Assembly: GCA_963829055.1 (NCBI GenBank)
Contig: CAWHHI010000006.1
Coordinates: 288,001-352,000 of the forward strand
DNA length: 64,000 nucleotides
Source of the DNA: an uncultured Gemmatimonadaceae bacterium
GTDB taxonomy: Bacteria; Gemmatimonadota; Gemmatimonadetes; Gemmatimonadales; Gemmatimonadaceae
Direction: 5' to 3'
The notes beneath the pieces were generated by a model. It was not told where the DNA came from and did no database searches. It worked only from the letters and a program-made list of their open reading frames with translations. Positions within the stretch are counted from its first letter, which is position 1; each line of letters begins with the position of its first letter. Below, one piece after another: positions 1-64,000 of this stretch. Made by a program: the position numbers and the translations under genes.

Positions 1-443
1 GCTTCGATCAGCGGTCGATGCTCCGCGGACGTCGGGCCGAGCGCGAGCATTTCACGGCGCGCCGAGTGGGGTGCGCGGCCGAGGTCGCGCAGCAATGCGC
101 CGCTGTCCACGAGCCGGGAGGCAGCGCTTCCGAAGAGCCGAGCACCGCACCCAGGACGCAGCCGCACGCCGACGATCGTGGTGCCGCCCGACACGATGTG
201 GTCGGCGCGGATCGTCTCAGGCCCCATGAGGTACGGCAGCCCGCCGTCTACGGCCAGCAGGTCGAAGCAGCCGTCAGGCAGCGTCGGCTGTACAGTGAAG
301 GCACGGCCAGCTGGGAACTTGCGCCTCCAGAGATAGAGGACGAAATCTGCGAGCGCCGGCGGTGGGGGCAGATACTCATCGTCCCCGAAGCGCTCGGCGC
401 CGCCGCGCAGCTCGTCATGGGGAGATTGGATCGCTTCGCTCAT
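1..443 (-). CDS. AraC-family transcriptional regulator, N-terminal (DUF6597-like) part; runs off the window edge
   Basis: Manual translation from ATG 443: MSEAIQSPHD...YLPPPPALADFVLYLW...LPDGCFDLL...MGPET...VGVRLRPG, the typical N-terminus of DUF6597/AraC regulators. Absent from the ORF track because it has no stop in the window. Divergent from the gene at 618. Confidence 0.7.
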   Translation of the reverse strand, partial: MSEAIQSPHDELRGGAERFGDDEYLPPPPALADFVLYLWRRKFPAGRAFTVQPTLPDGCFDLLAVDGGLPYLMGPETIRADHIVSGGTTIVGVRLRPGCGARLFGSAASRLVDSGALLRDLGRAPHSARREMLALGPTSAEHRPLIE

Positions 444-617
444 CAGTGCAGCGCGGAATGACGGCCGGTGCGCGAGCGTGTCCGCCACAGCCCGGCCGAT
501 TCGTTCAATAATCGACAGGATTTTCAGAATATAGTCCGAGTGCGCTGGTGGCTCCGCCGCCGCGCCGCGAACAAGAGTAGAAACACTCGCCCCTTATTCA
601 TCGTCGGGATACCTCCC

Positions 618-1031
618 ATGAATCGCTTCGCACGAATCGTCTTCACCGGCGCGGGAGTCTATGGACTGATCGTCATGGTCCCGCAGTACTTTCTCGCCGC
701 ACGGATCGGCCGCGACACGCCGCCGGCGATCACGCACCAGGAGTACTTCTACGGCTTCGTCGGACTGGCCGTCGCCTGGCAGTTCGTATTCCTGATCATT
801 GGCCGCGAACCTCATCGCTACCGGCCGTTGATGCTCGTAGCCGTGCTCGAGAAGCTGGCGTTCGGCGTGCCGGCAATCGTTCTGTACACGCAGGGAAGCA
901 TCACCGGGTCTGTCCTCTTCTTCGGGCTGCTCGACCTCACACTCGGCGCGCTGTTCATCGCTGCCTGGCGCGCCACTGCCGACGCGCCGAGTAGGGTTGC
1001 GGCCCTTCGCCCTCGTCAGGCAGATGCCTGA
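618..1031 (+). CDS. Small integral membrane protein of unknown function (about 4 TM)
   Basis: MNRFARIVFTGAGVYGLIVMVPQYF...EYFYGFVGLAVAWQ...LEKLAFG; hydrophobic segments; overlaps the start of the next gene. Confidence 0.7.
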   Translation: MNRFARIVFTGAGVYGLIVMVPQYFLAARIGRDTPPAITHQEYFYGFVGLAVAWQFVFLIIGREPHRYRPLMLVAVLEKLAFGVPAIVLYTQGSITGSVLFFGLLDLTLGALFIAAWRATADAPSRVAALRPRQADA

Positions 1032-1935
1032 GTCGCTGCTGGCCGAGCGGCCATTGCAATCGCCGGCCCCATCCGCACCCGCGTGGCTCGACCGGTCGCT
1101 GTATCCGTTCACCAGCCGCTATTTCCATTCGGCTGACGGCCGGATGCACTTCGTCGACGAGGGCTCCGGGCCGCCGATCGTGATGGTTCATGGCACGCCC
1201 ACCTGGTCGTTTCTTTACCGGCACCTCATCGCGCGTCTCGCTCGGCGACATCGCGTGATTGCCGTGGACCACCTCGGCTTTGGGCTCTCGGACAAGCCGC
1301 CGAAGGCTCCGTACGCGCCGAGCGACCACGCGGCTCGGCTGGTGGCGCTGCTCGACGTGCTGGACGTTTCGGGCGCGACGTTCGTCGTGCATGACTTCGG
1401 AGGGCCGATCGGGCTCGGCGCCGCGCTCCAGCGCCTCGAACGGGTGGAACGTCTCGTGCTCTTCAACACCTGGATGTGGTCGTTGAGCGACGATCCCACG
1501 ATCGTCCGTGGCGCTCGGCTGCTGGGAGGTCGGCTGGGTCAGTTGCTGTATCGACGTTTCGGTTTCGCGGTGAACGTGATGATGCCCATGGCCGTGGGCG
1601 ACAGGCGCGTCCTCACGCCGGCGATCCGTCGACATTATGCGGCGCCGCTGGCCACGCCTAACGACCGGTCGGCGACGTGGGCGTGCGCGCGAGCGTTGCT
1701 CGGATCGAGCGACTGGTTCGACGGGCTATGGGAACAGCGGGAGCGCTGCGGGGCAAGCCAATGCTGCTGCTGTGGGGATGAAGGATCCAACGTTCGGCGC
1801 GTCCTATCTCGAGCGGTGGCGACGGGAATTCCCGAAGCGCACGCGCACACGTTCGAGACCAGTGGGCACTTCGTGCCCGAGGAGGTTCCGGCGGAGATCG
1901 TGCCGATCATCGAACAGTTCATTCCGGTTGCCTAA
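1024..1935 (+). CDS. Alpha/beta-fold hydrolase, haloalkane dehalogenase-like (short out-of-frame stretch near 1750-1830)
   Basis: YPFTSRY, MHFVDEG, HGTPTWSFLYR, DHLGFGLSDKP, VHDFGGPIG nucleophile motif, C-terminal GHFVPEE. Confidence 0.85.
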   Translation: MPESLLAERPLQSPAPSAPAWLDRSLYPFTSRYFHSADGRMHFVDEGSGPPIVMVHGTPTWSFLYRHLIARLARRHRVIAVDHLGFGLSDKPPKAPYAPSDHAARLVALLDVLDVSGATFVVHDFGGPIGLGAALQRLERVERLVLFNTWMWSLSDDPTIVRGARLLGGRLGQLLYRRFGFAVNVMMPMAVGDRRVLTPAIRRHYAAPLATPNDRSATWACARALLGSSDWFDGLWEQRERCGASQCCCCGDEGSNVRRVLSRAVATGIPEAHAHTFETSGHFVPEEVPAEIVPIIEQFIPVA

Positions 1936-1964
1936 CGCTGACCACTCACTCCATCCCACGTCCG

Positions 1965-2321
1965 ATGCACCAGGCCATCAATCTCGCGCAGAAGCTCTCC
2001 ACGTTTTCCGAGCACTTCCGGCCGCGGACGATCGGCCAGTTCAACGGCCACGACCTCATGGTCGCCAAGCTCGAGGGGCCGTTTCCGTGGCACAAGCATG
2101 ACGACACGGACGACTTCTTCCTCGTGGTGCATGGGCGTTTGACGATCCAGCTTCGTGATCGGGACGTGAAGCTCGGGCCGGGCGAGCTGTTCGTGGTGCC
2201 GCGCGGAGTGGAACACCGGCCGCTGGCGGACGAGGGCGAGGTGCACATTCTGCTCATCGAGACGCAGGGCACGCCTAACACGGGTGACCCAGCTACCGCG
2301 GCGCCGCGGGTCGAGATCTAG
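1965..2321 (+). CDS. Cupin domain protein
   Basis: FPWHKHDDTDDFFLV...GELFVVPRGVEHRP cupin motifs. Confidence 0.9.
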   Translation: MHQAINLAQKLSTFSEHFRPRTIGQFNGHDLMVAKLEGPFPWHKHDDTDDFFLVVHGRLTIQLRDRDVKLGPGELFVVPRGVEHRPLADEGEVHILLIETQGTPNTGDPATAAPRVEI

Positions 2322-2407
2322 GCGACAGGTGCGGTCGGTCGTTGCAGCGATGACGCTGGCGTTGTCGCGATGGGACACGTCCGCAGGGCTGTCGCTACCG
2401 TGGCGGA

Positions 2408-2737
2408 ATGAGCAACGATTCGAGCGACCCGATTCCAGCCTTGAAGCGTCAGCTGGCCGACGCCATTCTGGCCATTGCCGACCGCCAGCCCATCACCGTC
2501 GCGGCGCGCCGTCTGGGGATCGGTCCCGCGCGCATGTGCGATCTCCGTCGCGGCAGGATTGCGCGGTTCTCGGTAGAGCGGCTCATCCGGATTCTGGCGA
2601 CCGTCGATCGCGGGGTCAGCGTGTCGGTCGTGGTGACGGGCTCTCCGCAGGTGTGTTGGTTCCCGAAGTTGCGCGCGCAGGCAGACGCGCGGAGGCGGGA
2701 GTTTCTGATCGCGAGGAGATTGCGGCGAGGCCTGTGA
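2408..2737 (+). CDS. XRE-family (HTH_37/HigA-like) helix-turn-helix protein
   Basis: AARRLGIGPARMCDLRRGRIARFSVERLIRIL matches the HTH_37 pattern. Confidence 0.7.
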   Translation: MSNDSSDPIPALKRQLADAILAIADRQPITVAARRLGIGPARMCDLRRGRIARFSVERLIRILATVDRGVSVSVVVTGSPQVCWFPKLRAQADARRREFLIARRLRRGL

Positions 2738-2768
2738 CCCTGGCCTCCGTGACCCTCGTCGCGGACCG

Positions 2769-2815
2769 TATAGCCAGATTTGGCAAACGAACCCGCATTG
2801 CCAAATCTGGCTATA
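2769..2815. terminator. Perfect 18-bp inverted repeat between convergent genes (likely bidirectional terminator/REP-like hairpin)
   Basis: TATAGCCAGATTTGGCAA (2769-2786) / TTGCCAAATCTGGCTATA (2798-2815), 11-nt loop. Confidence 0.6.
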
Positions 2816-2886
2816 GCATCGATCTGAGAGACGGGCGTGCGACGGCGACGCGATTCCGTGCTACGGATGGCCGCGGGGATACCGGC

Positions 2887-3615
2887 TCAGGGCACGTCCA
2901 TCGCCCGCAGTCGCCTAACGGCCGCCAGCAGAAATCCACCGAACACGAGCACCGCCATCGCGATTGCCACACCGAAACTCAGATCGTGCGCGGAGGCGAA
3001 CCGCCGCGGGTCGAGGCCGTGCATGAGCGCGATCGCGTAGTGGCGGATGCTCAGCAGTCGCACGCCCGACACGAACCCCGAGAAGAAGCCCTTCCCAGAG
3101 CACGATGTAGAGCAGGCCCGACGCCGATCGCCTGCGTGCGTCACGAGCCCGAGCCACACGAAGGCCGACGCGTACAGCGCGACGCCGACGACGCGCCGAC
3201 ACCGTGACCGCGATCGTCGCGCGTCGCGTCGCCGAGGAACGCGACGTAGCTCGTGAGGAACGCGCTCAGCGGCGATGAACGGCGCGGCGATCGTGATCGT
3301 CGCCGAGCAGCTTCGGCACGGCGATCTTCCAGCGCGGCAACGGGCGACAGCGTGAGGTTCGCCAGCGTCCGATCCTCGACCTCGTTGCCGAACGCGGCCG
3401 CCGCGATCGCGAGCACCACCAGCGGCGCGATCGAACCCGCCAGCATCGCGCTCAGCATCGCCGTCTCGAACTCCTGCACCGACGGCGCGCTGTCGGATCG
3501 CAGCATCAGCGATGGCGATGACGACCGGCATCGCCGCGAGCACCGTCATGATCGCGAGGCGCCACTTGCCGGAGAGCTGACGCAGCGTGAGGCGGTAGAC
3601 GGCGCCCATGCTCAC
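2887..3615 (-). CDS. ABC-2 type transporter permease (frameshifted)
   Basis: [12 protein letters not shown]..., [31 protein letters not shown] pieces spread over three frames. Confidence 0.75.
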
Positions 3616-4547
3616 TGCTCCACCAGGTAGCCGAACACGCTCTCGAGCGAGTCGTCGAGCGGTTCGACCCGTCGCAGGCTGATCGCCGCCGACTGCGCGA
3701 GCCGCGGCAGCTCGATCTGAAGGTCGAGCACGTTGCGGCTCAGGACGACGACCGCGCCGTCGGGATCGACGTGCACGGCGTCCACCGAGTCGAGCTTCAC
3801 GACTGCCGCCGCGAGCTTGCGCGGAGCATCGCAGATCACGCGCACGTGATACGGACGCTGGTTGAGCGCGGCGCGGATCGCGCGGAACCGCCCGACGCCG
3901 CGAGCTTGCCGTTCACGATGAGCAGCACGGTGTCCGCGAGCTGCTCGACCTCCTCGAGAATGTGCGACGAGAGCACGATCGTCCGCCCCTCCGCGGCGAG
4001 CTGCTCGCAGCAGGCGCTTGAAGTGCACGCGCTGCCGCGGATCGGCGCCGTTGAGCGGCTCGTCGAGGATGAGGATCTCCGGATCGTGCACGAGCGTCGC
4101 GGCGAGGCGCATGCGCTGCCGCATGCCGCGCGAGTACGTGTCCATCGGCCGATGCTGCGCGTCGGCGAGATCGACGAGCGCGATCGCCCTGTCCACGGCC
4201 GCGCTCGAGGTCCGTCGACGCCGCGGAGCTCGCCCATCATGCGCACGAACTCGCGGCCCTTCATGAATCCGTAGACGGTCTCGTGCTCCGACATCACGCC
4301 GATGCGCCGGTAGAGCGGCGGATTGTCGCGCACCGGCTCGCCGAACATGGTCACGGTTCCGCGTCGACGTGTCGGCGAGGCCGGTCATCATGCGGAGCAG
4401 CGTCGTCTTGCCGGCGCCGTTCGGCCCGAGCAGTCCGGTGATGCCGGGCATGACGTCGAACGTCACGTCGCTCACGGCGACGACGCTGCCGAACCAGCGG
4501 GACACGCCGTCTGCACGCGAATCACGGGCTCGGATGTCGGCGCTCAT
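3612..4547 (-). CDS. ABC transporter ATP-binding protein (frameshifted)
   Basis: Walker [18 protein letters not shown] signature, ILILDEP Walker B, SSH switch in an alternate frame. Confidence 0.85.
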
Positions 4548-5455
4548 GGCGTCGAGCCTCCGGTAGCGCGCACCACAGCACCGCCGCTGGCACGAGCGTC
4601 CACACGAAGTACCAGCTCACGCGAATCGCCGGGCCTAACGCGCGCGCCGGCGCTTCCTCGGTGATCTCGCTGACGTCGCCGAAGATCACGTCGTTCACGT
4701 GTACCGGGATGTTCGTGAGGTTGAACATCGAGATCCACTGGCCGGCCGTCCCGCCGATCTCCTGCGCGAGGCCGACCGTGAACGGCGTCGTGATCACGAA
4801 CAGCCCGACGAGAAACACCGACGCATACGCTCGTCGCGTCGTGAACGAGGCGGTGAGCATCGCGAGCGTCGTGGCGTAGGCGGCCATCGCCACACCCGCC
4901 GCGAGGAATCGCGGGACGTCGAGCCAGTGCTTCTGCAGATACGTCACCGGGCACGGGGTCACCGGCGGAGAGGCCGAGGAACAGGATGATCTGCGGAAGC
5001 CACGCCGCCACGATCATCACCGTGCAGGAACGCCGCCCATCGCGCGACGATGTAGTCGGAACCGGTGAGCGGCCGCACGAGATACAGGTTGATCACGCCG
5101 TCACGCCGGTCGCGACACAGCAGCTCCGGCGCGACGACGGCCGCGAACACGAACATGATGATCGACGCGATGCCGTAGTAGTCGGAGTGCGACGGCAGGT
5201 TCGCCTTCTGCGCCGTGCCTGGCCCGCCGAGTCGGTTCGGCCGCGCCGGCGACGATCGCCATCACGAGCGCCGATCACCGACAGCACGACGATGAAGAAC
5301 CACGGAAGGATCTTCGCGCGCGCGCCGCGTCCGAGGCCGAGCGCGATGCGCAGGCCGTCCTTGAAGACCGCGAGCCGCGCGCGCGCCCGCGTCCTTCGCG
5401 CGCGCCGGTGTAGCGCTGGTAGCCAATGTCGAAGACCGTGCCGGTCACTGGTCAT
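4544..5455 (-). CDS. ABC-2 type transporter permease (frameshifted)
   Basis: [27 protein letters not shown] and multiple TM segments distributed over several frames. Confidence 0.7.
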
Positions 5456-6366
5456 GCGGCTCCGCTCGAACAGCTCGGTGAGCTGCGCGACGACGCGGCG
5501 CCATGCGGCGCAGCGGCGCCTGCGCTTCGACGAGCGCGTCGCGCACGTGATCGTACACCGACTCGTCCGGCCCTTCGATCGTGAGGCCGCTGCCGTCGAC
5601 GGTCACGACGACGCCGCGCCGCTCGAGCGCGGCCACGAGCGCCTCGCGGTTGGTATCGACTTCGATGAACACCGTCTCCGTCTCCTTCGTGAACTGCGCG
5701 ACTTCTCCCGAGTGCACGAGCTGCCCGCCCTGCAGCACGATGATGCGATCGCAGGTGCGCTCGACGTCGGCCATGAGGTGCGACGAGAACAGCACGCTGA
5801 TGCCGAACTCGCGATGCGTCTTCCGGATCAGCGCGAGCATCTCCTCGCGTCCGGCGGGATCGAGCCCCGCGGTCGGCTCGTCGAGAAACACGAACGCCGG
5901 GATCGTGCACGAGCGCCTGGCCGAGCTTCACGCGCTGCTTCATGCCGGTCGAGTAGCCGCCGATCGCGCGATAGCGCTCCTCGAACAGGCCGGCGTGGCG
6001 CAGCGTGTCGGCCGCGCGCGTTCGCGCGCATCGCCGGCGGAAGGCCGCTCACCTCCGCCATGTGCGTCAGAAACTCGGCGGCACTCACCTGGCTCGGCAG
6101 ACAGTCGTGCTCGGGCATGTAGCCGACGCCGCCCGCGCACGCTCGACGCTGTCGGACGCGTTCTGGCCGAGGACCGTCGCGGTGCCCGACGTCGGCTGCA
6201 TCAGGCCGAGCAGGATCTTGATCGCCGTGCTCTTGCCGGCGCCGTTCTCGCCGAGGATGCCGGTGATGCCGTCGGTGATGGTGAAGCTGACGTCGTTGAG
6301 CGCGACGACGTTGCCGTACCGCTTCGTTAGGCGCTCGACGGCGAGCAGAACCTCTCCGGTCGTCAT
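5452..6366 (-). CDS. ABC transporter ATP-binding protein (frameshifted)
   Basis: LTKRYG, GENGAGKST, GYMPEHDCLP, MKQRVKLGQALVHDP, FLDEPTAGLDP, SSHLM in successive frames. Confidence 0.85.
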
Positions 6367-7451
6367 GAGCGCACCCCCGTGTCATCCCGAGGAGCGCCAG
6401 CGACGAGGGACCTTCTGTGAATTACTCGTGGCGAGGCTGGCCACGATGACTGTCGAGAAGATCCCTCGCTGACGCTCGGGATGACACCGCCCTTGCTCGG
6501 GATGACATACGAGACGGTCTTCGGCTTCTCGCAGGATTCCTTGTATCCGTAGTCACACGCGCGCTTGCGGAATTCCTTCGCGCGATCGGGCGCGTAGCGG
6601 ACGCCAGCGCCGCGGTCGTACAGCGACGCCAGGCGGGCACACGCCTCGCCATACTTGTTCTCGCACGACTCGCGATACAACTGCGCAGCCTCGGAGAAGT
6701 TCTGCGTGACACCCGCGCCATTTTCGAGAACGAGCGCCTGCTGAACGCAGCCGGCATACTCACCGCCTTTGCACGCCTGCTCGAACAGCGCCGCCGCCGT
6801 GGAGTCGTTATGCGGGACGCCGTTACCAGCGGCATGCAGGCGACCCAGCCCGAGGCAGCCGAGGGCGACCTTCGCCGTGCAGGACTTCTGAGAGAGGTCC
6901 GCGGCTCGGGCGAAGTCCTGCGGCACGCCTTCACCGGCAGCGTACAGCGTGCCGAGGTGGGCGCATCCCGTCATGTCCTTCCCGTCGCAGGCTTGCTGAA
7001 ACAGCGCGGCAGCGCGCGCGGCATCCCGCGTGACACCCGCACCCTGCCTATAGAGAAGGCCGAGGCGCGTACAGCCGTCCATCGCGCCCTGCCTGCAGCC
7101 CTGGTCGAACAGGGTGAACGCACGAGTGGAATCGCGCTTGACGCCGGTGCCCTTCTGGTACGCGACGCCGAGGCTCGCGCAGCCATCCCCGACGCCACCC
7201 TTGCACGCCTTGTCGAACAGCTCGGCCGCATGCCCTTCGTCGCGCAGGACGTATTCGCCCTTCGCGAGCTTGAGCGCGAGCTTGTTGCAGGCCGCGACGT
7301 CCGCGGATTCACAGGAGCTCCGCAGGCGCTTCGCCTCCTCGTTGCCCGGGTGGCATGCGGAGACCGCGAAGCCGACCACGACGAGCCCGGTGAGAAGATG
7401 CAAATGAAGAGCGCCCCGGTTCGGGTGATCCGGAGGGATTCGTGTTCGCAT
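6363..7451 (-). CDS. Sel1-like repeat (Hcp-type, Cys-rich) lipoprotein
   Basis: Lipobox AVSAC; about 7 repeats of AxxLFxxACxG...GCxxLGxxYxxGxGV. The last ~45 codons are a REP-like element. Confidence 0.85.
   Translation of the reverse strand: MRTRIPPDHPNRGALHLHLLTGLVVVGFAVSACHPGNEEAKRLRSSCESADVAACNKLALKLAKGEYVLRDEGHAAELFDKACKGGVGDGCASLGVAYQKGTGVKRDSTRAFTLFDQGCRQGAMDGCTRLGLLYRQGAGVTRDAARAAALFQQACDGKDMTGCAHLGTLYAAGEGVPQDFARAADLSQKSCTAKVALGCLGLGRLHAAGNGVPHNDSTAAALFEQACKGGEYAGCVQQALVLENGAGVTQNFSEAAQLYRESCENKYGEACARLASLYDRGAGVRYAPDRAKEFRKRACDYGYKESCEKPKTVSYVIPSKGGVIPSVSEGSSRQSSWPASPRVIHRRSLVAGAPRDDTGVRS
6381..6506. repeat. REP-like palindromic element, family A variant (GTCATCCCGAG...CTCGGGATGAC)
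   Basis: Terminal inverted repeats GTCATCCCGAG / CTCGGGATGAC with a duplicated right end, related to the copies at 15574, 47322 and 62553. Confidence 0.7.
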
Positions 7452-7588
7452 GCACGCTTTTAGTCGATGGTGATCGCGGCGCGGAGAGCCGTCGCCACGG
7501 TACGGCGGGCCCATTCCGGAAGTTTCGCGGCGGCCGCGATCGACCCTAACGTGTGGGCTGTGAACGGTTTCGCTCACGAACCCAGGTG

Positions 7589-7731
7589 ATGTGGCTCCTC
7601 GGCATCGGATTTCTGGTTGTCCTCGCGCTCGTGGCGGCGGGCCTCTGGACCGCCCCGCGCTGGCTCGTGCCGAGCTGCGGGCGCGCGGGTATCGCGTGGT
7701 GACGCTGTCGGAGCTCGATGCTCTCCGTTGA
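7589..7731 (+). pseudogene. Internally deleted polysaccharide deacetylase (NodB-like) remnant
   Basis: MWLLGIGFLVVLALVAAGLWTAPRWLVP joined, with a frame change, to ELRARGYRVVTLSELDALR*, resembling the NodB C-terminal motif. Confidence 0.5.
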
Positions 7732-7842
7732 TACGACACTCAGCGAGAAGATCTCCCGTATGGCGCCGCTCTGGTCTGGGCATGACCGCAACTAGCGCCT
7801 ATGTTGGCTCCAGAAACGAGCCGGGACACTGGAGTCGAGGTC

Positions 7843-10586
7843 ATGGCGGCTGATCTGCGCGAGCAACTACAGGCGACGCTCGGCGACAGCTATACCCTCG
7901 AGCGCGAGCTCGGCGGCGGCGGGATGTCGCGCGTCTTCGTGGCCCACGAGGCGCGGCTCGGCCGGCGCGTGGTCGTGAAGGTTCTCGCCTCCGAGCTCAC
8001 CGAGGGGATGAGCGCCGAGCGTTTCGAGCGTGAGGTCCGCCTCGCCGCGCGACTGCAGCACCCGAACGTCGTCCCGCTGCTGACGGCTGGCGAGCGCCAC
8101 GGGCTGGCGTACTACACGATGCCATTCGTCGAAGGCGAGTCTCTTCGCGTTCGGCTCGCTCGCGAAGGGCGGCTCCCGGTAGACGCCGCCGTGTCCGTGC
8201 TCCGCGACGTGGCGCGCGCGCTCGAGCACGCGCACGCGCACGGCGTCGTGCACCGAGACATCAAACCGGACAACGTCCTCCTCTCCGGAAGCGCAGCCGC
8301 GGTAGCCGACTTCGGGATCGCGAAGGCGCTTCACGCCGCGCGGACGATGGGTGGGGTGGAGCCCGCGGGCGATGACGGCGCGCCGACCCGTGGTGTCCCT
8401 TCCGAAGCGCTGACACGCCTGGGGACCTCGTTAGGCACGCCGGCGTACATGGCACCGGAGCAGGCGCTGGGCGATCCCGACGTGGATGCACGGGCCGACT
8501 TCTACTCGTGGGGCGTCGTTGCCTATGAGCTGCTGGCGGGGGTGACGCCGTTTGCCGGCCGCACCGCTCACCGGATGATCGCTGCCCACATCAGCGAGCA
8601 GCCCGTCCCTCTGGGTGAGCGCGTGACATCGTTGCCACCAGCGCTCACCGCGCTCGTCGATGCGATGTCTGGAGAAGGACCCCGCGCGCCGTCCCCAGTC
8701 AGCGGCCGAGCTGCTCGCCGCGCTCGACGCGGCGCGCACGCCGTCGGGCGAGCAGTCGCTGGCCGACCGCTACAAGCGCGCGACGCTGGGTCGGGACCAC
8801 AGCCGCGCTGGTGCTGATCCTCATTGCCGCGTTCGCCGCGGTGACGGTCTACCGAAACCGCGGCACCTCCGCGGAGACGCCGGTGCTCGCGGTGCTTCCC
8901 TTCGAGAACGTGGGCCCTGCGGCGGATGCGTATTTCGCCGACGGACTCACGGAGGAGGTGCGGACTCGACTCGCCGGCATCTCGGGCTTGCGCGTGATCG
9001 GAGGCACGAGTGCGCGGCAGTACAAGGGCTCGACCAAGTCCGCGCGTGAGATCGCGCGCGAGTTGGGTGCGACGCACCTGCTCACCGGTACCATACGATG
9101 GGAGCGCGCGACTACTGGTGACGGCCGTGTCCGTGTGAACCCGGAGCTGGTGCGGGCCGCCGACGCGGCGAGCATATGGGCGGAGCCGGTCGATGGGCCA
9201 CTCGGCGATGTATTCGCGTTACAGGCCCGTGTTGCCGAGCGTGTGGCGGCCGCGCTCGACGTCGCGCTCCGCGCGCGCGAACGCCGAGTCGTCGCGGCGC
9301 GGCCAACCACCAACGTGGCGGCGTACGACGCGTATCTGCGCGGGATCACCAGCATAACGCGGGCGACCGTGTTCTCGGCGGCGGATACTCGCGTCACCAT
9401 CGCCGAGTTCGAGCATGCAGTCGCCTTGGACCCGCGCTTCGCCGCTGCTCATGCGCGCCTCGCGATGGCGTACTGGGACGACGCGTCGCTTGCAGGCGAC
9501 GATACGACGGCGGCCGCGGCTCAGGCGAAGGCGCGGTCAGCGGCGGAGCGGGCGTGGGCGCTCGATTCGACGCTGGTCGAGACGCGGATCGCACGCACGG
9601 GCTACCTGAGTGAGTCTGGGGATCAGGAGAGCGCCTACCGTCTCGCGCGCGAGACGGCTCAGGCGGCGCCCGGCAACGTGGAGGTTCTCGTATCTCTGGC
9701 CGACTTCGAGTGGGCGACCGGACGGTACGACGATGCGCTCGGGTCCTACGAGCGAGCGACGACTCTCGACCCGAGGTCTGCATTGGCGTGGGGACAACTC
9801 GCTGGTACTCTCGGCCGTCTGCGTCGGTACGAACAGTCGATTGCGGCACACGAGCAGGAGATCGCTCTGGTCCCGGACAACGCGGTCGCCTACGCGGTTC
9901 AGGCTTCGACGCACCTCCTCTGGCGCGCCGATACCGCCTCTGCCCGCCAGACGATTGAGCGTGCCGGCCGCGCACCACCGTGGATAGTGCGTTTCCCGAG
10001 CGGAATAGCCGGCATCGCGATCTGGACGCACGCGCTGCCACCGGACCTGACCCACGCACGTGACACGCTCACACTGGCCGGATATGTGGCGGGGGCCGGC
10101 GCGGTGGCGCCGGAGATGTTTCATCTCATGAAACTCCGCCACCTGACAGCTACCGGGCGAGCCGACCGTGCCCGCGCCCACGCCGACTCGATCGTCGTAC
10201 GCCTCGAGCCGATGCTCGAGCGTGGCGCGGACCTGCCCTGGATGTTCGGGTGGTTCTCTCGGCGGTCCGTGCTCGCGGAGGCATACGCGACGTTAGGCCG
10301 TTCAGCGGACGCCGCCAGCCAGGCAGACCGCTACATGGACGAGACGCGCAAACGGCTGAAATCCCAACGCACGACGGATTCCGAGTCGCTCTGCCACGCG
10401 CTGCATAACGCCGCTTACGTCGACGTCCTGATCGGTCGGCGCGACGTGGCGGTTGCACGCCTGGCGGAGGCGCTTGGCCTGCCGTGCGGGCTCCGGATTT
10501 CGAAAGCGCTGCTCAGGGCTGACCCGTCCTGGGCTCCCCTGCGCGGCCTTCCCGCGTTCGAGCGCCTGGTCGCCGGCACCAATTGA
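7843..10586 (+). CDS. Hanks-type Ser/Thr protein kinase with TM, TolB-like and TPR domains (frameshifts near 8660 and 8800)
   Basis: ELGGGGMSRVF, VVVK, HRDIKPDN, DFG, GTPAYMAPEQ; then AVLPFENVG...YFADGLTEE and TPR repeats. Confidence 0.9.
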
Positions 10587-10631
10587 CATAGCCACGGTAC
10601 GTGTATTCGCCGTAGCCGCCTAACGGAGAAC

Positions 10632-12086
10632 ATGATGACGCGCTGGATCTGGAGCCGCTCTATGCCGAACAGACTTCTCGTCGCACGTCTCGGTCTGGGA
10701 CTCGCGCTCGTGATGCCGATCGCCGGATCAGCCGCGCAGCCCGGCTTCCCGCCTAACGACCCAGACAGCTGGCGCGTCGCCGGGACGGCGAAGATCCTCT
10801 GCTCGGCGCTCTTCGTCTCCGGCCGAGACTCCGCCGAAGCCCGCGCTCACGTCACGCCGTACTTCCTCGGCGCGATGGTGGACTCGATCACGAACGTCGA
10901 GGTCGATCGGAAGCGAAAGCTCGTGCGCCTCACGGTCGCCAACCGCATAACGCGGGAGGCGAAGCTCTACGGCGATCAGGGGTGCATCATCCACCAGCCC
11001 GGCCGCGATTCGATCTACTTCAAGCCGGTGCGAGTCGCGACGACGCTGCCCCCGGCGTCGACCATGCCGTGGCCGATGGGCGACGTCCTGCCGGATGGTC
11101 CGCTCCCCGCGGAGATCGACACGGTGAAGCTCAAGGCCGCCGTCGACGCGGCGTTCGCGAACCCGGCCGGGTTCACCGCGGCGTTCGTCGTCGTGCACAA
11201 CGGGCGAATCGTGGCCGAGCGGTATGGGGCGGGCGCGAACAAGGACATGCAGCTCGAGAGCTGGTCGATGGGCAAGAGCATCGTCGGTACGCTGATCGGG
11301 ATGCTCGTCCAGCAGGGCGCGTTGAAGCTCGAGGATCCCGCGCCGGTGCCGGAGTGGCACAAGACGCCTGACGATCCGCGCGCGAAGATTCGCGTGATCG
11401 ACCTCATGCGGATGTCGAGCGGCATTCGCTTCAGTCGCGGCAGTCCCGAAGACATCCCAGGGTATCACGACCACGACCTGGGCTACACGGGCGCGCTCGA
11501 TGCGTTCTGGTGGGCGACCACGCGGCCGCTGCAGTTCGAGCCGAACACGTTCGGCCGGTATCGCAACTCGGATCCGTTGACGTTAGGCATGATCATCCGC
11601 GATGTCGTCCGCAAGCGCGGCGAGGAGTATCTCACGTTCCCGCAGCGCGCGCTGTTCGACAGGATCGGGATCCGGCGACAGGTGCTCGAGACCGACCCGT
11701 ACGGCAACTTCCTGCTCAACGGCTACGACTACGGCACGGCGCGGAACTGGGCGCGACTCGGGATGCTCTACCTGAACGACGGCGTGTGGCAGGGGAAGCG
11801 GCTCCTCCCCGAGGGCTGGACGAAGTTCGTGTCGACACCGGCGCCGGCGTGGAAGGACTCGGCCTACGGCGCGATGGTATGGGTGAACGCGGGCGGCGCG
11901 TGGCCGGAGCTGCCGCGCGACGCGTTCGCGTTCCGGGGTGCCGGGCTGCAGGACGTCTACGTGATCCCGTCGCGGAATCTCGTCATCGTCCGCATGGGTC
12001 ACTACGTCGGCATGCAGCCGGGGACGGCGGACCTCCGGCGTGCGGAGGCGCTGCTCATGGAAGCGATACCGGAACGAAAGCACTGA
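10632..12086 (+). CDS. Serine hydrolase, beta-lactamase/class C-like family, secreted
   Basis: SWSMGKS (SxxK), YRN, LMRMSSG, ARNWARLGMLYLNDG. Confidence 0.85.
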   Translation: MMTRWIWSRSMPNRLLVARLGLGLALVMPIAGSAAQPGFPPNDPDSWRVAGTAKILCSALFVSGRDSAEARAHVTPYFLGAMVDSITNVEVDRKRKLVRLTVANRITREAKLYGDQGCIIHQPGRDSIYFKPVRVATTLPPASTMPWPMGDVLPDGPLPAEIDTVKLKAAVDAAFANPAGFTAAFVVVHNGRIVAERYGAGANKDMQLESWSMGKSIVGTLIGMLVQQGALKLEDPAPVPEWHKTPDDPRAKIRVIDLMRMSSGIRFSRGSPEDIPGYHDHDLGYTGALDAFWWATTRPLQFEPNTFGRYRNSDPLTLGMIIRDVVRKRGEEYLTFPQRALFDRIGIRRQVLETDPYGNFLLNGYDYGTARNWARLGMLYLNDGVWQGKRLLPEGWTKFVSTPAPAWKDSAYGAMVWVNAGGAWPELPRDAFAFRGAGLQDVYVIPSRNLVIVRMGHYVGMQPGTADLRRAEALLMEAIPERKH

Positions 12087-12333
12087 GACTGCCGAAGACG
12101 GCGTCGGAAGGCGGACACCAGACGCCGGTTCGGGACCTAACGCGGTAGAGACGGTTGTCAGTCCGTGCGCGTGGCGAGCGGGACCGTCCGGGCGAACAGC
12201 CCGAAGGTCTCCTACCCATGGCGGCGCGCTGAGCACAGTTTCCGAACGGTTAGCGCACGTCACGGTCACGGTCACGGCACGACGCGACCTCACACTTACC
12301 ATCGACCTCGCAAACCCGAACGAGGACGTGGAT

Positions 12334-15016
12334 ATGAACCGCCGAGTTGTTAGCGGCGCCGCAGCCCGTGCGTTGGCGCTTTCGCTTCTAGTGTCTGCCG
12401 TTGCTTGTAAGTCCGATACCGATACGCCGTCGGAAGTCTTGACGCCGGCGGCCGTGCGACCCTCCGTGACGATGCCGGCGACTGCGCCTGCCGGCGCGCC
12501 TGCGCCCGTGTTGCCAAGTGTCGTTGTGGAAACGAGCACGGGCGAACCGGTGTCCGGCGTGACCGTCGTGTTCGCCGTCACCGCGGGAGGCGGCACGCTC
12601 ACCGGTGCCACGCCGCTCACGAACGCGTCGGGTGTGGCGACCGTCGGCGGCTGGACGTTAGGCACCGTGGCCGGGACGAATTCCCTGACGGCGACCGTTG
12701 CTGACATCCCGCCCGTCACATTTACCGCGACGGGCGTCGCTGGGCCGGCGGCGAAATTGGCCATCAGTGTACAGCCGGTCGGCGCCGGCACTGGTCAACC
12801 GCTCGCCACGCAACCCGCGGTGGTGGTACAGGACCAGTTCGGCAACACCCTAACGACGGATGCTGGACGCACCGTCACGGCCGCCATCGCCGCGGGCGGT
12901 GACGGAACGCTGAGTGGTACTCCGACCGCTAGCACCGCCGCAGGCATCGCGACCTTCTCGAACCTCACGATTGCCGGCGCGACGAATGCCACGCGTGCCC
13001 TCGTCTTCACGGCGGCCGGGCTCACCTCCGCGACATCCAGCGCCATTAGCCTGTCCCCGGTGTCGGCAGGGCCAACGATCACCGCGATCACGCCCGCGGT
13101 TCTCACGCCGGGCGCAACCGCGACGATTACCGGCACATCGTTTGGCTGCCACGCCAGAGGCAAACGCCGTGACGGTTGACGGCGTCTCGGCGATCGTGAC
13201 CGCTGCTTCCACGACGCAGCTCACTGTGACAGTTCCGGTGAGCGGACTCGCGTGCAAGCCTGTACGCGACATTGCCGTCGTGGTCGCAGCGGGCGGCGCC
13301 TCGGCAACCCGTCAGCACTCGCTTCGCACGGCCACGCCACGGGCGCTCGGCGTTGGGCAGTCGCTCATCCTCGCGAGCGCGGCTGACGTTCCGTGCAACG
13401 AGCTTCCGTCCGGCGGACAGTATGTGGTGAGCGTCTTCAACACGAGCACGAATGGAGCGGCCTCCACCGGCTTCCGTCTACAGGGTGGCCCTCAGGGTTT
13501 CGTCGCCGCGGATGTGGTCGAGCTCGCGCCGTCGCGCCGCCAGACCATCTCGCGTACGGATCTTCCGCACGGCCGCTTCTTCGAGCCATCGCGAGAGGAA
13601 TTCGATCGTCGAGTCGAGCACTTCGCGCATCTCGAGCGGAATCGCGCGGAATACCGGGAGCTCGCGGCACGCAAACGGGCATTCGAGTCGCGCGGGCGGG
13701 GAGCGGCCGTGCCTAACGACGCAGTCACACCATCCCGGAGCACCACGGCGTCGTCACTCCAGCCGTACGCGCCGATCCCCACGACGCTCGGTGCACAGTC
13801 CACCCTCCAGTTCCGGTATCTGGGGGCCGCCGAGACGCGCACCGTCACCACGGTGTACGTGGGGACCCGCGTCATCATCGTCGAAGATGTGGCGTCGCCA
13901 CTCGCGGGGACGCTGGCGACATTCTACCAGGAGATCGGAGCCGATTTCGATAGCCGGATGTACGACATCCTGCGGGCGAACTTTGGCGACCCGCTCGCCA
14001 GTGACGCTCGCCTCCATTCAACAGGGCGCGTCGTCCTCTTCTTCACTCCACGCGTGACCGAGCAATCGGTCGCTGGGTTCGTGAGCGCCTGCGACATGTT
14101 CACCACCGCAGAGTGCGCGGCGAGCAATGAGCAGGCGGTCGAGTATCTCTCGACCCCTCTCCCGAGCTGGACCCCGGCGAACGTGACGTTCTGGAAATCG
14201 TACATGCACGCCGTCATTCAGCACGAGAGCAAGCACGTCGTCTCACACGCGGAGCGAACCGCGCGGGGCGCGCCCAACTTCGAGGAATCGTGGCTCGAGG
14301 AAGGGTCGGCGGAAATTGCGCTCGAGATGTACTCACGCAACTTCTGCGGGTTCGGCGCCGGAGTCAGAGTGACGTACGCGCAGGTACAGAGCTGCATGAG
14401 TACGAAGCCGTGGACGCCCGATCTCGTCGAGGGCATCGGCTTCCAGCTCTACAACTTCTACCGATCTGTCGAATCACTGAGTCCGATCGTCGGCAACGTG
14501 GTCGTGAACGGCGTGCTCCAACCGTTCAACTACGAGAGCGCCTGGTCACTGGTGCGGTGGACCGCAGGTACCTATGGCGGATCGGACGCGGCATTCTTCA
14601 AGGGGTTGGTGCAGGAGACCGCGCTCACTGGAGTCCCCAACTTGCTCGCCCATTCGGGCCAGCCGCTTACCACGCTCCTCGGCGAATGGTCGCTGATGCT
14701 CGATGTCGACGATCGGCCGGGGTTCACGCCCGCGAGCTCGCACCTCACGTTCCCGAACATCAGGACGCGCGATTTCCTCGCCGGTGTTCGGACCGCGTAT
14801 CAACTGACGACTCCGGCGTTCCCGCTGCCTGTACGTTCCGCGCCCGCGGGCTCCAGCTTCAGCACCGACGTTCCCGGCATCGCCGCCGGTACGACGAGCA
14901 TCTTCGAGCTCGGCGGCGCGGGCGCGACGACGCAGATCATCGAGCTGCGCGACACCGGTGGCGGAGTTCTGCCCTCCGGCTCGCCGCTCCGCCTGAGCCT
15001 CGTGCGGCTGCAGTGA
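12334..15016 (+). CDS. Large lipoprotein with Ig-like/IPT-TIG domains and a C-terminal HExxH zinc metallopeptidase domain (frameshift near 13140)
   Basis: Lipobox SAVAC, Big-like TNASGVATVGGWTLGTVAG, IPT motif PTITAITP...ATITGTSF, HESKH plus downstream WLEEGSAE. Confidence 0.75.
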
Positions 15017-15021
15017 GGCGC

Positions 15022-15570
15022 GTGCAGACATCTCGCGCGCTTGGGCGCCGGCGTGGGGTCGGTGGGGTCGTGGCGATCGCGCTACTCGTCGTCGTGGGGG
15101 CCTGCGCTCGTCGCGCGGCGCATGATCCGCCGGCGGCCGACGTCACGGGCTCCGTCACAGGCTCCGTGACGCTCCAGCGCACGGGCTGCTTTGGCCGTTG
15201 CCCCGAGTATTCGGTGCGTGTCGGCTCGGATGGCGGTGTTCGCTTCATTGGGCGAAGCAACGTCGCCGTACCTAACGAGTCGACGGCGAGCGTGCCGGCT
15301 GCTGACGCGCAGCGGCTCCTCGAGCAGTTCGCGGATGCCGGGTTTTTTACGCTCGACTCCACATATGTCGCGGGCAAGCCGACGTGCCGCTTTCACGCGA
15401 CCGACCTGCCGTCGGCCATGCTCGATGTCACGATAGGCGCGCGCTCGCATCGCGTGCTCTGGGACACGGGCTGCAGCGACGCGCCAGCGGCGCTCGGGCA
15501 GCTTGCCAATCGCGTCGATTCCGTCGCGGTAACGGCGCGCTGGATTGGCTCGACGCCGCGGTCGCCGTAG
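15022..15570 (+). CDS. DUF6438-like lipoprotein
   Basis: Lipobox VVGAC; LQRTGCFGRCPEYSV...G.V.F.G...TDLPS pattern. Confidence 0.7.
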   Translation: MQTSRALGRRRGVGGVVAIALLVVVGACARRAAHDPPAADVTGSVTGSVTLQRTGCFGRCPEYSVRVGSDGGVRFIGRSNVAVPNESTASVPAADAQRLLEQFADAGFFTLDSTYVAGKPTCRFHATDLPSAMLDVTIGARSHRVLWDTGCSDAPAALGQLANRVDSVAVTARWIGSTPRSP

Positions 15571-15573
15571 GGT

Positions 15574-15729
15574 GTCATTCCGAGCGAGCGACAGCCGGGT
15601 GCCCACGCAGTGGGCGCATGAGGAATCGAGACTATACAAGGTAGAGGGCCCTCTATCGGGACGATCGCGATTCCTCGACTGCGGCCCTTCGGGCCTCCGC
15701 TCGGAATGACATAGTCCGCTCGGAATGAC
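15574..15729. repeat. REP-like palindromic element, family A
   Basis: GTCATTCCGAGCG...GAGGAATCG...CGATTCCTC...CGCTCGGAATGAC with a duplicated right end; near-identical to 62553-62709. Confidence 0.85.
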
Positions 15730-15795
15730 AACCGGGGGCTCGCGATGGGGTGGCCCCGCGTTCATCTTGCGGGCCGCTCCGCCAACACGCCGCCG

Positions 15796-17023
15796 ATGAA
15801 CACGCCGCCCTCCGCTCCCGACACCACCGCTGATCCTCACGCCGCTGAACGCGCGCGACGATGGCGTCTCGTGCTCGGGTCGGATGCCCAGGCATCGACG
15901 GGCGTCTCGCTCACCGGGGCGGACGCGGGTATGGATCAGGCGCTGCAGGCGCTGTACGGCGGCGGTGGAGGTGACGCCAACGGCTCGCGCTCCAACGATC
16001 GTCGCGGCGGTCTCGGCAGCTCGGCGCCGTCCGTCGCGCGCTGGCTCGGCGACATTCGAGAGTATTTCCCGTCATCGGTCGTGCGCGTGATGCAGCGCGA
16101 TGCGCTCGAGCGACTCGACCTCAAGCGCATGCTGCTCGAGCCCGAGATGCTCGAGGCCGTCGAGCCCGACGTCCACCTCGTGTCGACGCTCATCGCCCTC
16201 AAGAGCGTCATCCCGAACAAGACGCGTGACACCGCGCGCCTCGTCGTGCGGCGGGTCGTCGAGCAGATCCAGCGACGGCTCGCCAACGCGACTCGTCAGG
16301 CCATCACCGGCGCGCTCAATCGCTCGGCGCGCACCACTCGTCCCAGGTACGCCGAGATAGACTGGCACCGGACCATCCGCGCGAACCTCAAGCACTACCA
16401 GCCGCAATACCGAACCATCATTCCGGAAACGCGAATCGGGTTCGGTCGCAAACGCAATTCGCTTCGCGACATCGTCCTCTGCGTCGATCAGAGCGGCTCG
16501 ATGGCCGCGTCCGTGGTCTACGCGAGCGTGTTCGCCGCGGTGCTCGCGTCGCTTCCGGCCGTGTCGACGCGGTTCGTCGTCTTCGATACGGCGGTCGTGG
16601 ACCTGACGGACGACATGGACGATCCGGTGGAGCTGCTGTTCGGTACGCAGCTGGGCGGAGGCACGGACATCAACCGCGCGCTGACGTACTGCGAGTCGGT
16701 CGTTAGGCGTCCCGTCCGAGACGGTGCTCGTGCTGATCAGCGATCTGTACGAGGGCGGTCATCGCGACGAGATGCTGAAGCGTGTCGCGTCGCTGGCGGC
16801 GTCCGGCGTGCGCATGGTGGCGCTGCTCGCGCTCAGCGATCAGGGCGCTCCGTCGTTCGACCACGGGAACGCCGCGGCCTTCGCCAGCCTTGGCGTCCCC
16901 GCGTTCGCGTGCACGCCCGATCTGTTCCCCGATCTCATGGCGGCCGCGATCAGCCGGCAGGATATGGGGCAGTGGGCCTCGAAGCAGGGCATCGCGGCTG
17001 GCGGTGGGGCCGCCACGCGGTGA
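15796..17023 (+). CDS. VWA (CoxE-like) domain protein, YehP-like (frameshift near 16715)
   Basis: RRWRLVLG N-terminus, MIDAS DQSGSM, QLGGGTDI, LISDLYEGG. Its stop overlaps the next start (GTGA). Confidence 0.85.
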
Positions 17024-18408
17024 AGTGGACGACGGAGAGCGTGCTGGCGCTCGCCCCCGACCCGGCGTCCGCGAAAGCGGGACGCGATCTCGCCACGCGC
17101 CGGAAGTGGGCGTCGTTAGGCTCCGGTCAGGGCGCGGACGACGCAGTGGTGCTGTGGGGCGCGTGTCAGGGCAGCGGCAAGGACCCGTACCTCACGCGCG
17201 TGGACACGGGCGAGCCGGCCTTCAAGTGCAGCTGCCCGAGCCGCAAGTTCCCGTGCAAGCACGCGTTAGGCCTGTTTCTGATCTTCGTCCAGGCGCCCAG
17301 CGAGCTCGCCGCCGGGAAACCGCCCGATTGGGTGACCGAGTGGGTCGAGAGCCGAGCGACGCGTGCGGCCAGGCGATCGGAGCGTGAAGCGCGAACGTCG
17401 GAGGTGACCGCAGCCGCCGATGACCCCAATGACGCCACACAGCGAGAGAAGGCAGCGAAGCAGACAGCCGCACGCGCGGCCGAGCGGGAGCGGCGCGTCG
17501 CGACCGGCGTGGCGGAGCTCGGGCTCTGGCTGCGCGACCTCGTTCGTCAGGGACTGAGCGCCGCCGCGGCGCGGCCCGCGTCGAGCTGGGAGACCATGGC
17601 CGCGCGCCTCGTGGACGCGCAGGCGCCAGGCGCGGCGAGACTCGTCAGGCAGATGGCGACGATACCGGCCAGCGGTGAAGGGTGGCCCGACCGACTGCTC
17701 GATCGAATGGCGCGGCTGCATCTCCTGCTCGAGGGCTACGGTCGCATTGACACGCTTCCGCCGGACCTCGCCGCCGACGTGCGCGCGGGGCTCGGATGGA
17801 CGACGACGCAGGAAGCGCTGCTCGAGCTCGACGGTGTGCGTGACCAGTGGGGCGTCGTCGGTCGCAGAGTGACGGAGGAAGACCGACTTCGCGTGCAGCG
17901 CACGTGGTTGTGGGGACGAGAGACCGGTCGCGCCGCGCTGCTCCTCCACTTCGCGCCCGTCGGAGCCACACGGACTGAGAGCAAACCCATCGACGCGACC
18001 TTCGTCCCCGGCACGGCGTTCGAGGGTACGCTCGTGTTCTTCCCGAGTGCGGCTCCGCTGCGCGCGATCGTGAAGGAGCGCGAGCGCGCGGTCACGTGGA
18101 CGACGGACCTCGGATATGCGAGCCTCTCCGACGCGGTCGCGGCCGCGTCGAACGCGGAGGCACGCATGCCCTGGACAGAGCAGCATCCGATGCTGCTGCG
18201 CGATGCGCTACCGGCAACCGCCACGTCGCCCTGGCGAGTGAGAGACGCGGACGGTCGCTGGCTTCGGGTCTCCGAGCGCTTTCGCGACCGGTGGCGTCTG
18301 CTCGCGGTGAGCGGAGGCGCGGCGGTCTCGCTGTTCGGCGAGTGGGACGGTGAGTCGCTCTTGCCGCTCACCGTGTGGGGAGACAGTGGTGCCATCGCGC
18401 TGCTGTAA
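17020..18408 (+). CDS. SWIM zinc-finger protein, YehQ-like
   Basis: CQGSGKDPY...CSCPSRKFPCKHALGL SWIM motif; ARLVDAQAPG. The ORF-track fusion to VWA comes from the frameshift. Confidence 0.85.
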   Translation: MKWTTESVLALAPDPASAKAGRDLATRRKWASLGSGQGADDAVVLWGACQGSGKDPYLTRVDTGEPAFKCSCPSRKFPCKHALGLFLIFVQAPSELAAGKPPDWVTEWVESRATRAARRSEREARTSEVTAAADDPNDATQREKAAKQTAARAAERERRVATGVAELGLWLRDLVRQGLSAAAARPASSWETMAARLVDAQAPGAARLVRQMATIPASGEGWPDRLLDRMARLHLLLEGYGRIDTLPPDLAADVRAGLGWTTTQEALLELDGVRDQWGVVGRRVTEEDRLRVQRTWLWGRETGRAALLLHFAPVGATRTESKPIDATFVPGTAFEGTLVFFPSAAPLRAIVKERERAVTWTTDLGYASLSDAVAAASNAEARMPWTEQHPMLLRDALPATATSPWRVRDADGRWLRVSERFRDRWRLLAVSGGAAVSLFGEWDGESLLPLTVWGDSGAIALL

Positions 18409-18429
18409 CCGACACGCCATGCGAGCCCG

Positions 18430-20026
18430 ATGACTCTCGCGCAACCGGACCTCGCCGTCTGGCCCACGGCGGTGAACGCCGCATTGCTCGGCATCGACCG
18501 CGCGGGGCTGACGCTTCCGTCAGGCGACGGATCGTTAGGCTCGGCCTGCACGCAACTTGCCGGTGTCGAGACTGACCCCTCGGCGGCGTTGTTGCGTGTG
18601 GCCGCCGCGGCGAGTGTGTATCGGCGCTGCGGGTGGATTCCCGTGCGCACCGACGAAGCACCGCCGGCGGCCTGTCCCCCCGACGCCCGCGTGATGTGCC
18701 CGCCGGCCGCGGCGGGGCTGCTGCGGCGCATCCTGCAAGGCGAGCACGCCTCGCTCGTTGGCGAATGGCTCACGCTGGCTGCACGCCACTCCATGAGAGT
18801 GCCGGCCGATACGCTCCCCGAGCTGCTCGACCGAGCCCTGCGCGACTCGCGGCTTCGGTCACCAGTCATCACCGTCGCTGGGACACGCGCAACCTGGCTG
18901 GCCGCGCACAACCCTGATTGGTCGTTCGCGATCGCTGGCGCGAGTGCCGACGCGTTGGCGGAGCTCTGGGAGCAGTCTGCGGACGGCCGAACGCGGCTCG
19001 CGGCGCTGCAGCAGCTCCGCGTTCTCGACCCCGAGCGTGCGCGCTCGGCACTGGAGAAGTCGTGGGCAGAGGAGAGTCCAGCCGAACGCGGCGCGTTCGT
19101 CGGCGCGCTCGTCCACGGGTTGAGCCCCGCGGACGAACCATTTCTCGAGCGCGCGCTCGATGATCGACGCAAGGAGGTACGGCAGAACGCGGCCGCCCTG
19201 CTCGCCCGACTGCCGGCGTCCGCGCTGGTGGCGCGCATGGCGGCGCGGGCCAAGGCGCTGGTCTCGTTAGGCCGATCGGGGCTGCTCAAGCGGCTGCGGG
19301 TCGACGTCACGCTGCCGGCAGCTGCCGACGACGCGCTCGTTCGCGACGGCGTCGAAGCCAAGCCGCCCGTCGGGATCGGCTGAGCGCGCGTGGTGGCTCG
19401 CGCAGATCCTCGCGGCGGTGCCGCCATCCACGTGGACCCTCGGCGGGTCGGTCGACGCCAAGGCCGTGCTGGGCGCTGTGGACGGCCACGAATGGCGTGA
19501 GCCGCTCGTCGCCGGCTGGCTCATCGCGACCGAGCGACACCGTGACGCGACGTGGGCGGAGGCGCTGTGGGCACATGACCGCGTCGCTCGCATCGACCCG
19601 AAGTGGGGCGCGCCGCAGCTGGAGCGCGTGTTCACGACCATCGTCCCCGCCGACCGCGTCGACGCCGAGCTCCGCAAATCGATCGGTGCGGGACGTGATG
19701 TACTTCGCGGAAATCACCCGGTGCTTTCCGCGATTCTCGGATGGCCTAACGAGTGGAGCGACCCGCTCGCGCGATCGGTCGCGTATCGTATCAAGGAGTA
19801 TGCGTCCGAGCGGGTGCCACTCACCAGCGAGTACGGCGTGCGCGCGCTGCTCGAGCGCAGCGGCCACGCTGTACCGATATCCGCGACCGGCGCGTTCATC
19901 GACGGTTGGCCCGAGCAGGATTCCGACGCATGGCGGACGTGGGCACCCGCCATCGACGCGCTCGCGTCAGTGCTCCGGTTTCGCAACGATCTTCACCTCG
20001 CGTTCAACGAGGCACCAGCAACATGA
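18430..20026 (+). CDS. DUF5691-like helical repeat protein (frameshift near 19380)
   Basis: GxRxxWLAxHNPDW, LSPADEPFLERALDDRRKEVRQNAAALLARLP; position in a yeh-type operon. Confidence 0.75.
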
Positions 20027-20033
20027 CCGCAAC

Positions 20034-21152
20034 ATGACCGCGTCCTCCGCGCCATCGGCGCCAGCATCGAATGGCCTCGCGATCCTGCGCGCCCATGCCG
20101 AACAACAGTTCGCCGATGAGCTGGACGCTCTCATCCGATCGGACACGCGCCCGCGCCCGCCGAGCTGGCGGATGTCACCCTGGGCGGTCGCGACGTATCT
20201 GCTCGGTGGTCGCACGGACGACGGCACCGAGATCACACCCAAGTACATCGGCAGTCGTCGCCTGATGGAGATCGCGATCGCCACACTCGCGACCGACCGC
20301 GCACTCCTGCTGCTCGGCGTACCTGGTACGGCCAAGACATGGGTGGCGGAGCATCTCGCGGCGGCGATCTCCGGTGACTCGACGCTGTTGGTGCAGGGGA
20401 CGGCCGGCACGAGCGAGGAGTCAGTGCGCTACGGATGGAACTACGCGCGTCTCCTCGCTGATGGTCCATCGCGCGCCGCGCTCGTGACGAGTCCGATCAT
20501 GCGCGCCATGGCGGAAGGACGCATCGCGCGCGTCGAGGAGCTCACGCGCATTCCGGCGGACGTGCAGGACGCACTCATCACGATTCTCTCGGAGAAGTCG
20601 CTGCCCATCCCCGAGCTCGGGCAGGAGGTGCAGGCGGTGAAGGGCTTCAACCTCATCGCGACGGCGAACGACCGCGACAAGGGAGTGAACGAGCTGTCGA
20701 GCGCGCTCAAACGCCGCTTCAACGTCGTCGTGCTTCCCGTTCCGGCGACGATCGACGAGGAAGTGGACATCGTCACGCGTCGCGTAGACGCACTCGGCCG
20801 CGCGCTGGAGCTTCCGGCCGAAGCTCCCGCGGCGGAGGAGATTCGGCGGGTGGTCACGATCTTCCGCGAGCTGCGCGGCGGCGTGACGGAGGATGGCAAG
20901 ACGAAGGTGAAGTCGCCGAGTGGGACGCTGAGCACCGCGGAGGCGATCTCGGTGCTGAACGGCGGCCTCGCACTCGCCGCGCATTTCGGTGACGGCCAAC
21001 TGCGGTCGGGCGACCTCGCCGCGGGCTTGTTAGGCGCCGTGGTGAAGGATCCGGTGCAGGACCGGATCGTGTGGCTCGAGTACCTGGAAGCGGTGGTGAA
21101 GGAGCGTGACGGGTGGAAGGACCTCTACCGCGCCTGTCGCGCAGTGAGCTAG
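20034..21152 (+). CDS. MoxR-family AAA+ ATPase, YehL-like
   Basis: LRAHAEQQFADEL, Walker A GVPGTAKT, Walker B ARVEELTR, ATAN sensor, SSALKRRF arginine finger. Confidence 0.9.
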   Translation: MTASSAPSAPASNGLAILRAHAEQQFADELDALIRSDTRPRPPSWRMSPWAVATYLLGGRTDDGTEITPKYIGSRRLMEIAIATLATDRALLLLGVPGTAKTWVAEHLAAAISGDSTLLVQGTAGTSEESVRYGWNYARLLADGPSRAALVTSPIMRAMAEGRIARVEELTRIPADVQDALITILSEKSLPIPELGQEVQAVKGFNLIATANDRDKGVNELSSALKRRFNVVVLPVPATIDEEVDIVTRRVDALGRALELPAEAPAAEEIRRVVTIFRELRGGVTEDGKTKVKSPSGTLSTAEAISVLNGGLALAAHFGDGQLRSGDLAAGLLGAVVKDPVQDRIVWLEYLEAVVKERDGWKDLYRACRAVS

Positions 21153-21189
21153 TGGGCATTCGGCGCGGACGGCGGCATCGCTGGTCGGG

Positions 21190-21306
21190 GATAGCAGGCG
21201 ATTCCGGCCTCATTGCCAGAATTGGCAAATGTGCGTCGCATCTCGCCCGTCACAGTGAGCCTCCGGTTCGCCAATTCTGGCAATACGGCCTGCATCGCCT
21301 GCTATC
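21190..21306. repeat. Long imperfect hairpin within the yeh-like operon
   Basis: GATAGCAGGCGAT/ATCGCCTGCTATC (21190-21202/21294-21306) and ATTGCCAGAATTGGC/GCCAATTCTGGCAAT (21212-21226/21270-21284). Confidence 0.7.
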
Positions 21307-21339
21307 GCGCACTTCGAACACGTAGCCGCTCGTGGCACA

Positions 21340-23587
21340 GTGAGCAAGGCGATGGGTGCGGTGCACCTCTTCGGCATCCGCCACCATGGGCCGGGATCGG
21401 CGCGGAGTCTCGAGCACGCGCTCGCCCGCCTCGCGCCCGATATCGTGCTCATCGAGGGGCCGCCGGAAGCGGACGCGCTCATCCCGCTCGCCGCGGATGC
21501 CGCGATGCGCGCGCCCGTGGCGCTGCTCGTCTATCGCCCGGACGCGCCCAGGCGGGCCGTGTACTACCCGTTCGCCGAGTTCTCGCCCGAGTGGCGGGCA
21601 ATGCGATACGCGATCGGACGAGGAATACCAGCTCGCTTCATCGACCTCCCACAGGCGTATCAGCTGATCGATGAGGCGCTGCCTGACGCGGCGCCGAGCC
21701 GACGCGCCCGTCGCGCCGCGGGTGGTCGCGGACGACCCGTTAGGGTGGCTCGCAGCGGCAGCCGGCTATGACGATGGCGAGCGATTCTGGGAGCACCTCG
21801 TCGAGCATCGCCGGAAAGACGACGAGGCCATCTTCGACGCCGTGGCGTCGGTGATGACCGAGCTTCGCGCCGAGTCGGACGCCCGAAGCCGATGCGTCGC
21901 CAGTGAGGACCGAGCGCGAGAGCGCACATGCGGCGCGGGCCATTCGCAGGCGGCGCGCTGCGCGAAGGCTTTCAGCGCATCGCGGTGGTCTGCGGCGCCT
22001 GGCACGTTCCGGCGTTAGGTACCATGCCACCCGCCGCGCACGACGCGGCCATTCTCAAGGGGCTGCCGAAAGCGAAGGTCGAAGCCACGTGGGTGCCGTG
22101 GACGAACGGTCGCCTGTGCGTCGCCAGCGGCTACGGTGCCGGTATCGAGTCGCCCGGGTGGTATCATCACCTGTGGTCCGCGCCTGATCGCGTGACCGAA
22201 CGCTGGCTCGCGCGCGTGGCGGCGCTGCTGCGCGACGAGGATCTCGATGCGTCGTCCGCTCAGATCATCGACACGGCGCGGCTCGCGGATTCGCTGGCCG
22301 CGTTGCGCGGTCGCTCGCTGGCTGGTCTGTCCGAGCTGATGGAGGCGACGCGCGCCGTTCTCTGTAGCGGCGTCGACGCGCCGCTCGCGCTGATCGGCCG
22401 CAAGCTCGTGGTCGGCGAGACACTGGGTCAGGTCCCGGAAACGGCGCCAATGGTTCCGCTGCACCAGGATCTCATCCGTGAGCAGCGTCGCCTTCGCCTT
22501 CCACCGGAAGCCGTCGAGCGAACGCTCGATCTCGACTTGCGGAAGGACACGGACCTCGCGCGCAGTCAGCTGCTGCATCGCCTAACGCTGCTCGGAGTAC
22601 CGTGGGGACGCGGACAGCGAGCGGCAGGGCAGCGCGGGACGTTCCACGAGCTCTGGCTCGTGCAGTGGCAGCCGGAGCTGTCCGTGTCGCTGATCGAGGC
22701 GGCGGTGTGGGGCAACACCGTCGCCTCGGCGGCGACTGCGCGAGCGTCGGACCTGGCCGACAAGGCCGCCGAGCTGCCTGCGCTCACTGCGTTGCTCGAG
22801 CAGGTCGTGCTCGCCAACGTCGGTGATGTCGTGGGGCGGATCATGGCCCGCCTCCAGGAGGAATCGGCGCGAGCGCCGGACATCGCGCACCTCATGGACG
22901 GTCTGCCGGCGCTCGCCAACGTGCTGCGCTACAGTGACGTCAGGCGAACGGATCTCGGCGTCATCGGCGACGTCGTCGATGGATTCGTGGTGCGGATCTG
23001 TGTCGGCCTGGGTGTCGCCTGCAGTTCACTCGACGATGATGCCGCGGCGGCGATGCGCAGGCGGATCGAGGCGGTACACGGCGCGGTCGCGCTGCTCGCG
23101 CGCGAGGAACACACGGCTGCGTGGCACGCCGCAACAGCAAGGCTCGCGGACTCGGAGCAAGTGCACGGCACCGTCGCTGGACGATGCGCGCGTCTGCTCT
23201 TCGATGCCGGAGCGCTGGGCCCGGCCGACGCCGCCCAGCGTCTTTCGCGAACGCTGTCCGCGGCCGAAGATCCCGCGCGTGCAGCGGCGTGGGTGGAAGG
23301 ATTTCTCGCAGGGAGCGGGCAGTTGCTGTTGCACGACGATGCGCTCTGGCAACTCATCGACGGGTGGCTCGTCGCGTCTTCGCGAGGAGACGTTCGTCGC
23401 TCTGCTCCCGCTGCTGCGCCGGGCCTTCTCGGCCTTTGCTGCGCCTGAGCGACGACAGCTTGGCGACCGTGCTCGCCGGCCGAGCACCACGGATGGCCTA
23501 ACGTCTGGGGATAGCGGCGAGTTCGATCACGTCAGAGCGGAGGCGGGACTCCGTACGGTTCTGACGTTGCTGGGTGTGGACGGGTAG
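21340..23587 (+). CDS. DUF5682 family protein, YehM-like (frameshifts near 21700, 21930, 23380)
   Basis: FGIRHHGPGSA, LIEGPPEA, PFAEFSPEW, VCGAWHVPAL, SGYGAG, WVEGFL, LPLLRRAFS. Confidence 0.85.
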
Positions 23588-23700
23588 CCGCGACTTGCCG
23601 GTCCAGCGGCCGGTCGCCAGCTTCTCGAAGCGCGGCGATCCTTGCGCCTCGCGACCGCCTCGGTAGCTTCGCGGTCACCCCACCTCGCGCGGAGCCCCGG

Positions 23701-24129
23701 ATGCTGAAGAAGCTGGCGGCACTCTATGCCCTCACGTCCACAGCCTGCGCGTCATGGCAGACGCAAGGCGGACCACCCGCCCGCGCGATAGAGCAGAGTG
23801 CCTCCAAGGGCGAAGAGATGATCCGCGTCGAGGTCAACTCCGGCAAACGCTGGGAGATCTACGCCGCGACGCTCGTCGGCGACAGCATCATTGGCCGCAA
23901 CACGCCCAAGGCCATTCCGGAGGCCGAGCGGGTTGCCGTCGCGGTGTCGGACGTAAAAAGCATCTCCCGCCACAAATTCAGCGCCGGTCGCACTATCCTC
24001 GCCACCCTGGCGATCACGGTCGCCGTCGTTGCCCTGGTCGGCGCCACCGGATCCTCGTCATCGTCATCATCCTCGAGCTCGTCCTGCGCGTCAGCCAGCG
24101 TGTCGCCGAGCGCGCCGACCGGGGCGTAA
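23701..24129 (+). CDS. Hypothetical lipoprotein with C-terminal TM helix and poly-Ser tail
   Basis: Signal ending LTSTAC, small beta domain, FSAGRT-TM, SSSSSSSSSSC. Confidence 0.65.
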   Translation: MLKKLAALYALTSTACASWQTQGGPPARAIEQSASKGEEMIRVEVNSGKRWEIYAATLVGDSIIGRNTPKAIPEAERVAVAVSDVKSISRHKFSAGRTILATLAITVAVVALVGATGSSSSSSSSSSSCASASVSPSAPTGA

Positions 24130-24144
24130 CCGCCGCGCCGTCGA

Positions 24145-24465
24145 TCAGCCGGCGAACTGCCTCACGAGCGCGATCGCTCCGGCGACGAACGTGACACCGA
24201 GGTAGCCGACCACGAGAGCAGGGCGCTTGAGCACACACCGGCTCTCGCGCAGCCCGCCGCGAATCGCGCGCACGTAGGCCCACAGGCCGAGTGCGCTCAT
24301 GAGCATCACGCACGCCGGCGGTCCGAGGACCCACGCGATGAGCGCGACAGTCGTCATCGCGCAGAATCGCACCGGGTCGAAGCCCGTCGTGCGACCGGGA
24401 GTCGCCGCTGGCGGCCTAACGCCGGCGGCGGCGCGTACGCTGGGGGTCGGGGTTGGCTGCGGCAT
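24145..24465 (-). CDS. Small Cys-containing membrane protein, third gene of the Lgt/radical SAM module
   Basis: ATG at 24465 in a TGATG overlap; FDPVRFCAMTTVALIAWVLGP...ESRCVLKRPALVVGYL, about 3 TM. Confidence 0.6.
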   Translation of the reverse strand: MPQPTPTPSVRAAAGVRPPAATPGRTTGFDPVRFCAMTTVALIAWVLGPPACVMLMSALGLWAYVRAIRGGLRESRCVLKRPALVVGYLGVTFVAGAIALVRQFAG

Positions 24466-26044
24466 CAGTCGGCACCGATTGGCTGCGGCGGCCCGTGCGG
24501 CGCGCGCCGCCCGCGCGACCAGCTCCGACGGCTTCATCTGGGAGAGGGGTGACCATGCCTGCACGGCGCAGAAGGGAACGCACTGGTGCGCGTCGCCGTC
24601 CTGCGTCCCGACGTGGACGCAGCACTGCACCAGACGCTCCTCGATCATGGTGTTGATGTCCATGAAGGGCTTGATGGTGATGCGCTTGATGCGCTCCGAG
24701 ACCAGCTTGCGGAAGCCGCTCCGGTCGCCGAGCATCGCCTGGCCAGCGAGCCGCACCAGCGTGCTGAGGCCGAGGTCGCACGTCTCGCACACGTCCCGAA
24801 AGATCTGCGCGAGCGATGGATGCGTGAGCGAGCTCCGCTCACTGAACAGCCCGAGCAGCGCCTCCTTCACCAACCCGCGAAGCTGCTTCGTGATCTGCGC
24901 GTCGGCGATGCGGTTGGCAACGAGGTCGAGGTGCTGCTTCAGCGTGTCTTCCCCCACGAGGCTGAGGAGCGAGCGCCACTCACCGGCGTCGGTGCGGAGC
25001 AGGTAGCCGATGCTACAGCAGTGTGGATGCGAGCAGGGGAGTGCCGTGAGGTCGCGCCAGGTGACGAGCCCGTTCGTCTGTGGGCCGAGTCGCGCGAGGA
25101 CGCCACCATGCGTTAGGCGGTCCGTGGGGTCGAGCGTGAGTGATCGCCCCGACGTGAACTGCGGCTGGATCGACACGCCACCGACGAAGGGCGTCTCGAG
25201 CATGTACTGGATCACGTCGCCGATCTCGTCGTCGTTGACGCCGAGGGACGCCGTCATCGTCAGCGTCGTGAACACGCCGGCTGCGCTCAGGCGCTCGATC
25301 GCCTCGCGTTTGACGCGGCGCAGGTCGGCGCCGCGGTGGGCGCGGTGCGTCTCCAGGCGGAAGCCGTCGAACTGGAAGTACATCTCGATGCGCGTGTTGT
25401 GGCGTTCGAAGAACGAGACGAGTTGATCGTTGCGCGCGATCTGGATGCCGTTGGTGTTGATGACGAGCCGCTGGATGTCGCGCTCGATCAGCGCCTCGAG
25501 GAGCGGAATGAGGTCGGGGTGGATCGTCGGCTCGCCGCCGCTGATCATCAGCACGTCGAGTCGGCCGTTCTCTCGCTCCAGGCGCGCGTCGACGTTCGCG
25601 AGCACCTGCTCCACCGGAACGAACCCGTGCAGGCTCGGCGACGAGTCGGCGAAGCAGGTCGGGCAGGTGAGGTTGCAGGCCGCGGTCACGTCCTCGAGCA
25701 GGATGCAGGTGTGCTGCGTCTGCATCTCGCCCAGCCCCCGCGCGTAGACCAGCGGGACGGGGTCGAAGTTGCCCGGCGTGTCGGGGATGTGGACCTTCGT
25801 CGGCGCCGTCCACTGCTCCAGCCAGCGCAGGATCTCGGGCTGCTCGTCGTACAGCGTCGTGATGCGACCGTGGTCGGGGCAGCCGCGCACGAGCCACGCC
25901 TTCCCGTCGCGCTCCGCGATGTAGCCGGACAGACGTCGCACGTTCGGCGAGGTTCTGCTCTGGCGACTCGCGGTGGCATTCGGGGCAGAACGCGGTGACG
26001 TAGCGCATGACGCGTTCGTCGCGCAGTGGCATTCCGACCGGCAT
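24465..26044 (-). CDS. Radical SAM protein, Tes/GDGT-MAS (MJ0619)-like (frameshift near 25945)
   Basis: N-terminal CPEC...CPDHG, CNLTCPTCFA, SGGEPT, NTNG, YFQFDG, PCSHPHCC, QCCVH, VPFCA. Confidence 0.75.
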
Positions 26045-26068
26045 GATGTCTCTGGGCCTCGGGTGGCG

Positions 26069-26879
26069 TTAGGCGGGTACGGCGCCGGCAAGCGTCTCGC
26101 GCTCACCGCGCCGGCGTCGGATGAAGTACGCGACGAGCGCGACCACACCCGGAAGCACGGTGAGTTGCGATCCACTCAGGCCCAGAGCCATCTCCGGACT
26201 ACCGCGGGTGAACTCGACGAAAAAGCGGAAGACGGCGTAGGCGAGCAGGAAGGCCTTGAAGACGTCGCCCTCCGACATCCACGGCGCTGGCAGCGCGCGT
26301 CGATTCGCGACGCGGAAGAGCACCCAGGCGGCGATTCCAAGGAACGCGGCCTCGTACAGGAAGGAGGGGTGCATCGCGAGGCCGCTCGTGCATGCGGCGC
26401 AGTTGCCGATCCGCGCCGCGGCGTCGGGCGGGACCCGCACGCCCCAGGGCAGCGTCGTTACCGTCCCTGGGCGCTCGGCCAGAAAGCAGCCGATGCGTCC
26501 GATTGCCATGCCGAGCGCGGTACCTGGAATGAGCAAATCGCCCGTCTGGCGGCGGTAGCCGATGAGTCGTTTCGTGACCACGACTCCCGCATACGCGCCG
26601 GCGAGTCCGGCAAGCAGACTCTTACCTCCATACGCGAGGAACCCGGGGAGCGAGGGGTCGCGTGCGTCCAGCAAATACCGGAAGACGAGACCATAACGCG
26701 CGAGGATCGCGGCGCCTACCAGCCCTCCCGCTATCACGAGAAGGAAATCCTGATCGGCGCGTCCGGCGCGCCTCGCGATCCGCCACGAAGTCACGAGCGC
26801 GACCGCGATCCCGAGCGCGACGAACACCGCGTGGGAGTAGATGACGTAACGCGCCCACGTGCAGGAGGACCGGTCGCAT
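26069..26879 (-). CDS. Prolipoprotein diacylglyceryl transferase (Lgt)-like protein (frameshift near 26850)
   Basis: MRPVLLHVG start, GRIGCFL (cf. the Lgt GR.GNF signature), TTLPWG, HPSFLYE, YAVFRFFVEFTR. Confidence 0.8.
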
Positions 26880-27070
26880 GCGCTGAGCGGCGGGAAGAGG
26901 AAACAGCTGAGGCGAATATGCAGCGAGCCCCTCACAGCGCAAGCACCGGCGTTCGGCGAGGCCTAACGTCGCCAGGCTACGAACCCGAGCGCGCCATTGA
27001 GCCACCGTCGGCTTGCGGAGCTCGGATACAGAAATAGATTGCGTTTTGTACAGATACGAGGCGGGGCCAC

Positions 27071-27411
27071 ATGGCGCGAAAGAAAGCGAGTTCAGCGCGC
27101 GGGTCGAAACCGGCTCGCCACGGCAAGTCACAGACAGCGTCCTATCCGACACCGGGGGAATCGAGCTTCGTGAAAGAAGGCTCCCTTTGGCCGTAAAGCG
27201 TACGCGAAAAAACATGGACATGGACCAGGCCAAGCTGGACGTGGCCAGACGCTTCTTTGGCGCACGGACGGAGACCGAAGCCGTGAATACGGCGCTGGAC
27301 CTTGCCGCATTTCAGAGTGAGGTCGAAGCCGGAATCGATAAGATGGTGAAGGCGGGCGGTGTATCGAGCGCCGTCGACGCGACCTGCCGCCTTCCTTCAT
27401 CAATGACGTGA
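27071..27411 (+). CDS. VapB-like antitoxin (start uncertain: 27071 with a frameshift, or TTG 27187)
   Basis: KRTRKNMDMDQAKLDVARRFFGARTETEAVNTALD resembles RHH VapB antitoxins. Confidence 0.55.
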
Positions 27412-27525
27412 TGATCGCTGTCTCATGCTGCGAGAACGGCATCACACTCATTACAAACAACGCAAAGGATTTCACGACGATCACCCGTCATCGAAGTCCT
27501 TCGCGTTCGAAGCGCCGTGGCCAAG
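27387..27525 (+). pseudogene. VapC/PIN toxin C-terminal remnant
   Basis: SFINDVMIAVSCCENGITLITNNAKDFTTI, then FAFEAPWP in a shifted frame; the N-terminal PIN half is missing. Confidence 0.6.
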
Positions 27526-27607
27526 CAGTCCCCGGCGCAAGACCCGACCAAGGTAGAGGTGCAGCGGCCGCCCGATCCCAGGGTACTCGCCCTCGACAAT
27601 CGTTAGG

Positions 27608-28300
27608 TCACGCGGTCGGAAATCCGAGCGCGCCGTTGAGCCACCGCACGAGCGGCAGCAACCCCTGGAACTCCTTCGCGAGCAGCGCCGGGAGCTTCGC
27701 GTCCGTGACCTGCGCGTCGGTGACCGGGCGGCCGCTCACGAACGACTGATAGCGAAGCCACTTCGCCGCCGGATGGTCCTCGGCGAACCCGCGCGGCATG
27801 CGCTTGAGCACTGCCTCATCGTCGAGCCCACCGTACTTCTTCGTGAGCCCGCGCGCTATGCGGTCGAAGCCAACCGGGTCATGGGCGATCGCGTCGCGCA
27901 GCCGGTTGAGTTGCGGCCGAGGAGGCATCCAGAGCCCACCGCCGACGAACGACTTCCCGGGCTCGAGGTGAAAGTAGAAGCCGGCGCTTCCGGCGTCCGC
28001 TTCGCTGCCAACGCGCGACGTCGCACGGCGGTGGTGGAACCAGCACGCCGCGTGGGTCTTGTACGGCGACTTGTCGCTCGAGAAGCGAATGTCGCGATTG
28101 ATGCGGAACATCGACCGCTTCGGGTCGCCGCCGATCTCGGGCGCGAATTTCGTGAACCGCGCGTTCATCTCGCCAATGAGATCGCGCATTGGCTCGCGCA
28201 CCTCGCCCTCGTAGTCGGCGCGGTGCGCCTCGAACCATTCCTTGTTGTTGTTCTTTGCGAGGCCGCGGAAGAACCGCAGCGCGGCCGGTGTGAATGGCAT
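27608..28300 (-). CDS. DUF2461 family protein
   Basis: FFRGLAKNNNKEWFEAHR, FRINRDIRFSSDKSPYKT, LKRMPRGF. Confidence 0.9.
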   Translation of the reverse strand: MPFTPAALRFFRGLAKNNNKEWFEAHRADYEGEVREPMRDLIGEMNARFTKFAPEIGGDPKRSMFRINRDIRFSSDKSPYKTHAACWFHHRRATSRVGSEADAGSAGFYFHLEPGKSFVGGGLWMPPRPQLNRLRDAIAHDPVGFDRIARGLTKKYGGLDDEAVLKRMPRGFAEDHPAAKWLRYQSFVSGRPVTDAQVTDAKLPALLAKEFQGLLPLVRWLNGALGFPTA

Positions 28301-28563
28301 CGTCCCCTCTTCGGCTGGTGCGGTGATGCAGTATCCATGACTCTGCCATTACAGTAATCGCCTCACGCGCCGCCGCGAGGCGTCGGCAGCCGGCTCGCTC
28401 GTCTGCGCGTGTCGCGCTCGAGAAGCGTTGAGGGGTCATGAGACGGAATCGTCCCTGGCTGCGTTGAATCTGAGGAGCAGTGGACGGCGCACAGCGCCTG
28501 CCAGGCCCAGCGCTGCGGTTCGGTTGGCAGGCGCAGCGCTTCGTACAGCGCAGGAGGAGTCCA

Positions 28564-29109
28564 ATGTCGCGTATGGGTCTCTACACACCGGTCGTGCTCG
28601 GATTGGCGGTGTCGGTCGCCGCCCCTCGCATCCTCGTCGCCCAACGTACCGCCTCAGCGCGGCAAGGAGGGGCGGCAGCAACCGGGCCACTGACCGATGT
28701 CTCTGTGACGTTAGGCGGGCAGACCGTCACGGGGCGCGTCGACGCCAACTGCCACGTGGATGAGCGCGCGACGCCAAGCAACACGCGTGCGTACTTCGTG
28801 GCGATGTACCCGTGGTTCGGTCAACGCGTCGCGGCGGACAAGCCGCAGTGGCGCTTTGATCTGGAGATCCGCCGTGGTGCCACGTCGGAAGCGTCGGATC
28901 AGTTCGTGTTCTCGTTCCTCGACGGCCAGAAATCGGGAACGATTCAAACGGTGTCAGGTTCCCAGCGGATGGGGAGCGGCACCGTCCGGGTCACCCGCCA
29001 CGGCAACGGCGCCCGGTTCGACGTCGATGGGCGAACCAAGGAAGGCGACCCGGTCCGCGCGACGATCGACTGCTCGGCGTTCCAGAAGAGCGAGGGCGCG
29101 GGCGGATAA
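28564..29109 (+). CDS. Hypothetical secreted beta-rich protein
   Basis: AGGAGGAG RBS, signal peptide, two Cys; no recognised family. Confidence 0.6.
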   Translation: MSRMGLYTPVVLGLAVSVAAPRILVAQRTASARQGGAAATGPLTDVSVTLGGQTVTGRVDANCHVDERATPSNTRAYFVAMYPWFGQRVAADKPQWRFDLEIRRGATSEASDQFVFSFLDGQKSGTIQTVSGSQRMGSGTVRVTRHGNGARFDVDGRTKEGDPVRATIDCSAFQKSEGAGG

Positions 29110-29133
29110 GGCGCCAGGCTTCTCATTGCCCGC

Positions 29134-31813
29134 CTACCGCATCGCCGTGATGGGATCGACGCGTGTCGCTCGCCGCACCGGAACCATGAGCGCCACCGTC
29201 GCCGCAACGAGCAGCATCAGCACCGCCAGGCCGAGTGCGAGCGGATCGAACTGCGCGACGCCGTAGAGCATCCCGCGCACCAGCCGCGAGACCACCACGA
29301 CGCCACCCGCCCCGACGACCAGTCCGAGCACCATCCACGCGCCGCCCTGCCGCAGGACGAGCCGAGCGATGGCGCCGCGGCTCGAGCCTAACGCCATGCG
29401 CACGCCGAACTCCCGCTCGCGCGCCGCCGCCATGGCCGCGAACATCGCATACACACCCACTGACGCGAGCAGTAGCGCCAGCGCCACCGAACGCGGTCAT
29501 GAGCACGACAGGGAGACGCCGTCCCGCGAGCCCGTCCGAGATCAGCGAGCGAAGCGTCGCCGGATTGTTGAGCGGCAACCGCGGGTCGATCGACGCCAGC
29601 GTCTGCTGCACCGGCTTCACCAGCGCCATCGGGTCACCGCGGGTGCGGATCACGAAGATCGGGCCGTTCCACGGATTGACGCGGTTCGACATGTACATCG
29701 TGATCTCCGGATCCGGCCGCGCGGGGTCATTGCGCTCGTTGCCGACGACGCCGACCACGGTGAACACCGGCGTCTCCGGGCTCGCGTCGAGACGGACACG
29801 TCCGCCCACCGCGCCGCCGTTAGGCCACAGGCGCCGCGCCAGTGACTCGTTGATGATGAGCGTGGGCGGCCCGTCGGCGAGGTCCTGCGGGCCGAAGGTC
29901 CGGCCTTCCTTGAGTGGGATCCCCAGCGTACGGAAATAGTCATCGGACACCGTCGTGTACAACGCGAGCGGGACAGCATCGCTCGGTGGTGGCGGCGCAC
30001 CTTCGACGAAAATCGAGTTGTGATTGCCCACCCGTGTCGGGACCTCACCGGTACTCGCCACGGAGATGACGCCGGGGAGTGCTCGCACGCGCTCCTCGAA
30101 CTGCGACACGAATTCCGAACGCGACGCGTTCGTCGTGTACGTGCCCGGCGGGAGCTGCACCGCGACCGTCAGCACGTCGTCGGGGTTGAAGCCTAACGGG
30201 GTAGCAGTCATGGCCCAGAGGCTGCGAGCCAGGAGACCCGCACCGGCGAGCAGGCTGAGACAGAGCGCGATCTGCCCCGCCACGAGGATCCCGCGCAGGC
30301 GCCGTGAGCGCGTGCTCTCGCTCGTGCCGCGTCCCTCATCGCGGAGCGTGTCCTGCGGGTCGGCGCGGCTCACCGCCAGCGCCGGGGTGACGCCGAAGGC
30401 GAGCCCGGTGCCGAGTGCCACGAGCGCCGTGACGAGCAGCGCGCCTCCGTCGAGCGACAGCTCGGCGTAGGGCGGCAGCGCGCGCAGCGCGAGCCCGCGC
30501 AGCACCTTGAGGCCGAGCACCGCCAGGAGGATGCCGGCGGCTCCGCCGGCGAGCGCGAGCACCACGCTCTCCGTGAGCAGCTGCCTGACGACTCTCCCGC
30601 GATTCGCGCCTAACGCGACACGCACCGCGAACTCGCGCCGGCGAGTGAGCCCGCGTGACAGGAGCGCTCCCGCGAGGTTCGCGCAGGTGATCAGGAGCAC
30701 GAGTCCCGCGCTCGCCAGCAGCACGAGCAGGGCTTTCCGGGTGTCGCCGACCATCGACTCCCGGATCGGCATCGCGACAATGCGTGCGCTCCCGTTGAAC
30801 TGCGGGTACTCGCGCGCCAGGTCCTTGCCGATGCGTGACAGGTCCTCCCGCGCCGCCTCCACGGTGATGCCCGGCTTCAACCGGCCGACGAACCCGTAGT
30901 TCTGCTGCCGACGCAGTCGCACCGGGTCACGCATCGCCCCGTGGAAGTCGAGCGCGAAGTAGAAGTCGATCTCGCCCGGCATGGGCGCGACGAACCCGCG
31001 CGGCAGGACGCCGATGATCGTGCGGGTGATCCCGTTCACGCGCACCGCGCGCCCGATGATGCCGGGGTCGCCGCCGAACAGCCGCTGCCACGTGGCGTAC
31101 GTGGCGATGATGTTGTACGCCGTATCGGCCGCGGCGTCTTCAGCGCGAAACACGCGACCGCGGGCGGCCGGTACGCCGAGGGTCGGGAACAGTGCGGGCT
31201 CGACCCACGCGACCCGCGCGACGATCGGGTTGCCATCGCCGTTGTACACCGCCTCACGCGGCCGGCCCTCGAACGCCGCCACCTGCGTGAACGATCGCTG
31301 ACGCGCGGCAATGTCCATGATCGTGCCGGCGCTCACGGGACCGCGGTCGTTCGAGCCGTCGATCCGGCGGCTGTACCCGCGCATGACGCGGTCGGCGTCG
31401 GCGTACGGCAGCGCATCGAGGAGCACCGACTTCACGACGCCGAACACCGCGGCGTTGGCGCCGATGCCTAACGCCAACGTGAGGACGGCGAGCAGCGTGA
31501 ACAGCGGCGCGCGGAGCAGGGAGCGGACGCCGAACCTGAGATCCTGTCGGAGATCGTCGAACCATTCGGCGCGCCGCTCGAGCGCCGCGCGTTCCCGGTC
31601 TTCCGCACTCATGGCCATGCTCCAGTGGTTGGTGTCCCCGAACCGCCGATGCGCTTCCGCGCGCGCCGCCTCCGGCGTCGAGCCGCGCGCCACCAACTCG
31701 GCGACCCGCATCTCCAGATGAAACGCGACCTCCTCGTCCACGTCCGCCTCGATCCGCGGGCGCCTGAGGGCGAGGCGGAACGCGCGTCGCGTGCCGTTAG
31801 GCAGCTCTGCCAT
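29134..31813 (-). CDS. ADOP-family duplicated MacB/FtsX-type ABC permease with permease-prefix domain (frameshift near 29487)
   Basis: EEVAFHLEMR...RRFG prefix, QDLRFGVRSL, TLALGIGANAAVF, LLITCANLA, RRREFAVRVALGA, RRATRVDP. Confidence 0.9.
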
Positions 31814-31833
31814 TGTTCTTGCTGCGTCCCACG

Positions 31834-32175
31834 TCAGGCGGTGCGGAGCGCGGCGAAGATGGCCTCCGCGTAGCGCGTCCAGGTGGCGGTCCGGGCTATG
31901 AGCTGCCGGCGCCCGGCGGGCGTCAGCGTGTAGTACTTGGCCCGCCGATTGGCATCGGACACGCCCCACTCACTCGCCGCCCAGCCGTTCTTCTCGAGGC
32001 GGTGGAGTGCGTGGTACAGCGCGCCTTCCTCGACCTGGAGCGTCCCGCCGGTGACGTCCTGGATCCAGTTCGCGACGGCGTAGCCGTGGCGCGGCCCCCA
32101 CGTGAGCGCCTTGAGGACGAGCACGTCGAGCGTGCCTTTGAGAAGGTCGAGGTTGTCGTCGCTCACCGTGCCCAC
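31834..32175 (-). CDS. PadR-family transcriptional regulator (ADOP-associated type)
   Basis: LLKGTLDVLVLKAL...PRHGYAV...EEGALYHALHRLE...NRRAKYYTLT. Confidence 0.92.
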   Translation of the reverse strand: MGTVSDDNLDLLKGTLDVLVLKALTWGPRHGYAVANWIQDVTGGTLQVEEGALYHALHRLEKNGWAASEWGVSDANRRAKYYTLTPAGRRQLIARTATWTRYAEAIFAALRTA

Positions 32176-32192
32176 CTGGTCATCGTGCTTTG

Positions 32193-32209
32193 CCCTGAAT
32201 CATTCAGGG
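32193..32209. promoter_or_regulatory. Candidate PadR operator palindrome
   Basis: CCCTGAAT-C-ATTCAGGG perfect inverted repeat immediately upstream of padR. Confidence 0.55.
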
Positions 32210-32332
32210 GAATAAATGGCGGTGTGCAACGACGGTGTCAAGAGAGTGGCGACGACGCGACCGGCATGATCCACACGCGGGCATCGTCGGCGGCGGGTCG
32301 TGGGCGTCGACGAAGTGCGCGCTAGGGCCGAT

Positions 32333-33220
32333 TCAGAGCGTACGTCGAAGTGCGCGCAACCGGTCGACCCGCGCTGGCAGCGCTCGCTCGAGGTCCGCCC
32401 AGAGCGCATCCCAAAGCACCGTCAGTCGCTGGGACACATCCGGCGTTAGGCGTCCCGCTACTCGCACGCTTGCCGCTTCGTGAGTTGCGCGCGCATGATA
32501 CGTGTTCAGCACGCTGCCCGCCGCCTCTTCCTCGGTCGAGGAGAGTCCAACCGCGGTGCGCAGGACCATCAGATGATAGTCGCCGACGTCACCGGCGAGG
32601 GCGAGTGCCCGAAGGGCATCTGGCGAGTTCGGTTCCGGAACCGATACACCTAGCCGTGCGAGCGGGAGCGACCAGTTGTTCGTGGCGAATACGCCGTCGG
32701 GATTCTGCGACCAGATCCAGGCGTGCATGACGAACAGTCGCGGCGACGTCGCGTCACCGTCACTCGTACTCGTTCGGTGATGCGCGGTTGGAAGACTCTC
32801 CTCGGCCACGCCTCCGTTGTGCTCGTGCCAGTCGGCGAACGCGGGCAGTGCTGGCGGCGGCTCGCGTCCGCTGACCAACCGCGTGTATCCGACCGCGACC
32901 AGACGAGCGGCGCCGTCGATGGTCGCGTAGACCAGAACCGATGGCCGATCTGGCTCAAAGGTGTTCTCCCCGATGCGGGCCGCGCTGATCCAGTGCTCGC
33001 CCATTGTCGGAAACTCGACGCCGACGCGCTTGTACCCATCCGCAATGGCGGCGTCCTGCGACTGATACCGACGCGTGCCGTCGCGAGCCTTCGTGGTGAA
33101 TTGCTCCACCGCGGCCGTGGGATTCGACCGTGGGACGTCCTGACACGGGGCAGCGGCCGACGCGACCGTAATCGCGGCCATCGCCAGAGCGCTCTCTCTC
33201 CAACCTGAGTGGCGCGTCAT
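32333..33220 (-). CDS. Secreted His-rich hypothetical protein (possible metal-binding)
   Basis: AIADGY, MGEHW, PSVLVY, WHEH, MHAWIW..NPDGVFA; ATGA overlap with the upstream gene. Confidence 0.7.
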   Translation of the reverse strand: MTRHSGWRESALAMAAITVASAAAPCQDVPRSNPTAAVEQFTTKARDGTRRYQSQDAAIADGYKRVGVEFPTMGEHWISAARIGENTFEPDRPSVLVYATIDGAARLVAVGYTRLVSGREPPPALPAFADWHEHNGGVAEESLPTAHHRTSTSDGDATSPRLFVMHAWIWSQNPDGVFATNNWSLPLARLGVSVPEPNSPDALRALALAGDVGDYHLMVLRTAVGLSSTEEEAAGSVLNTYHARATHEAASVRVAGRLTPDVSQRLTVLWDALWADLERALPARVDRLRALRRTL

Positions 33221-33649
33221 GGTGTCGGCCGCGCGAGGTCGTCGGGGGTTTCCTGCTTCGAGGCCGTGAGCAACGTGGTCATCAGCGTTGGGGAGATGCC
33301 ATACGGGAATCGGCTCAGCAATCGGGCGCGATCGAGCATCTTGGCAGTCGGCTTCGGCCCCAGATTGACTGTACCCGCGCCGCCTACCGGCAGGATGACT
33401 CGGCTGACGTCGCCGAATCTCGCAATCCAGAATGCGGTCGTGTGCGAAGAGCACGTACCCGGAGTCATTGACCACGATGAGCTCACCCGTCTGCTCGCGC
33501 CCGTCACGCAACACGAGGGTGCTGAGAACCCCTCGCGCGGAGTGTGCTTGCGGAATGGATCGTGGAGACTTCGACGTCATGCAGGCAGTGGGGAACAGCG
33601 ACAGCATCAATAGCAGCGCGCCGAGCCTGAATACTCTCGAGGAGGTCAT
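33217..33649 (-). CDS. Hypothetical lipoprotein (frameshift near 33425)
   Basis: Lipobox FPTAC, LVLRDGREQTGELIVVND, ARLLSRFPYG; ATGA overlaps on both sides. Confidence 0.6.
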
Positions 33650-35202
33650 GAGATCGGCACCCGTCGCTGAAAGAAGTGCTGCTCGAGTGTGTCCTTCGAT
33701 GCTTGCCAGGTTCGAAGCACGTCGTGCATCGATGTGCGCGCCGGTGAGAACGGGAGGGAGTCCGTCGCGGTCTTCATCCATTTTCCGCGGACCCATTCCG
33801 TGTAGTAGCCCTGCGACGCGAGCATGAACGTGCGCGTGTCGGAAGGCGCCACTCCGACGTCGAACTCGATCGAGAAATGGTCACCGGGGTGCGTCTCGAC
33901 ATCGCGGTCGTCCGCGCGCGCGAGCATGGGCACCATGTCATCGCGAGGGACACCGTGGTTGTCGAACGCGCGGGCCGCCGTGATGTTCCGCGGCTCGACG
34001 CGCCGGACGCGCTGCGCGATCGCGACCCTGTCGATGCGGAACTCGTCAACCGTGAATGACACCCGCATGCGCACGCTATCACCACCCACGGCGGGCACGA
34101 CGACGCCAATGTCGCTCCACGCCACTGGGCCGAACGCGATCACACGTGCCACCGGCAACCACCGTTCACCATCCAGAACCTCGACGCGCATTCCGAAGTG
34201 CTCGGCGTGCCAGGTCGCGAGTTGCACGACGTTGGCGATCTGCGAGAGATCGCGCCCCAGCCAGTCCAATGCGCTCGCGCCGGGGCGGCCGAGCATGTAG
34301 TCGTAGAGAATAGCCGTGGAGAGGAGACTGCTGCGGGCTCGCAGCACCAGTGCGACGCTGTCCTGTCCGGCGGGTTTCGCGGTGGTGATCAGGAGATGGT
34401 CTCGTGTTGGCCCTCCAGCAACCGCGCGCTCGAGCAGTGCACCATCCGAGGAAAACACGACCCCGTCCGTGCGCGCCAGCGGGATGCTCACATCACGACC
34501 CGCCGCGTCACGGATACTGCCCGCACTCACGATACTTCCCACGGCCATGAGGCCGCCGATCGGCGAGGGCAAGGCAACTTCGTTCGCGTCGTGACGCACT
34601 TCGATGAGCTGCAACTGGTCGAGATGATGTGTTTCGAGCGCCTCGTTCTGCACGGACAGCCTAACGACCCCCCTGCCGTCGGGAGTCAGCGACATCCGGT
34701 CGACGTCGCGGACGGCGAGCAGCGGGGCAATGCTCTGTGAGAACGACTCGGCTTGCAGCATCGGGATCCCAGCGCTGTCGGCATAGATCGTCGGACACGA
34801 CCCGAAAATTGCGATGGACCCCCCCACTATCGCGGCCCCGGTGGCGGCGGTGCCCATGACACCATACAGCAGCGTGCGAGCCGGATTGACCTGACGCTCG
34901 TACACCTCGAACCCGAGCACACTGTCGAGAGCCACACTACTCACCGCCTGCGCGGTGGCCCTGGTCAGGGTGAAGCGCTCACCCATTCCAGTCGCGATGC
35001 CGTTACCGACCTTGACGCCCGCGCGGAACATGACAACGTCGCCGTTCATCAGGTGCGCTTTCACTGGCACACGAGTCAGGCGAGCGGGCGGTCCGCCCTT
35101 CTGCACCGCGACGGGGCGCGTCGTCGTCGAGATGAAGCACGCGACGGCGACCAGCCCACTCGCGCCGATTAACGCCGTGCGGACGTACGCGAATGCTTTC
35201 AT
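33646..35202 (-). CDS. Hypothetical lipoprotein with internal TM and SCPxxY-led beta domain
   Basis: Lipobox VAVAC, NPARTL-TM-GSCPTIY, NEALETHHLDQLQL, SQGYYTEW. Confidence 0.75.
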   Translation of the reverse strand: MKAFAYVRTALIGASGLVAVACFISTTTRPVAVQKGGPPARLTRVPVKAHLMNGDVVMFRAGVKVGNGIATGMGERFTLTRATAQAVSSVALDSVLGFEVYERQVNPARTLLYGVMGTAATGAAIVGGSIAIFGSCPTIYADSAGIPMLQAESFSQSIAPLLAVRDVDRMSLTPDGRGVVRLSVQNEALETHHLDQLQLIEVRHDANEVALPSPIGGLMAVGSIVSAGSIRDAAGRDVSIPLARTDGVVFSSDGALLERAVAGGPTRDHLLITTAKPAGQDSVALVLRARSSLLSTAILYDYMLGRPGASALDWLGRDLSQIANVVQLATWHAEHFGMRVEVLDGERWLPVARVIAFGPVAWSDIGVVVPAVGGDSVRMRVSFTVDEFRIDRVAIAQRVRRVEPRNITAARAFDNHGVPRDDMVPMLARADDRDVETHPGDHFSIEFDVGVAPSDTRTFMLASQGYYTEWVRGKWMKTATDSLPFSPARTSMHDVLRTWQASKDTLEQHFFQRRVPIS

Positions 35203-35485
35203 TCCTGGGGGCTCACGGTCTGAAGGTGGGGCCAATCATAATGCCATAGCGAGCTCTACGCTGGTGAGGATCTCCCAATGTCGGGCTGGCTCGCGCCGCT
35301 CCATCGCGCGACAGGCACGGGCGGGTGGATCGACAGGCGTTGCAACAGAGCGCGCCCGATCGGATGTGCTCGAGCCGGCCGACGCAGTCATGGGTGGCGG
35401 GCCCGCTGGCGCCCCAATCGGAATGTGCCTAACCTCCGCGTAGATCTGGAGTCCGCCACAATGGGCCATGGCCGAGGAAGACTGG

Positions 35486-37385
35486 ATGAGCGAGTCCTTG
35501 CACGACCGCGTTGTCGCCGCGATTGGTGAGCACTACGACCTGGAGGGCGAGATCGGGCGGGGCGGGAATGTCCGTCGTCTTCCGCGCCCGCGACCGGCGG
35601 CTCAACCGGCCCGTCGCGATCAAGGTGCTGCCGCCGGAGCTGGCGCACGATCAGGCGATCCGCGTCCGGTTCACCCGCGAGGCGCAGACCTCGGCGCAGC
35701 TGTCGCACGCGCACATCGTGCCGATCTATGACGTTGGCGAGCGCGGCGGCATCGCGTGGTTCGTCATGGCCCTCGTCACCGGCGGGAACCTCGCCACCCA
35801 CCTGATGCGAGAGCCACGTCAGCCGGTCGACGAAGTGCGTCGCATCCTGTGCGAGGTTGCTGACGCGCTCGCGTACGCGCACCTGCGTGGTGTGATTCAC
35901 CGGGACATCAAGCCCGACAACATTCTGCTGGATCGCCAGACCGGACGCGCGCTCGTCACGGACTTCGGCATCGCGTGGGCCATGGAAGCTGGGGCTCGCC
36001 TGACCGCGACCGGCATCGCCGTCGGCACGCCGACGTACATGTCGCCGGAGCAGGCCGTAGGCGAGCGCGAGCTCGACGGGCGGAGCGACATCTACTCGGT
36101 CGGAGTGCTGGGCTACCAAATGCTGACGGGTCGCGTGCCATTCGAAGCTGGGAATTCGATGGCGCTCCTGCTCAAGCACGTGACCGAGCGTCCGCGTCCC
36201 ATCGCCGACCTGCGACCAGACACGCCACGCGCCCTGCGCGAGACGATCGAGCGCGCGATCATGAAGGCCCCGGAGGATCGGTGGCCGACCGCGGCGGCAT
36301 TGCGTGACGCGCTGTCGTCGACCGATGCGTCCGGCCCGACGTGGCGCGCGGATCAGCGGGAGCCTGTACGCTACACGTCGCCTCGGCCCGACGGCTCGCG
36401 CAGAGTGGTCGCGTTGCGACCGCCCACACCGCAGAAGCCTGTTTCTCCGCTATTCCCGGCTCGAGGCGACGGGTCCCCGCCGGTCCTAACGAGCGGTCCC
36501 CTGGCTGGGCTCATGCTCGAGCCGCCGCACCTCGCTTCGCTGACGCCGGCGCAGCGCTATGACCTCCGACTCTGGCATGGCCGCGTGAATCTGGTCGACC
36601 GCGTGAAGGCGATGCGGCGGTATGGCCTGTTCACCGTCGCGGCCACGATCGGCGGCATCGCGGGGTTCGCGTTCGGCGTGACGGAAGTCCCGCCTTTCGT
36701 ACTCGCGCCCATCGTGCCGATCTACATGTGGGTGAAGCTCGCGCGGCGCGGCCGATCGTTGCGCGAGGCCGGCGTGCGTCTGCGGCAACTGCTTCCCCGG
36801 CCGCATTTCGTGATCCGGAAAAAGCAGGTGACGATGCAGCAGCACCTCGAGAAGCTCGCGCCGGTCGCCGTCATCGAGAGCCCCGAAGGCGCCGCGATCC
36901 GCCGAGCGGTCGAGGACCGTCTGGCGATCCTGGAGATCTTCGGCAAACTGTCGAAGCTCGACCGCGCGCGACTTCCCGATCTCGAAGCGACGGCGAAGCT
37001 GCTCGTGGAGCGCGTCGCACATCTCGCGCAGGCGATCCACCGGCTGGACGAGAGCATCGACCCCACGTTAGGCCGCGAGCTCGACGCGCGGATCGCCACG
37101 GTCGAGCGCGAGAGCGCATCGCCGGATGGCGAGCGTCAGCTCGGGCTGCTCCGCCGGCAGCGTGGCTCGCTCGACGAGCTCGTGCAGCGTCGCGTCGCCC
37201 TCGCGCGGCAGCTCGATAGTGCGGGCTTGGCGTTAGGCAACCTGCGCCTCGACCTGATCAAGCTCCGCTCATCGGGCCTTCAGTCGGCGCTCGCCGACGT
37301 CTCGTCGGCCACCCAGGAAGCGCGCGCTCTCTCGAGCGAGATCGACGCCGTGCTGGCCGCGGCGGCGGAAATGAAGAACCTGTAG
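35486..37385 (+). CDS. Ser/Thr protein kinase with two TM helices and C-terminal coiled coil (frameshift near 35565)
   Basis: EIGRGG/MSVVF, VAIKVL, HRDIKPDN, DFG, GTPTYMSPEQ; helical C-terminus. Confidence 0.9.
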
Positions 37386-37404
37386 TGTAGGGAGGGCCGG
37401 CGAG

Positions 37405-37640
37405 GCCGTAGGAAGGAGGCCGTAGGAAGGAGGAGGGCGGATGGCGGAAGGCGGAGGCGAGGAAGACGGCGTGCATGCCGAGCGGCAGCGAGGGATCGGA
37501 GCGTCGTCGTGCCGAGCGCCGGATTACTACGGCGTCCTCGTGCCGCCGGCCGCCGGTCGCGGCGCCAGCCGCCTCGCTGCCCTCCGTCCTACGGCCTCCT
37601 TCCTCCGTCCGCCGTCCGCCGTCCGCCATCCGCCTTCCTA
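37405..37640. repeat. Oppositely oriented heptamer tandem arrays between convergent genes, with a partial family A REP in between
   Basis: GGCCGTA/GGAAGGA/GGCGGAW units at 37405-37457 and their complements (TCCGCCG etc.) at 37581-37640. Confidence 0.65.
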
Positions 37641-38876
37641 CTTGTATCGTCGCCCCCCTCGCATCACGAACACCACCTGCCGTAGCGCGCCAATGTCCCG
37701 CGACGGATCGCCGCTCACCGCGATGAGATCCGCCGCATAGCCTGACGCCACCACGCCCAGCGAGCTGCCGAGGCCTAACGCGGCAGCGCCGGCTGACGTG
37801 GCGGAGACGATGGCGTCCATCGGCGACTGGCCCGCGCGGACGCGGCAGGCCAGCTCCTCGACGTTTCGCCCGTGGGCGAGCGCGACCGCGTCCGTTCCGA
37901 ACACGACCTTGAGCCGCGGCGTCTTGAGCGCGCGCGTGAACATCGCGGCCGCCGTCGGCAGCGCCGCCTTGAGCGGCGCGAGCGTCGAGTCCGTGAAGTT
38001 GTAGGCGTCCGGATGGTCGACGTAGTTCTGGAACACGAGACACACCTGCGGATCGAAGATCGTGCCGTGCTCCGCCATCAACGCGAGCTCGGCGTCGGTC
38101 GCGAACGTGCCGTGCTCGATCTGCGTGCAACCGGCCAGCGTCGCGGCGCGAACGCTCTGCGCGCTGATCGCGTGCACGATCGATCGCAGCCCCTGCGCCT
38201 TGGCCTCGCCGCAGATTGCGGCGAGCTGCTCGTCCGACAACGTCTGTGCGCCACCGGCGCCGAGCCCGGCGGAGGCGAACAGCTTGATGACGTCGGCACC
38301 CTGCGTCTTGAGCTGCTGGACCATCAGGCGCAGCGAGTCGACCGATATGCGCGCGGAGCTGATCTGCGTGATCGACGTCAGGATGCGAGGGCCGGGGATG
38401 AGCTCGCGCGCCGTGGCGTCGCGGAGGTCGAGGTCTTCGGGCCCGCCGACACTCTGAATGGTCGTGACGCCCGCCATGAGCGTCGCGTACAGGTTGCCGG
38501 CTCGCGCGAGCGCGGCCTGCGCGGGCGTGTCGCCGCTCCGTTGCGAGTTGCGCTTGCCCTGACGGTCGACGTACCAGCCGGGATGCACGTGTGCGTCAAT
38601 GAGACCCGGGAGGAGCGTCGCGGAACCGAGCTCGATGGTTGTCGCGCCGGAGATGGTCACCGGCGCGGTCGTCACGCGCTCGATCTTCCCATTCCGAACG
38701 ACGACGTATGCGTTGCGCGTCGATGCGCCGCGGCCGTCGAGCAATGTGCCGGCGTGAATGATCGTTGGTGCGCCCGCGGGAGCGGCCGACGTGATCTGGC
38801 TCCGAGCGGGCCGCACGTTCGCCGTCGCGGCGAGAACGAACGCGGATGGTATGACGGCGGCAGAGATGAATCGCAT
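37638..38876 (-). CDS. Secreted metal-dependent amidohydrolase (Xaa-Pro dipeptidase-like)
   Basis: LLPGLIDAHVH, IKLF, VHA, IEHG, FGTDA, ADLIAVSGDP. Confidence 0.9.
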   Translation of the reverse strand: MRFISAAVIPSAFVLAATANVRPARSQITSAAPAGAPTIIHAGTLLDGRGASTRNAYVVVRNGKIERVTTAPVTISGATTIELGSATLLPGLIDAHVHPGWYVDRQGKRNSQRSGDTPAQAALARAGNLYATLMAGVTTIQSVGGPEDLDLRDATARELIPGPRILTSITQISSARISVDSLRLMVQQLKTQGADVIKLFASAGLGAGGAQTLSDEQLAAICGEAKAQGLRSIVHAISAQSVRAATLAGCTQIEHGTFATDAELALMAEHGTIFDPQVCLVFQNYVDHPDAYNFTDSTLAPLKAALPTAAAMFTRALKTPRLKVVFGTDAVALAHGRNVEELACRVRAGQSPMDAIVSATSAGAAALGLGSSLGVVASGYAADLIAVSGDPSRDIGALRQVVFVMRGGRRYK

Positions 38877-39193
38877 GGTATCCTCTGAAATTCGCCACTA
38901 CCACATACCGCACGGATCACCTTGCCGCAACTCGTGTGGCGCGACTCGCCAGCAACAATCAGTGAGCGTTAGGCGTCCGCGTGCTCGGCGGCGAACGGCC
39001 GCATTCAGGCGGTCAACGCCCTCGCGGGCTCGGTGAGAATTTCTCGCACGCGGACCGGTGCGCGCGCGTCCGCTTTCGCAGTGCAGATGCGTGTTGAGAA
39101 TACGCCCTCGATGCAGGGCGTGGACGACGCCAACCATGAAGTGTCTGCTTCGCTGAGTGGTGTCGGCCTCGTACGTGACAATGGAGACGAACC

Positions 39194-40048
39194 ATGCGGC
39201 AGGCAAAAGCCCTCGTGGCTGTGCTATCAGGCGTAATCATCACGGTCGTCGGTTGCGATGACGCGGGCAACACCGTGACCGAGCCGGCAACCCCGAACGC
39301 CGGCGCGCTGAACACGGACGCGCTGTTCGACCGCACGACGGTCAAGCAGAAGGATCACGTGCAGATCGTGAAGGCGACCGGTGACATCACCGACGGCCTC
39401 ACTCAGTACCGCGCACTGCTCGGCACGCTCGAGCCTAACGTCGTCGGCGAACAGCCGGGCCCCGGCGGACGCAGGGAGATCAACTGGGACGGCGTTCCGG
39501 CGGCGCTGACGAACAACAACACGTTCCCTGGCGACTTCTTCAATCAGCCCATCGTCGGACGCGCACGAGGAGCAGTGTTCTCGACCGACGGCGCCGGCTT
39601 CCGCATCGCTGATAACGGGTACGTCGACGTGAACGCGCACTACGCCGGCGAGTTCAACGCGTTCAGCCCGAAGAAGCTCTTCGTCGCGAACGGCAGCACG
39701 ATCATCGACGTTCGCTTCTTCGTTGCCGGTACGAACACGCCTGGGCTGGTGACGGGCTTCGGATCGGTGTTCGAGGATGTCGGTCGGGCAAACTCGACCA
39801 CGATCGAATACTTCGACGCCGCCGGAAACCGCCTGGCGAAGATCGCTGCGCCTCGGCGCAGTGACGCGAACGGACAGTCGTTCGCGGGTGCGGTGTTCGA
39901 CTCGCAGATCGTGGCGTCGGTTCGCATCACCGTCGGCGACACGCCGATCGGTGAGAATACGTTCGACAACGTGAAGGGCGCCGGGAAAAAGCGTGACATC
40001 GTGACGACGGATGACTTCATCTACGGTGAGCCGCGCGTCATCAACTGA
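39194..40048 (+). CDS. Hypothetical lipoprotein
   Basis: GGAG RBS, lipobox VVGC, RREINWDGVP...FSPKKLF...DDFIYGEP. Confidence 0.75.
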   Translation: MRQAKALVAVLSGVIITVVGCDDAGNTVTEPATPNAGALNTDALFDRTTVKQKDHVQIVKATGDITDGLTQYRALLGTLEPNVVGEQPGPGGRREINWDGVPAALTNNNTFPGDFFNQPIVGRARGAVFSTDGAGFRIADNGYVDVNAHYAGEFNAFSPKKLFVANGSTIIDVRFFVAGTNTPGLVTGFGSVFEDVGRANSTTIEYFDAAGNRLAKIAAPRRSDANGQSFAGAVFDSQIVASVRITVGDTPIGENTFDNVKGAGKKRDIVTTDDFIYGEPRVIN

Positions 40049-40159
40049 GGATTGAACGAAGCCGCGCGCGGCGAGAGGAACGACGGGGTCGTAGTGGCGC
40101 AGCTCCGGTACGCTGACGCATGTTGACCTTGCGATTCAGCTACTCACCGGAGCTGCCCA

Positions 40160-41119
40160 ATGCCCCGAGCCTCTCGCCGCTCGCTCGTCGCGCGAGCCAT
40201 CCTCGCACTTGCCTCAACGCTTCCTGTCGCTGCAGACGGCCAAGCACCCAGTCCACCGCCGGTCATCGGTCACTGGGACCTGACAGTCACGGCTCCGGAC
40301 GGCGTCTACCCGTCATGGTTGGAGGTGACGGCGTCGGGGAACGGCGTGCTCGTAGGTCGGTTCGTGGGGCACTACGGCAGCGCACGCCCGATCGGACGTG
40401 TCGAGTTCGCGAATGGCGTTATGCGGTTCGCCGTTCCGCCGCAGTGGGAGCAAGGCACCGCCGACCTGCGCTTCGAGGCGAAGCTCGACGGCAGCCGACT
40501 CACCGGCGCGATCGTCAACCCGAACGGCGACAGGCACACGCTCGTCGCGTCGCGCGCGCCCAGCCTGCGACGCACGACCGCGCCCGCGTGGGGCACGCCG
40601 GTCGAGCTGTTCAACGGGAAGGACGTCGCTGGGTGGACGACACAGGGGAGCGGCGCGAGTCGCTGGCGCGTGGTGAACGGTGTCCTCACGAACACTGCCA
40701 GCGGCGCCAATCTCATGACGACGCGCCGCTTCGAGGACTTCAAGCTGCACCTGGAGTTTCGCTACCCGAAGGGCGGCAACAGTGGCGTGTACCTGCGCGG
40801 GCGTCACGAACTGCAGATCGAAGACAGTCCGGAGCGGGACTGGCCGGGCTTGCTGGATGTCGGCGCGATCTACGGCCTGGTGGCACCTAACGAGAACGTG
40901 GCGACCGGGCCCGGCACCTGGCAGACGTACGACATCACGCTCATCGGCCGCCGCGTGACGGTGGTGTTCAACGGGCACACGGTCATCGCCGACCAGGTCA
41001 TCCCCGGGATCACCGGCGGGGCGCTCGACAGCAACGAGGGCGAGCCTGGACCGCTCGTGCTGCAGGGAGACCATACGCCGGTGGAGTTCAGAAGCATCAG
41101 GCTGACGCCGGCGAAGTAG
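40160..41119 (+). CDS. DUF1080 (3-keto-disaccharide hydrolase-like) protein
   Basis: LFNGKDVAGW, FEDFKLHLEF, GNSGVYLRG, LQGDH, FRSI. Confidence 0.9.
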   Translation: MPRASRRSLVARAILALASTLPVAADGQAPSPPPVIGHWDLTVTAPDGVYPSWLEVTASGNGVLVGRFVGHYGSARPIGRVEFANGVMRFAVPPQWEQGTADLRFEAKLDGSRLTGAIVNPNGDRHTLVASRAPSLRRTTAPAWGTPVELFNGKDVAGWTTQGSGASRWRVVNGVLTNTASGANLMTTRRFEDFKLHLEFRYPKGGNSGVYLRGRHELQIEDSPERDWPGLLDVGAIYGLVAPNENVATGPGTWQTYDITLIGRRVTVVFNGHTVIADQVIPGITGGALDSNEGEPGPLVLQGDHTPVEFRSIRLTPAK

Positions 41120-41249
41120 CGAACCCGCGGCCGGCGAGTTGCCGGAAAGACGCGAAAGCCGCCACGTGAGTGCGTTCTGCGTCCGACTCACGAGGAGCCG
41201 TTGATAGCAGACAATTCCGCCTAATCGGTTGTGCGTCTTACGTTCTCCA

Positions 41250-41732
41250 CTAGTGGCTCGGCGGCGCCAGGTTTCCACACGCGACGACCACATCAGGGTT
41301 GGCTGCCGACGCGGCGACCGTCACGAAGTAGTTACCCGTTGCCGGCGTGCTGAGGGCGACACTCGCTCCTGCCTCGCCCTTACCGTCATCCCCGATCTTC
41401 AGGGCCTTGTATGCCGTCGCCGGGCCGAACACACCTTCGTCGGCGCCGCACTGGCCATGGTGGACCTGCCACGGATGGACGCCCCCCGGCGTCGCGTTGG
41501 TGACGCTCAGAGATAGAGTGGTGGCGTCGATACTCTTGCCCGGCTGCATCGAGGCAGATCCGTTGATCTGCACCGCGCCGGCGAGTGAAGCCGGCGTTAC
41601 GAGCGTGCCACGCCAGCGAGTATTCAGATTCGCATCGCGACTTACCTCGCTTACCGGTTCGCGGTGAAACGGGTTGCAAGCGGCGAACACAACTATCGAC
41701 GTGACGAGTATTAGCGATTGACGGCGTTGCAT
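41250..41732 (-). CDS. Lipoprotein with Cu/Zn-SOD/CHRD-like fold
   Basis: Lipobox FAAC, HPWQVHHGQC, GKG, VVACGNL; metal ligands appear incomplete. Confidence 0.6.
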   Translation of the reverse strand: MQRRQSLILVTSIVVFAACNPFHREPVSEVSRDANLNTRWRGTLVTPASLAGAVQINGSASMQPGKSIDATTLSLSVTNATPGGVHPWQVHHGQCGADEGVFGPATAYKALKIGDDGKGEAGASVALSTPATGNYFVTVAASAANPDVVVACGNLAPPSH

Positions 41733-41806
41733 GGTGACCTCCTGGAGATTCGGCCCCCCGGGCCGTAACGAGTCGGAATGCCGTGAGCGCCCACGAGCCA
41801 CTCGCG

Positions 41807-41858
41807 TATTGACCAACTGGATGATAGCATATGCAAGATATCATCCAACTGGTCAATA
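41807..41858. promoter_or_regulatory. AT-rich 20-bp inverted repeat between divergent genes
   Basis: TATTGACCAACTGGATGATA / TATCATCCAACTGGTCAATA (2 mismatches), spacer containing GCATATGC. Confidence 0.5.
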
Positions 41859-41985
41859 AGCGCAGTCCGGTGCCTCAGTCGCGCAGCGTGGCGTACTCAG
41901 CAGTTGCGGCTGGACGCGCTCTCTGCATCGCGTCGCTGGATGAGTCGCGATAGGTTGGTCCAGAGCCCCCACCTGGAGAACCAAG

Positions 41986-44645
41986 CTGCGAATCGCACGC
42001 CTCATCGCACTCCTTGTCGTAGCCGTCGGCGCCGGTTGTCGCGCGGGGAGCAGCGCACCGGCTGCCGCGCCGTCCGTCACCCAGCAGGCTGTCGCCACGT
42101 TCCCCGGCGACACCTGGCAACGCGTCGCAGACCCCACGCGTGCCGGCTGGAACAAGGCCGGGCTCGACTCCGTGCAGTCCCTGATCTCGCGCATGAACTC
42201 GAGCGCGATGGTGGTCGTCGAGCACGGCCGGATCGTCTACTCGTACGGCGATCTCACCGCGCAGAGCTACCTCGCATCCGTCCGGAAGAGCATCCTGTCG
42301 ATGCTCTATGGCATCGAGATCGCGCGGGGGCACATCGACACCTCCAAGACGCTCGCCACGCTCGGCATCGATGACCTCGGCGGGCTCCTTCCGCGCGAGA
42401 AGGAGGCGACGATCCAGGACTTGTTAGGCGCCCGCTCGGGCGTCTACCACATCGCGTCGTACGCCGGGGACTTCCTGGCCGAGGCGCCGCCGCGTGGATC
42501 GCAGAAGCATGGGACGTATCAGCTGTACTCCAACTGGGACTTCAACGCGCTCGGCACCATCTTCGAGCAGGAGACGAAACGGAATCTCTTCGACGCGCTC
42601 GAGCAGGAGATAGCGCGGCCGATCCAAATGCAGGACTTTCGGCGTGACCTGCAGAAGAAGGAAGGCGACTCGACGCGGTCGATTCACCCGGCGTACCCGA
42701 TCTTCCTGACGACGCGCGACATGGCCCGCATCGGGTTGCTGATGCTCCACAACGGCAACTGGAACGGAAAGCAGATCGTGCCGCGGGACTGGGTCGCCAA
42801 GTCCACCGGCATCATCACCCCAGCGGCGCAGCTCAACCCGTCGCGCATCAGGCGTGACCGCGTCGGGTACGGGTATCTCTGGTGGGTGTTCGACGGCCCG
42901 TGGAATACCGGGCCGTACGAGGGCGCGTACACCGGTATTGGCGCGATCGGGCAGTTCATCACGGTGATCCCGAAGCTCGACCTCGTCATCGCGCACAAGA
43001 CCATCCCGCGCGAGCCTGACAACCCGAGCGTGTCGCAGGGTGACTACTTCGCGCTGCTCGACCGCGTCATCGCCGCACGCACCGGCGCCATGCCGCAGCC
43101 GAAGCAGCCGGCGCTCGCTCCCTATGATCTGCTGATCACGAACGCCCGTATCATCGACGGGACGGGTACTCCAGCGGTTTCTGGTGACGTCGCGATCGTC
43201 GGGCCGCGCATCGTCCGGGTGTCGACGACACCGCTGCCCCGAGACTCCGCGCTGCGCGTGATCGACGCTCGTGGTCACGTGCTGTCGCCGGGCTTCATCG
43301 ACATGCACGCGCACCTCGAGCCGCTGTTGAACATGCCGGACGCCCAGAGCGCAGCGCGTCAGGGCGTGACGTTGGCGTTAGGCGGCCCCGACGGCGGTGG
43401 ACCGTGGCCATTTGGCGCCTATCTCGACTCGGCTGATCGCGCGGGACTCGGTATCAACGTCGCGTATCTCACCGGGCACAACACGATCCGACGCGAAGTG
43501 ATGGGCACCGCGAACCGCGCGCCGACGCAGGCCGAGCTCGCGCGCATGACGGGGATGGTCGGGCAGGCCATGCACGAGGGCGCGTTCGGCATCAGCACCG
43601 GACTACGCTACATCCCCGGCTTCTACTCGAAGATCGACGAGGTGATCGCGCTGTCGAAAGTCGCCGCCGACTCCGGCGGCATCTACACGTCGCATCTTCG
43701 CGAAGAAGGACTCGGCCTGTTCGAGGGCGTTGGCGAGGCGCTGGAGATCGGGCGGCAAGCGCACATCCCGATCGTGCTCACGCATCACAAGGCGATCGGC
43801 CAGCAAATGTGGGGCAAGAGCTACCGTCACGCTTCACATGGTGGACTCTGCACGTGCCGCTGGTACCGATGTGATGATCGACCAGTACCCGTACACCGCG
43901 AGCTCGACGAGTCTCGACGTGCTCGTTCCGCCCTGGGCGCTGGAAGGCGGGCGGACCGAGCTCGCGAAGAAACTTCAGAATCCGGTGCTGAAGGATACCA
44001 TAACGCGAGGCGTGATCGACTACCTCGCTGAACGACCGCGGCGGTGGCGACATCAAGCGCGTGCAGTTCGCGAACGTCGCGTGGGACCACACGCTCGACG
44101 GCAAGACGCTCTACGATTGGGCCGTTCGCAAGGGCATTGCGCCGACGCCGCAGAAAGCGGCGCCGCTCGTGCTCGAAGGTGTCGTGAACGGCGGTGCGTC
44201 GATGGTCTTTCACGTCATCGATGAGGGAGACGTCAGGCGCATCATGGCGCACCCGATGACGATGATCGGGAGCGACGGGCGGCTGTCGCGGCCTGGCGAC
44301 GGTGTCCCGCACCCCCGCAACTACGGCACGTTCCCGCGCGTGTTCGGCGAGTACGTCCGCGTGCAGCACGTGCTCACGCTCGAGCAGGCGGTGCACAAGA
44401 TGACCGGGATGTCGGCCAAGCGGCTTGGTCTGGCGAATCGTGGGTGCATCCGTGCTGGCTGTTTCGCGGACATCACCGTCTTCGATCCCGCCACGATCGC
44501 CGACAAGGGGACGTTCACCCAGCCGCACCAGTATCCGGTCGGCATCGACTGGGTTATCGTGAACGGCACGCCAGTGGTTGCGGAGGGCAAGTTCACGGAG
44601 GCGCGGCCAGGTCGCGTTCTGCGACATTCTCCCTCACGAAACTGA
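41986..44645 (+). CDS. Fusion: serine hydrolase (beta-lactamase fold) + N-acyl-D-amino-acid deacylase (frameshifts near 43820 and 44030)
   Basis: Lipobox GAGC, ASVRKS, YSN; then NARIIDGTG, PGFIDMHAH, SHLREEG, HHK, GSDG, HPRNYGTFPR. Confidence 0.85.
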
Positions 44646-44672
44646 ATCGGTATCGTCCAACGGAGGGAGCCG

Positions 44673-45464
44673 GTGGGGAGAATTCGTGCGTGTGTGGTGG
44701 CCGCAGCCATCGCGGCGGCGGCCACGCCGAGCGCCGCGCGTGCACAGGGGGACGAGATCCAGGTGTACGACGGCGGCCTGGCCCCGAAGGGGGTCTTCAA
44801 CCTCACCCTTCACAACAACTACACGCCTGACGGCATCAAGACCCCGTCGTTCCCGGGCGCGGTAGTCTCGCACAAATCCCTGAACGGCGTCCCCGAGTGG
44901 GCCTATGGGGTCAACCGCTGGTTCGAGCTTGGTTTGTATCTGCCGCTCTACAGCCACGACGCGGACATGGGCTGGGGGCTGAACGGGTTCAAGCTGCGCA
45001 CGCTGTTCGCCGTGCCTAACGCCGACGACCGCCGCTTCGTGTACGGCGCGAACTTCGAGTTCAGCTACAACACCGAGCGCTGGGATACCAGCCGGTTCAC
45101 ATCGGAGATCCGGCCGATCATCGGCTGGCACCTGCGTCCGGTGGACGTGATCTTCAATCCGATCTTCGATACGTCGTACGATGGGCTGAACAACCTCGAG
45201 TTCGTGCCGTCCACGCGCATCGCCTACAACACTGCGTCTTCGTGGGCTTTCGCCATCGAAGAGTATTCAGACTACGGATCGCTCGACGACGTTGCGCCGG
45301 CGGCCGAGCAAGGGCACCAGCTGTTTGCTGTGGTCGATCACTCGAGCCCGTCGCTCGACGTGGAATTCGGCGTCGGCTACGGGCTCACCAGCGCGAGCGA
45401 CCGGTTCACACTGAAGCTGATTCTGGCCCACGACTTCAACAAACCGCGGTCGAAGAGGGCATGA
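44673..45464 (+). CDS. Secreted probable outer-membrane beta-barrel protein
   Basis: Signal peptide, DEIQVY, alternating aromatic beta-strands, EFGVGYGLT. Confidence 0.6.
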   Translation: MGRIRACVVAAAIAAAATPSAARAQGDEIQVYDGGLAPKGVFNLTLHNNYTPDGIKTPSFPGAVVSHKSLNGVPEWAYGVNRWFELGLYLPLYSHDADMGWGLNGFKLRTLFAVPNADDRRFVYGANFEFSYNTERWDTSRFTSEIRPIIGWHLRPVDVIFNPIFDTSYDGLNNLEFVPSTRIAYNTASSWAFAIEEYSDYGSLDDVAPAAEQGHQLFAVVDHSSPSLDVEFGVGYGLTSASDRFTLKLILAHDFNKPRSKRA

Positions 45465-45516
45465 AGACGGGCACCGCAGGGCCACGATAGACTACGTCCC
45501 GCCAAGGAGGCGTTAG

Positions 45517-46869
45517 GTGCAGGATCTCACCACAGGGCCGGTCACGCGTCATCTCCTCAAGACCGCGAGCTTCATGCTCGTGACGATGGTCTTTCAGACG
45601 CTGTACTTCCTGATCGATCTCTATTGGGTGGGGCGTCTGGGCACGCAGGCCGTCGCGGCTGTCGGCGTCGCCGGCAACCTGAGCTTCATGGTGCTCGCGC
45701 TCACGCAGATGCTGGGCGTCGGCACCACGACCGTCGTGTCACACGCGGCCGGCCGGAAGGATCACCCGCAGGCGCTGTTGATGTTCAATCAGTCGCAGGT
45801 GCTGGCGATGGTGACGGGCGTGCTCTTTCTCGTCGTGGGGATGGCCGTCCGCGTGCGATACGCTTCGGCACTGAGCGCGGATGCGGGAACAGCGGCCATG
45901 GCCGCCGACTATCTGCTCTGGTTCATTCCCGCGATGGCCCTTCAGTTCGCGTTGGTCGCGATGGGGTCCGCGCTGCGCGGCGTCGGCAACTTCAAGCCCG
46001 GCATGATCGTGTCGACGGCGACGATCATCATCAACATGATCCTCGCGCCGTTCCTCATCTTCGGGTGGGGGACGGGGCATGCCTTCGGCGTCGCCGGCGC
46101 CGCGATGTCGTCGCTCATCGCGATCGTCGTCGGCATCGTGTGGTTCACGAAGTATTTCGTTGAACCCGGTGCCTACCTGCGGTTCATGACCGCTGACTGG
46201 CCACCGCGATTCGACCTGTGGCGGAAGATGCTCGGGATCGGTCTCCCCGCCGGCTTCGAGTTCGCGCTCATGGCGCTGTACATGGTCATCGTGTACTCGA
46301 TCGCGCGTCCGTTCGGCGCGGCGGCGCAAGCGGGCTTCGGCATCGGCATGCGCATCGTGCAGTCCGGGTTTCTTCCTATCGTCGCCCTCGGTTTCTCGGT
46401 TGCGCCCGTCGCGGGACAGAACTTCGGTGCGGGAATGGCGCAGCGCGTGAAGGACACGTTCCGGGATGCAGCCGTCATGGCTATGGGAGCGTCGATCCTG
46501 TTCGCGATCATCTGCAACATCGCGCCGGCGGCGCTCGTGGGAATCTTCTCGACCGATCCAGAGGTCATCGCCCGCGGCGAGGATTACCTCCGGATCATCT
46601 CGTGGAACTTCGTCGCCTCCGGACTGATCTTCGTGTCGTCGAGCATGTTCCAGGCGATGGGCAACACGATTCCTTCGCTGATCAGCTCGGGCGTGCGACT
46701 CGCGATCGTCGCGATTCCGGCCGTGCTGCTGTCGAGAATGCCGGGATTCGAAATGCGCTGGATCTGGTATCTGTCGGTTGGCGCCGTGTTCATTCAGCTG
46801 GCGCTGAGCTTGTTGCTGCTCCGTCGCGAATTCGATCGGCGGCTGCAATTCGTTGCTGTTCCCGCCTAA
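45517..46869 (+). CDS. MATE family efflux transporter
   Basis: DLTTGPV, DLYWVGRLG, RGVGN, GVAGAA, GQNFGA; about 12 TM. Confidence 0.92.
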   Translation: MQDLTTGPVTRHLLKTASFMLVTMVFQTLYFLIDLYWVGRLGTQAVAAVGVAGNLSFMVLALTQMLGVGTTTVVSHAAGRKDHPQALLMFNQSQVLAMVTGVLFLVVGMAVRVRYASALSADAGTAAMAADYLLWFIPAMALQFALVAMGSALRGVGNFKPGMIVSTATIIINMILAPFLIFGWGTGHAFGVAGAAMSSLIAIVVGIVWFTKYFVEPGAYLRFMTADWPPRFDLWRKMLGIGLPAGFEFALMALYMVIVYSIARPFGAAAQAGFGIGMRIVQSGFLPIVALGFSVAPVAGQNFGAGMAQRVKDTFRDAAVMAMGASILFAIICNIAPAALVGIFSTDPEVIARGEDYLRIISWNFVASGLIFVSSSMFQAMGNTIPSLISSGVRLAIVAIPAVLLSRMPGFEMRWIWYLSVGAVFIQLALSLLLLRREFDRRLQFVAVPA

Positions 46870-46889
46870 CGTCGCTTCGGTTGCCATCC

Positions 46890-47300
46890 ATGGCGCCCGC
46901 TCCCGAGCCCATCGACAGCGAGGAACGCGACCTGGGCCTCGACGTGCCGATCACCCGTCGCGACTTCCTCAATTCAACGCTGCTCGCGAGCGGAGCCCTG
47001 CTGCTCGACGCGAAGGCGCCCCTGTTGGCTCAGGCGCCGAGCGCGAGCAACGCTGCGTGGGAGGGCTTTGGCGGTGTGGGCGACTACGCCCGGTCGCACG
47101 GCAACATGTGGGCGACCGTGAGCACCGCGCACGACCTGCGCGACGGTAAGCTCGGGGACGATGCCGCACGTCGGCGGGCCGTGGACACCGGCGAGCGCTA
47201 CGATCTCATCGTCGTCGGCGGCGGACTCTCGGGACTCGGCGCGGCCGCCTTCTTTCAGAAGCTCAAGGGCGGCGAGTGCTGGTGCTCGATCACGGGCAAC
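46890..47300 (+). pseudogene. Truncated Tat-exported FAD oxidoreductase (spermidine dehydrogenase-like N-terminus)
   Basis: ITRRDFLNSTLLASG Tat motif and DTGERYDLIVVGGGLSGLGAA Rossmann motif; family similarity ends just before the REP element. Confidence 0.7.
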
Positions 47301-47321
47301 GGGGCAATTGTTAGGCGGCTA

Positions 47322-47472
47322 GTCATGCCGAGCGGGGTTGTCATTCCGAGCGAGCGCAGCGAGTCGAGGAATCGAGACTGGGTGGATAGAGGGCTCTCTA
47401 CCCGGACGATCGCGATTCCTCGACTCCGGGCCTTCGGCCCTCCGCTCGGAATGACAACTCGCTCGGCATGAC
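47322..47472. repeat. REP-like palindromic element, family A (both ends duplicated)
   Basis: GTCATGCCGAGCG-GTCATTCCGAGCG...GAGGAATCG...CGATTCCTCG...CGCTCGGAATGAC-CGCTCGGCATGAC. Confidence 0.85.
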
Positions 47473-47537
47473 AACCGAGAAACCGGCCGCTGAACCGGCT
47501 CGTAGGCGAGTTACACCCCACCGAACCCCGCCCGATC

Positions 47538-50019
47538 ATGACCATCTCGGCCATCGCCCGACCCGCCTGGAGATCGCTGCGCCGCAGCCCCGCCTTCACC
47601 ATCACCGCGTCGCTGACACTCGTCATCGGCATCGGCGCGGCGGTCGCGATCTTCGCCCTCGTGAACGGGGTGCTGCTGCGCCCGCTTCCGTATGGAAACC
47701 CCGATCGACTGGTCGCGATGTACCACGACCTGAGCATCGCGGCGCTCCCCAAGGGCAACCAGACCGCGGGCACGTACTTCACGTACAAGCGGCTGGCGAG
47801 AACCGCCGAGAGCATGGGACTGTACCAGAGCGGCGCCGTCAACGTGTCCGACCCGCGCGGCGGCGCCGAGCCGCAGCGCATCGGCTCGACGTGGATGACG
47901 GCCAGCGTCCTCTCGGTGCTCCAGGTATCGCCGCTCGTGGGACGCAACTTCACCGATGCGGAAGACCTGCCGAAAGGGCCTAACGTCATCCTCATCAGCG
48001 AAGGACTCTGGCGATCGCGCTTCGGCGCCGACCCGCGCATCCTCGGCCGCACCCTCGAGGTGAATGGGAAGAGTCACGAGATCATTGGCGTGATGCCCCA
48101 GCGCTTCCGATTCCCCATGACGGACACGCAACTCTGGCTGCCGCTGCAGCTCGACCCGAATACGCCGTTCCCTGGCGGCTTCAACTATGACGGCATCGCG
48201 CGGCTCAAGCCCGGCATCTCGCCCGTGGACGCGCGGCGTGACTTCGCTTCGGTGCTGCCGCGGATGGTCGAGATGTTTCCGAATATCGCGCCCGGCGTCT
48301 CGACGAAGATGCTGCTCGATCAGGCGAAGCCCGTCCCGTTACTCGTTCCGCTCAAGGACGATGTGACTGGGGGCATCGCGAAGACGCTGTGGATCGTCGC
48401 TGCTGCTGCGGTGCTCGTGCTGCTCGTCGCCTGCGCGAACGTGACGAACCTCATCCTCGTCCGCGCCGATGGTCGCCAGCGAGAGCTCGCGGTTCGCGAA
48501 GCACTCGGCGCCGGACGCGGTCGGGTGCTCGCGTACTTCCTGGCCGAATCGCTCGTGGTCACCGCTGTTTCCGGCGTGGTCGGATTGCTGCTCGCGGCGG
48601 TCGCCATACGTGTCCTCGTGAATGCGGGACCGACCGCCATCCCGAGGCTGAGCGAGGTGCACGTCGATCCCGCGACCGTCGGCTTTGCGCTCGCGGTCGT
48701 CGTCGTGGTCGCATTCGTGTGCAGCATCGCGCCGGGCCTGCGGATCGGCAGCGTCGATCTCTCGAACGCGCTGCGAGAGGGCGGACGCGGCGGCACGGCA
48801 GGGCGTGCGCGTCAGCGGCTGCGCAGCACGCTCGTCGCCGCGCAGATTGCGCTCGCACTCGTCGCGCTCGCGAGCTCGGGATTACTGCTGCGCACGTTCC
48901 AGCGACTCAACGCCGTGCGGCCCGGCTTCGACGCGGAGCGGCTCGCGACATTCTGGCTGTCGCTACCCGAGACGCGCTATCCGAGCGATACGTCCGTCGT
49001 CCGCTTCTACACGCAGGTGCTGGAGCGCGTGCGCGCACTGCCGGGCGTCGTGGAGGCCAGCGTCACGTCGCGCCTGCCACTCGTGAATAACAACGGCATG
49101 AGCCAGGATCCCCTGTACCCGGAGGGTGATGCCACATACACCTCGAAGATTCCGCCGCTGCAATTGTACACGACGACGGACGGCAGCTACTTCCGCACGA
49201 TGGGCATTCCGCTGATCGCGGGGAAAACGTTCGACCGGCTCGAGACCCAGCGGTCTGACGAGGCGATCATCAGCCGCGCGGCGGCCATCCAGTTCTGGCA
49301 TGACTCGACCGGCCAGCAGGCGCTCGGCAAGCGGTTCCGGGAGCTGCCTAACACGCCGTGGTTCACCGTGATCGGAGTCGTCGGTGACACACGTGACACG
49401 CTCGCTCGCGTCGCCGCCGTCGCAGGTCGTCTACCGGCCGCAGACGGTGTCGGCGGACCAGTTGATGGGCCAGACGCGCTGGACGATGGCGCTCGCCGTC
49501 CGTACCGCTGGTGAGCCGACGTCGATCATGTCGGCCGTGCAGCGCAGCGTCCGCGATCTCGATCCAGGTTTGCCACTCTATGACGTGCGCTCGATGAGCG
49601 CTGTCGCAGCGGCATCGATGGCGCAGCTGTCGTTCACGATCATCGTGCTCGGCGCCGCGGCGCTGGTGACGCTCGTTCTCGGTGCGGTCGGTCTGTATGG
49701 CGTCATGGCGTACGTGGTTGCGCTGCGCACGCGTGAGCTGGCGGTCCGTATCGCGTTAGGTGCGACGCCGCAGGCCATCGTGCGCATGCTCACGACGCAA
49801 GGCGTGATCGTCACGGGGTTCGGCGTGGTGGGTGGGCTCGTGCTGTTCGCGCTCATCGCGCGGACACTGAGGTCGCTGCTGTTCGGCGTCGCGTCGACCG
49901 ATCCGCTCACGCTCGCGAGCGCGTCGCTGCTGCTCATTGCCATAGCCGCGCTCGCGAGCTGGTTGCCGGCGCGTCGCACGTCACGCGTGGATCCGGCGGA
50001 CGTCTTGCGCGCCGAGTAG
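47538..50019 (+). CDS. ADOP-family duplicated ABC permease (frameshift near 49405)
   Basis: RSLRRSPAF, LLRPLPY, LLVACANV, RQRELAVREALGA, RTRELAVRIALGA, PARRTSRVDP. Confidence 0.9.
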
Positions 50020-50026
50020 ACGGGAG

Positions 50027-50411
50027 TTGGGGTGCACGATCTGGAGTCTGACCCTAGTCTGACCCCAATTGTGCTCTCGGCAAGCATCTCAGACGAAAGG
50101 GGCGACCGGATGCTGCGGATCGAGCGGATTGATTCCCTGCGACAGACGGATGCTGTCGCAACCGCCGCCGCCCAGCCGTTGCCATCCTGCCAATCCTGCC
50201 AATCCTGTCTGCTTTTGCTTTTCCAATTGGAGCTCTGCCCTCCTTCGATCCAGACTGTTAGGCTGGATGGCTGCTGAAGCAGTCCCTCTGCGTCCCTTGG
50301 CGTCCTCGGCGGTGAACTGCTGTTCCTCGATGCGTTCGAAGGATGCAATTGGGGTCAGACTCGAGTCTGACCCCAATTTGCGCGAGTCAGACTCGAGTCT
50401 GACCCCAATTG
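50027..50411. repeat. Mosaic of REP-like repeats including family B palindromes
   Basis: Perfect 32-bp AATTGGGGTCAGACTCGAGTCTGACCCCAATT at 50347-50378, partial copies near 50027-50070 and 50386-50410, plus ATCCTGCCA tandem units. Confidence 0.8.
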
Positions 50412-50480
50412 CGGTGAGTGTAGAGAAAACGAGGTCGGCTCCGACTTTCTATGCATAGACCGACAACGGAGAACGATGAC

Positions 50481-52016
50481 ATGACGAATACGACGACCTC
50501 GTCCGGTCCGCCAACTGGAACCGGCGCACGTGGACCGCTTGTGGTCTCGAAGACCAACCCGCGGTATTTCGCTATCCGATCCGCCGGCGACGACGAGCAA
50601 CTCGTTTATCTCACCGGCTCGCACATCTGGAACAACTTCCACGACGGACTCGGGCCAGGCGGAAAGTGCGCGGGCAAGCCCGAAGTGAACGACTACGACG
50701 CGTACCTGAAATTCCTCCAGGCGCACGGCCACAACTTCATCCGCCTCTGGCGGTGGGAGCAGTTCAGGTCGCAGGCCGCCGGTGGCAACTTCCACCTCTG
50801 CATGACGCCGCAGCCGTGGCCACGCACGGGCGCCGGTACGGCGAAGGACGGAAAGCCCAGGTTCGATCTGTCGACATTCGACCCCGCGTACTTCGATCGG
50901 CTTCGCGATCGTGTGATCGCCGCCCGGGATGCGGGTATCTACGTCGGCGTGATGTTCTTCGACGGATGGGGCCTTCATCTGAGCCCGCCACCGGACAACG
51001 TGGAGGGCCATCCCTTTCATGCCGCGAACAACGTCAACGGGATCGCGGTGAAGTCGATCCTCGATCACCAGGTGCTTCCGTTGGACCCACGTGTCCAGGC
51101 GATCCAGGAAGCGTACATCCGCAAGGTCATCGACACCGTGCACGACATGCCTAACGTGCTCTACGAGGTGTCCAACGAGTCGTCCGGCGGCGGGAAGGTC
51201 GACCAGACCTTCCTCGGGTTCCTGGGATTCAAGGAGCCGCAGGAGTGGGGCGATTCCACCGAGTGGCAGTACTGGGTGATCGACGTCGTCAAGCGGTACG
51301 AGCGCGAGCGCGGCTACGACTCGCACCCGATCGGCATGACGATGCAGTTCCCGGTCACCGATCAGACGAAGGTGAACGATCCGCTGTTCGCGAGTCAGGC
51401 AGACTGGATCTCGCCAGGGTACGACGACGAGATCTTCAGGAACGGGCTCCATCCCATGGCGCCGAACAGCCCGCCGTCGCGCTGGTTCGACGACCCGCCG
51501 CCCGCCACCGGGGCGAAGGTCGTGATCACGGATACGGATCACTACGCGCCCGGCAAGGGCGACGCGCTGTGGGCGTGGAAGTCGTTCGTGCGCGGCCACC
51601 ATCCGATCCTCATGGACTTCGGGATCATCGATGTCGTGAAGCCGCTCGACCCGTCGTTAGGCGTCCCGCCATCTGACTTCTACGAGCCGGCACGGAACGC
51701 CATGGGCGACACCCGCCGCTACGCGGACCGCATGACGCTCGCGAACGCCGTGCCACGAGGCGATCTCACATCCACCGGGTTCGCGCTGGCAAACCCTGGA
51801 ACGGAGTATCTCGTCCTGCAGCCAGCCGATTCTGCCGCCCCGTTCACCGTTACGCTGACGGCCGGCACGTACGATGTGGAATGGTTCAGCGTCAACGATC
51901 GCCAAACCGCACGAGCCGATGCGACGAAGGCCGAGCGCGATGGAGGCGTGAGCTTTCGCCCGCCTTTCGCCGCGCCCGGGCCATGTGCGTTGTACCTGAA
52001 ACGCGTTGGTACCTGA
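50481..52016 (+). CDS. DUF6298-like glycoside hydrolase-fold protein with C-terminal collagen-binding-like domain
   Basis: YLTGSHIW, HNFIRLW, FDPAYFDRL, NVLYEVSNE, DTDH, YDVEWF. Confidence 0.7.
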   Translation: MTNTTTSSGPPTGTGARGPLVVSKTNPRYFAIRSAGDDEQLVYLTGSHIWNNFHDGLGPGGKCAGKPEVNDYDAYLKFLQAHGHNFIRLWRWEQFRSQAAGGNFHLCMTPQPWPRTGAGTAKDGKPRFDLSTFDPAYFDRLRDRVIAARDAGIYVGVMFFDGWGLHLSPPPDNVEGHPFHAANNVNGIAVKSILDHQVLPLDPRVQAIQEAYIRKVIDTVHDMPNVLYEVSNESSGGGKVDQTFLGFLGFKEPQEWGDSTEWQYWVIDVVKRYERERGYDSHPIGMTMQFPVTDQTKVNDPLFASQADWISPGYDDEIFRNGLHPMAPNSPPSRWFDDPPPATGAKVVITDTDHYAPGKGDALWAWKSFVRGHHPILMDFGIIDVVKPLDPSLGVPPSDFYEPARNAMGDTRRYADRMTLANAVPRGDLTSTGFALANPGTEYLVLQPADSAAPFTVTLTAGTYDVEWFSVNDRQTARADATKAERDGGVSFRPPFAAPGPCALYLKRVGT

Positions 52017-52050
52017 GTCGCGCACCTAACGCCAGTCGTGGCGGGCGCGG

Positions 52051-52392
52051 CTAACGCGCGTCCCTCGCGCGACGTGCGCGCTTGCCGCGAGCGACTTCGG
52101 TGGCCAGCGCGTCGAGCCGCTGACTCCAGAGCCGGCGGAACCGGCCCAGCCATGCGTCGATCTCCCCGAGCGGTAGATCGCTCACGTCGTACATGCGGCG
52201 CGGGCCGTCGACTCGGACCGTCGCGAAGCCGCTCTCGCGAAGGACGCGCAGGTGCTGCGAGATCGCGGGCTGCGAGATGTCGAACTCCCGCTGCACCACC
52301 TCGGCGATCTCGCCCGAGCTGCGCGTCCCCTCGGCCAGGAGCTCGAGGATGCGGCGCCTAACGGGATTGCCGAGGACGTCGAAGGCTTGCAT
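52051..52392 (-). CDS. ArsR/SmtB family transcriptional regulator
   Basis: FDVLGNPVRRRILELL, ISQPAISQHLRVLRESG, W..RLDAL. Confidence 0.9.
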   Translation of the reverse strand: MQAFDVLGNPVRRRILELLAEGTRSSGEIAEVVQREFDISQPAISQHLRVLRESGFATVRVDGPRRMYDVSDLPLGEIDAWLGRFRRLWSQRLDALATEVARGKRARRARDAR

Positions 52393-52402
52393 CACCGTTT
52401 CA

Positions 52403-53068
52403 TCAGGCGGGCGCGTCCTGTCCGGCTGTTCGAGTCGGCTCACCGGTGTACGCGGCGATCGTGCGCGAGGCAGCCGCCTCCGCTGCGGCCGCATCGGCGC
52501 CAGACGCCACCGACGCTCGACACCAGTCGTCGCTGCTCTGCCGCGCGAATGCCTTGCCGTTCTCGGATCCGAGCCAGGCCGCTGCTTCCTGCGGATCGAC
52601 GGCGGCGCCGGTAGCCATGTGGATCTCGAGGCCAACGAGCGCCATGTCCCAGCCCACGCCGACGGCGCCCGGACCGTATTGATCCCACGTCGCGTCAGGC
52701 ACTGGCATCACGTGCTGCAGCTCGAGGTGCGCGCGACCGTTTGCTGTAGGCGCGAGCCTAACGTCGACCCACGACACCTGGCCGCCGAACTCCCACGTTA
52801 CCGCAAGGTGCCGAGGCGGCTCGCACCGCGTGATGGTGCCGCCAGCGTTTCCCTGGAGCTGATAGCGGCCGCCGAGGCGCAGGTCACCCGAGACGGGGAG
52901 GAACCAGCGGGGGATTCGCTCCTTGCTGGTGAGCGCGTCCCAGAGGTCATCGACGGTCGTGTCGTACTCTCGGCTGGCGATGACGGCGTGTGCGGGCTGG
53001 CCGTCGTGTGTTCGACTTTCTACCGTGCGCGAGACCGCGCCGATATGGTGGGCGATGTCGATCTTCAT
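52403..53068 (-). CDS. SRPBCC/AHSA1-like domain protein
   Basis: DLWDALTSKERIPRWF, CEPPRHLAVTW, LELQH, GVGWD. Confidence 0.9.
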   Translation of the reverse strand: MKIDIAHHIGAVSRTVESRTHDGQPAHAVIASREYDTTVDDLWDALTSKERIPRWFLPVSGDLRLGGRYQLQGNAGGTITRCEPPRHLAVTWEFGGQVSWVDVRLAPTANGRAHLELQHVMPVPDATWDQYGPGAVGVGWDMALVGLEIHMATGAAVDPQEAAAWLGSENGKAFARQSSDDWCRASVASGADAAAAEAAASRTIAAYTGEPTRTAGQDAPA

Positions 53069-53105
53069 GGCGAGAGGCTTCTCCGGTGTGAGCGGACCTC
53101 GCGCA

Positions 53106-53130
53106 TTATATAACAGACGCCTTATATAAG
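53106..53130. promoter_or_regulatory. Candidate ArsR operator/promoter
   Basis: TTATATAA (53106-53113) and CTTATATAAG (53121-53130) palindromes upstream of the SRPBCC-arsR operon. Confidence 0.55.
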
Positions 53131-53230
53131 TAAAGCCTTATGGAGTTCCGGTGAGACCCGGGACAGAAGGAAAACGGCCGCGAGACTCTCCAGAGTCCGC
53201 GGCCGTTCCTCACTTGACGCACCGCCGCGG

Positions 53231-54110
53231 CTACACGAAACGCTTCACGAACTCGAGCGCCGTCGTCGCCACCTCGCGCCAGCCACTGTCGATCGTGAGC
53301 GCGTGTCCTCGATCTTTGATCTCCACGATCTCCGTCAGCCCTGGATTCTTCTGCTGCTGATGGAACGACGCGTTCGCGATCGCCCACGGCACCGTGTGAT
53401 CCTTCTCGCCCGAGATGATGAGCAGCGGACCGCGATCCGGATTTTCCGTATCGACTTTCGCCTCGGTCCACGGATTGAGGTTCGCTGCCGCGGCCTGGAA
53501 GAGCGGTGCGCCCGGCGCCGGCACGGCGAACTTTTCGTAGAGCTCCCTGGCCTCTTCGTTCGCTCACCGCGTTCGCGAACGCAAAGCGGAACTGCTCGAA
53601 CGTCAGCGGCACTGCCCGATGCCTGTTGGCCGGGTTGCCGAGCACGGGGAACCCGGCCTTGAGCGCCGAAATCGGGAGCGGCAACACGCCACGGAACGGA
53701 GCAGGATCCACGGCGACGGTTGCTGCAGACAGACCGCGGCCAGCGAGGATCTGCGCGAGCAATCCACCGAACGAATGGCCGATGACGGCCGGCTTCCGCT
53801 TGAGTCCGCGAATGATCTGCTCGACGTGATCGGCCACCATCCCAATGGTCTTGTTCGCGAACACCTCGGGGTGCGTGTTCGCCTCGTCCACCGTCGCAGG
53901 ATCATCCGGCCAGCCCGGAGTAAGCGCTGTGTAGCCTGCCTCCTCGACGAACGTGGCCCATCGGTCCCAGCTGCTCGGGAGTAGCCACAGGCCGTGCACG
54001 AAGACAATGGGCTGAAGCCCGGTCGCGTTGGAGCGCTCGATCTGCTGCGCTTCGTGATCGGTGACTTTGACGGTGGGGATGGAGGCGGGGGTGGTCGATG
54101 CGGTGGCCAT
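53231..54110 (-). CDS. Alpha/beta hydrolase (non-heme haloperoxidase-like; frameshift near 53560)
   Basis: FVHGLW, GHSFGG, GEKDHTVP, RGHAL. Confidence 0.85.
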
Positions 54111-54240
54111 GATGGTTCTCCTACGGCGCGTGGTGCCGACTTCGAAAAGAGTGGTGCACGTTCGAGAACCGTTCATCTGCGCCGAACGAGAGCCACACGC
54201 AAGCTTCTTTACGATGTCTTTACGTGGCGTCGCATCACGC

Positions 54241-55368
54241 TCACGAGGCGCCCGCGCCGACCGGGCCGGCATCATAATGAAGGCCGATCGGCCCGACGTA
54301 CGCCGACTGCGGACGTATCAGTCGCCCGTCACGCAGCTGCTCCAGACAATGTGCCGACCACCCGAGCACTCGGCCCACCGCAAACGTCGGGGTGAAAAGC
54401 TCGGTTGGAAGGCCGAGCCCGTGCAGCAGCAACGCCGTATAGAACTCGACGTTCGTATCGAGGCGACGATCGGGTTTGTGTTCGCGCAGCAGGCGTAGCG
54501 CCGTAGACTCGACCTGTCGCGCGAGATCATAGACGGACCGATCGACGCCGCTCGTGAAGAATCGCTCCGCGGCCTCGCCAAGCACATCGGCGCGGGGGTC
54601 GCGTACTCTGTAGATGCGATGACCGAAGCCCATCAGTCGCTCGCCGCGATCGAGCATCGCCTTGATCACGGCTTCGGCGCGATCGGGAGTCCCGATCTCG
54701 AACACCATGTCCAGCGCGGGACCGGGCGCACCGCCGTGCAGCGGTCCCTTGAGTGCGCCCACCGCTCCGGTGATGGCGGAGATGACGTCCGATCGTGTGG
54801 AGACGATGACGCGCGCCGCGAACGTCGACGCGTTGAGCCCGTGGTCACAGACGGTATTCAGGTACGTCTCCAGTCCGCGCGCGCGCTCCGCCGACGGTTC
54901 GGCGCCCGACAACTGATGCAGGTAATGCGCAGCGTGTCCGATGTCCGCGCGCACGGGGACCGGCTGCTCTCCATTGCGCAGACGCCAGTACGTGCCGACG
55001 ATAGTCGGGAAGGTTGCGATGGCCGTCATCGCGTCGTCGAGTGGATCCTCCTGGCGGCCGAGGCTGAGCAGCGGCGCCGCCATCCGGAGCGCGTCCATCG
55101 GCGACGTGTTCGCCGTCGCGGCTTCGCGCAGGACTCCGAGCGCCGCTCGCGGGAGTGCTCGCCGAGTGGCGAGGTTCTGCGAGAACCTAACGAGCTCCGA
55201 TGGATCTGGCAGGCGCCCGTGCAGGAGCAGATGCGCCACCTCCTCGAAGCTGGCGTGTGGTGCGAGGTCATCGACCGCGTAGCCCGCGATCGTCAGGCGG
55301 CCAGCCTCCCCGTCGACCTGACTCAACCGAGTCGTTGCCGCCACGACATTGTCCAATCCCTGTGTCAT
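54241..55368 (-). CDS. Citrate synthase family protein (CitA-type, NVEFY)
   Basis: GLDNVVAATT, DHGLNASTF, GPLHGGAP, MGFGHRIY...DPRA, NVEFY, LIRP. Confidence 0.92.
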   Translation of the reverse strand: MTQGLDNVVAATTRLSQVDGEAGRLTIAGYAVDDLAPHASFEEVAHLLLHGRLPDPSELVRFSQNLATRRALPRAALGVLREAATANTSPMDALRMAAPLLSLGRQEDPLDDAMTAIATFPTIVGTYWRLRNGEQPVPVRADIGHAAHYLHQLSGAEPSAERARGLETYLNTVCDHGLNASTFAARVIVSTRSDVISAITGAVGALKGPLHGGAPGPALDMVFEIGTPDRAEAVIKAMLDRGERLMGFGHRIYRVRDPRADVLGEAAERFFTSGVDRSVYDLARQVESTALRLLREHKPDRRLDTNVEFYTALLLHGLGLPTELFTPTFAVGRVLGWSAHCLEQLRDGRLIRPQSAYVGPIGLHYDAGPVGAGAS

Positions 55369-55407
55369 GGTCAGTATTATCGCGAGTGTGGATTATGGCG
55401 GTCAATC

Positions 55408-55423
55408 TTGATTCGGCAATCAA
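55408..55423. promoter_or_regulatory. Inverted repeat TTGATT-N4-AATCAA between the divergent citrate synthase genes
   Basis: TTGATTCGGCAATCAA in the 78-bp intergenic gap. Confidence 0.5.
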
Positions 55424-55446
55424 CATATCGCGGGTACGGGTCATCC

Positions 55447-56682
55447 ATGGCGTCCCAGCAGTATCTCACAGCGAGGCAGGCGGCTCAGTCGCTCGGCGTC
55501 ACACTCGCCACGCTGTACGCGTACACGAGTCGAGGGCAGCTCCGGTCGGAGGCGGTCGCCGGCAATTCGCGCGAGCGCCGGTACTATCGTGAGGACGTCG
55601 AGCGACTGAAGGATCGGAAGGCCGCTCGCCGCGATCCGTCGAAGGTCGCTGCGCGCGGACTGCGCTGGGGCGAGCCGGTGCTCGAGTCGGGCATCACGCT
55701 CATTCACGACGGGACGTTCTACTATCGCGGTCAGAACGCCGTGCGGCTCGCGACGACATCGAGCGTGGAGGACGTCGCCGCGCTGCTCTGGGGAGCGGAC
55801 GATGCCGAACGACAGCGTCTGTTCGCACAACCGAATCCGCTCGACTCGCGGCAGCTCGCGCAGCTCGGTCGCCTAACGGGTGATCCACTGCCGCTGCTCC
55901 AGGCCGCGCTGCCGATCGCCGCAGCAACCGATCTCGCGTCCTACGATCTCCGGCCGGCAGCAGTTCGTGCGACCGGCGCCCGCATCGTGCGGCTCCTGAC
56001 GACGATCATCGCGGGCCGGAGCGCGCGTGAGCCCATTCACCAGCTCCTGCAAGCCACGTGGGCGCCGAAGAAGGCTGCCGTGGCCGAGGTGGTCCGAACC
56101 GCGCTCGTGCTCTGTGCGGACCACGAGCTCAACGTGTCGGCGTTCACCGCGCGCTGCACGGCGTCGGCCGGCGCGTCACCGTACGACGTGGTATCGGCGG
56201 CGATGGCGACGCTCAAGGGCTATCGCCACGGCGGCGCCGCGGCGCGCGTGCTCGACATCGTTAGGCACGCCGATACGCCGAAACGGGCACGCGACGCCAT
56301 CGCCGATCAGTTGCGTCAAGGGCAGGCAATCGCGGGCTTCGGACATCCGCTGTATCCGGCCGGCGATCCGCGGGCCGCGCTGTTGATCCGGCTTGCGGAA
56401 TCGAGCGGGAACGAGCGGGCGTGGCGCCCGTTCCGCAACCTGTTCAAGGCAGGCCACGAACTGCTGAACGAATCACCGAACCTGGATTGCGGGTTGGCGG
56501 CCATAACGCGAACGTATCGCCTGCCAGACCAGGCGCCACTGCTCCTGTTCGCGTTGGGCCGCACCATCGGCTGGATCGCGCACGCGATCGAGCAATACGA
56601 GGCGGGCCACCTCATCCGGCCGCGCGCCCGGTACACTGGCAAGGCACCCGAGCCGGCGACGTCCGCAATCGCGAGGCCGTGA
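55447..56682 (+). CDS. Excisionase/MerR-type HTH fused to a citrate synthase domain
   Basis: YLTARQAAQSLGVTLATLYAYTSRG; DHELNVS, RHGGA, GFGHPLY, PNLD, IRPRARY. Confidence 0.9.
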   Translation: MASQQYLTARQAAQSLGVTLATLYAYTSRGQLRSEAVAGNSRERRYYREDVERLKDRKAARRDPSKVAARGLRWGEPVLESGITLIHDGTFYYRGQNAVRLATTSSVEDVAALLWGADDAERQRLFAQPNPLDSRQLAQLGRLTGDPLPLLQAALPIAAATDLASYDLRPAAVRATGARIVRLLTTIIAGRSAREPIHQLLQATWAPKKAAVAEVVRTALVLCADHELNVSAFTARCTASAGASPYDVVSAAMATLKGYRHGGAAARVLDIVRHADTPKRARDAIADQLRQGQAIAGFGHPLYPAGDPRAALLIRLAESSGNERAWRPFRNLFKAGHELLNESPNLDCGLAAITRTYRLPDQAPLLLFALGRTIGWIAHAIEQYEAGHLIRPRARYTGKAPEPATSAIARP

Positions 56683-56700
56683 CGCTACTCCAGCCCTGTC

Positions 56701-57540
56701 ATGCCTGACACTGACGAGACGAGCTCCGGCAGCGTATGACGCCTTCTATCGCGCATTCGACTCACCGCTCATGCAGCAGATCCGGCGCGAGGCGTACGAC
56801 GAAGACATCGGGCAACACTCGTGGGTGCGCGCCGATGAGATGCGACGGGACCTGCGACGCCTCGAGCTCGATGCGTCGAGTCGCGTAGTCGATCTCGGCT
56901 GCGGCCCGTGCGGCCCGCTGACGTTCGTGCTGGCGGCCACGAGATGCGCCGGGACGGGCGTGGACGCGAGTGCCGCAGCCCTCCGCACCGGGCACGCGCG
57001 GGCGGCGTCGCTCGGCGTCGACTCGTTGCTTTCGCTTCGCGTAGCCGACCTCGACGATCCGCTCGAGCTCGCCGAAGGCTCGTTCGACGCGGCAATGGCG
57101 TTGGACGTCGTGCTGCATCTACGCGATCGCGGGCGATTCTTTCGTGACGTCGCGATGCTCCTGCGGCCAGGCGGCAGATTCCTGGTCACCGATGCCGGTG
57201 TCGTCACCGGCTCCATCTCGGACGACGAGGTCCGGCGACGGAGCCGCTACGGACACACGGAGCTCGTCGCACCGGGGCGGAACGAGACGTTGCTGGAAGC
57301 CGCAGGGTTCCGCGTCATCGAGGTCGAGGACCGCACCGCGAGCGTCGTGAAGAACGCGAGCGGCAGGCTCATGGCGATGAACGCGCATCGCTCGGAGCTC
57401 GAACGCATGTCGAGCACGGCGGACCTCGACGCCGAGCAGCGGTATCTCGAAACCGTGGTGGATCTGTCACGGAGAGGCGTCCTGTCGCGCTTCATGTACC
57501 TCGCCGAATTGGGGTCAGACTCGAGTCTGACCCCAACTCC
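56701..57540 (+). CDS. Class I SAM-dependent methyltransferase (5' frameshift near 56730; no own stop, reads into the next gene)
   Basis: VVDLGCGPCG, GVD, GSFDAA, LLRPGGRFLVTD. Confidence 0.75.
57509..57536. repeat. Family B perfect 28-bp palindrome, in frame within an ORF
   Basis: TTGGGGTCAGACTCGAGTCTGACCCCAA, identical to 50349-50376. Confidence 0.85.
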
Positions 57541-57571
57541 GACCTCCACTCCCAAGGCCCTCGCTGCCACC

Positions 57572-58150
57572 ATGCCAGAACTGACGCTCGACCACACGAC
57601 CACCGCGCTCGTCCTCATCGACCTGCAGCGCGGAATCACCGCCGGCCAGACCGTGCCGCACGCGGCCGCTGATGTCATCGCCCGCGCAGCGCGGCTCATC
57701 GCAGCGTGCCGGCCGCGCGGTGTGCCCATCGTGTTGGTCCGCGTCGATCCCGGACCGGATGGAGTGCTCTTTCCGCGGCCACAAGCGGACCAGCCGCGAC
57801 CACCGATGACCATCTCGGCCGACTGGGCGGAGCTCGTCCCCGAGCTTGGCCGTGAGGCGTCGGATGTCGTGGTCACGAAACACCAGCCGAACGCGTTCTA
57901 CGCGACGGACCTCGACGTGCAGCTCCGGCGGCGCGGTGTCCGGACGATCATCCTCGGCGGCATCTCGACGAACGTCGGCGTAGAAGCGACGGCGCGTGCG
58001 GCGCACGAGCGCGGCTACGAACAGATCTTCGTGTCCGACGTGATGGCCGCGCGCGAGGCAGACCTCCACGAGCATTCCGTGAAGCGCATCTTCCCGACGC
58101 TCGGCCGCGTCCGCACGCTGGACGTGGTCCTCGCCGCAGTTGGTGGCTAG
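57572..58150 (+). CDS. Isochorismatase-family hydrolase (YecD-like)
   Basis: TALVLIDLQRGI, VTKHQPNAFYATDLD, GISTNVGVEATARAA. Confidence 0.88.
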   Translation: MPELTLDHTTTALVLIDLQRGITAGQTVPHAAADVIARAARLIAACRPRGVPIVLVRVDPGPDGVLFPRPQADQPRPPMTISADWAELVPELGREASDVVVTKHQPNAFYATDLDVQLRRRGVRTIILGGISTNVGVEATARAAHERGYEQIFVSDVMAAREADLHEHSVKRIFPTLGRVRTLDVVLAAVGG

Positions 58151-58161
58151 CACGCTGCAGT

Positions 58162-58328
58162 GTCATTCCAGTAAGCGCTCCGGCCTGCACGGCGGAGACG
58201 CAGAGCGCTCTGAACGCGCAGAAGGCGCAGAAAATGACAAATTGCTCGTCGTGTTCTTCTGCGCGGTCTGAGCGCTCTGAGCCCTCTGCGTTCCGCGTTC
58301 CGCGTTGCGGAGCGCCCGCCGGGATGAC
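58162..58328. repeat. Composite REP-like hairpin (family A ends enclosing ACGCAGAG/CTCTGCGT inner repeats)
   Basis: GTCATTCC...GGGATGAC termini; lies between convergent genes. Confidence 0.6.
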
Positions 58329-58334
58329 AATCTG

Positions 58335-58787
58335 CTAGTCACGACCAGGCGCGCGTTCGACGTACACCGCGACCTGCGACTGCGCTGGTTGCACCACCGG
58401 CGTGAATCGCGCCGTGAAATCGCCGGCAGAGCGCGAACGCATCAGGATCGTCAGCGACGTATCGCTCGACTGCAGCAGGCGCACCGGGGCGAATGGCCCA
58501 ACCGACTGCGCGAAGTTGACCGACGCGTACACCGCGCTGTCGACCTGCGCGCCCGACATGCGCAGGGTGCCCTGGTGCGTGAGCGTGAAGTGCACTGCCG
58601 CGTGTCCCTCAGCGCGATTGTGCGCCGCCAGCCAGTCCGACGCGACCTGGCCGAGCGCCGTGTCGGGAATGACTGCGTCGTCGCGACATCCTGCCGACCC
58701 GACAGCCGCGCATAACGCCGGCAGGATGGTAAACCGCCGCCAGAGCTGCGTCAGGCGCCTCCGTCTGCTCGTCGAGGTCCTCGTCAT
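58335..58787 (-). CDS. Hypothetical lipoprotein
   Basis: Lipobox GSAGC; follows blaR1 on the same strand. Confidence 0.55.
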   Translation of the reverse strand: MTRTSTSRRRRLTQLWRRFTILPALCAAVGSAGCRDDAVIPDTALGQVASDWLAAHNRAEGHAAVHFTLTHQGTLRMSGAQVDSAVYASVNFAQSVGPFAPVRLLQSSDTSLTILMRSRSAGDFTARFTPVVQPAQSQVAVYVERAPGRD

Positions 58788-58860
58788 GGTACCGGCAGTA
58801 TGCGCCCGGAGCCCGGACCACGCCAGCGATGAGTGACGGACCGGCGACCAGCCGCACGCT

Positions 58861-61551
58861 CTACCGTCGCCGACGGAGCTCGATCAACGAATCCGGCGAC
58901 GCCGCACGATAGCCCGCATCCTGCATGCGACGGATGAACTCGGGAGTCACCTTGTTCCGCCACATGTCGATGATCTGACTCCCATCCAGCCGGCGGTAGC
59001 CTAACGCGGCAAGCTCCGTCACATACATCGGCGTGACGCCGCTGAACCGGATCTCCGTGATTCCCTCCGCCGTGTTCGCATCGGTCACCTCCGCGGCACG
59101 CAGCGCGCGCACATACTCGGGCGTGACCTGCCGAACCGCGAGGTCGACGAGACCGCCTCGGGTGAGCGGAGTGACGCCAAGCGCGAGCAGTTCACGAACA
59201 GCCTTGGTCGACACGCCACTGAACGCGAGGTTCTTGAGGTCGTGATCCGACATCGCCTCGGTATCCTGAACACCGAGCGAGCGGAGAGTCGCGGCGAAGG
59301 TGTGGTTCGGCTCGAAGCGGAACCGGCCGCTTCCACGCCCGGATAGGAACGTGCCCTCATACTCGAAGACACCGGCGTCCTCTTCTACGCGGAACGCGAC
59401 TCGCGTCGGCGCGGCGGCGTTGACGTCTGCCGACGACAGGCCGCGCAGTTCGGATAGGTCGATCTGGCGCGCCCACTGGTTGTTCCCGTCCCAGTCGATA
59501 TCGAGCCTCAGCCCCGGTCCCCACTTGGCCATGAGTACCCAACTTCCGGCGAGCGGCGTGGGCTCGGCGGCGCTGGTGGCCGGCGGCGCAGTGGACGCAG
59601 GCGTTCCTGGCGTCGGCGCACCTGGCGTCGGCGCGGCAGCGGCGGGCCTCACTGCAGGTTCGGCCAACGACGACGCCTCACCGCGCGACCGCAGACTCAC
59701 GAGCTCGGAGATCGACAGTTGACGCCCCGCCGATGCGTTCGCCTGACGAGCGAAGTCCGCCGTCACACTCTGATTTCTGGCGCGGATCAACTGCGCCGCC
59801 GGCACGTTCCGGTAGCCCACCGATGCGAGCTCGCGAATGTAATCAGGTGTGATCCCGCTGGAATGAAAGCGCGTCACCGACTCCAGCGTGCCGAAGCGAT
59901 AGCCTAACGAATCGAGGGCGCGGAGCTCCGCGAGCTCGGGTCCGGAGCTGCTCGCGTGCACGAGCGCGGACGTCGACGGCGTCGCGTAGCCCTGCGCGGC
60001 CAACTCCTCGAGCATCTCGAGCCCCACCCCATGCCGCGCGAGCGTCAACTGCTGCTCGGCGGTCGGTGGCTGCATGCCGCGCCTGGCCAGCTCAGCGCCG
60101 AACGTGGAGTCCGGAGTGAAGGTGAAGCGTCCCGCTCCTCGACCGCGGCTGATTGTGCCAGTGAATGTGAACGTCCCGGGTCCGCGATGCAGTGTGAACA
60201 CGGCGTTGGAATCCGCGACGCTGCCGATCTGCACCATGGACACGCCCTCGAAGCGGGAGAGCGGTGCGTAGAACGTGTTGAGTCCCGGCGTGAACATCGA
60301 GATGTGAATAACTGTGCCGAGGCCCTGCATGCCTGCTTCGGCGGGATCGGCGACGCGAAGGTTCCACGTGCCACCGAGCACGCGTTGCGCGGAGCCGCGC
60401 GGAGCAGCGCCGGTCGTCGGCCGACCGAGGTCGCGCGTTGCCGCACCAACCGGGTCCACGTTAGGCGCCGGCTCTGCCACCGGCGCGCGGAATGCGGCAA
60501 GCGGCATGACCAGGAGTGCCGAGAACGCCGCATTGGCCACGGTGGCGCCGCGCCCCGGTGACGTGCGTCGGCGAGCGCCGTCAATTGCCGCACGGAGCCG
60601 CATCTCGATGTGGGAGGTCGTCGCCATTCCCACGGCGAGTGCGCCGAGCGGGCGCGGCGGACGGAGCGTCCGCGCGATCTCCAGCAGGTGCCCGGCGTAG
60701 TCACGCGGTTCGATTCCGCCCCTGACCACGCGATCGTCGCATGCGAGCTCGCGCTCGACGCGAAGGCGACGCGCGGCCCACCAGATCCCCGGGTGGGGCC
60801 AGTACAGCGCGCAGGCGACCGCGGCGAGGGTCTGCGTCAGGCAATCGTGCCGCACCACATGCGCGAGCTCGTGAACGAGAACGGCTTCGCGTCGCGCAGC
60901 CGGCCAACTCGACGATCCCGCGGGCACCATGACGAACGGACGAACGATGCCCCACGTGATCGGCATCATCTGCTCGGTGCTGCGAAGTAATCCAACGTGG
61001 CGACGGATGCCGAGGCGCACGACAGTCGACGCGAGTGTTTCCGTCCACTCGGTGTCATACTCGGGAATCCCGCCCCGCGCCCACCGCCGAACGATGAGTT
61101 GTTCGACCGCTATTCGCGTGAGCAGCAGAAGCACACCAGCGCCGTACACCACGAGGAGCACGAGTGTCCATGGGATTGCGCGTGCGGCAGCGACCGCAGC
61201 CGAGCCAGTTGTCTCGCCCACTTCGGGTGCGGTCGAAGCCGGGATAGAACGTGATGACTGAGTCGTCGTCACCCGGGCGTCGTTCGCGCTCGTTAGGCCC
61301 GGACTGGCGGACGGCGATGCCGTTTCGGCGGGGCGATGCGTCGGTAGCGGCATGAACCACCCGGGGAGCGCCCAGGCAAGAACGGGCAGGAGGAGCACCG
61401 CGACGACCGCGAACGTCCAGAGTTGGTGTCGAGCCGCCGCCGACGCACGGCGCAGCACGGACCAATCGATGACCACGGCGATCGCGAGCAGCAGCGTCGC
61501 CTTGAGCGCGATCGACGCGAGAGCGCCAAGGTCGGTCGTGTCGATGGTCAT
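58861..61551 (-). CDS. BlaR1/MecR1-type M56 peptidase with a repetitive extracytoplasmic domain
   Basis: SAAARH.LW, HELAHVVRHD, RERELACDD-like motif, YAGHLL; C-terminal duplicated beta/helical repeat instead of a penicillin-binding domain. Confidence 0.88.
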   Translation of the reverse strand: MTIDTTDLGALASIALKATLLLAIAVVIDWSVLRRASAAARHQLWTFAVVAVLLLPVLAWALPGWFMPLPTHRPAETASPSASPGLTSANDARVTTTQSSRSIPASTAPEVGETTGSAAVAAARAIPWTLVLLVVYGAGVLLLLTRIAVEQLIVRRWARGGIPEYDTEWTETLASTVVRLGIRRHVGLLRSTEQMMPITWGIVRPFVMVPAGSSSWPAARREAVLVHELAHVVRHDCLTQTLAAVACALYWPHPGIWWAARRLRVERELACDDRVVRGGIEPRDYAGHLLEIARTLRPPRPLGALAVGMATTSHIEMRLRAAIDGARRRTSPGRGATVANAAFSALLVMPLAAFRAPVAEPAPNVDPVGAATRDLGRPTTGAAPRGSAQRVLGGTWNLRVADPAEAGMQGLGTVIHISMFTPGLNTFYAPLSRFEGVSMVQIGSVADSNAVFTLHRGPGTFTFTGTISRGRGAGRFTFTPDSTFGAELARRGMQPPTAEQQLTLARHGVGLEMLEELAAQGYATPSTSALVHASSSGPELAELRALDSLGYRFGTLESVTRFHSSGITPDYIRELASVGYRNVPAAQLIRARNQSVTADFARQANASAGRQLSISELVSLRSRGEASSLAEPAVRPAAAAPTPGAPTPGTPASTAPPATSAAEPTPLAGSWVLMAKWGPGLRLDIDWDGNNQWARQIDLSELRGLSSADVNAAAPTRVAFRVEEDAGVFEYEGTFLSGRGSGRFRFEPNHTFAATLRSLGVQDTEAMSDHDLKNLAFSGVSTKAVRELLALGVTPLTRGGLVDLAVRQVTPEYVRALRAAEVTDANTAEGITEIRFSGVTPMYVTELAALGYRRLDGSQIIDMWRNKVTPEFIRRMQDAGYRAASPDSLIELRRRR

Positions 61552-61949
61552 TTCTCCTCCGTATTCGTGTCGCGAGCCTGTTTGAGCACCTTCGCGAGCC
61601 GCTTGTACTCCGCGTCCGAGAGCGGCTCATCACTCATGTCGAGTAGCGCCGCCATCGCGGAGCTCGGCGAGCTCCGGAAGAACGTGTTCACGAGATGTCG
61701 CAGCGCCGACCGGCTCACGTCGTCCGACTGATCGACGGGGAAGTAGACGTAGCGCGGCCCGTCCTGTTCGTGCGCGACGTAGCCCTTGGATGCGAGGTGC
61801 CGCAGCATGCCGCGTACGGCGGAGTTGCTGACCGGCTCGCCGAGCGCGGTCTGCACCTCGGTGGCGGTGGCGCGACCGGCGCGGAACAGGATGTCCATGA
61901 TCTGTCGCTCGCGGCGTCCGAGCTGATCGAGCGGATGGCGTGCTGGCAT
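61548..61949 (-). CDS. BlaI/MecI/CopY family repressor
   Basis: LGRRERQIMDIL, NSAVRGMLRHL..KG, GPRYVY, ALRHLVNTFF. Confidence 0.92.
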   Translation of the reverse strand: MPARHPLDQLGRRERQIMDILFRAGRATATEVQTALGEPVSNSAVRGMLRHLASKGYVAHEQDGPRYVYFPVDQSDDVSRSALRHLVNTFFRSSPSSAMAALLDMSDEPLSDAEYKRLAKVLKQARDTNTEEK

Positions 61950-61967
61950 GGGCAAGGAAAGCCTGAA

Positions 61968-62001
61968 GTCAATGCATTGACAGTGTGTCAATACATTGAC
62001 A
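61968..62001. promoter_or_regulatory. Tandem palindromic operators upstream of the blaI-like gene
   Basis: GTCAATGCATTGAC (61968-61981) and TGTCAATACATTGACA (61986-62001), overlapping TTGACA hexamers. Confidence 0.65.
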
Positions 62002-62041
62002 TCGAGGCCCGTCGGCCGTCAAGGCTTATTTTCGTTCCGGT

Positions 62042-62530
62042 ATGCATCCGCGCGCAGACCACCTCATCGCGACTCTCGATCTCCGCCCCCACCCGGAGGG
62101 CGGATTCTACCGCGAGGTGTATCGCTCGGCCGAGCGAGTGGTCCCCGCGGACGCGCGCGGTAACCGCGCGGCGCTCACGACGATCTACTTCCTCCTCCCG
62201 GCGGGCTCGCACAGCCGCTGGCACGTCGTCGCGTCCGACGAGGTATGGCACCTCTACGAGGGTGACGGGCTCGAGCTGCTCGAGCTCGACGCGTTAGGTG
62301 CCAATCTCACGCGGCACCGGCTGGCAGCGGTGGGCGACGGCGCCGGCGCCCCTGTTCACACAGTACCGGCCGGGAACTGGCAGGCAGCGCGGCCGTTAGG
62401 CGCCTACGCGCTCGTAGGATGCACGGTAGCGCCAGGGTTCGAGTTCGCGGACTTCCAGCTGCTCGCCGAGAGGCCGGATCTCGCCGCTACTGTTCGCACC
62501 GCGTGGCCTGACGTCGCGTCGCTCTTGTAG
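62042..62530 (+). CDS. Cupin_5 (DUF985) protein
   Basis: LRPHPEGGFYRE, TTIYFLL, SDEVWH, VGCTVAPGFEF. Confidence 0.92.
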   Translation: MHPRADHLIATLDLRPHPEGGFYREVYRSAERVVPADARGNRAALTTIYFLLPAGSHSRWHVVASDEVWHLYEGDGLELLELDALGANLTRHRLAAVGDGAGAPVHTVPAGNWQAARPLGAYALVGCTVAPGFEFADFQLLAERPDLAATVRTAWPDVASLL

Positions 62531-62552
62531 CGGAACGACGGGCAGGCGGGTT

Positions 62553-62709
62553 GTCATTCCGAGCGAGCGCAGCCGGGTGCCCACGCAGTGGGCGCATGAG
62601 GAATCGCGATCATACGGGTAGAGGGGCCCGCTCTACCGGGACGAGCAACGATTCCTCGACTCCGGCCTGCGGCCTCCGCTCGGAATGACACGGCTCCGCT
62701 CGGAATGAC
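62553..62709. repeat. REP-like palindromic element, family A
   Basis: Near-identical to 15574-15729, including the GGGTGCCCACGCAGTGGGCGC insert. Confidence 0.85.
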
Positions 62710-62716
62710 ACGCTCC

Positions 62717-64000
62717 TCAGTCGTTGAGGGCCACCATTGGACTCACGCGCGCCGCGCGGCGGGCAGGCACGAGCGTCGCCACCAGCGCGACCGCCGCCAA
62801 CACGACCACGACCAGCGCGATCACCCCCGGATTCAGCGCCTGCACGCCGTAGAGCAGTCCGCCGATCACGCGCGTGAGCCCCAGCATTCCTACGACACCC
62901 AGCGCCAGCCCGATCGCTGTGATGCGCATGCCGTCCCGCACGACGAGACCGAGGATGTCCGCGGCCGTGCTGCCTAACGCCATACGGACGCCGATCTCGC
63001 GGCGTCGCTGCGAGACCTGATACGCGAGCACGCCGTAGATGCCGACCGCGGCCAGGAACAGCGCCACCGCCCCGAACGCGAGCCCGATCAACATCGGCAC
63101 GCGACGCGGCACCAACGCCTGATCGACGCGCTGCTCCATCGTCTGCACGCCGAACACCGGCATCTCGCGGTCGATGGACACGATGGCTGCCCGCACCGCG
63201 CCCGCAACCGCGGCCGCATTCCGCTCGGCCCGAACGGCGAACACCAGATTCCGGTCCGTGGACTGCGAGTACGGGAAGTAGTACGCGCCTATCGGCGTAT
63301 CACTCGGCGTGGGCCCCATGAGCTGTACGTTCCTGATCACGCCGACCACGGTGAGAAAGCGAGTCTTGCCGTCGACGGCCGCCAGATCGTTAGGGTTGGA
63401 CGGCGTGTACATGCGACGGCCAATGGCATCCTGGTTCGGCCAGAAGTGCGCGGCGAGTCGCTCATCGATGATGATCACCGGTTGCGATGTCGGCGTGTCC
63501 CGCGCGTCGAAGAATCGTCCGCGCGAGAGTCGGACGCCCATTGCCTCGAAGAACCCGGTCGTCACGACGACGGAGCTCGGCGACACCAGAGACTCGCCCG
63601 GCTTCATCTCATGGCCCTCGGCCAGGATGATGCTGTTGCTGTAGTCGCCACCGAGAGGAATGGCCGACGTTGCTCCCGCCGCGGTGACGCCCGGCAACTC
63701 GTGGAGCCGTGCCGCTATCCGCGCGGTAACGTCCACCAGCGCGGCATCATCCGCATAACGATACGCCGGCAGTGTGACGGACGCGGTGACTACGCCCGCC
63801 GGCTGGAACCCCGGGTCGACGCGCAGCACGGCGCGGAAACTCGCCAACAGCAGGCCGGCGCCAACGAGCAGTACGAACGCCAGTGATACCTGCGCAACAG
63901 CCAGGCCTCGACGCAGGCGCGCTGCCGCGCCGCTCGACGTCCCGCCGCGGCCGCCCTCGCGCAGGTACGTTGTGAGGCTCGCGCGACGCAGCTGCGCGAC
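62717..64000 (-). CDS. ADOP-family duplicated ABC permease, C-terminal half (5' end outside window)
   Basis: VDPGF, GIYGVLAYQVSQRRREIGVRMALG, PARRAARVSP. Confidence 0.88.
   Translation of the reverse strand, partial: VAQLRRASLTTYLREGGRGGTSSGAAARLRRGLAVAQVSLAFVLLVGAGLLLASFRAVLRVDPGFQPAGVVTASVTLPAYRYADDAALVDVTARIAARLHELPGVTAAGATSAIPLGGDYSNSIILAEGHEMKPGESLVSPSSVVVTTGFFEAMGVRLSRGRFFDARDTPTSQPVIIIDERLAAHFWPNQDAIGRRMYTPSNPNDLAAVDGKTRFLTVVGVIRNVQLMGPTPSDTPIGAYYFPYSQSTDRNLVFAVRAERNAAAVAGAVRAAIVSIDREMPVFGVQTMEQRVDQALVPRRVPMLIGLAFGAVALFLAAVGIYGVLAYQVSQRRREIGVRMALGSTAADILGLVVRDGMRITAIGLALGVVGMLGLTRVIGGLLYGVQALNPGVIALVVVVLAAVALVATLVPARRAARVSPMVALND

What the first reader, a model, noticed from the sequence alone, without database searches (positions are those of the whole stretch)
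1657..63394. Highly iterated non-palindromic motif CCTAACG/CGTTAGG about every 0.84 kb: candidate undescribed DNA-level signal
Seen: I counted by eye 76 CCTAAC/GTTAGG cores (e.g. 1657, 1931, 2914, 4634, 6326, 8430, 10292, 11582, 13712, 16702, 17265, 19266, 22581, 25112, 28710, 31467, 37232, 43377, 47979, 52757, 56260, 60460, 62973). About 69 extend to CCTAACG, most to GCCTAACG, and most of the rest are CCTAACA. Orientation is balanced (about 40 CCTAAC vs 36 GTTAGG on +), and the largest gap is about 2.7 kb. A zero-order estimate at ~69% GC gives about 7 copies of the 7-mer, and TA-containing words are otherwise scarce here. Established: dense short motifs in other bacteria include DNA uptake sequences (Neisseria, Pasteurellaceae), cyanobacterial HIP1, Chi and KOPS. 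This motif matches none of them, is not strand-polarised like Chi/KOPS, and I saw no pairing into terminator hairpins. Inference: a lineage-specific signal such as an uptake sequence, a nucleoid/replication protein site, or a methylation-coupled HIP1-like motif.
Basis: partly seen in the sequence, partly recalled or inferred. Interest (0 to 1): 0.85.

Follow-up and report, generated by a model that had tools for sequence, protein, structure and literature searches.

The report
Hyper-abundant genome word GCCTAACG
This soil bacterium has written one eight-letter DNA word about once per kilobase through ordinary genes against its own codon habits, much like the DNA-uptake tags of Neisseria and Haemophilus; the word is spelled like the ends of integron gene cassettes, and what reads it is still unknown.

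Summary
The window holds 76 CCTAAC/GTTAGG cores (40/36) and 69 CCTAACG, against 2.7 expected. The whole 7.78-Mb genome holds 6391 CCTAACG. GCCTAACG (5004 copies) is its most over-represented 8-mer.

The word is a DNA-level signal:
- It sits in all four stop-free frames on both strands.
- It holds 1514 of 2724 TTA codons and survives a synonymous-codon shuffle (3996 observed, about 343 expected).
- It is unpolarised and spaced more evenly than chance.
- At orthologous sites it is kept in 53 of 85 comparisons, against 18.5% for control 7-mers.

It is patchy within the family and also fills Chthoniobacterales genomes of another phylum and temperate phages. It spells the integron attC core, but integrase presence does not track richness.

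The best reading is an uptake-sequence-like tag kept by biased transfer (confidence 0.4). No reader was found. ComEC, ComEA, pilins, ComP, RecC, Vsr, an MmeI-like methylase and a phage TerS all fail to discriminate. This scan reported the same word earlier on other genomes.

The parts
1657..63394 (.). Span holding 76 CCTAAC/GTTAGG cores. Of these, 69 are CCTAACG (37 +, 32 -) and 54 are full GCCTAACG; the mean gap is 823 nt. By my crude gene calls the 69 split into 24 antisense TTA-GGx (Leu-Gly), 16 sense CCT-AAC (Pro-Asn), 9 antisense GTT-AGG (Val-Arg), 8 sense CTA-ACG (Leu-Thr), 9 intergenic and 3 supplying a stop codon.
1931..1937 (+). Word whose TAA is the stop codon of the + strand alpha/beta-hydrolase gene 997-1935 (GCC TAA CG).
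26067..26073 (-). Word whose TAA is the stop codon of the - strand lgt (prolipoprotein diacylglyceryl transferase) gene 26069-26935. It is conserved in G005.
46865..46871 (+). Word whose TAA is the stop codon of the + strand MatE transporter gene 45517-46869.
17114..17120 (-). Word in a VWA_CoxE gene, read as the rare Leu codon TTA plus GGC. The 7-mer is conserved in all 5 congeners at about 77% overall nucleotide identity.
18533..18539 (-). Word (TTA-GGC) in a DUF5691 gene; the 7-mer is conserved in all 5 congeners.
19265..19271 (-). Word (TTA-GGC); the 7-mer is conserved in all 5 congeners, while the eighth base varies in G002, G003 and G004.
37231..37237 (-). Word (TTA-GGC) in a protein kinase gene; the full 8-mer is conserved in all 5 congeners.
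16701..16707 (-). Word specific to this genome. The congeners carry CGTCAGG (4 of 5) or CGTCCGG (1 of 5), one or two letters away.
22013..22019 (-). Word specific to this genome (TTA-GGT). The congeners carry common Leu codons (CTC/CTG/CTA) 3-4 letters away, so this is a multi-step gain.
49754..49760 (-). Word specific to this genome. The congeners carry CGCTTGG, CGCTCGG or CGCTGGG, 2-3 letters away.
40417..40424 (.). One of 7 copies in the window of the secondary word GCATAACG/CGTTATGC (the others start at 6806, 9352, 10403, 10945, 58710 and 63753). Genome-wide it has 583 copies against about 52 expected and is the top 8-mer once the main word is masked.

Best explanation
GCCTAACG is a genome-wide tag of the uptake-sequence kind (USS of Pasteurellaceae, DUS of Neisseriaceae). 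An unidentified protein in a DNA import or other horizontal-transfer and recombination route prefers DNA that carries the word. Fragments with the word are therefore brought in and recombined more often, and this biased transfer (molecular drive, possibly helped by selection) writes the word wherever the genome tolerates it. Tolerated places are the four stop-free reading frames, stop codons and the first tens of bases after genes. Accumulation stops at about one word per kilobase, because a second word close by adds little. Shown here: the abundance, the DNA-level nature, the lack of polarity, the even spacing, the conservation and continuing gain of sites, and the spread to resident prophages and to attC ends.
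For: Abundance: 6391 CCTAACG (3154 +, 3237 -) in 7.78 Mb, or 0.82 per kb. GCCTAACG has 5004 copies against 100-260 expected under order 1-3 Markov models and is the top 8-mer. Against a model trained on the masked genome, 31-62 are expected.

DNA-level nature: the word occupies all 4 stop-free frames (1148, 747, 1511 and 571 copies). It holds 1514 of 2724 TTA and 750 of 3930 CTA codons, and it survives a codon shuffle (3996 against about 343). Only 15 + 13 words lie in a stop frame with coding signal on both sides.

Low-cost niches: 317 of 930 TAA stops and 248 of 1928 TAG stops lie inside the word. Density is about 3-fold higher in the 10-60 nt after stop codons, in both orientations.

No polarity: the orientation z-score per 50 kb has SD 1.07. 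Correlation with GC skew is r = -0.13 and with gene strand r = -0.05.

Benefit that saturates per segment: there are 408 gaps under 200 nt against 978 expected, a ratio of 0.42. All 34 control 7-mers of equal abundance give 1.02-1.77.

Maintenance and turnover: at about 77% nucleotide identity, 53 of 85 word-by-genome comparisons keep the 7-mer, against 16733 of 90366 control 7-mers. Four of 24 compared sites are gains specific to this genome.

All-or-none core with graded edges: core one-mismatch variants are not enriched, whereas ACCTAACG is 41x, GCCTAACA 33x and GCATAACG 11x enriched.

Patchy distribution with dialects: all 7 genomes of the genus have 2500-5100 copies, most other genera fall below the reversed-word control, and 32 of 151 family genomes have 800 or more. 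G003 and G004 relax the eighth base. GCATAACG is also enriched in G022 but not in G052, G163, G164 or G118.

Import machinery: ComEC is present in 5 of 5 genomes and ComEA-type HHH_3 in 33 of 34.

Mobile DNA: resident temperate phages carry the word at 0.4-1.0 per kb, often as the stop codon of consecutive genes.

Density like USS/DUS: about 1 per kb is my recollection of those systems, not a call.
Against: No experiment or call shows biased uptake or any transfer.

No reader was found. ComP_DUS (PF16732) has no match over its cut-off in 5 genomes. ComEC and ComEA occur in word-poor genomes too. Three pilin-like proteins of G000 either have homologues in rich and poor genomes alike or are genus-specific.

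The word is not paired into terminator-like inverted repeats as many neisserial DUS are.

No known uptake sequence is shared between phyla. Here the same 8-mer saturates Gemmatimonadaceae and Chthoniobacterales.

The identity with the attC core is not explained by uptake alone.

Core one-mismatch variants show no halo, whereas for USS I recall a moderate one.

My gene calls are crude: they cover 72-77% of the genome, and several genes look split.
Confidence: 0.4

Rival explanations
1. Protective self tag kept by selection. A nuclease, repair or defence system that degrades or ignores DNA according to the presence of the word (a Chi-like role without polarity) selects for frequent words in the chromosome and in anything that lives in the cell.
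For: The even spacing suggests a benefit per segment. Sites are conserved. Words occur at host-like density in temperate phages with terminase, portal and capsid genes: G169 has 35 in 45.6 kb against 4 for the control, and G171 has 43 in 41 kb.
Against: There is no strand polarity at all, unlike every Chi I recall. RecC (PF04257) has no match in 5 of 5 genomes searched; AddAB and AdnAB were not searched. Selection on each of about 6000 sites would be very weak. All three word-rich phages checked carry an integrase or are proviruses, so they could acquire words as part of the chromosome. No candidate system was identified.
Confidence: 0.2
2. Integron-linked signal. The word is read by the integron integrase, or by another factor that binds the attC R box. 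The dispersed words would then be half-sites or secondary (attG-like) sites, decoys, or landing pads for cassettes.
For: The word equals the attC core. Cassette arrays in G015 and G013 have attC ends GCCTAACA ... CGTTAGGC. G000 has attC-like imperfect palindromes ending GCCTAACG ... CGTTAGG at C20:163144, 173526, 183883, 189214, 191803, 192697 and 205102, near an IntI-like gene at C20:208041-208958. The core definitions RYYYAAC/GTTRRRY come from passages of PMC3053210. Integrases insert cassettes at double-stranded genomic attG sites (passages of bioRxiv 10.1101/2022.09.11.507474). IntI is very common in the family (88 of 151 over the cut-off) and present in 4 of 6 Chthoniobacterales genomes.
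Against: Integrase presence does not follow richness. It is found in 12 of the 22 richest genomes against 88 of 151 overall. Homologues of G000's IntI-like protein occur in 8 of 14 rich but 14 of 14 poor panel genomes. The dispersed words are single, not paired: CCTAAC...GTTAGG pairs 40-150 nt apart number 81, against 67 for the opposite order. The attG consensus is only GWT. Insertion at words inside genes would destroy those genes. No known integrase activity writes its site into DNA.
Confidence: 0.13
3. Methylation- or repair-coupled motif, as proposed for cyanobacterial HIP1. A methyltransferase marks the word, and a biased repair step or a function that depends on the mark (for example strand discrimination) favours it.
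For: CCTAAC has the form I recall for MmeI/PglX-type sites: 6-7 bp, non-palindromic, with A next to last. G000 has an MmeI_Mtase/Eco57I-like region followed by an SNF2 helicase at C8:73551-78314. A function that needs a mark within reach of every position would also favour even spacing.
Against: The MmeI/Eco57I-like gene of about 1100 aa occurs in 31 of 34 panel genomes, rich and poor, and appears split in G000. No N6_Mtase (PF02384) match exists in G000. My motif screen found no C5-methylase candidate. Vsr is absent from G000 and found in 2 of 14 rich, 6 of 14 poor and 3 of 6 Chthoniobacterales genomes. A per-site mutational bias does not predict the deficit of close pairs. Known repair biases give, as I recall, under 2-fold enrichment, not 20-160-fold.
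Confidence: 0.12
4. Packaging (pac) signal of a phage or gene transfer agent. A terminase that starts packaging at the word would transfer word-bearing host DNA preferentially, which is a transduction-driven version of the same drive.
For: In phage locus L199, four words (10001 +, 10015 +, 10176 -, 10183 -) cluster directly upstream of the small-terminase gene at 9459-9998.
Against: Homologues of that TerS were found in 0 of 14 rich Gemmatimonadaceae and 0 of 6 Chthoniobacterales genomes, and only in 3 of 14 poor ones. No such cluster lies beside terS in L238. Kilobase-scale spacing is not needed for headful packaging.
Confidence: 0.05
5. Artefact, or a by-product of protein or codon composition or of a dispersed repeat family.
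For: The assembly seems to contain split genes and chimeric contig ends.
Against: Enrichment survives the codon shuffle. Flanks beyond positions -2 to +8 are at background. The word is present in many independent assemblies of two phyla.
Confidence: 0.01

Closest known systems
Uptake signal sequences (USS) of Pasteurellaceae and DNA uptake sequences (DUS) of Neisseriaceae
   Same: A short non-palindromic word at roughly one per kilobase, in both orientations. It is written into genes in several frames against codon preference, is more evenly spaced than chance, is conserved at orthologous sites, shows lineage 'dialects' at its edges, and is also carried by resident prophages. The properties of USS and DUS themselves are recalled, not taken from a call.
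   Different: No biased uptake has been shown. No ComP-like receptor was found. The word is only 8 bp. It is not paired into terminators. It is patchy within one family and shared with another phylum. It is spelled like the integron attC core.
Integron attC recombination sites (inverse core RYYYAAC, core GTTRRRY)
   Same: GCCTAAC/GTTAGGC is a perfect instance of both cores (passages of PMC3053210). Real attC-like sites in G000, G015 and G013 end in the word.
   Different: The roughly 6400 dispersed copies are single 8-mers inside ordinary genes, with no partner or palindrome. Their abundance does not follow integrase presence.
HIP1 (GCGATCGC) of cyanobacteria
   Same: An 8-mer at about one per kb across the genome, including coding sequence, whose reader is still debated (recalled).
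   Different: HIP1 is palindromic and linked to methyltransferases. This word is asymmetric, and no methylase or Vsr association was found.
Chi and KOPS (polar octamers)
   Same: An over-represented octamer in the core genome.
   Different: Chi and KOPS are polarised with replication and, as I recall, far less enriched. This word shows no polarity and RecC was not found.

Membership tests
DNA uptake sequences (USS/DUS) | Short word, hundreds to thousands of copies, about 1 per kb, both orientations equally | tested here: met
   6391 CCTAACG (3154/3237), or 0.82 per kb; no polarity
DNA uptake sequences (USS/DUS) | Present inside genes in several frames, overriding codon preference | tested here: met
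   Four frames are used; 1514 of 2724 TTA codons lie in the word; codon shuffle gives 3996 against about 343
DNA uptake sequences (USS/DUS) | Spacing more even than random | tested here: met
   The observed/expected ratio for gaps under 200 nt is 0.42, against 1.02-1.77 for 34 control 7-mers
DNA uptake sequences (USS/DUS) | Competent cells take up DNA with the word preferentially | not testable with these tools
   Needs uptake or transformation assays
DNA uptake sequences (USS/DUS) | Dedicated receptor (ComP-type minor pilin in Neisseriaceae) | tested here: not met
   PF16732 has no match over its cut-off in G000, G022, G061, G118 or G163; three pilin-like proteins of G000 are not specific to rich genomes
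DNA uptake sequences (USS/DUS) | DNA import machinery present | tested here: met
   ComEC in 5 of 5 and HHH_3/ComEA in 33 of 34 genomes, but also in word-poor ones
DNA uptake sequences (USS/DUS) | Frequent inverted pairs forming terminators (Neisseria) | tested here: not met
   Close FR/RF pairs are rarer than direct ones, and all are below expectation
Integron attC site | RYYYAAC and GTTRRRY cores | tested here: met
   GCCTAAC/GTTAGGC fit both
Integron attC site | The two cores paired 50-150 nt apart around an imperfect palindrome, in same-strand arrays | tested here: not met
   81 F..R against 67 R..F pairs genome-wide; only a few true attC-like sites exist, on C20
Integron attC site | Dependence on an integron integrase | tested here: not met
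   IntI in 12 of the 22 richest genomes against 88 of 151 overall; 8 of 14 rich against 14 of 14 poor
Chi / KOPS | Orientation bias with replication direction | tested here: not met
   In bins with GC skew above 0.01 the counts are 526/570, and below -0.01 they are 839/814; r = -0.13
   PF04257 has no match in 5 of 5 genomes; AddAB and the FtsK gamma domain were not compared between rich and poor genomes
HIP1-like / methylation-coupled motif | Palindromic word | tested here: not met
   GCCTAACG is not its own reverse complement
HIP1-like / methylation-coupled motif | Cognate methyltransferase or Vsr-type repair co-occurring with the motif | tested here: not met
   Vsr in 2 of 14 rich and 6 of 14 poor genomes; the MmeI-like gene is in 31 of 34; no PF02384 match in G000
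HIP1-like / methylation-coupled motif | Base modification at the motif | not testable with these tools
   Needs long-read kinetics or signal data
REP / MITE dispersed repeat | Conserved flanks beyond the core | tested here: not met
   Base frequencies are at background outside positions -2 to +8

The most novel reading that the evidence does not exclude
The word is a communal exchange tag tuned to integron cassettes. A horizontally spread DNA receptor in the import route of soil Gemmatimonadaceae and Chthoniobacterales recognises the 8-mer that ends attC sites. These bacteria of two phyla would then preferentially import each other's DNA and, above all, gene cassettes, whose attC sites carry two words each. 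Imported single strands can feed integrons directly, as the abstract of PMC12614218 reports for Vibrio cholerae. The same bias has written the tag through their own genomes and prophages.
Probability: 0.1. Interest if true: 0.95.

Novelty: new variant of a known kind. Interest (0 to 1): 0.78.

Why it matters
Sequence-specific DNA uptake tags are known, as far as I recall, only from Pasteurellaceae and Neisseriaceae. A third system would be new in several ways. It would lie in abundant, hard-to-grow soil phyla, be shared across phyla, and be spelled like the integron cassette core. It would tie natural transformation, integrons and genome composition together and would point to preferred gene-flow channels in soil.

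There are practical uses whatever the mechanism:
- The word is a sharp barcode. In this assembly it flags three word-free contig ends that carry duplicate housekeeping genes.
- It marks phages of these hosts.
- It distorts codon and stop-codon statistics: about a third of TAA stops lie in the word.

I found no paper containing the 8-mer as a word, and none combining 'DNA uptake sequence' with Gemmatimonad*. That library lacks most subscription journals.

Tried and rejected
1. Strand polarity in other genera. The hit lists showed long runs of '+' hits in G060, G117, G157, G084 and G052. DNA I then fetched showed balanced counts, for example 31/31 in 100 kb of G052. The runs were an artefact of how hits are listed.

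2. Word-free 'acquired islands' (C6:5440-55038, C6:591808-623330, C11:1-44055). They carry housekeeping genes: the trp and aro genes, FtsK, GlnA, FolD and GreA. Of 11 island proteins compared, 7 have a second copy at 47-58% amino-acid identity elsewhere in the genome, and GlnA and PGM have only weaker matches at 28-43%. These regions are more likely chimeric or foreign contig ends than islands, so they say nothing about amelioration.

3. Reader candidates by presence or absence. None discriminated:
- ComEC
- ComEA/HHH_3
- ComP_DUS
- RecC
- N6_Mtase, Eco57I, MmeI_Mtase
- Vsr
- integron integrase
- phage TerS
- three pilin-like proteins
PglZ/BREX, AddAB, secretin/PilQ, DprA and FtsK-gamma were not searched. 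The pilin-like genes at C3:517191 and C12:402321/402833 were not used as queries.

4. Virulent-phage test. The word-rich viral contigs checked all had an integrase or were proviruses, so they cannot separate drive from selection.

5. Frameshifts near words as a hint of modified bases. The G000-specific indels in one 7-kb alignment lay in poorly aligned stretches and were uninformative.

6. The earlier-findings look-up with guessed phylum names returned nothing.

7. Not used: sequencing-run look-up, read laying, structure prediction, complex prediction and the large protein searches.

Full report
**Observation.** The window has 76 CCTAAC/GTTAGG cores: 40 as CCTAAC and 36 as GTTAGG on the + strand, from 1657 to 63394. 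The largest gap is 2740 and the mean gap is 823. Of the 76, 69 extend to CCTAACG, 54 to GCCTAACG and 6 to GCCTAACA. Dinucleotide-preserving shuffles give 2.74 +/- 1.59 CCTAACG, and none of 100 reaches 69. Window GC is 67.3%.

**Whole genome.** The window is G000:C6:288001-352000 of a 7.78-Mb, 20-contig assembly, 85.9% complete with 3.95% contamination.
- It holds 6391 CCTAACG (3154 +, 3237 -), or 0.82 per kb, on every contig.
- GCCTAACG, at 5004 copies, is the most over-represented 8-mer under order 1-3 Markov models, which expect 100-260. A model trained on the masked genome expects 31-62.
- Base frequencies return to background outside positions -2 to +8, so this is a bare word and not the core of a longer repeat.
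- The core is all-or-none. One-mismatch variants at the six inner positions are not enriched, with ratios of about 0.6-1.6.
- The edges are graded: ACCTAACG has 827 copies (41x), CCCTAACG 428 (27x) and GCCTAACA 435 (33x).
- Two inner variants stand out. GCATAACG (583 against about 52) is the top 8-mer once the main word is masked, and it is dispersed without conserved flanks. GCCTGACG is 2.9x enriched, which may be a codon effect.

**DNA level, not protein level.** These results use crude gene calls of my own: 6170 high-confidence genes, later 7449 covering 77% of the genome.
- The word occupies all four frames that do not create a stop: sense CCT-AAC 1148, sense CTA-ACG 747, antisense TTA-GGx 1511 and antisense GTT-AGG 571.
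- It accounts for 1514 of 2724 TTA and 750 of 3930 CTA codons, the rarest Leu codons here.
- A within-gene shuffle of synonymous codons gives about 343 words against 3996 observed. That null is conservative, because it keeps the inflated rare codons.
- Words in a stop frame with coding signal on both sides are nearly absent, at 15 + 13.
- Stop codons are a favoured niche. 317 of 930 TAA stops lie in CCTAACG and 248 of 1928 TAG stops lie in CGTTAGG.
- The 10-60 nt after stop codons carry about three times the coding density, in both orientations. Along genes the word is spread evenly.
- In the window the 69 words split into 24 TTA-GGx, 16 Pro-Asn, 9 Val-Arg, 8 Leu-Thr, 9 intergenic and 3 stop codons. 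The genes are ordinary chromosomal ones: kinases, MacB/FtsX permeases, lgt, radical SAM, citrate synthase and MatE.

**Arrangement.**
- There is no polarity. Per 50-kb bin the orientation z-score has SD 1.07. Correlation is r = -0.13 with GC skew and -0.05 with gene strand, while GC skew and gene strand correlate at 0.51.
- Neighbouring words avoid each other. There are 408 gaps under 200 nt against 978 expected, a ratio of 0.42, and an excess at 400-1600 nt. All 34 control 7-mers of the same abundance give 1.02-1.77.
- The deficit holds for direct and inverted pairs alike, so there are no terminator-like or attC-like pairs.
- A per-site mutational bias would not produce this. It suggests a benefit counted per stretch of DNA.

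**Evolution.** Orthologous regions of five congeners are only about 77% identical in nucleotides.
- Even so, 53 of 85 word-by-genome comparisons keep the 7-mer, against 16733 of 90366 (18.5%) for all 7-mers in the same alignments.
- Four of 24 compared sites are specific to this genome. Their orthologues carry either one-letter neighbours such as CGTCAGG or common Leu codons 2-4 letters away.
- The word is therefore old, maintained and still being gained by multi-step change.
- G003 and G004 keep the 7-mer but relax the eighth base.

**Distribution.**
- All 7 genomes of the genus have 2500-5100 GCCTAACG.
- Among 151 genomes of the family, 32 have 800 or more and 16 have 2000 or more, in many genera. 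Most others have fewer than the reversed-word control. These tallies include four unpublished genomes, G021, G046, G047 and G143, on which no claim rests alone.
- One genus holds both states: G061 has 3896 and G158 has 4141, but G118 has 66.
- The eight genomes of two sister families searched are poor.
- The same word with the same flank preferences is seen in fetched DNA of five other genera.
It brought up many records titled Chthoniobacterales (Verrucomicrobiota) beside Gemmatimonadaceae. Five of those genomes hold 2110-5186 copies (up to 1.4 per kb), balanced between strands, against controls of about 240-320.
- The named records most similar to G000 are titled Gemmatimonadaceae.
- The secondary word GCATAACG is also enriched in G022 (708 against 207). 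It is not enriched in G052, G118 or two Chthoniobacterales genomes, so it is a dialect.

**Phages.**
- A few IMG/VR contigs are word-rich: G169 has 35 words in 45.6 kb, G171 has 43 in 41 kb and G170 has 18 in 49 kb.
- L238 and L199 encode terminase, portal, protease/capsid and tail proteins.
- In these contigs many words are the TAA stop of consecutive genes. In L219, 8 of 16 words were confirmed this way.
- All three carry an integrase or are classed as provirus. They may therefore have acquired the word as residents of the chromosome.

**The integron link.**
- In the word-poor relatives G015 and G013, same-strand runs of the word turned out to be cassette arrays. Their roughly 110-nt repeats are imperfect palindromes with ends GCCTAACA ... 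CGTTAGGC.
- These are the inverse core RYYYAAC and the core GTTRRRY of attC sites (passages of PMC3053210).
- G000 itself has such sites on C20, ending GCCTAACG ... CGTTAGG, near an IntI-like gene that scores 265.7 bits against a cut-off of 265.
- So the genome-wide word is the 8-mer at the ends of this lineage's attC sites.
- The dispersed copies are nevertheless not attC sites (81 against 67 pairs).
- Integrase does not explain richness. TIGR02249 over its cut-off is found in 88 of 151 genomes and in 12 of the 22 richest. Homologues of G000's protein occur in 8 of 14 rich, 14 of 14 poor and 4 of 6 Chthoniobacterales genomes.
- Published genomic insertion sites (attG) share only GWT (passages of bioRxiv 10.1101/2022.09.11.507474).
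- Natural transformation is reported to deliver single strands from which a chromosomal integron recruits cassettes (abstract of PMC12614218). This gives a possible logic for an import tag spelled like the cassette core, but no evidence for it here.

I compared rich and poor genomes, up to 14 + 14 of the family plus 6 Chthoniobacterales. Nothing discriminated:
- ComEC in 5 of 5
- ComEA-type HHH_3 in 33 of 34
- ComP_DUS with no match over its cut-off
- RecC in 0 of 5
- Vsr in 2/14, 6/14 and 3/6, and absent from G000
- N6_Mtase absent from G000
- an Eco57I/MmeI-like gene of about 1100 aa in 31 of 34, which looks split in G000
- phage TerS in 0/14, 3/14 and 0/6
- three pilin-like proteins, either family-wide or genus-specific

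**Verdict.**
- The finding is real and striking.
- The pattern matches uptake sequences in every feature that sequence alone can show, and it fails the Chi/KOPS, HIP1, attC and repeat-family tests.
- I commit to an uptake-sequence-like tag kept by biased transfer, at 0.4. The rivals are a selected protective tag (0.2), an integron-linked reading (0.13), a methylation-coupled motif (0.12) and a packaging signal (0.05).
- The function is inferred, not shown.
- The same word was already reported by this scan on other genomes.

**Limits.**
- Gene calls are home-made.
- Relatives are kin, so counts across them are not independent.
- MAG incompleteness blurs absences.
- The literature library lacks most subscription journals.

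Noticed in passing
G000 contig C6:5440-55038, C6:591808-623330 and C11:1-44055 (outside the window): Three word-free stretches of 31-50 kb lie at contig ends. They carry housekeeping genes (trp and aro genes, FtsK, GlnA, FolD, GreA). Seven of 11 tested have a second copy at 47-58% amino-acid identity elsewhere in the assembly. They look like chimeric joins or contaminant DNA rather than acquired islands, and the word works as a barcode for them.
   Followed up: partly
window 15575-15728, 47341-47454, 62554-62708; 767 copies genome-wide: A second dispersed element has the conserved end CGCTCGGAATGACA, often preceded by ATTCCTCGACTC-like sequence, and occurs as inverted pairs in intergenic DNA (REP/MITE-like). 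Its 8-10-mers top the high-order Markov lists.
   Followed up: partly
window 18430-20023, 21340-23445, 42172-44642, 3612-6363: Several genes appear split into adjacent ORFs that match successive parts of one Pfam family (DUF5691, DUF5682, Amidohydro_3, ABC_tran). My gene calls cover only 77% of the genome. This suggests frameshift errors in the assembly or many pseudogenes.
   Followed up: no
G000 C20:163144-205185 and C20:208041-208958: Seven attC-like imperfect palindromes ending GCCTAACG ... CGTTAGG are spread over 42 kb beside a borderline integron-integrase gene (265.7 bits against a cut-off of 265). They lie on the 3' side of that gene, which is unusual for an integron.
   Followed up: partly
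L001 (G015:C95:1-20000), L002, L003 (G013:C3), L004: Word-poor relatives of a sister family carry large same-strand cassette arrays: 24 attC-like repeats in 20 kb, of two sub-types. Integron integrases over the cut-off occur in 88 of 151 genomes of the family, so this family is very rich in integrons.
   Followed up: partly
L187 (G000:C8:73551-78314): An MmeI_Mtase/Eco57I-like methylase region is followed by an SNF2/ResIII helicase, apparently one long gene broken into several frames in G000. Intact homologues of 1050-1200 aa occur in nearly all family genomes searched.
   Followed up: partly
L199:10001-10190 (IMGVR_UViG_3300015615_001045): Four words, two direct and two inverted, cluster within 190 nt directly upstream of the small-terminase gene of a provirus. 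This may be a packaging-site region.
   Followed up: partly
Fetched DNA disproved the polarity.
   Followed up: yes
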